The translations under genes were made by a program, and so were the position numbers. This document shows positions 1-35,037 of a stretch of 35,037 nucleotides of DNA, piece by piece. Source of the DNA: Chiloscyllium plagiosum (lineage: Eukaryota); assembly GCF_004010195.1 (NCBI RefSeq), contig NC_057719.1:5472513-5507549 (forward strand), in the 5' to 3' direction. The number at the start of each line of letters is the position of its first letter. Positions within the stretch are counted from its first letter, which is position 1. Under the pieces are notes generated by a model that ran no database searches, was not told the origin of the DNA, and saw nothing but the letters and a program-made list of their open reading frames with translations.

Positions 1-688
1 GGTAGATAGGATAGTGAAGAAGGCGTTTGGTATGCTTTTGTTTATTGGTCAGAGTATTGAGTACAGGAGTTGGGAGGTCATATTGCGACTGTACAGGACA
101 TTGGTTAGGCCACTGTTGGAATATTGCGTGCAATTCTGGTCTCCTTTCTATCAGAAAGATGTTGTGAAACTTAAAAGGGTTCAGAAAAGATTTACAAGAA
201 TGTTGCCAGGTGAGGTGCCTGGAGGATTTGAGCTATAGGAGAGGTTGAACAGGCTGGGGTTATTTTCCCTGAAGCGTCGGAGGCTGAGGGGTGACCTTAT
301 AGAGGTTTACAAAATTATGAGGGGCATGGATAGGATAAATAGATAAAGTCTTTTCCCTGGGGTCGGGGAGTCCAGAACTAGAGGAAATAGGTTTAGTGTG
401 AGAGTGGAAGTTTAGGGTGGAGTGGAAAGATATAAAAGAGACCTAAGGGGCAACGTTTTCACGCAGAGGGTGGTAAGTGTATGGAATGAGCTGCCTGAGG
501 AAGTGGTGGAGGCTGGTTCAGTTGCAACATTTAAGAGGCATTTGGATGGATATTGGAGGGATTTGGAGGGATATGGGCTGGGTGCTGGTAGGTGGGACTA
601 GATTGGGTTGGGATATCTGGTCAGCATGGACGGGTTGGATCGAAGGGTCTGTTTCCATGCTGTACATCTCTATGATTCTATGACTCTA
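1..688 (+). mobile_element. CR1/HER1-type LINE, 3' end (ORF2 C-terminus, 3' UTR and tail)
   Basis: ORF 14..238 encodes [36 protein letters not shown], typical of the CR1 ORF2 C-terminus. It ends in a tctatgattctatgactcta tail and is closely similar to 5008-5660. Confidence 0.93.
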
Positions 689-699
689 ATTTATCATTA

Positions 700-1110
700 A
701 TCTTTGTAACATTATGCATTTTTTTCTTTCAGTTTGATGCTATCCTTAACTTCTCTGGCTAAGCATGGTTGGCTCATCTCCTTCTCAAGATTTTTTTTTC
801 TTCCTGACTGGAATATCTTTTTGCTGTGAAACATGAGCTATTTTCAAATCTCCCCATTGTTCCTTAACTGTCTTTACTGATAAAATCCTTCTCCAGCCAG
901 CTCTGCCCTCATTCCATTGTTATTACCTGCAATTAAACTTAGTGCAATTGCTCCTGACCCAAGATACAACCTCTCAAACTGAATGTTAAATTCTACCATT
1001 TTACGGTCACTGTTTCCTAGGGAATCTTGTACTCTGCATTCATTTATTAAACATGCCTCATTACATGTCACCAGATTGAAAATAGCCTGATCCCTTGTTG
1101 TATCCATAAT
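700..1110 (-). mobile_element. Old CR1 fragment (end of the APE endonuclease domain)
   Basis: ORF 874..1107 TRDQAIFNLVTCNE..LIN..V.DSLGNSDRKMVEF resembles the CR1 TR..AILDLV..N....LG.SDH..I.F motif. Confidence 0.7.
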
Positions 1111-1369
1111 AAACTATCCTGGGAAACATATGATATGGACTCATAATAAATGAAGGAGCATTGAGTAATTTATGGAACTAGATACCACAACAGCCTTTTT
1201 TAAAAAATAATACAATGCCTATATTGTTAAGACCAAAATGCAAAGGCCATCAAGGTTGCTAGGTATTGGCCAAGTAGTTGAACTTAGCTTGGTTCCCTGC
1301 TTATGTATCTAATCATAGCCAGAGAATTACTTGTAATGGCATCTCTTTTCACTTCTTTCAGTCACTTGT

Positions 1370-2410
1370 AAATTTACACAAGGATCCAGTCTTTATCCCT
1401 GTTTTTCTCAACTACATTCTACCTTTGACAATATAATCCAAAACCATTTCATGTTTCACCTGTATGGTTGTATAATTTTTTTTAGTTCATCTCACTTCAT
1501 TGTCACAAAGCTTATCTGACATACACTATTGGATAAGCAAAAAAATCCTTCGGCTAAATATTGGAAAGGCTAAAGCCATTGTCTTCGATTCCTGTCACAA
1601 ATTCCATTCCCAGTTTACCATTTCCAAATTTAGTTTCTGTCGTATTTGAACAAGGCTGTTCACAAATTTGGGGTTTTCTTTAAAGTTCAGTGGGTTTTTG
1701 ATCATCTACTTACACCGTAATGAACATTGCTCAACATGAGTTGACCTTCCCTCACCTTATGAGATGCTAAAATCCTCATTGATACCTTTTTGTCACAATT
1801 AGACTTGAGGCTTCCAATGCTGTCCTGGCTGGTCTTCTGTTTTCCACCCAATATAAGTGTCTGCGCATCTGCAACTCTGCTTTCAGTATTTTAACTTGCG
1901 TCGAATCTTAGTCACTCATCACCCCACTGCTTACCATTGTTCTCTGGCTCTCCATGTGACAAAATCTTAACTTAAAATCCTCATCCTTGTCTTCAAATCT
2001 CTCTGTAGCCTTGAACTAAAATAAAGAACTATGGATACTGAAAGTCTGATACAAAGCCAAAAATGCTGGAGAAACTCCGGTCTCGCAACATCTGTGGACA
2101 GAAAGCAGAGTTAACGTTTTGAGTTTAGTGGCCATTCTTTGGAACTGAGATACTCTACATTGCCTTGTCTCCTATCTGTGTAAGCTTCACCAGTCACAGA
2201 AGCCTTCACAATTCCTGCAGTCCAATTCTGATTTGCTACATATCCCTAATTTTAATCACACCACTTAGGTCGGTTGTGCCTTCAGTTGCTTTGGCTCAGA
2301 ACTCTGGAATTTCTTCACGAAACTTTCTCTATCTCCTCTTTTTAAGATGCTCCCCAAACCCACCTCTGATTAAGCTTTTTGTCATCTTTCCTGATTTCTG
2401 CCTTTATGGT
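1370..2410 (+). mobile_element. Degenerate L2-clade LINE 3' portion, interrupted at about 2018-2149
   Basis: Decayed L2 motifs: DI.YW.SKK.LRLNIGKAKAIVF (about 1518-1590), DAKILIDTF..RL.ASNAVLAGL (about 1764-1836) and HPT...LWL.....LKILILVFKSL (about 1918-2003). Confidence 0.7.
2018..2149 (-). mobile_element. Solo PLE terminal repeat, family C (degenerate hammerhead)
   Basis: aaagaact...tgctggagaaactc...atctgtggacagaaagcagagttaacgtttt...gaactga is similar to the copies at 13455, 16365 and 22410. Confidence 0.7.
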
Positions 2411-2599
2411 TTATAAGCATTTGCATGCATTCTATAAATTTAAATTGTTATGATTCATCATGAAGATATCTGCAAGTTAAGTCAGGAGGTCATGCTTGAG
2501 TGGTTCTAATGCTTTGTTTTAAAAGTGTTTAAATTCCAAGATGAAGAAAGGCTTAAAGTAGTTGAGACCCATGTTTCCTAATCACTTTCTCTCACCAGT

Positions 2600-2737
2600 G
2601 TGATGTTTTAATATTAATGCAGATATGTTGAATGGAGAGGAAGTGGGAACAGGGTATTGAGTTGGACATTCAGCCCTAATCATATCGAATGTCAGAGTAG
2701 GCTTGAATGGGCTATTCCTCTTCTATGTTTCTATGTA
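2600..2737 (+). mobile_element. CR1-type 3' tail fragment
   Basis: atatcgaatgtcagagtaggcttgaatgggctattcctcttctatgtttctatgt has the form of a CR1 3' tail. Confidence 0.5.
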
Positions 2738-2794
2738 TGCATCAAGAAGAAAATACTCCATGGAGCATTTACAGCTTTGAAGGAAAAGATGATA

Positions 2795-2843
2795 AAAATC
2801 ACACAACATGTCTAACAGGTTTATTTGGAGGCACTAGCTTTCA
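2795..2843 (-). mobile_element. Fragment of PLE terminal repeat, family B
   Basis: aaaatcacacaaca..aacaggtttatttggaggcactagctttc matches 3396-3455 and 22586-22643. Confidence 0.7.
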
Positions 2844-3172
2844 GTCAGAGAATTATCCAATTATAAATAGAGGCCAAGCGCAGATCTTGTGAAATTGACA
2901 AATACTGGTTTATTTCGCACTATATCATGGGGAAGAGAAATTGACAGGACTGGTCCAGAACAGACTGTGCTCAGTTAGGTAAAGGATTCTATTCCCCAAG
3001 CTGCAGATACAGACAGTTTTTATAGCGTTACAGTGGTGTAGTGTTAATTACAAGACAATATGAAGTAAATTACATTCAATGGAAAACAATTGGTTGTCCG
3101 GTAGTAGCAATCAGGTAATAATTGTTACAGGAGCTTCCATTCCACTGCTAGAGCAGGTGCTAATGTCCAGTA

Positions 3173-3265
3173 GTTTAGATCAGAGTAGTGCTGGAAAAGC
3201 ACAGCAGGTCAGGCAGCATCCGAGAAACATGAAAATCGATGTTTCGGGCAAAAGCCCTTCATCAG
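3173..3265 (-). mobile_element. Solo PLE terminal-repeat insertion, family A, with hammerhead core and 14-bp TSD
   Basis: The minus strand reads ctgatga-a-gggc-tttt-gccc-gaaa-catc. gctaatgtccagta occurs at 3159-3172 and 3265-3278. Confidence 0.85.
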
Positions 3266-3350
3266 CTAATGTCCAGTATCCTGGTTTCAATGGATCTGCA
3301 AGGTGGTGTGCATTCTTGTCAGGTATCTGGGTGCCACTCTGTCTATAGTA

Positions 3351-3550
3351 GTCATGATTTGGAGATGCCGGTGTTGGACTGGGGTGTACAAAGTTAAAAA
3401 TCATACAACAACAGGTTATAGTCCAACAGGTTTAATTGAAAGCACACTAGCTTTCGGAGCGACCTGATGAAGGAGCGTCTCTCCAAAAGCTAGTGTGCTT
3501 CCAATTAAACCTGTTGGACTATAACCTGGTGTTGTGTGATTTTTAACTTT
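3351..3550. mobile_element. Fold-back (inverted) PLE terminal-repeat element, family B
   Basis: Arms of about 65 bp at 3390-3454 and 3486-3550 are near-perfect reverse complements. The centre contains ctgatga-a-ggag..ctcc-aaaa-gcta-gtg. Confidence 0.85.
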
Positions 3551-3831
3551 TTCCACTCTCTAGGTAGGCTTTGTGGGGCTTTAGTACCTGAGACACTGGG
3601 GTTGCCCTCAGGGCTGCAGGAGCAGTGATGCTATTGTGAGGTAGGAGGCCTGTTATCAGATCATCTATTCTTTCAGTCTGGAAGCTGTTCAGGTAATGTC
3701 TTGTTTTGCTGTTTAGTTCCTGAGCTGGTTGTGGTCAAGTTGAGGTATTATGGATGTGCTGTGTTTTGTGAAGAACAGACATGGTTTCTGTGAACAAGTA
3801 GTGGGCAGGCAGAGTGTTTTTTTTTCTTCCA

Positions 3832-3999
3832 CACTTTCGAAGTGCTGCTTCTTCATCAGGTAGTTCATCACAACCACCCGATGAAGAAGCAGTGCTTCAA
3901 AAGCTAGTCCCGCCAAATAAACCTGTTGGACTATAACCTGGCGTTGTGAGATTTTTAACTTTGTCCACCCCAGTCCAAAACTGGCCCCTCCAAATCATG
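3832..3999 (+). mobile_element. PLE terminal repeat, family B, with a short inverted head
   Basis: Same sequence as 9280-9412, preceded by an inverted copy of the hammerhead region (3834-3865). Confidence 0.8.
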
Positions 4000-4717
4000 A
4001 AGGAGAAAAAGACAGTCCTGGGGACCACTGCTTGTAAAAATATGGCTTCAATACTAGGAAAGAGGATGAAAAATGATGGGAGAGAGAGTAAGGGTTTAGA
4101 AGTAAGAAGCAATGCCTCAATGGACAGGCTATTTTTATATATCTAATCCAGGAGCGCGTTGACTTCAGAAATGGGAGTCACTGTGAATGTGTATTTTGTG
4201 GCAATAAATTTATTGCGATGGCTGGTTAGATATATTTGGCACAAAAGAGGAAGCTAAAGCATTTTGGAATGCAGGTGCAGTGAAGAAGATTTGGTAGCGC
4301 CATCTAAGATTAGAGGGAGTGGCTAGGTCATGAATGTTAATGGACAAATAATCATCTAGGCTTGAACTGTGAATGATAAGAGATGGTCAGTGTTGGTAGA
4401 ACCTACTTGATATCTGAAAAAAAACTGCAGCTAGGATTAGCTGAACATATTTCATTGCAGTTTATTAAATGTCGGTTTGTCCTTGAGGAATTTAATCGAA
4501 GAATACACTCTCCCATTGACTAGTTTTGATAGTGTTATCTTCTGAATACTTATGCTGACTGAAAAGTAAGTAATTAATTTCTTGCCACAGCAGTCTTCAA
4601 ATTTGGGTTGATGTTAAATATTTCAGCAATTATTAAATAACCGCTCCTGTTGGCTTCTGTTTTAAATTGTATGGAGATGAGCTTGCAATAGGTACCACAT
4701 TGTTCCTTACTAGAAGT

Positions 4718-5660
4718 TTTCATCATTTATATAAATGATTTGAATGCGAGCATAAGAGATATAGTTAGTAAAGTTGCAGATGACACCAAAATTGGAGGTG
4801 TAGTGGACAGTGAAGAAGGTTACCTCAGATGGGCCAATGGGCTAAGAAGTGGCAGACGGTGTTTAATTTAGATAAATGTGAGGTGCTGCATTTTGGGAAA
4901 GCAAATCTTAGCAGGACTTATGCACTTAATGGTAAGGTCGTAGGGAGTGTCGCTGAACAAAGAGACCTTGGAGTGCAGGTTCATAGCTCCTTGAAATTAG
5001 AGTCTCAGGTAGATAGGATAGTGAAGAAGGCAATTGGTATGCTTTCCTTTATTGGTCTGAGTATTGAATACAGGAATTGGGAGGTCATGTTGAGGCTGTA
5101 CAGGACATTGGTTAGGCCACTGTTGGAATATTGCGTGCGATTCTGGTTTCCTTCCTATTGGAAAGATGTTGTGAAACTTGAAATGGTTCAGAAAAGATTT
5201 ACAAGGATGTTGCCAGAGTTGGAGGATTTGCGCTATAGGGAGAGCTTGAATAGGCTGGGGCTGTTTTCCATGGAGCATCGGAGGCTGAGGAGTGACCTTA
5301 GAGGTTTATAAAATCATGAGGGGCATAGATAGGATAAATAGACAAAGTCTTTTCCCTGGGGTTGGGGAGTCCAGAACTAGAGGGCATAGGTTTAGGGTGA
5401 GAGGGGAAAGATATAAAAGAGACCTAAGGGGCAACATTTTTATGCAGAGGGTGGTATGTGTATGGAATGAGTTGCCAGAGGAAGTGGTGGAGGCTGGTAC
5501 AATTGCAACATTTGAAAGGCATCTGGATGGGTATATGAATAGGAAGGGTTTGGAGGGATATGGGCTGGGTGCTGGCAGGTGGGACTAGATTGGTTGGCAT
5601 GGACGAGTTGGACCGAAGGGTCTGTTTCCGTGCTGTACGTCTCTATGATTCTATGACTCT
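4718..5660 (+). mobile_element. 5'-truncated CR1/HER1 LINE (RT C-terminal part to tail)
   Basis: Encodes YINDL..SKVADDTKIGG, then ORFs 4829..5311 and 5292..5588 with KCEVLHFG, DLGVQVH and LEYCVRFW, and ends in a ctatgattctatgactct tail. Confidence 0.95.
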
Positions 5661-6019
5661 TAAGTTGCTATTTTATGAAATAATTGCTAGGCACTGATGC
5701 TTATTTCAAGGTAGAGATTATAACTTCTATTGATAAGTTAAGTGCTATTTGAATGTATCTAGTCTCTGCTCAACTGAAATGCAAATTTTAGTAGCCATTG
5801 TGGAAGATGGCTGAAAGCAAGTATAAGTTACCGTGGTATGAAACTCTGGTTAGTAGAGCTTGGGGATTTGCGGGATGCTGATTTATGAATTCGTGAGGAT
5901 TGATGAAGTTAAGGAATATAAAAACATTGCTTTGGGACCAATGCAAGAGACGGTCATGTTCGTCTAATAGAACAAAATTGAATTAAGAATTTCTCGATGA
6001 GTTTACTGCAATTCATTTA

Positions 6020-6370
6020 CAGGATGAGGTGTCTCTACCAATTTCCATCCCTAATTGCCCTCGGATATGTGGTGGTGAATTATTTTCTTAAATAAATTCT
6101 TGTGATTTGCTAGGTCATTTCAGAGGTCGGTTAAGAATCTGCAGTAGCTTAAAAGCTCAGCAATGGGCGGATGGCAGTTTTGTTTCCTAAATGACATTAG
6201 TTGTCCAGAGGAGTTAATCCAGAGGTTTCAGTTAATGTTTATATTATGAACTTTGTTAATAGTCGATTTTAAATTTCCCAGTGGATTGAGATTTGAACAT
6301 GTGTCTGCAGTACATTAGTCCAGGCCTTTGGCTTGTTGCTGCAGAACGTAACCAATAGCATTTATACCTT
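6020..6370 (-). mobile_element. Degenerate SINE or CR1-tail-derived repeat
   Basis: ccatccctaattgccctcggatatgtggtggtgaa resembles the element end at about 28114-28150. The family is not determined. Confidence 0.4.
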
Positions 6371-7289
6371 TCACCCCAGCAGGTCTTTTTTTGTCAATCC
6401 CTTAGAAGTGTTTGCACTGGCTTTTTATTAGTGACAGTTTTCTAAAAAACAGTTTGTGACACATTTATCATGGTGATGACACATGATTGGTACTTTTGTT
6501 ATTGATATTTCAATTTGAATATTTATTGTACGGCAAAGAACCTGTTGATTGTACAATATCGAGTCATAGGAATACGATAAACTAGTTTTAGGTCTTGTGG
6601 TGCTCTGACTGTTTCCTACCTCTGGGACAGAAGGCCTGGGCTCATGTTCCACCTGCCCATCAGCTGTGTCTCAACATGTGTGAATATTTTAAAACTAGAC
6701 AGGTAATCATGGGTAAACCATGTAGTACTATGGTTCACTCTTTATAACTTCAGAGGAAGGCTGTATATATAACAGTGTGTTTCACTCGATTGTGTTTAAT
6801 TATATGCAGCTGGGGATGTCAGCTAGGGATTCACTTATGCTGCTTTAAATAGGAATAGATGGAATCTGTAGTTGTTGGATTTCAGAGGTGTTATGTTTTA
6901 ATGTATATCTGTATAAATAAATGCCTATGTATGTGGTTAGTTGTAATTCATCAACTGAATTTGCTGAATTTAGCACGATAGAAAAGGATGATTGCCTAAA
7001 CGTGAATATTAAAAATTAAGCCTTTCTTTTCAGCAGAAAAGCCAAATTCCAGTAGCTGTTGTGAAAGGTCACTGAAAGCATGTGTAAGTTACTATGGTAT
7101 GATTGCCTTGGGCAGTAAAGGTTAGGAATTTGACTGGTGCTGATTTATGAATTCACAAAGATTGATGAAGTTGAGGAAAATAAGAAAAGGTTTAGGTTTG
7201 ATAAAGATAACATATTTGAGGTGAGTAAAGAGTTCTGTTACTCTTCTTGGCAAGTGGAGGCAAGATGGCACTGAAGAGTGGCGACTTTT

Positions 7290-7528
7290 GTTCCAGTAGT
7301 GGTGGCGTGGTGAAGGGGACTCATGTCTGGCCACCAGGCCCATGGCCCATGATGGAGTACCTGACAAGAAGGACCGTAAATTTGAACGCCTTTTCTTTAT
7401 TTCTCTTTTTTTGCCTTTATGTTTGATGTTTTGGTTTATTTTTCTATGTTTTAAGATGGCCCTGGAGAATGGTGACACTCTCCAACACATTTCACTGTAT
7501 TTTAGTAACATGACAATAAATAAATAAA
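7290..7528 (+). mobile_element. 3' end of a non-LTR retroposon (…tttcactgta…tgacaataaa tail)
   Basis: taagatggc..catttcactgta..acatgacaataaataaataaa. The same tail occurs inverted at 14490-14572. Confidence 0.5.
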
Positions 7529-8381
7529 CTCCATGAAAAATAGCTGGAGAAATTGATTTTATAAGTGCTGGTATAGTATCTGGTGAGATACTTGTGCCGT
7601 TGAGTAAACCTTTTGTGAAAAATGCGTAAATGAAACTTGAACAAAAGCAAAGTACTGCAGATGTAGTTCAGGTTGAAACTTAGCTTGGAAGATAAGGCAA
7701 TATTTTTGGAAAGTTAATTTTTCTGCTATTTCCCCATCAAACTATTATGTATAAAGTAATAAAATCTGACATTTTTCATTAGTGCTGGACAGTATTAAAA
7801 GTACTAGGTAATAAATATCATTAGGAAAAAGGGCAAATTGTCTTGAAGTTAGCTCACCTGAAATCTGAAAGATGAAAAATCTAGCTACACGAAGCAGATG
7901 TAAGTTTGGTAGAGTATATGAGTTTTAATCAAAGAGAGTAGTGAGAATTGTGAGAACTGTAAAAAGTGAGGTCCATGAACTGACAGAATTGGGATGAAAT
8001 AGTGGAAAGTAAGAAAACACAGTGTAAATGCTAGTAGTGAGTTTGAAAGTGACTTGTGTCAGAAAGATTCCAAAAGGATTACAGATCAAGAACCCATTCA
8101 AGTCAACCTACAACACAGACTATGTAGAAAGACTTTGCCAACACACTTCTCGCAAACTCCTCAACCATTTCATGCACCAACTCCACTGCAGGCGCCACAA
8201 CCTTGAAATTAAGATGGAGTTCACATTCTTAGCCTGCATTCAGGACGCAGCAGTACAGTAACGGGACATTGCCAAACAGTCAAGGTGACAAAACTACACC
8301 ACGTACATGCACACCAGGAACAAGAAACTGGATAAACTTGGCATTACCAGCAACAGTAACCAAGCCCGCCCTGGCACCTCC

Positions 8382-8669
8382 GGCACTGCTGCCTCACAGC
8401 GCCAGAGATCCGGGTTCAATTCCCGCCTCAGGCGACTCACTGTGTGGAGTTTGCACATTCTCCCCGTATCTGTGTGGGTTTCCTCCGGGTGCTCCGGTTT
8501 CCTCCCACAGTCCAAAGATGTGCAGGTCAGGTGAATTGGCCATGCTAAATTGCCCGTAGTGTTAGGTAAGGGGTAAATGTAGGGGTATGGGTGGGTTGCG
8601 CTTCGGCGGGTCGGTGTGGTCTTGTTGGGCCGAAGGGCCTATTTCCACACTGTAATGTAATCTAATCTA
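8382..8669 (+). mobile_element. HE1-type V-SINE (tRNA-derived)
   Basis: B-box gggttcaattccc at 8412-8424, V-domain gtgtggagtttgcacattctcccc..gggtttcctccgggtgctccggtttcctcccaca, and a CR1-like tail gggccgaagggcct..(taatc)n. Confidence 0.92.
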
Positions 8670-8754
8670 CTCCAAAATGTTATCACTGCGGAGAAGTTGA
8701 TCGTCAACTTGTCAGACCACACGCTTCAATCAGAAGAGAAGTCAACTCCTACAG

Positions 8755-8903
8755 ACCCATACACTCATGCAGACCTCTCATACACAAGCTCTCTCTCATA
8801 CACTCACATATACACTCCCACACTCACCCTCTCACAGATGTATACCCCTTTACACTCACACGCACATGCACACACATAANNNNNCGCACACACACATATA
8901 TAT
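8755..8903. repeat. CA-rich/(CA)n simple repeat containing an assembly gap
   Basis: Imperfect cacaca runs, with Ns at 8880-8884. Confidence 0.85.
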
Positions 8904-9285
8904 AAGTTTGTGGGTGAATTTGTACTTGCAGGATTACATTTTATTTTGCTCAAAAACTGCATGAATCCGTGTAAGATTCTGTAAATCCCTTTTTTATATT
9001 AGAATCAGTCTGAACATTGGGGCACAGGCAGCCTCACATTGGCCACCTAACATCTTCAGTGCATTATCTGGGCTGACATGGCACCTATTGTTAAAGTTCA
9101 CTTGAGAATGCAACTTCAAAAAAGTTCTGAGATTTACATATGAAAGAACTGAAACCAACATGGTCATTCTAACAGATGAGAGACTTCACAAACAATCCAG
9201 GTCTTTTTCAATACATAATTTCAGTCATATCACACTGTAAACTTTTACTATAAATTCTGTGTCTTACGATTTTGTTCTCCACAAC

Positions 9286-9320
9286 CACCTGATGAAGGAG
9301 CAGTGCTCCGAAAGCTGGTG
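9286..9320 (+). ncRNA. Minimal hammerhead ribozyme motif (family B; G at the cleavage position, so probably inactive)
   Basis: cac-CTGATGA-a-ggagc-agt-gctcc-GAAA-gc-tg-gtg: stem I cac/gtg, stem II ggagc/gctcc. Sister copies have gcta at the cleavage site. Confidence 0.75.
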
Positions 9321-9455
9321 CTTCCAAATAAACCTGTTGCAGACTATAACCTGGTGTTGTGTGATTTTTTTAACTTTATACACCCAGTCCAACACCGACA
9401 CCTCCAAATCATGTGTCAGAAATAGTTATGTAGTCAAGAAAGAATTTCCAATAGT

Positions 9456-9753
9456 GCATGGAGGCTCAGTGGTTAGCACTGATGCCTCACAGCGCCAGGG
9501 ACCCAGATTCGATTCCTGCCTTGGGTAACTGACTATGTGAAGTTTGCACATTCTCTCTGTGTCTGCGTGGGTTTCCTCTGGGTGCTCCGGTTTCCTCCCA
9601 CAATCCAAAGATGTGCAGGTTAGGTGAATTGGTCATGCTAAATTGCCCATAGTTAGGGTGAATATGGGGAATGGGGCTGGGTGGGTTACTCTTCTAAGGG
9701 TCATTATGGGCTTGTTGGGCCGAAGGGCCTGATTCCATACTGTAGTGAATCTA
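9456..9753 (+). mobile_element. HE1-type V-SINE
   Basis: A-box-like ggctcagtggttagc, B-box-like agattcgattcc, V-domain and gggccgaagggcct tail. Confidence 0.92.
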
Positions 9754-9879
9754 TAAAAAATCTTTTAAAAAAAAAAGGAGATCTTGCAGTGGTGGTCTTG
9801 AGAGATATTAAAAATAGAAGTAAAGTCTGTAGTTTGAATACATTACACAATTAAATAAAGATTGCAAAACTGTCTCAAA

Positions 9880-10950
9880 ACAGAACTGGAAGTAGAAGTC
9901 CTCATGCTGCCTGTCAATAAAGTGGAGGATATACTAATGAGAGACAGAAGTTTTAACATAAGGAGACAGTTTGGAGTTTATTTGGAAGTGCCATCTAAGG
10001 ATTACCCAGCTTTGTCCCACAGGTGGATTTGTGCTGATGAGATTTATAAGGATAAAACAAGGCTACGGGTTTCAAAGAGCTGAGTGGGTGAGACAGGTGT
10101 TTGGGTGGATTCAACTACAGCTGGAGAAAAATAATCTTAAAATTGTTATTAGTTTGGCTACATTTTCAGGAGTGTAGGTCAGTTGACATAAAATCACATT
10201 TCTGCAGGTTGATACTTTTCTGAAACTTAAGGCAACAGATGCAGGAGAAAAACGATGGAAACTAAACAAATATGTTTATAGTTTGAATGATGCTTCCAGG
10301 ATGTGGTATTCTTCAGTGAGATACATTTTGCTGAAAATAGGTTGTCAACCAAATGTAGATCGGGTAAAATTTTATTTATATCATAGGCTACTTTCAGATC
10401 TCATCATAAATGCATTTTGATGATTCCTTATCGAGTGGCACGAAGGAATTTGAGAAACATGTCACTGATAAATTTAAAATTAGGAGTCAGGCTATGGGTC
10501 ATTACATACATTGGTTTATTGATTAATCAAATTAGATCTGAAGCAACTTTAATGAACAATTATAGAAAGTGTATTCGAGTTAATTGTACAAGGCATCACA
10601 GAATGCTATCTCAATGAGGGTGAGAATAACTATGAAACTTGATTGGACAACTATTCAGTTGATCCACCAGATTAGATTTGATTGTTAATTTTGATGAGTT
10701 GATATTAAGTATTATGAGGAGACATCAAAACAACCTGAAGTATTTTTACGGGCAAATCAAACATTTAATAAAATGGACAAATGTGTGTCACCAAAGAACA
10801 ATAAGTTATTGCGGAAAAAAAGACATTTTGTCAAAGTGTTTTATCATGCATTTTTCAGGAGAACTTGCAAGATTATCAATTCAAGACAAAGCCAGCATTA
10901 TACTGCATGCGAGGAGATGTTAATTGGTTGACAAATGGACTCTAATTGTG
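9880..10950 (+). mobile_element. Degenerate Ty1/Copia LTR retrotransposon, RT region
   Basis: FGVYLEVP...LSHRWIC...YKDKTRL (compare Copia KARLVARG), WKLNKYVYSLNDASRMWYSSV (compare Copia L.K.LYGL.Q..R.W), MHFDDSL at the YVDD position, and LIGQL. Many frameshifts. Confidence 0.75.
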
Positions 10951-11174
10951 CAGGGAGTGAATGATGCAAAGCTTCAACAAAAGGTCTCTCTTTTTCAGAA
11001 ATACTCAAGTTCTGGACTATCGATCCTAGCACAGTAAGTCAAGAGCAGCCTCTGATATATCAGTCCAGAGACTTGGACACAGTCAGTCACTCAATGATGT
11101 GGAGGTGTAGGTGTTGAACAAGTAAGAAGCTAAATGTCAGACAGCCCCCACCTGTCTTGACATTCTACCTTCTT

Positions 11175-11404
11175 ATGATTTGGAGGTGCTGGTGTTGGAC
11201 TGGGGTGGACAAAGTTAAAAATCACACAACACCAGGTTATATTCGAACAGGTTTATTTCAAATCACTAGCTTTTGAAGCTGCTTCTTCATTAGGTGATTA
11301 TGAAACAGAATCTGCTCCACAACCACCTGGTGAAGCAGCACTTTGAAAGCTAGTGATTCCAAATAAACCTGTCGGACTATAACCTGGTGTGTGTTTTTAA
11401 CTTT
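11175..11404. mobile_element. Fold-back PLE terminal-repeat element, family B
   Basis: Inverted arms from 11211 to 11404 with decayed hammerheads on both strands. Degenerate TSD taccttcttatg (11166-11177) / taccctattatg (11404-11415). Confidence 0.82.
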
Positions 11405-11609
11405 ACCCTATTATGGGTTGTTTTCCTCCTGAAATGAAAAAATGGCAACTATTATGAGAGATGAAAATGGCTGAAACAGCTGCTACATTTGGTGCAGGTG
11501 GAGAGATATCCTAGGCAAATGAGCAGGCAGCACAGGGGGCATACACAGTTAGTTGTATGGAAGATTAGGGTGAGTAAGAGCAAGTGGAAGTGTTGGTTAA
11601 ACAGGGTCA

Positions 11610-12770
11610 AAGATTTTACAGCACGGAAAAAGGTGCTTCAACCCATCATGACCATCAATATTTGTTTATTCTATTCCCATTTTCCAGCAATTGGCCCATA
11701 ACCTTGGATGTTATGGTGTTTCAAGTGTTCCTCAAAATAATCTTTCAATGTCATGAGGGATTCCACATCTACCAACATTTTAGGCTATGAATTTCAAACA
11801 CTGACGATCCGCTGGGTGTAAAAATAATTTCTCCAATCCCTTTTAAACTTCCTGTTCCTAATCTTAAAACTGAGGCCCCAGGTTAATTGACTCATCTACT
11901 AAGGGGATAAGTTTCTCCCTATCTACCCTGTCTATGTTCTCAGAGCTTTACACACCTCAATCAGACCTCTCCTCAGCCTTCTCTGCTCGAAGAAAAACAG
12001 CCCCAACCCATTTAGTTTCTCTTAAGAACTGAATCGCTCTAGCCCATTTACATTCTGTGAATGTCTTCTGTACCCTCACAAGTATAATGGCATTCTTGCC
12101 ATAACGTGGGGACCTGACTCTACAGAGTACTCCAGCTGTGGCCTAACATTATGCTTCGTTCCATCATAACCTCCTTGGTCTTGTATTCAATGCCTTGACT
12201 AATGAATGCAAGTTTCCTGTATTCTACTTTCTCTAACTGTCCTGCTGCTGTGAGGGATGTGTGGACATGCACAAAAAGGTCCCTCTAATTTTCTGTACTT
12301 CCTGTGGCCCCATCATTGTGTACTCCCTTTATATTTTAGGCCTCCCACAATTTCACTTTTCAGGATTAAATTCCATTTGCCACTGATCTGCTCATCTGAC
12401 CAACCTGTCTTTTTCGTGCTGTCGTGTAAATCTTTTCTCCTCACTATTTACCATGCCACCATTTTTGTGTTAGCTGTGAACTTAGTGATCATACCTCCAG
12501 CATTCATGTCATGGTCATTAATGTACACTACAAACAGAAAGGGACCTAGCCCAAACCATGTTGTATGACACAGGCTTCCAGTCACAATAAGATCCTTTGA
12601 CTATTATTATGTGCTTCTTGTTACAAAGCTAAATTGCACTGGATCCCATGGACTCTTAGCTTCTTAACCACTTTTGTTAGGAGAGAGATTGTCAAAGGCC
12701 TTACTGAAGTCCATGTAGACTATGTCATCTACATTACTCTCATCAACATATCTCAGTCACCTCCTTGAAA
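11610..12770 (-). mobile_element. Old CR1 LINE 3' part
   Basis: CR1-like antisense motifs: cctcagccttctctgctc, agtactccagctgtggcctaac, ggattaaattccatttgccact and caaaggccttactgaagtccatgtagac. Confidence 0.8.
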
Positions 12771-12880
12771 GATATGATGTTTTTCTGTCTCTGCCACTCT
12801 TTGATATTCTCTACCTTTCTGTCATGCACACTCTTTTGCTGTGCAGCAATAGTGTGAAGAATAATTTCATGACTACAGTA

Positions 12881-13088
12881 CAGTCAGTTCTGCTGTAACG
12901 TGCATTTCTTCAACCCGAATTAGTTTTAATTCAGTTGAAGAATTTGGACCATTATTTGTAGACTGCAAACTTTCCTTATTTGTATTGACCAGAACGCAAT
13001 TAGTTTAAACGGCTCTGCTATTGCCTGATTTTCTTATAACGCGAGATCGCACAAGAACAGAACTATTGCTTTACATCAGAACCATCTG
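12881..13088. mobile_element. Tigger/pogo-like (MER6-type) MITE
   Basis: Imperfect TIRs cagtcagttctgctgtaa / ttacatcagaaccatctg, with TA on the left flank (TG on the right) and no ORF. Confidence 0.65.
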
Positions 13089-13454
13089 TGACTTGCATTT
13101 ATATGATGCCTTACCATTGTAAAATATCCCAAGGAGCTTTGAAAACAGTATACAACAACATTTGATACTGACCCACATAAAAAGGGTGTATTGTGTTTGC
13201 ATGACAGAAGTAGGCTTTTTGGCCTAACGGAGCCGTGTTTGTGCTTCCGACCTTTGTCTGATCCACATTACTTGTCATTATTTCCTTCATCCTCATTTGT
13301 TTTTTCTAACTTTCTCTCAAGTTCAACTGTGCTAATTGCCTCAATTACTACTTGTGACTGAGTGTCATTTTCTCATCACTCTTTCTGTTAAAAAGTTCTT
13401 CCTGACTTCACTATTGTATTTACTAGTCCACCAACTTGTGTTTTATGAAATGAA

Positions 13455-13637
13455 TAAAAGCCAGCGGTCTGCAGGGACCGGGAATCAGAAACAAAAGCAG
13501 AAACTGCAGGAAAATCTCAACAAGTCTGGCAGCATCTGTGAGAAAGTGAACTTAACATTTCGGGTTCAGTGATACTTCAGTTCTGAAGAACTGGTTGATA
13601 GTTGCCAGACCTGCTGTGTTTTTCCAGCAGTTTCTGA
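13455..13637. mobile_element. Fold-back PLE terminal repeat, family C, inside an old CR1 remnant
   Basis: cagaaactgcaggaaaatctcaacaagtctggcagc is inverted as gttgccagacctgctgtgtttttccagcagtttctg. The centre reads cttcagttctgaag. Confidence 0.7.
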
Positions 13638-13859
13638 TCCTATATGTTAAGGTCTCCTTTGCAAGGGAAAACTCTCCTCCTTATGTATATCCTAACAAAC
13701 TCTTTTATAATTTTAAGGATGTCTATCTGGCTATTACTTAAAGAAAAGAGCCATTGGATATTGTCATTCGAGATAGGTTTTGCCTCGGTTCTGATATTCT
13801 AGTAAATAATTTTCTAGTAAATAATCCAATGCCTTGGTTCTCTCCTTTACTTGTTTTCA

Positions 13860-14140
13860 AATCACTTCGTGACTTCACTCCTCACTTATCTTCTCCGGCT
13901 TTATAACCCTCTGTGATATGTGTGAATACCTAACACTGGCCACTTGAGAACTCTAATTTTAATTGCTTAGTCATGGATGGTTGTTCCTTCAGCTGCCTAG
14001 TACTTGAGCTCTTGGATTCTAAAGCTTCTTTTTATCTTTTTTCTTTTAAAATGTTCTGTAAAAGCTTTTTACCTTTCTGCTTTTAAGATGTTGTGTAAAA
14101 CATTTAACTTTGACGAAGCATTTGATAGTCTGCTGTAATA
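13860..14140 (+). mobile_element. L2-type 3' end fragment
   Basis: Similar to 2150-2400 (ccttcagctgcct..ctcttggattc..cttttaagatg..tttgacgaagcatttg). Confidence 0.5.
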
Positions 14141-14184
14141 TTGTGTGCTATTATATGAATAGAATAATGGCAACATTGAATCCT

Positions 14185-14372
14185 TGCTGTATCGAAAGAG
14201 ACCTTTTAAGCTCACCAAACCTTCGAAGAGCATCACACCTAAGCCAAACCCCTACCCTGTAACCCTGCATGGGGTTTTTACCATGGCCAATCCAACAACC
14301 TACACATCCCTGGACATTATACAGCATTTCTTTAGGTGTGGCCAACCCACCTAGCCTGTATATCTTTGGACG
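14185..14372 (-). mobile_element. Degenerate HE1-like SINE 3' part
   Basis: ccctgtaaccctgcat..catggccaatcca..cctacacatccctggac..cacctagcctgtatatctttggac is antisense to the HE1 body. Confidence 0.6.
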
Positions 14373-14489
14373 AGAAGTTGTTGTCTAACCAAGTTTAATA
14401 TTTTTTCTATTTTTTCAGCTCTTTTCTTTCAGAATTTGTATTATTTTTGTATGGCCTTTGGTTGATTCTCTACTCCTCCACTCAATCTT

Positions 14490-14572
14490 TTTAAAATTAG
14501 CTTTATTGTCACATTACTCAAATAAGTTCAGTGAAAAGTTTATAAGTTGCCACTTACAGCGCCATCTTAGGT
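14490..14572 (-). mobile_element. Short retroposon tail, same family as 7290-7528
   Basis: The reverse complement reads cctaagatggcgctg..ttttcactg..tgtgacaataaa. Confidence 0.5.
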
Positions 14573-14652
14573 AAGATGGGGTCTCAGCAAGGTTGGAAGC
14601 TACTGGGGTTGTGAAAAGCTGTCACATCTCTCTTTGCTATAGCTGAAAGCTG

Positions 14653-15138
14653 GAGTTATAGAGTCATAGAGATGTACAACAGGGAAACAGACCCTTCAGT
14701 CCATCCCGTCCATGCTGACCAGATATCCCAACCCAATCTAGTCCCACCTGCCAGCAGCCAGCCCATATCCCTCCAAACCCTTTCTAATCATATACCCATC
14801 CAAATGCCTCTTAAATGTTGAAATTGTCCCAGCCTCCACCACTTCCTCTGGCAGCTCATTCCATACACATACTATCCTCTGCGTGAAAACGTTGCTCCTT
14901 AGGTTTCTTTTATATCTTTCCCCTCTCACTCTAAACCTATGCCCTGTAGTTCTGGACTCCCCGACCCGAGGGAAAAGACTTTGCCTATTTACCCTATCCA
15001 TGCCTCTCATAATTTTGTAACCTCTAGATGGTCACCCCTCAGCTTCTGACAGTCCAGGGAAAACAGCCCCAGCCTGTTCAGCCTCTCCCTATAGGTCAAA
15101 TCCTCCAACCCTGGCAACATCCTGGTAAATCTTTTCTG
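14653..15138 (-). mobile_element. CR1/HER1 LINE 3' end
   Basis: ORF 14738..15010 is closely similar to ORF 5292..5588, and the tail atagagtcatagag is present. Confidence 0.93.
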
Positions 15139-15149
15139 TCTCAGTCAGA

Positions 15150-15958
15150 TTTCAGAGAAAGTGAGGACTGCAGATGCTTGAGGGTCATAGTCAAAAATGT
15201 GGCACTGGAAAAGCCAGTCAGGCAACATCCGAAGAGCGGGAGAGTCGACCTTTCAGGAATGTGGAGGGGGAAGGGGACTGAGAGATAAATTGAGGGGTAG
15301 GGCTGGGGGAAGGCAATAGGTGGATGCAGGTGGGGGGCAATTGTGATAGTTTAGTGGAGAGGGTGGAGCAGATAGGTGGGAAAGAAGATGGGCAGGTCAA
15401 AAAGGTGGTGATGAGTTGAGTGTTGGATCTAGGATGAGGTGGGTATGGGGAGATTTGGAAACTAGTGAAGTCAGTGTTGATGCCGTGTAGTTGTAGGGTC
15501 CCAAAGCAAAAGTTGAGGCTTCCTTCCTCCATTTGGAGGATGGTTTTGATTTGGCGGTGGAGGAGGCCCAGGACTTGCATGTCCTTGGTGGAGTGGGAGT
15601 CGGAGGGGGAGTTGAAGTGGTTGGCCACAGTTCGGTGGGGTTGTCTGGTGCGTGTGTCCCAGAGATGTTGCCTGACTGCTCTGCAAGTTGGCATCCTGTC
15701 TCCCTGATGTAGAGGAGACCACATCAAGAGCAACCAACACAGTAGATGAGGTGGGTGGGTGTGCGGAAAATCTCCACCATCTCTCCATCCTCCTTCCCAT
15801 CTACCTGCCCCCAAGCCCTACCCCCACCCCTCTATTTATCTCTCAGAACCATTCTCCCTCCACATTCCTGATGAAGGGCTTATGCCCAAAACATTGATTC
15901 TCCTGCTCTTTGGATGCTGCCTGACCTGTTGTGCTTTTTCAATGCCACACTTTTCGAG
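15150..15958 (-). mobile_element. PLE family A, GIY-YIG 3' fragment with an inverted second terminal repeat
   Basis: ORF 15218..15814 HLWDTRTRQPHRTVANHFNSP..DMQVLGLLH matches ORF 32546..33343. 15780-15958 is the terminal repeat in the opposite (+) orientation, with ctgatga at 15868. Confidence 0.88.
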
Positions 15959-16362
15959 TCTGTCAAATTTAGCCCTGTTTGCACGAGTATTGCCTCATAC
16001 TTGTCAATATTGGAGTTTATTTGCTGAATATGTGCCAATTCTGCAAGCTTGTTGATGATTTTCTGTATTGTATTCTGTATAGACCTATATTAGTTACTGT
16101 TCCGAATTTGCTTTTGCCTGAAAATTTTGAAATTGTGCCGTAGTTCATGAATCCAGTACCGTAAATGGTGAGCAAAGTGGTCCCAGCAGCAGAGCATTAC
16201 TTCCCAACTCCCCAGTCTGAGTAACTGTCTTTAACTCCTGGCCTCTTCTGTTTTTCATATGTAGTATGTTTTCTATACAACCTATTATTTTTTCTATGAC
16301 CTTACATCATTTGGGTTTAGTCCTAAGTCTAATGTACAGTATCTTACAGTATTTTATGTATT

Positions 16363-16520
16363 AAAATAAAACAAAGAACTGCGATTGCTGAAGATCTGAA
16401 ACAAAAACAATTGCTCGAGAAACTCAGCAGAACGAAGAGTCACTGGACTCAAAATGTTAACTCTGCTTTCTCTCAAGATTCTGCCAGATTTGCTGAGATT
16501 TTCCAGCAATTTCTATTTGA
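16363..16520. mobile_element. Fold-back PLE terminal repeat, family C
   Basis: aattgctcgagaaactcagca is inverted as tgctgagattttccagcaatt. It contains stem II gagtc-actg-gactc followed by aaaa-tgtt-aac. Confidence 0.75.
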
Positions 16521-16694
16521 CTACCTTATCAAAGGCCTTTGACAAATCCAAATGTATTACATCTTTTATATTATCTTTGTTGCTCCATTCTGTTTGTTAT
16601 TCAAAGAATTTTGCAAGATTGGTCAAGTGTAATCTTGTAAACCAGTAGTCTATTATATTAACGGTTTCTTGGTATATTTCTGTTGTGCCATATA

Positions 16695-17390
16695 CAGTGG
16701 AAACTCGATTATCTGAACGAGATGGGCAGGCACTATTTCGTTTGGGTAATCGATTATTCGATTAATCGATTAAATGCCTTTTCTCTGGGGCTCGGAGCTT
16801 TTAAAGTCTGCTCCCTGTTCAGGAGACTAGCAGCACAGCGTGTGAGGCCCCGTCCCCCACCCCCCAACCTGGTCCAAACCCGCCCCCTGACCCCCAGCAC
16901 AAAGTGTGCAATCCCCCACCCCAAACACAGCCCCTCGCCACCCCCACCACTCTACCCACCCCGGCCCTTCTCCAGGGCAAACCGGACTGCACACCAACAA
17001 TAAGGCTGCTGCTGCAGCTGCCTCTGTGGGGTAAGTCTCCAAAAATGCACAGATACAATCACAGCCACAGCCACAGTCTTTTTACTGCAAATTTCTAACA
17101 GGTCCCATGTTTGCCCTGCACAGGACAATGTTAGAGAGATTATTCCTGGGAAGCGGTGGCGGGGGTGGTGTTAGGGTACACCCCTCTGTAGAACTCCAGG
17201 GAATGTGTGGGGAGACAGAGACGGCAGGCAGTCAGTCATTTGGACGCAGTGCCTGTTTAACCACTGTAAACAAAAGATGCGATCACTATTGGAAACGTCT
17301 TCGATGTAATGTTTCTATCGGGATCTTGAGATCTCCTTCGGATAATCCGATTTTTGGATAAATGGTATTCGGATAATCAAGGCTCCCCTG
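16695..17390. mobile_element. Tigger/pogo-like non-autonomous DNA transposon (MITE)
   Basis: 23-bp imperfect TIRs cagtggaaactcgattatctgaa / ttcggataatcaaggctcccctg, TA on both flanks, and subterminal ggataatc-type repeats. Confidence 0.85.
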
Positions 17391-17957
17391 TAGCAAGGAT
17401 GGCATTATCTTTCCTACTTTTGACATTAAGCTAATTTGTCTGTTGTGGTTCCCTGGATTTATTCCATTTCCGTATTTAAATGTAGCAATTACATTAGCCA
17501 TTCATTAGTCCCAGGCATTATTTCCTTTTCTCCAACATGCTTTGAATCTAAATGCCTTTATGATGGAACAGTGTAGCAGAAGTGAAGGAAACAAAACGAA
17601 GCAAATCATGAACTCTGAATCCCTCTATTTTGTGGGACATCCTGCTCCATGTGCCTAAAGAGAATCAATCTGTTTAGACACATGAAGACCCTGACAGAAA
17701 CCCATGACCCTGAATACATGTCATCGTTGAATCAACGAACAGCTGATATCTAATGCCTCTACTATCTCTTCGTAACTTTTAATATGCATGGAAACTCCAT
17801 CCAGACCAGGGTACTCTTTTTCCAAACTTTGGTTTATCTTTTTGCCTCTCTTTTTATTTAAATGGTTTTATCTTTTATGATCCTCCAGTTAGTACAGGTG
17901 AGCCAAAATTTAGTCAGGAAACTGCAGCAAAAAAGATAACAGTAGACAGACGGAGAG

Positions 17958-18197
17958 ATAGAACATAGAACATAGAACAATACAGCACAGAACATGCCCT
18001 TCGGCCCACGATGTTGTGCCGAACATTTGTCCTAGCTTAAGCACCCATCCATGTACCTATCCAATTGCCACTTAAAGTTCGCCAGTGATTCTGACTCTGC
18101 CACTCCCACAGGCAGCGCATTCCATGCCCCCACCACTCTCTGGGTAAAGAACCTACCCCTGACGTTTCCCCTATACCTTCCACCCTTCACCTTAAAC
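17958..18197 (-). mobile_element. CR1 3' end with (catagaa)n tail
   Basis: atagaacatagaacatagaac followed by gcccttcggcccacgatgttgtgccg and cattccatgcccccaccactctctgggtaaa. Confidence 0.85.
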
Positions 18198-18626
18198 AGG
18201 AAATTTCAGAGCCTTGAGCAGAGATAGTAGAAAGCATTGTCTCAAATGATGGAGAATTGCAAAAAAGGAATGCGTGAGAAACCAAACTTGGAGAAGCGTG
18301 GAAATTACAGAGGTTTAAAGGAAATTTCAGAGATGGGGAGAGAGAAGTTAAGATTTCAAAACCAAGAAATTTACAGTTGAGTTGCTTGACTTGAAACCTT
18401 GAGCACAGGGGTGAAATTGAATGGTATTGAATGCTATTTGGAATGCAGACAGTGACATTTTGGTTGAGCTTAAATTTATGTAGCTTGGAAGGCAGAGACC
18501 ATCAGGAAAGTTCATTTGGAATAGTCCAGTTTAAAGATATTATGTACAGGTAAGAGTTTCAGCAGCAGTTCAGTTGAGACAAGATCACTTTTGGCTGAAA
18601 TAGAAGTGGAACTAGTTGTTCTTGTT

Positions 18627-18941
18627 GATTAGATTAGATTAGATTCCCTACAGTGTGGAAACAGGCCATTCGGCCCAACAAGTCCACACCGACCCTCTGA
18701 AGAGCAACCCAGCCAGACCCATTCCCCTACATTCACCCCTGACTAATGCACCTAACAGTACGGGCAATTTAGCATAGTCAATTCACCTAACCTGCACATC
18801 TTTGGACTGTGGGAGGAAACCAGAGGAAACCCACACAGACACGGGGAGAATGTGCACACTCCACACAGACAGTTGCCCGAGGCAGGAATTGAACCTGGGT
18901 CCCTGGCGAGGCAGCAGTGCTAACCACTGAGTCACCGTGCC
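18627..18941 (-). mobile_element. HE1-type V-SINE, full length
   Basis: The minus strand reads ggcacggtgactcagtggttagcactgctgcctc..ggttcaattcc, then the V-domain and a (taatc)n tail. Confidence 0.93.
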
Positions 18942-19076
18942 ATTCATGTTGTCAACAAGCCATGTAGTTAAGTAGGACTGGAAAATTATAAATGGTTTGG
19001 TTCAGCTGCTCAAATAGCGACCAGGAAGAATCCGTGTCAGCCGCAGGAAGTGAAGTTTCTGGTGGGGACTGAAGTA

Positions 19077-19380
19077 CTGTATGTACTCGAGAAGTCGATC
19101 TCATGTAAAAGTTGACCCCTTATTTTGGCCAAAAAATCTGGAATTTCCCACAATTATCTTGTGTAAAAGTCGACCCCAGTTCTTCACAGACAACAGATCA
19201 ACGTTCTTTATTTCTTTATTCTTTTTGAGATCAGTTGGGTTTCTGTTAATTTAGACAATATTTTGGACTGTCATATGCATTTCAGCCCCTCAAAAATAGT
19301 AGCCATGTAATAGTCGACCCCATAAATTTAACCTTTAGAAAGTAGTCTAAACAATTTGACTTTTACACAAGTATATGCTT
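19077..19380. mobile_element. Tc1/mariner (Tc2-like) MITE
   Basis: Ends ctgtatgtactcgagaagtcga / ttgacttttacacaagtatatg are imperfect inverted repeats with TA flanks. There are three internal tgtaa(a/t)agt(c/t)gacccc repeats. Confidence 0.65.
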
Positions 19381-20317
19381 TAAGTGACCTTAGAGTTCCC
19401 AATATTTAGTTGGAGGAGATTTTTGGTTATCCAATATTGGCTGTCAGACAAATTGTAAAATTACAAAGTGAAAAGGTTGAGAGAAGTGATGATGAAATGG
19501 AACACATATTGTCTGTAGAATCTGAAGTTATATTCTTGGATGATGCTGTCAAGTTGCAGCAAGAAAATGACAAATAATCAGAGACCAAAAATAGTTCCTT
19601 GGGTTGGGGGATTCCAGAGGCAATGTTGTAAGAATGGTAAGTGAAGCTACATGCTTCAATTGTTTGCGGAACAAATGGAACCAAAATAGAATAGTTTCTA
19701 AAGTGGACAATAGAGAAAATGGTTTGGAGGGAGTAGTATGATCGACCTTATCAAGCATTGTGAAAAGGAAGAGATTGATGGGGGGGTGGATATGTCAATG
19801 GATTCCATGTCTATAGTGAAGGGAAGGCAGCTGGAGCCTGTCAACTGGAAATTCTGAAACAGACAAAGTGTCAGAAGAATCTTGGATAGAAGTGGGGAAG
19901 GATTGGACAAGGACAGAAAAAAATGTCAAGTTGAGGTAGAAAGAGATCAGACGGAAACAATGGATCTTCCTGGGCAGCTCTGTTTATAGATTTTGGGAAG
20001 GCGATAGAAGTGGGACTGTGAGCTTGGAGGCAGTGAAGGGAGATCACCAAATGAAATGAGATTAGTGATCATTGTGTATACAATAGCCTGGTGTTCAGTG
20101 GTAGGATTATGGTCATCACCTCCAGGAGATGAGCGGAAGTGTCAGAGAGCTGGCGCTTATCCTCCACAATGACATGGTCAGTATGTCAGATAACAACAGC
20201 ATCACTGTTATCAACAGGCTTAATTAAAAGTCAGGGTTGGATCTGAGAGCACCGAGTGCATTCTGTTCAGAAGGAGATACGTTTGAATGGGTAAGGAGGG
20301 GGCAGAGAAATTGAGGT

Positions 20318-20394
20318 CTTTTGCCCGAAACGTCGATTTTGCTGCTCGTCGGATGCTGCCTGAATTGCTGTGCTCTTCCAGCACCACTGATCCA
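20318..20394 (+). mobile_element. Solo PLE terminal-repeat fragment, family A, with 17-bp TSD
   Basis: ggcagagaaattgaggt occurs at 20301-20317 and 20395-20411. The insert begins cttttgcccgaaacgtcga. Confidence 0.88.
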
Positions 20395-20904
20395 GGCAGA
20401 GAAATTGAGGTAACCAATGTCACTTCAACAGTTCTCGATGAACAGCTTGAGTGCAGACAAAAGATCAGAGAGAGGGGTCCGGGTGGAAGAGAGTATTGGA
20501 GGTGAGTAAAGGCATCTGTGGGACGGGGAGAGGATTGTTGTCCAAGAAATAGAACAGAGGTGGCAATGCAAAAAAGGTTCAGTGTCATGTCATGCATGAA
20601 ATTCATTGAAGTGGGGGCTCAGGAAGATAAAACTAAGACCTTTGCTGAGCACAGAATGTTTAGCATCAGAGAATGGAATGATAATTAATACATGACAGGA
20701 AGTAGGGTTAGGCAAGGGGATGAAGTCAGAGGGAAGGGCAGGGGAAGAAGATTCCAGAGGAGCATGAGTATCGTGCATTCCTTAATGCCTGCAAGGAAAA
20801 GAAAATTTATTTTTAGAATGTCAAATGAGCCAGAAGATGAAGTAGATTGGGGGTAGGTCAGCTCTGAACCAACGTGAGGGCATGCTGATGGAGAGTGATA
20901 GAGA

Positions 20905-22108
20905 GAGTGTTATAGAGTCAAACAGCATGGAAACAAACCCTTTGTTCCAACTCATCCATGCTGACCTAGTTTCCTCAACTGAACTTGTCCAATTTGCCTG
21001 TTTTTGGCCGGTATCCCTCTGTACCTTTCTTAACCATGTATCTCTCCAAATGTCTTTTAAATGTTGCATTTGTACTTGCCTCTACCACTTTCACTGGCAA
21101 CTTGTTCCATATACATACCACCTTCTGTGTTAAAAAGTCGCTTCTCAGATTCCTTTTAAATCTTACCCCTCTCACCTTAAACCTATTAGAAAGCGAGGAC
21201 TGCAGATGCTGGAGATCAGAGTCGAGAGTGTGGTGCTGGAAACACAGCAGCTCTCCTACTCCTCGGATGCTGCCTCATCTTAAACCTATGCCCTTTAGCT
21301 TCAGACTTCCCTACCCCGGGGAAAAGACCATAGCTATTCACCTTATCTATTTCTCTCATGATTTTATAAACCTCATAAGGTCAGCCTATGCTCCAGGAAA
21401 AAAGTCTCAGCCTATTCAGCCTCTCCTTATAACTCAAACCCTCCAGTCTTGGTAATATCCTTGTCAATTTTCTTTACACCCTTTCCACTTCAGTAACATC
21501 GTTCCTATGGCAGGGTACTCCGAACGTGGCTTTACCATTGTCTTGTACAGCTGTAGCATGACATCCCAACTCCTATACTCTGTGCTCTAACCAATGAAGA
21601 CAAATATGCCAAATGTCGTCTTCATCACCCTGTCTACCTGAGATGTCACTTTCAAAGAACCTATACCTGTATCATTGGGTCTCTCTGTTTGACAACATTC
21701 CATAAGGCCCTACCATTAACTGTGTAAGTCCTGCCCTGGTTTGTCTTACCAAAATTCAACACCTTGCACTTATCTGAATTAAACTCCATCTGTCATTCCT
21801 TAGCCCACTGGCTCAGTTGATCGAGAACTCATTGTACTCTTAGTAAATCTTTTCTGCTGTCCACTATATCACCAATTTTGGTGTCATCTGCAAACTTACT
21901 AACCAGGCCTCCCAAATTCTTATCCAAATCATTTATGTAAATGACAACAACAGTGGACCCAGCACCAGTCCTTGAAGCACATCGCTGGTCACAGGCCTCA
22001 AGTCTGAATGATAATCCTCTGCCACCACCCTCTGTTTCCTGCTGTCGAGCCAATTAGCTAGCTCTCCATGGATCTCATATGATCAAACCTTATTAACCAG
22101 TCTACCAG
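20905..22108 (-). mobile_element. CR1 LINE, RT to 3' tail
   Basis: ORF 21829..22053 contains IYINDLDKNLGGLVSKFADDTKIG, and ORF 20975..21175 matches the CR1 C-terminus. Confidence 0.92.
21187..21273. mobile_element. Short bipartite (inverted) family A PLE terminal fragment with 16-bp TSD
   Basis: ctcaccttaaacctat (21171-21186) / ctcatcttaaacctat (21274-21289). The insert switches strand at about 21250. Confidence 0.82.
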
Positions 22109-22582
22109 GTCAAGAGTGTGCATATGATGACGCACGGACTGAGTGTGGATCTCAGACTGCAATGAGGAACGTTGTCTGAGGAACGTAGTACATCTTGGAG
22201 ATAACCTATGATCCTGGATGTATTCAAAACACGAAGGACACACCTTCATTTGGAATCCACGTAGGGTGAGACTACTGAGAGAGTCACATGATGTGGTTGC
22301 GGAAGTGAATTTTAGCATAAATTTTGTCAGACCCCAGACGTGACAGTGAAAGTTGTAATGGTGAATAAGAAAAGAGATTAGAATGGGAGTCCTGTTGCAG
22401 AGAGGAGCAGAACAAAAGAAACAAAGAATTGTGAATGCTGGAAATAAAAAACAAAAACAGAGATTGCTGGAAAAACTCTGCAGGTCTGGCAGTATCTGTG
22501 CAGAGAAAGCAGAGTTAACGTTTCTGGTCAGAAATCAAGAGTGAAAGTAATCAATGAATACATCAATGCTTAATGCCTCTAG

Positions 22583-22814
22583 TTAAAAATCACACAACAC
22601 CAAGTTATAGTCCAACAGGTTTAATTGGAGGCTCACTAGCTTTAGGAGCGACAGTCCTTCATCAGGCGATTGTGGAGGACAAAATTATAACGCATAGAAT
22701 TTATAGCAAAAATTTACAGTGTGATGTAACTGAAATTATACATTGAAAAATACCTTGATTGTCTGTTGAGTCTTTCATCTGTTCGAATACCATGATAGCT
22801 TCACTTCTTTCAAG
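22583..22814 (-). mobile_element. PLE family B 3' fragment with 9-bp TSD
   Basis: Antisense to about 9140-9376. tgcctctag occurs at 22574-22582 and 22815-22823. Confidence 0.85.
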
Positions 22815-22899
22815 TGCCTCTAGAAAAGCTTTGGAGAATTATTTCTTTTCATGGGTGCCTAATCTTCTCTGGGAGCCATAAATGCTACTAATAGAACTC

Positions 22900-23000
22900 C
22901 TGTGGCTCAGTGGTAGTGTCCATGTCTCTCAGCTAGGAGGCCCAGGTTCAAGTCCCACCTGCTCCAGATGTATGTTATAACATCTCTGAACAGATTGATT
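22900..23000 (+). mobile_element. tRNA-derived SINE head
   Basis: A-box-like gtggctcagtggtag and B-box ggttcaagtccc. A degenerate relative lies at about 6590-6690. Confidence 0.65.
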
Positions 23001-23234
23001 CAGAAAATAATAAATGCTACTGATTTATTTTTCACTATTGTTGGTCGAAGATGATGTTTGTTTGCTTCATGCACTTGTTAATTATTTGTCTTCTTTTGTG
23101 TTTAATCATGCTTGATTTCAGCTGCACTTAATGCCTGATATAATTAGCAAGATTAGTTGTGCTCAGGAAGTGCAAGGACATTAATTATCTAATATAACAA
23201 TCTAATATAATTATCTAATGTAAGCGAAGTATTG

Positions 23235-25095
23235 AAAGTCTGAAATAAAAAGAGAATGTGCTGGAAATCCTGAACAGGTAGTATTAGTGGAGAGAGATAC
23301 AGTCTCAATGTTTTGAGTCAGGTGTGACTCTTAGAATTGAAAGAGCATAGGGATGCTGGGTTTAATGCTGGCAAAAGATGGACCGTTGGTAGAAGAATGA
23401 TAAAAGGGAAAACCTGGGATAGAATAATGGGTGGGAGAGATCATATTACAAAGATATGTATTGGAAGGCAAAGGGAGTGGTTTTTCATTGTGGTTGTTGT
23501 AAGTTTGCTCACTGAGCTGGCAGGTTTGTATTCAGACGTTTTGTCACCATACTAGATAGCATCATCAGTTTGCCTCCGGTGAAGTGCTGGTGTTCTGTCC
23601 CACTTTCTACTTGTGTGTCTTGGTATGTTAAAGTGGGTGATATTTTTTCTAGTTCTTTTTCTCAAAGGTTGGTAAATGGGATCCAAATCAATGTGTTTAT
23701 TGATGGAGTTCCGGTTTGAATGCCAGGCCTTCAGGAATTCCCGTATGTGTCTTTGTTTAGCCTGTCCCAGGATGGGTGTGTTGACCCAGTCAAAGTGGCG
23801 TCCTTCTTCATCTGTTTGTAAGGATATTAGTGATAATGGGTCGTGTCTTTTGGTGGCTAGTTGGTGTTTGTGTATCATGGTGGCTAGGGTACACTTTTCT
23901 GCCTGTCTGTCCGATGTAGTGTTTGTTACAGTCCTTGCGTGGTATTTTGTAAATGACATTGGTTTTGCTGGTTGTATAGGGTCCTTTAGGTTCATCGATA
24001 ACTGTTTCAATGTGTTAGTAGGTTTGTGGGCTACCATGATACCAAGGGATCGGAGCAGTCTAGTAGTCATCTCTGAGACGTGTGTGATATATGGTAATGT
24101 AGCTAGAGTTTCTGGGCATGTTGTGTCTACTTATTCAGCTTTGTTGTTGAAGAATCAGTGCTTTGTGTTTGTCAAGTATCCACTGTTCTTAAATATGCTG
24201 TCTAGGTATTTTGCTTCTGCTGCTCGTAGTTCCTGGGTGCTGCAGTGTGTTGTGGCCTATTTAAGTGATGTCTAGATGCGGCTCCGTTTGTAGATGCTGG
24301 GATGATTGCTCCTGTAATTGAGTATCTGGTCTGTGTGTGTTGCTTTCCTGTAGACGCTGGTCTGCAGTTCTCCATTGACTGTTCGTTCCACTGTGACATC
24401 CAGGAAGGGAGTCTGTTGTTGTTTTCCTCTTCTTTTGTGAAATTTATGCCAGTAAGGATGATGTTGTAGGTTTCCTTTTAATTTGTTCTGTTTTGTGATG
24501 ACAAAGGTGTCATCCATGTAGTGGACCCAAAGTTTGGGTTGGATCGTGGAGAGGGCTGTTCATTCCAGTCTCTGCATTACTGCTCCTGCTAAGAAGCCTG
24601 ATATTAGTGATCCAATGGTCTTTGTCATTGTAAAGAGACAAGGTAATTGTCCAGAGTGAATATAAATGCAAGAATAATGAACAGCTCTGTATGAAAGCAA
24701 ACATATGAAAAACCAAGATTCAAAGCGGCACATTGTGTAAAAGCAGAACCAAAATAAGGGGTGGGGGCAGTATTCAACACCTGAAAGAGTCTAATTGGAA
24801 GGTAAGATACATTTAGTTTAATTATAATGTGGCATGACAGTGAAAAGAAATGAGGGTATGAGAGTAAGATGTTAAAATAGTAAACCTCGTTACAATGGTG
24901 AGCAACTGGAAACTCTGGGATTTCTCTTCCTCAGTTGTATGATTTTGAGATCACGCTTGGGTCTGAGTGGTTGTGTTCGACAAATGGATCAACCAACCTG
25001 CTTTGTTTTCTCCACTGTAGGGGAGACAATATCACGAACAGTGAATACATTATGCTAAATTGAAAAAAAGTATAAGTAAGTTGCTGCTTTACAAA
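23235..25095 (-). mobile_element. Old PLE GIY-YIG 3' end, split by a younger PLE
   Basis: The minus strand at 24975-25091 reads VKQQLTYTFFNLA*CIHCS*YCLPYSGENK, a decayed FTC...VYCI.C..C.L.YIGET motif. A family C-like terminal repeat lies at about 23235-23340. Confidence 0.6.
23492..24622 (-). mobile_element. PLE family D (Penelope/Poseidon-like): RT C-terminus, GIY-YIG and terminal repeat, frameshifted
   Basis: IGSLISGFLAGAVMQRLE, WVHYMDDTFV, PFLDVTV...TSVYRKATHTDQILNYRSNHP and HQLATKRHDPLSLIS...REFLKAWHS..SINKHIDLDPIYQPL. A hammerhead-like motif lies at 23533-23570. Confidence 0.9.
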
Positions 25096-25389
25096 CCAAC
25101 ACACTGTCTGGAATGTGTAATTTGAGCACTCAGCATTGCTAAGTGTAACTACAATGGCTCAACTATAGTTCTGCAGAGTGCTAAGTTCATACCTGTGTTT
25201 AGTGATTTTTGCAGTGTATGGTTCATGAAATAGAATATTTATGCATACATTGTCATTATTTTAGGAGAATAGAGTAGAAAGCAGTGTGATGACTTTAAGG
25301 TTTTCAACACTGTTTATAACAGTTTGGGCTTCTCCATCAGGATTATCCTGAGATACTTGTGACTTTTGTTCTGATGTCCCATTTACACT

Positions 25390-27233
25390 TCATGAGGGGA
25401 CATGAGAAGTTGTTGGCAGATAGGATCAAGGAAAACCCTAAGGCTTTCTATAGGTATATCAGGAATAAAAGAATGACTAGAGTGAGATTAGGGCCAATCA
25501 GAGATAGGAGTGGAAAGTTGTGTGTGGAATCTGAGGACATAGAGGAAGCGCTTAATGAATACTTTTTGTCAGTACTCACCTTGGAAAAGGGAAATGTTAA
25601 TGAGAATACAGAGGTACAGGCTACAAGATTAGATGGGATTGAGGTTGACAAAGAAGAAGGTTTGGCAATTTTGGAAGATCTGAAAATAGAAAAGGCCCTG
25701 GGGCCAGATGCAGTTTATCCTCTGATTCTCTGGGAAGCCAGGGAGGTGATTGCAGAGCCTTTGGCTTCGTCTTTACATCATCATTGTCGACAGCAGTAGT
25801 GTAAGAAGACTGGAGGATAGCAAATTTTGTTTCCTTGTTTAAGAAGGGGAGTCGGGCCAACCCTGGTAATTATAGGCCAGTGAGCCTTACATTAGCTATG
25901 GGTAAGGCGTTGGAAAAGGTTATAATCGTCTGGAAAGGAATAATTAGATTATAGATAGTCAACACGGTTTTGTAAAGGGTAGGCGTGCCTCACTAACCTT
26001 ATTGAGTTCTTCGAGAAGGTGGATGAAGGTAAGGCGTTTTGATAAGCTTCCACACGGTAGGCTATTGCACAAAATAAGGAGTTTCAGGATTGAAGGTGAT
26101 TTAACGGTTTGGATCAGAAATTGGCTAGCAGAAAGAAAACAGAAGGTGGCAGTTGATGGGAAATGTTCATCTTGGAGCTCAGTTACCAGTGGTGTGCCAC
26201 AAGGATCTGTTTTAGGGCCACTGCAAGTGGGCATAGAAGGATGGGTCATGATAAAGGGCTTTTTCCCGAAACGTTGATTTTCCTGCTCCTCGGATGCTGC
26301 CTGACCTGCTTTGCTTTTCCACACTCTCGACTAGTAAATTTGCAGATGACACTAAGGTAGGCAGAGTTGTGGATAGTGTTGAAGGATGTTGTGTTTTACA
26401 GAGGGACATAGATAAGATGCAGAGCTGAGCTGAGAAGTGGCAAATGGAATTTAATGTGGAAAAGTGTGAGGTAGTTCACTTCGGAAGAAGTAACAGGAAT
26501 GCAGAGTACTGAGCTAATGGTAAAATTCTTGGCAATGTAGATGAACAGAGAAATCTTGGTGTTCAGGTGCATAAATCCCTGAAAGTTGCCACCCAGGTTG
26601 ATAGGATTGTTAAGAAGGCATATGGTGTGTTGGCGTTTATTGGGTAGGGGGATTGAGTTTCGGAACCACGAGGGCATGCTTCAGCTGTACAGGACACTGG
26701 TAAGGCCGCACCTGGAGTATTGCGTACAGTTCTGGTCACCGCATTATACGAAGGATGTGTAAGCTTTGGAAAAGGTTCAGAGGAGATTTACTGGGGTGTG
26801 GACTGGTATGGAAGGAAGGCCTTACGAGGAAATGCTGAGGGAAAAGAGGCTGTTTTCGTTGGAAAGAAGAGCTTGAGAGGGGACTTAATCTAGACATATA
26901 AGATAATCAGAGGGTTAGATAGGGTGGACAGTGAGAGCCTTTTTCCTCAGATGGTGAAGGCTATCACGAGGGGACATAGCTTTAAATTGTGGAGTGGTAG
27001 ATTTAGGACAGATATCGGGTAGTTTCTTTACTCAGAGTAGTCAGGGCGTGGAATGACCTGCCTACAACAGGAGTAGACTCGCCGATGTTAAGGGCATTTA
27101 AGTGGGCATTGGACATACGTATGGATAATAATGGAACAGTATAGGTTAGATGGGAATCAGATTAATTTTGCAAGTTGGCGCAACATTGAGGGTCAAAGGG
27201 CCTGTACTACACTGTAACATTCTATGTTTTATG
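25390..27233 (+). mobile_element. CR1 LINE, long ORF2 fragment (RT), disrupted
   Basis: IKENPKAFYRYI, PGNYRPVSL, QHGFVKGR.CLTNLIEF, FDKLPHGRLL, VTSGVPQGSVLGP and KFADDTK, followed by a 3' tail cattctatgttttatgt. It has stops and frameshifts. Confidence 0.95.
26248..26332 (+). mobile_element. Solo family A PLE terminal fragment inserted in the CR1 RT
   Basis: atgataaagggctttttcccgaaacgttgattttcctgctcctcggatgctgcc sits between the GIEGWV and SKFADD codons. Confidence 0.85.
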
Positions 27234-27234
27234 T

Positions 27235-27390
27235 TAGTCTCTCCCACAAGAGGAAACATCCTTTGCGCATCCAACTTGTCAGGTGCTTTCAGGTTATTGT
27301 TTTTCTCAACAAGACCACCTCTTATTCTTCTAAATTCTAATAGGTACAGGCTGAGCCTCACACTTAGCTCATATAATAAACCCTCTGTAG
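27235..27390 (-). mobile_element. Old CR1 fragment
   Basis: ORF 27146..27361 RLSLYLLEFRRIRGGLVE...LDAQRMFPLVGET matches the CR1 C-terminal region. Confidence 0.7.
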
Positions 27391-28061
27391 TGCTAATAAC
27401 ATGGAGACCAGATGCTGAAAAATTGTTGATAATGTGATTTTGGTGTTATAGCACTTATAAAAGTTAGGTTATTACTTCCATTTAGAATCACTAATCTTGC
27501 ATAAATGCAAAATAAGGAATTGAGTTCTTATCTTGTAGCTAGAATGTTTTGGAGCATTTTTCTGTACTGTATTTTACTATCTGTATGATATTAGTGATTA
27601 GACCCAGATGATTAGGTATCTGACAGTTCAAGTGATGTAAATTGATCTTTTAGTCATCTTTTTCTATAGTTATCAGGAAAACGTAAAACAGTATGTAGTC
27701 AAAAATGCAGTGATCAAATGAATGAAGAGAAGCAGATATATCAGATATATCAGTAATCTCACTGCATGTATTAGGTTTACTTTTAATATCTGGTATTACA
27801 AACCTAAATGTTTTCATAAACCATTGTAGAACTCAACTGATTCCATATGGATATGGTTGGTGACAATTTTTATACATGGTAAGAATGGTAGCTTCCACTG
27901 CAAAAACTATTTTTTGACTGCAACATTTTTATTCTTATACAGTTGTTTCTGTCACGTAAAGTGACTTTCATTTCCCCATTCACCTAATGTTGTCCATTTT
28001 GTGATTGTGTAGGATGTATATTTATGTTAGTTGGATCTTTTGGATTTCACATATGCAGTTT

Positions 28062-28910
28062 GTATTTATTCATTCAAAGGTTGTGCACTTCGCTGGTTGA
28101 GCCAGCAACATTACCCATCTCTTGTTTTCCTTGAAAAGGTGGTGGTGAACTGCTGTAGTCCATTTGGTGCAGATGGAACCACAATGCCATTAGGGAAGGA
28201 GATCCATCATTTTGACTCAGCGACACTGAGGGAACAACAATATAGTTCCAAGTCAGGATGGTGAGTGGCTTGGAGGGGAACTTGCAGGTGGTGGTGTTCC
28301 CATGTACTTTGCCTTCTAGATGACCTTCTTGTGGTCATGAGGTTAGGAAGGTACTGTCTGAGGAGCCTTGGTACATTTCTGCAGTGCATCTTGTAAATGT
28401 CATAACAGACCACTAATGGTGTAGAGAGTGAATGGCAGCACATTCCCGAATGACCGAGCGGGCTGTTTTGACCCAGTTGATATCTAGTTTCTTAAATATT
28501 TTTGGAGCTGCACTCAGCCAGGTAAATAGGGATTGTTCCATCACACTCCTAACTTGTGCCTTGTAGATGGTGGACAGGCTTTCAGATGACTCACCACACA
28601 ATTCTGAGCCTTGGCCTTCTTTTGTAACTGTAATTTTTATATGGCTCAATCTATTAGTCTTTTTGTCAATCATAACCCTGAAGATATTCATAGTGGGGCA
28701 TTCAGTGATGGTAATGCCATTGAATATCAAGAGATGATGGTTAGATTCTTTCTTGTTGAAGGTGGTCATTACCTGACATTTATGTAATGCAAATGTAATT
28801 TGCTACTTTCTGCTCAAATCTGAATATTGTCTAGCTCATGTCTCATTTAGACATGGCCTGCTTCAGTATCTGAGGAGTCGCAAATGGTGCTGAACATTGT
28901 GCAATCATTA
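28062..28910 (-). mobile_element. CR1-clade LINE of a second lineage, 3' part
   Basis: ORF 28413..28769 STIYKAQVRSVME.S...W.SAAP...KKLD, and ORF 28207..28443 IYKMHCRNVPRLLRQYLPN. Confidence 0.8.
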
Positions 28911-29049
28911 AACTTCTGTCATCATTTGATGCACGTTTCCTGAGCATTTAGAGTGTGAAAAGCTTTGTGATGTTTGATTACATTAAGGGTGTACTATAAT
29001 CCATTTTATTGCTGTGTTAAAAGATGTTTCAGCTTCAAACATGCATACT

Positions 29050-29150
29050 TACAGTATGGAAGCAAGCCATTTGGCCCATCCAGACATATACCCCTACTCT
29101 ATTCCTGTAACCCCGCATTTCCCAAGACCAATCCACCAAACCTGCACATT
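29050..29150 (-). mobile_element. HE1-like SINE 3' fragment
   Basis: acagtatggaagcaagccatttggccca..ctgtaaccccgcatttccc..ccaatccaccaaacctgcacat. Confidence 0.55.
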
Positions 29151-29209
29151 GAAATAACTCCACATAAACTGGCATCCTGTCACCAATTTGCCCTTTGTTT
29201 ACGTGTGGA

Positions 29210-30325
29210 GAGTCATAGTGTCATACTTGGATCCAATTAGTCCACACCAGTCATCTTCCCAAACTGAACTAGTTCTACTTTTCTGTGTTTGGCCCATATC
29301 TCTCCAAATGTTTCCTATTCGTGTACTTATCATGTCTTTTAAATATAGTAACTGTAGCTGCATCCACCACTTCCTCTGCCATTTCATTCCACACATGAAC
29401 CACTCTGTGTAAAAAAAAAAAAATTACCCCTCATGTCATAGAGATGTACAGCATGGAAACAGACCCTTTGGTTCAACCCGTCCATGCCGACCAGATATCC
29501 CAACCCAATCTATTCCCACCTGCCATCACACAGCCCATATCCCTCCAAACCCTTCCTATTCATATACCCATCCAAATGCCTCTTAAATGTTGCAATTGTA
29601 CCAGCCTCCACCACTTCCTCTGGCAGCTTATTCCATACACATACCACCCTCTATGTGAAGAAGTTGCCCCTTAGGTCTCTTTTATATCTTTCCCCTCTCA
29701 CCCTAAACCTATGACCTCTAGTTCTGGACTCCCCGACATCAGGGAAAAGCCTTTGCCTATTTACCCTATCCATGCCCCTCATAATTTTTAAACCTCTGTA
29801 AGGTCACTCCTCAGCCTCCGATGCTCCAGGGAAAACAGTCCCAGCCTGTTCAGCCTCTCCCTATAGCTTAAGTCAACATCCTTGTAAATCTTTTCTGAAC
29901 CCTTTCAAGTTTCACAACATCTTTCCGATCAGAATTACACGCAATATTCCAACAGTGGCCTAACTAATGTTCTGTACAGCCACAACATTGACCTCCCAAC
30001 CCCTGTACTCAATACTCTGACTAATAAAGGAAAGCATACCAAATGCCTTCTTCACTATCCTATCTACCTTTTTGAAATTTTCTCTTCTCAACTTAAAAAT
30101 ATACCCACTAGTCTTGAATTCCCCGACCCTAGAGAAAAGACTCTTGCTGTTCACCTTATCTATGTCCCTCGTTATTTAATAACTCTCTCTAAGGTCACCC
30201 CTCCCATTTACCAGTGAAAAAAAAGTCCCAGCCGATCAAACCTACTTTTCTAATTTAAACCGTCCATTCATGGCAACTGAATCTTTTCTGAACCCTCTCC
30301 AATTTAATAATATTCTTCCTATATC
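29210..30325 (-). mobile_element. Older CR1 3' end (29210-29435 plus 30068-30325) with a younger CR1 (29436-30067) inserted into it
   Basis: There are two CR1 tails in the same orientation. The older element resumes at tttttgaaattttctc after the younger copy, which is antisense to about 5008-5650. Confidence 0.85.
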
Positions 30326-31000
30326 TTGACAATGATCCAACTTCCTCAGAGCCAGCTCTCAGAGTGAACAGGATATCTGACTTCTGTTCTTCTCTGTCAG
30401 TCTGGGCTTCCTGATCAGGGCTGTTAATCTGGTCTAATCAGGGAACTCATATTCTGTGAGGTCCACCTGGTTGATCTTGTTGCAATCACTGTATCTCTCC
30501 CCCTCTGAGTCCGAGGACATAGGTCGGTTTTTTTAATAGCTTCTCCTGGGTATTTTAGCACGAAAGTTTCATTCCTCCAACTCTCTACCTTTGATATGGG
30601 TGTCATGTAATGCACAGTAGCTCTCGCACCTGGAGTGGCTTGGAAGAAACTCATTCTCTTCTTCAGGCAGCAAAGACGTTGAGACGGTGATATCTGCTGT
30701 GTCCATCTCAGATTCCAAGGTATCTTGAATGCTTGATGGAGAGGGAGAACCAATGTGTTATAGAACGGTCGGGAGCCAGGTACGTTTTGCTTCGCATCGT
30801 TTGTAAGTTTGCAACTTTCGTATGGCCAGCGTGCTTCTTCAGATTCGTAGCACCTACAAGAACTTTATATGTCACTGGACCTGATCTTGTTTCGGCCATG
30901 CATTTTAACCACACAGGGTCAATCCTATGGTTTCTACGCCAAACTTCATCCCCTGAAGTAAACTGCCTCTCTCCCTTGGCAGAGTCTAGTGTATAGCATT

Positions 31001-31084
31001 GATGTTCTTGAAGCCATTTCAGCCCTGGTTAAATCACATATGGTATATTGTGTTCCGTTCTGGTCACCTCATTATAGGAAGGAT
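31001..31084 (+). mobile_element. Short internal CR1 fragment at the Gypsy deletion junction
   Basis: ctggttaaatcacatatggtatattgtgttccgttctggtcacctcattataggaaggat encodes LVKSHMVYCVPFWSPHYRKD, compared with [20 protein letters not shown] at about 26697-26756. Confidence 0.7.
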
Positions 31085-32537
31085 TACCCAGCTGCAAAAA
31101 GCCATTTATCGTTTTTTAAAATCCCCACAAAAGCAAATTGAGCTGTCGGGTTTCACATTTGGTATGACTGGTTCTGCCCAATATTCAATCTGGACAGGTT
31201 TGATGATTCTTTCGTTTACCAGCCTTCTAATTTCTGCGCCTACTTTTGCCCATATGGCAAACGGCATTGGGCAGGCTTTGCAGAATCGTGGAATTGTTTT
31301 CTGGTCAACCTGCAAGGTGGCCTTGGCTCCTTTGATAGTCCCCAGATCTTCCTGAAAAGTCTTCGATATTTAATTTAGACTTCACTCTGACAGTTATTTT
31401 CTAATCAAAAAATGTTGAGCCAATCTTTCGCAACAAATTTTGCCCCATCAGGCTTGGGCTGGAGCCTTTTACTGCAATCAGTGGGAACTGAACCAGCTAC
31501 TTCTCACAACAGACCGGAACCGAAGCTGTATCCTTAATCTGCAAATGTTCCCTGGTGTAGGTTCTCAATCTAACTGAGATCTTGTGCAACCTTAAAGGTT
31601 GGAGACCAGAGTGAATTTTAGTAAAGGCTGGTTCTGCGATCACTGAAACAGCTATGCCAGTATCGACCTACGTTAGAACCGAGTGACCAGTTAAACGATA
31701 TTTATTTTGATTGGTTCTGATTTGGATGTTGCTAAGCAATTTAACTAATCCAAACCACATGCAGGTTTCCAGGGTGTGCACTCTCCTGGATACTCTGAGC
31801 ACTCTTACTCAGTTTAGGGCTATTAGGACTCTTGCTGTCTCGAGGTTGCCTACCGGCAGCCCTACAATGGCTTATCAGCCCAGATCCTGAAGAAAATCTT
31901 ATTTTTGGCCGAGGCTTGGCTTTGTTTTGGGATTTTGCTGTGGGCTGATCTAGAATCCCTCTATTCAGGATATATTCTGAATGAGTCTATGCAATTGCCT
32001 TCACTCAGGTGGTGTTCGCCAAGCTCAGTCAGCCTAGCGAGCATGTCCACTTCCTTCGGAATACCCTGCAACTCGTATGCTTCACTTGCCACATTTTCCA
32101 ATGATCAAACTAGTTGTAGTGCCTGTTTATAGTCCAGTTGTGCTTCAGCTAGTAGGTGTTTCTGCACGGTTACATCATTCATCCCACATACCAAATGGTC
32201 TTTCAGCATCTCATTAAGTGTTAAACCAAAATGTCACAAGTCTCTACCAGTCATCTTAACCTAGTCAAAAATCCCAATAGGGATTCCTCTAGTTTTTGAA
32301 TTGCCGAGTAAAACTGATAACATCTCAGATTTAGAGGAAGCTTGAGATCATAACATTTCTTAAATAAATCTGTCAACTGTTGAAAGGTTTTATTATCTGG
32401 TGCCTCAGGGAGAGTTAGGATCCTAACAACTGAAAAAGCTGTGGGTCCACAAGCTGTCAGGAGTTGCTTTTCACCTACTCAAATATAAAAAGCATTCTTT
32501 CCACATACTGGGATCAGTCTTTGACGGCAGGATCGAA

Positions 32538-33608
32538 CAATTGAAATGGCCTCCTTCTTCAAAGACCGCAATTTCCCCTCCGACGTGGTCGACGATGCTC
32601 TCCACCGTATCTCCTCCATTTCCCGCACCTCTGCACTTGAACCCCGCCCGTCCAATCGCCACCAGGACAGAACCCCACTGGTCCTCACCTTCTACCCCAC
32701 CAATCTCCGGATACATTGTATCATCCTCCGTTATTTCCACCACCTCCAGACAGACCCTACCACCAGGGATATATTTCCCTCTCCACCCCTATCAGCATTC
32801 AGGAGAGACCACTCCCACCGGGACTCCCTCATCAGGTCCACACCCCCCACCAACCCAACCTCCACTCCTGGCACCTTCCCCTGCAACCGCAAGAAGTGCA
32901 AAACGTGCGCCCACACCTCCCCCCTCACCTCCCTCCAAGGCCCCAATGGATCCTTCTATATCCGTCGCAAATTCACCTGCACTTCCACACACATCATTTA
33001 CTGTATCCGCTGCACCCAGTGTGGTCTCCTCCACATTGGGGAGACAGGCCGCCAACTTGCGGAACGTTTCAGGGAACACCTCTGGGACACCCGCACCAAC
33101 CAACCCAACTGTCCCGTGGCTGAACACTTTAGCTCCCCCTCCCACTCCGCCATTGACATGCAGGTCCTTGACCTCCTCCATCGCCAGACCCTGGCCACAC
33201 GACGCCTGGAGGAAGAGCGCCTCATCTTCCACCTAGGAACCCTCCAACCACACGGGATGAATGTAGATTTCTCCAGCTTCCTCATTTCCCCTCCCCCACC
33301 TTATCTCAGTCCCAACCCTCGGATTCAGCACCCGCCCACTTGACCTGCAATTTTCTTCCCGACCTCTGCGCCCCCACCCCCTCTACGGCCTATCACCCTC
33401 ACCCCCTTCCACCTATCGTATTCCCAGTGCCCCTCCCCCCTACCTTTTATCTCAGCCCGCTTGGCACACCAGCCTCATTCCAGAAGAAGGGCTGATGCCC
33501 GAAATTGTCGATTCTCCTGCTCCTCGGATGCTGCCTGGCCTGCTGTGTTTTTTCAGCACCACATTTTTCAACTCTGGTCTCCAGCATCTGCAGTCCTCAC
33601 TTTCTCCT
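32538..33608 (+). mobile_element. PLE family A (Neptune-like), 5'-truncated, with 12-bp TSD
   Basis: Contains the GIY-YIG ORF and a terminal repeat at about 33470-33608. Flanks are ggcaggatcgaa (32526-32537) / ggcaggattgaa (33609-33620). Confidence 0.92.
32546..33343 (+). pseudogene. C-terminal part of a PLE polyprotein (Cys-rich linker and GIY-YIG endonuclease), 265 aa open frame
   Basis: PLVLTFYP, PGTFPCNRKKCKTC, FTCTSTHIIYCIRCTQCGLLHIGETGRQLAERFREH and LEEERLIFHLGTLQPHGMN. The RT is absent. Confidence 0.88.
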
Positions 33609-33768
33609 GGCAGGATTGAATGGGTCAAGGTTCCCAAATAATGTTATGATGTCAGAAATGTTTATTCCAGGATGACTGTTGTGAGTTAGTTTCTTCAGGA
33701 GCATGTTTTTTTCTCTGGTCACCTGCATTGCCATTCAACTTGATAATGGCTGATCTTTTATAGCAACA

Positions 33769-33913
33769 AGGTAAAAACAATGACTGCAGATGCTGGAAAC
33801 CAGATTCTGGAACAGTGGTGCTGGAAGAGCACAGCAATTCAGGCAGCATCCGGGAACGGCAAAATCGGATGCTGCCTGAATTGCTGTGCTCTTCCAGCAC
33901 CACTGATCCAGAA
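33769..33913. mobile_element. Fold-back family A terminal-repeat element with 13-bp TSD
   Basis: 49-bp arms at 33804-33852 and 33866-33914 with one mismatch. ttttatagcaaca occurs at 33756-33768 and 33914-33926. Confidence 0.92.
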
Positions 33914-33929
33914 TTTTATAGCAACACCC

Positions 33930-34325
33930 TACCTCCTGTTCTCTCCAACTTTATACCTTCGCATTTTTTCCACAAATTTATCTATTTCTTTATAAAAATA
34001 TTCAGTGCCTTCACCTCTACAGCCTTCTGTGGTAGAGAATTCCACAGGTTCACCACACTGAGAGAAGAAATTTCTCCTAATCTCAGACAGAGATGGCCTA
34101 CTGCTTATCCAGAGACAATGACTTCTTGTTCTGGATTTCTCAACTGGGGAACATATCACCCCTGCGCACAGTCTGCCCAGCCCCATCAAATTTTTATGCA
34201 TTTCAATTAGATCTCTCATTCTTCTAAACCAAGTGAATACAGGCCTGTTGACCCAATCTGTCCTCACAAGACAAACTTACCATCCCAGGAATTTGTCTGA
34301 TGAAGCTTCAGTGCACTTCCTCTAT
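33930..34325 (-). mobile_element. Old CR1 3' fragment
   Basis: ORF 33929..34267 FRRMRDLIEMHK...KSRTRSHCL...EIRRNFFSQ matches the CR1 C-terminal region. Confidence 0.75.
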
Positions 34326-34344
34326 AGCTATTATCTTAAAGTAT

Positions 34345-34463
34345 ATCTTGCTCATCACCATCTGGACAAAGCATTTGCCTTGATTGGCATCGCATCTACC
34401 CATTCAGCATTGCTGCCAATGTATTACTGGTGAAGGAATTCGGCATACCCTCCACAAGATGCA
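34345..34463 (+). mobile_element. Fragment of the second-lineage CR1 (as at 28062-28910)
   Basis: TIWTKHLP / ccatctggacaaagcatttgccttgattggc..ccacaagatgca resembles the region encoding DKAARLIG..YKMH. Confidence 0.45.
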
Positions 34464-34479
34464 GGATATGATATGATTG

Positions 34480-35022
34480 TGGATCAGTGGTGCTGGAAGA
34501 GCACAGCAATTCAGGCAGCATCCGACGAGCAGCAAAATCGACGTTTTGGGCAAAAGCCCTTCATCAGGAATAAAGGCAGAGAGCCTGAAGCATGGAGAGA
34601 TAAATGAGAGTAGGGTCGGGGTGGGGAGAAAGTAGCATAGAGTACAATAGGTGAGTGGGGGAGGAGATGAAGGTGATAGGTCAGGGAGGAGAGGGTGGAG
34701 TGGATAGGTGGAAAAGGAGCTAGGCAGGTCGGACAAGTCTGGACAAGTCAAGGGGACAGTGCGGCGCTGGAAGTTTGAGACTAGGAAGAGGTGGGGGAAG
34801 GGGAAATGAGGAAACTGTTGAAGTCCACATTGATGCCCTGGGGTTGAAGTGTTCCGAGGTGGAAGATGAGGCGTTCTTCCTCCAGGCGTCTGGTGGTGAA
34901 GGAGCGGCGGTGAAGGAGGCCCAGGACCTCCATGCCCTCGGCAAAGTTGTTCCCTAACTAGGAGGCACCCAGTCTCCCCAATGTAGAGGAGACCGCATCG
35001 GGAGCAATGGATACAATAAATG
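34480..35022 (-). mobile_element. PLE family A, GIY-YIG 3' fragment with terminal repeat
   Basis: Antisense to about 32990-33560 (RRLEEERLIFHLGTLQPQGINVDF). A hammerhead motif ttc-ctgatga-a-gggc-tttt-gccc-aaaa-cgtc-ga lies at 34537-34570. Confidence 0.9.
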
Positions 35023-35037
35023 ATTTTAATGATTTTA

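What the first reader, a model, noticed from the sequence alone, without database searches (positions are those of the whole stretch)
2018..34570. Four PLE families share a covarying, loop-less minimal hammerhead ribozyme that would need to dimerise
Seen in the sequence, with consensus forms assembled by eye from several copies. Family A: ttc-CTGATGA-a-gggc/gccc-GAAA-CG-TC-ga (3232-3265, 15865, 20318, 26248, 33478, 34537). Family B: cac-CTGATGA-a-ggagc/gctcc-GAAA-GC-TA-gtg (3461, 3875, 9286, 11265-11355, 22635). Family C: gtt-CTGAAGA-a-gagtc/gactc-GAAA-CG-TT-aac (pieces at 2110, 13580, 16436, 22514). Family D, one copy: CTGATGA-t-gctatc/ggtgac-aAAA-CG-TC-tg (23533-23570). Stems I and II differ between families but keep pairing, the core is constant, an extra base follows CUGANGA, and helix III is a 4-nt palindrome (ACGU or AGCU) with no loop. 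Established knowledge: PLE terminal repeats carry minimal hammerheads that can act as dimers. Inference: these are the shark versions, cleaving after GUC, CUA or GUU only when two copies pair.
Basis: partly seen in the sequence, partly recalled or inferred. Interest (0 to 1): 0.75.

Follow-up and report, generated by a model that had tools for sequence, protein, structure and literature searches.

The report
Penelope minimal hammerheads, mostly copied uncut
The four small self-cutting-RNA motifs are real and sit at the ends of four families of Penelope-like jumping genes, a kind already described; every copy in this window is broken, and the genome's copies were likely made from RNA that the motif had not cut.

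Summary
The motifs are real but of a known kind: loop-less type I minimal hammerheads in the terminal repeats (pLTRs) of Penelope-like elements (Cervera and De la Pena 2014). Exact genome-wide matches: A 18,219, B 14,834, C 158, D 203; reversed controls 0. Stems covary between families (31 of 32 cells paired, shuffle mean 18). Corrections: no window copy is a complete ribozyme, stem I of A is only 2 bp, two stem II forms came from decayed copies, and Rfam finds no hammerhead. Cleavage and dimerisation could not be tested. The copies argue against cutting on the main route: 258 of 292 sampled copies run 5' past the cut site, and starts pile up at the motif's 5' edge (119 of 190 in a 22-nt span), likely the transcription start. 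An apparent excess of starts at the cut (193 vs 62) was largely explained by a subfamily with one extra G and by microhomology. In family B a poly(A) site 29-32 nt past the cut is used in a public RNA run (988 of 3,683 reads). The scan has noted this kind 93 times, also in this genome. Low interest.

The parts
2023..2149 (-). Family C pLTR copy, motif about 2110-2145; U4>C, G5>A, G12>A
2793..2842 (-).
3184..3265 (-). Family A copy; 11 core bases intact but starts at C3 (no 5' strand of stem I) and G16.2>A breaks the palindrome
3352..3461 (-). Family B, left arm of a head-to-head pair, starts inside stem II
3462..3556 (+). Family B, right arm of that pair; G12>A
3834..3861 (-). Family B, short left arm of a head-to-head pair
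3869..4000 (+). Family B, right arm with tail; U4>C, G12>A
9277..9413 (+). Family B copy with upstream pLTR; motif 9286-9320, core intact but A17>G (no NUH site)
11175..11302 (-). Family B, left arm of a head-to-head pair; G5>A, G12>A
11315..11404 (+). Family B, right arm; A6>G and a 3-nt deletion
13480..13636 (.). Family C head-to-head pair; neither arm holds a whole core
15155..15762 (-). Family A: GIY-YIG remnant (15434-15762) and pLTR fragment without CUGANGA (15155-15260)
15859..15954 (+). Family A copy, motif from 15865; G12>A, G16.2>A
16373..16518 (.). Family C head-to-head pair; + arm motif about 16427-16461 with U4>A, G12>A
20314..20395 (+). Family A copy, 5'-truncated at the start of stem II
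21188..21275 (.). Two family A fragments without the core, head to head
22423..22529 (-). Family C copy, 5'-truncated inside stem II
22581..22677 (-). Family B copy, motif 22634-22668; G12>U
23233..23319 (-).
23496..23580 (-). Family D pLTR copy, motif 23533-23568; G12>A and a mismatch in stem II; the reading frame of the element ends inside the motif
23552..24559 (-). Broken family D ORF (RT C-terminal part and endonuclease region), Penelope/Poseidon-like by lack of the cysteine linker
   Evidence: clade label inferred
26246..26321 (+). Family A copy; C3>A, G8>A
32525..33343 (+). Family A ORF remnant with CX4CX2C linker and GIY-YIG domain (Pfam PF01541, E 0.008, below the curated cut-off), Neptune-like
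33469..33608 (+). Family A pLTR after that ORF, motif 33478-33511, with tail; U4>A and a broken palindrome
33769..33914 (.). Family A head-to-head pair without the core
34475..34579 (-). Family A copy, motif 34538-34570; G12>A; GIY-YIG remnant upstream at 34805-35024

Best explanation
These are decayed copies of the loop-less minimal hammerhead that lies in the terminal repeat of four Penelope-like retrotransposon families; in the source elements the motif would cut only when a second copy supplies helix III, likely with help from the element's protein, and most genomic copies were likely reverse-transcribed from uncut RNA. Steps: (1) In A, B and C transcription likely starts 4-10 nt before C3, which would cap the 5' strand of stem I at a few bases (inferred). 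(2) One copy cannot close helix III (sequence plus established structure). A partner can be the other pLTR of a whole element (2,517 nt apart in L207, shown) or a second RNA in the same complex (inferred). (3) Reverse transcription likely primes inside the RNA at two zones about 55-65 and 90-100 nt 3' of the cut (the two 3'-end clusters are shown; the priming is taken from PMC11167929). It runs through the whole motif to the RNA start and leaves stubs of about 100-140 nt, often two head to head (shown). (4) After insertion the motif decays, fastest at the fixed C11.1-G12 CpG (shown). Cleavage would then be an occasional or late processing step, not a requirement for copying.
For: Family counts and controls. 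Covariation between family consensuses: 31 of 32 cells paired, shuffle mean 18.2, 0 of 20,000 shuffles reach it; core differences 0 of 11 in all 10 A/C subfamily pairs while flanks differ by 7-24 bases. PLE context: GIY-YIG ORF before 33478; L207 pLTR-ORF-pLTR, whose 105 longer homologues (E up to 1e-20) mostly carry an RT domain and many a GIY-YIG domain; same-strand PLE protein hits just upstream in 22 of 30 D, 3 of 30 A, 2 of 36 B and 1 of 30 C loci. In 120 evenly spaced 10-kb stretches, copies anchored 3' of the cut reach 5' of it in 146 of 164 A, 49 of 55 B, 44 of 54 C and 19 of 19 D. A+B starts fall in -14..+7 of C3 in 119 of 190 (uniform share 9%); starts at the cut +-2 are 5, 1, 4 and 0. 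A head-to-head partner is seen in 52 of 164 A and 24 of 55 B. G12 is mutated in 15 of 96 A, 12 of 35 B, 12 of 20 C and 4 of 10 D copies. No pile-up of RNA ends at the cut in run X21. PMC11167929 reports protein-assisted cleavage, insertion unaffected by catalytic mutants and no RNA ends at the site.
Against: No cleavage was measured. Cutting followed by re-ligation into a circle would also give copies that run through the site. The raw count of starts exactly at the cut exceeds the neighbour position (193 vs 62); my correction to about 50 vs 40 rests on 60 fetched loci and counting by eye. The transcription start is inferred from copy ends and TATA/initiator-like words; a test for an extra cap-derived G was uninformative (9 G, 9 A). 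The upstream reference for C is weak, so its pile-up is less secure, and D shows none (1 of 19). One of B's two upstream hits (L046) looks like a separate A-type insertion. Poly(A) single-cell reads would miss cleaved products.
Confidence: 0.65

Rival explanations
1. Dimeric cleavage is the main route: the two pLTR hammerheads of a whole transcript pair, cut out a unit-length RNA, and this is circularised and copied more than once round (the model of PMC4209133 and the first reader).
For: The core is invariant across diverging subfamilies and the stems covary. A whole element holds two same-strand copies (L207). In B, start, motif and poly(A) site would give a terminally redundant RNA with one motif at each end. 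One A subfamily has an extra G exactly at the cut, which lengthens stem I to 4 bp.
Against: Re-ligation does not explain the pile-up of starts 30-40 nt before the cut. Only 1 of 20 targeted 10-kb regions held both pLTRs around one ORF. The scaffold is energetically unfavourable without help. No back-spliced or circular joint at the cut was among the joints shown (29 rows not shown).
Confidence: 0.2
2. The motif is kept as a structural signal (RNA-RNA pairing through the palindrome, or a protein or promoter element) or as a passenger, and does not cleave in these families.
For: Stem I of only 2-4 bp; GUU and CUA triplets in C, D2 and B; frequent head-to-head pairs suggest that two RNAs meet in one complex; the motif overlaps the likely promoter region; PLE clades without hammerheads thrive (PMC8557442 passages).
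Against: All 11 catalytic-core bases and an NUH triplet are kept in all 10 subfamily models, which a purely structural role would not obviously require. A related motif cleaves with protein present (PMC11167929).
Confidence: 0.13
3. The hammerhead likeness is chance in abundant repeats.
For: Rfam finds no hammerhead family in the window at E up to 5, and no window copy is complete.
Against: Same place in four families, compensatory changes, shuffle and reversed-pattern controls, and a match to a published class.
Confidence: 0.02

Closest known systems
[quoted passage not shown]
   Same: Type I topology, no loop 3, palindromic 15.2-16.2, extra base between 9 and 10.1, G10.1-C11.1, many families with covarying stems, mostly single dispersed copies, two copies about 3 kb apart in whole elements, nearby copies on opposite strands.
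   Different: Stem II is 4-6 bp (7-8 in the Schistosoma families described) and stem I 2-4 bp (4-5). Exact copy numbers exceed the 2,000-9,000 reported for other genomes. The text read names no cartilaginous fish (figures and supplements not seen).
Poseidon element of Anolis (PAc; Frangieh et al. 2024, PMC11167929)
   Same: pLTR hammerhead, two internal priming sites giving the optional tail, uncut RNA as the main template, no RNA ends at the cut.
   Different: In PAc the ORF starts in stem II; here the ORF of B starts about 95 nt after the cut (L207) and the frame of D ends inside the motif. A, B and C look Neptune-like.
Penelope of Drosophila virilis and Chlamys-3 (PMC2377424, PMC8557442)
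   Same: Transcription start inside the pLTR with a partly internal promoter; tandem and inverted 5'-truncated insertions; 30-40 bp tail.
   Different: Their starts and 5'-UTR introns were mapped; here the start is inferred and no intron was seen in reads. The D. virilis motif has a small helix III.
Non-LTR retrozymes (bioRxiv 10.64898/2026.07.22.740005)
   Same: Type I hammerheads related to PLE pLTRs in vertebrates, including one chondrichthyan genome.
   Different: Retrozymes are tandem arrays; the window's copies are dispersed stubs and inverted pairs with no tandem array.

Membership tests
min-HHR of PLE pLTRs (PMC4209133) | Core CUGANGA ... GAAA ... UH in type I order | tested here: met
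   All 10 subfamily models; no single window copy is complete
min-HHR of PLE pLTRs (PMC4209133) | No loop 3; palindromic 15.2-16.2 | tested here: met
   C-G in 9 and G-C in 1 of 10 models
min-HHR of PLE pLTRs (PMC4209133) | Extra base between positions 9 and 10.1; G10.1-C11.1 pair | tested here: met
   A in A/B/C, U in D; G-C in 10 of 10
min-HHR of PLE pLTRs (PMC4209133) | Short helix I (4-5 bp) and paired helix II, covarying between families | tested here: inconclusive
   Covariation met, but helix I is 2-4 bp and helix II 3-6 bp; the paper's descriptor figure was not seen
min-HHR of PLE pLTRs (PMC4209133) | Located in the pLTR of a PLE | tested here: met
   A and D in the window, B in L207, C in 1 of 30 loci (L137)
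min-HHR of PLE pLTRs (PMC4209133) | Self-cleavage as dimer, none as monomer | not testable with these tools
   Needs a cleavage assay; only folding energies were computed
Rfam hammerhead families | Covariance-model match | tested here: not met
   0 hammerhead matches among 9 hits at E up to 5 in the window; intact copies from other loci were not scanned
Neptune clade of PLEs | CX2-5CxxC linker between RT and GIY-YIG (PMC8557442) | tested here: inconclusive
   Present in A (window 32525-33343); only its first half in B (L207, deleted after it) and a decayed form in C (L137); absent in D; no tree with named references was built
Non-LTR retrozyme | Tandem units each with a hammerhead | tested here: not met
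   No such array in the window; isolated two-unit cases in L119/L120 and L100/L101

The most novel reading that the evidence does not exclude
The family B pLTR works like a retroviral R region: start site, hammerhead and a used poly(A) site lie within about 70 nt, so a whole transcript carries one half-ribozyme at each end, and the palindromic core acts as the pairing signal that joins two RNA ends, or two RNAs, in the dimeric integration complex. Cleavage would be a late, protein-gated step, and the many head-to-head stubs would be the record of the paired state. Thousands of solo copies would also lend host transcripts a poly(A) site whose tail a trans-pairing partner could cut off.
Probability: 0.15. 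Interest if true: 0.6.

Novelty: new member of a known kind. Interest (0 to 1): 0.22.

Why it matters
As a class it is known since 2014, so the motif itself is ordinary. The open question is what PLE hammerheads do in vivo. A genome with roughly 0.9 million pLTR copies and about 140,000 intact-looking motifs (extrapolated from 304 and 47 in 1.16 Mb) lets copy ends serve as a record: here they point to copying of uncut RNA from a start just before the motif, in line with the in vitro result for the anole element. The test of the cut-site footprint also shows two traps (an extra-G subfamily and microhomology at inverted junctions) for anyone who reads such a footprint from counts. The poly(A) site in family B makes these stubs possible 3'-end donors for host transcripts.

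Tried and rejected
Rfam scan of the window: no hammerhead; the MIR860 and other microRNA hits are the inverted pairs. Family C pattern with a 5-nt loop: 0 matches; B with a 4-nt loop: 6. Pfam was nearly blind to the broken ORFs (1 of 7 proteins; 1 of 4). Cut-site footprint: broad patterns listed 100 of 4,446 (A), 100 of 595 (B) and 100 of 747 (A1) truncated copies; by eye the starts were flat in B and, with a modest bump at the cut. Exact patterns gave 193 at the cut and 62 one base later. Of 62 matches inspected in 60 loci that I picked by their flanking letters from the first 100 listed, 30 were whole motifs of the extra-G subfamily and most of the rest inverted junctions with microhomology; the corrected estimate, about 50 vs 40, shows no clear excess. 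Cap-derived G: uninformative. Longer stem I: a 7-bp distal pairing seen by eye in A1 and a 5-bp one in D were not shared by the other subfamilies and were not tested further. MAFFT put the stems out of register between families, so pairs were counted on structure-anchored consensuses instead. Splicing of the pLTR: no joint among those shown; coverage of the ORF start was 0-7 reads. No RNA holder was listed on record for the B element; run X22 laid 0 reads and X23 0 contigs. No whole A, C or D element was recovered. The Lunse paper was not held.
Full report
Observation. All listed places hold copies of four repeat families, and ten more pieces or partner arms turn up beside them. Only three stretches in the window, all in families A and B, keep CUGANGA and GAAA around a recognisable stem II (one search lists five spacings, of which 16388 and 30842 are unrelated), and none passes a strict loop-less hammerhead descriptor. 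The two copies with all 11 core bases fail elsewhere: 3265(-) has no 5' strand for stem I and a broken palindrome, and 9289(+) ends in CUG. The window is G000:C10:5472513-5507549 in a 3.56-Gb genome, where exact patterns match 18,219 times for A, 14,834 for B, 158 for C and 203 for D, with 0 for each reversed control. The strict descriptor finds 11 motifs in 200 kb against 0-1 in 10 Markov controls. Rfam finds no hammerhead in the window.

Structure. Ten subfamily models were built from fetched copies. All have the core, one extra base after A9, G10.1-C11.1, a stem II of 3-6 bp, a loop-less ACGU or AGCU, and GUC, CUA or GUU at the cut; all three fit the NUH rule (PMC6908138, passages). Between one representative of each family 31 of 32 stem cells pair, with changes on both sides at seven of eight positions; shuffles average 18.2 and none of 20,000 reaches 31. 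The families are few and A and C are related, so this is support, not a probability. Across five A/C subfamilies the core differs at 0 of 11 positions in all 10 comparisons while flanks differ by 7-24 bases, which points to selection in the source elements. In inserted copies the fixed C11.1-G12 CpG decays freely: G12 is changed in 43 of 161 copies. Stem I is only 2-4 bp. Stem II forms in monomer folds (closing-pair probability 0.43-0.99), while the double-hammerhead scaffold is 14-30 kcal/mol above the best dimer fold and above two monomers in every model (tertiary contacts are not modelled).

Context. Family A follows a GIY-YIG frame with a CX4CX2C linker at 32525-33343, and the genome gave 141,374 first-look candidates for that domain. 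Family D follows PLE coding sequence in the window and in 22 of 30 loci. Family B has a whole pLTR-ORF-pLTR copy in L207, with motifs 2,517 nt apart; its ORF has 105 longer homologues at E up to 1e-20, most annotated RT and many GIY-YIG, though L207 itself has lost the endonuclease. Family C has an upstream PLE remnant in 1 of 30 loci. A, B and C look Neptune-like and D Penelope/Poseidon-like by the linker criterion in PMC8557442; no tree was built.

What the copy ends show. In 120 evenly spaced 10-kb stretches of contigs C1-C14 (1.2 Mb, 44,475 N) I anchored copies on sequence 3' of the cut, so that the motif was not required: 326 candidates, 304 aligned, 292 after dropping 12 with N at the junction. 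Of these 258 reach 5' of the cut. Starts cluster at the 5' edge of the motif: 91 of 164 A, 28 of 55 B and 35 of 54 C lie in -14..+7 of C3, against 5, 1 and 4 at the cut +-2; D has 1 of 19 and 0. B has TATAAA 40 nt before C3, and A and C have initiator-like words at -4 (recalled consensus), so the cluster likely marks the transcription start; a cap-G test was uninformative. The 3' ends fall in two clusters about 35-40 nt apart, the tail signature that PMC11167929 ties to two internal priming sites. A head-to-head partner is seen in 52 of 164 A and 24 of 55 B copies. Of 162 copies spanning the core, 47 keep the core and key pairs; only 2 of 120 stretches hold two intact same-strand copies, and these are separate insertions. 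Extrapolated, the genome holds about 0.9 million copies and about 140,000 intact-looking motifs, nearly all without a cis partner.

Cut-site footprint. Two earlier notes report copies starting exactly at the cut in other genomes, so I tested this. Exact patterns of equal stringency gave 193 starts at the cut and 62 one base later. Of 62 matches inspected, 30 were whole motifs of an A subfamily with one extra G at the cut, which turns stem I into four contiguous pairs, and most others were inverted junctions with 1-4 nt of microhomology. Scaling by the flanking letters of the 100 listed matches leaves about 50 against about 40 (by eye). A small footprint is not excluded; none is shown.

RNA. 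In raw poly(A) single-cell run X21, 546 and 442 of 3,683 reads laid on the B pLTR of L207 carry a long non-genomic T run at 5930 and 5933, that is poly(A) 32 and 29 nt past the cut and 15 and 12 nt after an AUUAAA that begins 11 nt past it. The reads come from many copies (63 at 99% identity or better), and the run's species may differ from the window's. No place where many molecules begin or end was listed for B or A, and no poly(A) end was among the loose ends shown for A.

Mechanism and rivals. Best reading (0.65): a conditional, partner-dependent and likely protein-assisted ribozyme at the very start of the element's RNA, bypassed in most copying events. Rivals: cleavage and re-ligation as the main route (0.2), a structural or passenger role (0.13), chance (0.02).

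Comparison with the literature. PMC4209133 (parts 1-2 of 4 read: abstract, results, discussion; figures and supplements not seen, and they may list cartilaginous fish) defines this class with the same extra base, closing pair and palindrome, and found no monomer and low dimer activity. PMC11167929 (parts 1-2 of 4) found protein-assisted cleavage that is not needed for insertion. PMC6765202, PMC8557442, PMC2377424 and PMC6908138 were seen as passages; bioRxiv 10.64898/2026.07.22.740005 as part 1 of 5 plus passages; Lunse et al. as a title only. Searches for hammerhead + shark + Penelope and Penelope + pLTR + polyadenylation signal each gave one review, and searches gave no paper on these families; the library is incomplete. 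The scan holds 93 earlier findings of this kind in at least 14 genomes, two of those shown from this genome, which already note uncut templates and the poly(A) signal; my searches came before I read them.

Verdict. Real, well supported as a new member of a known kind, with the window's copies inert. Interest 0.22.

Noticed in passing
L327-L346, L347-L366 (for example L333): A family A subfamily with its own flanking variants carries one extra G exactly at the cut site, giving a 4-bp stem I instead of 2 bp plus mismatch; either selection on stem I or one old junction event at the cut.
   Followed up: partly
L207:5930-5950 (-); window 9320-9350 (+) and other B copies: AAUAAA/AUUAAA hexamer 9-11 nt after the family B cut site, with poly(A) reads 29-32 nt after the cut and a GU-rich tract downstream.
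   Followed up: yes
listing, 6 of 100 matches (for example G000:C1:25226591, C3:41429297): The 3' tail of family A elements is joined to family B pLTRs three bases after B's cut site, suggesting a preferred insertion site of A inside B.
   Followed up: no
L207:3442-5990 (-): Whole family B element whose ORF is deleted from the cysteine linker to the 3' UTR, so it lacks the GIY-YIG domain; possibly a non-autonomous form.
   Followed up: partly
window 33585-33608 (+); L207:5885-5915 (-): The pLTR tails of A, B and C contain pyrimidine tracts resembling 3' splice sites, as expected if the motif lies in a 5'-UTR intron; no spliced read was seen.
   Followed up: partly
window 1-686, 4716-5593, 14653-15138, 20909-21658, 25320-26277, 29332-30322: Many fragments of one LINE-type reverse-transcriptase repeat (families D1-D4); CR1-like by recall, Pfam gave no hit on two pieces.
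   Followed up: no
window 8383-8560, 9476-9653, 18820-18908: Three copies of a short repeat that looks like a tRNA-derived SINE (label recalled, not tested).
   Followed up: no
window 30424-31028 (-): Broken frames resembling the C-terminal part of an LTR-retrotransposon integrase (label recalled; no Pfam hit).
   Followed up: no
window 3402-3539: The Rfam MIR860 hit (E 5e-10, below gathering score) is the family B head-to-head pair, a hairpin look-alike rather than a microRNA gene.
   Followed up: yes
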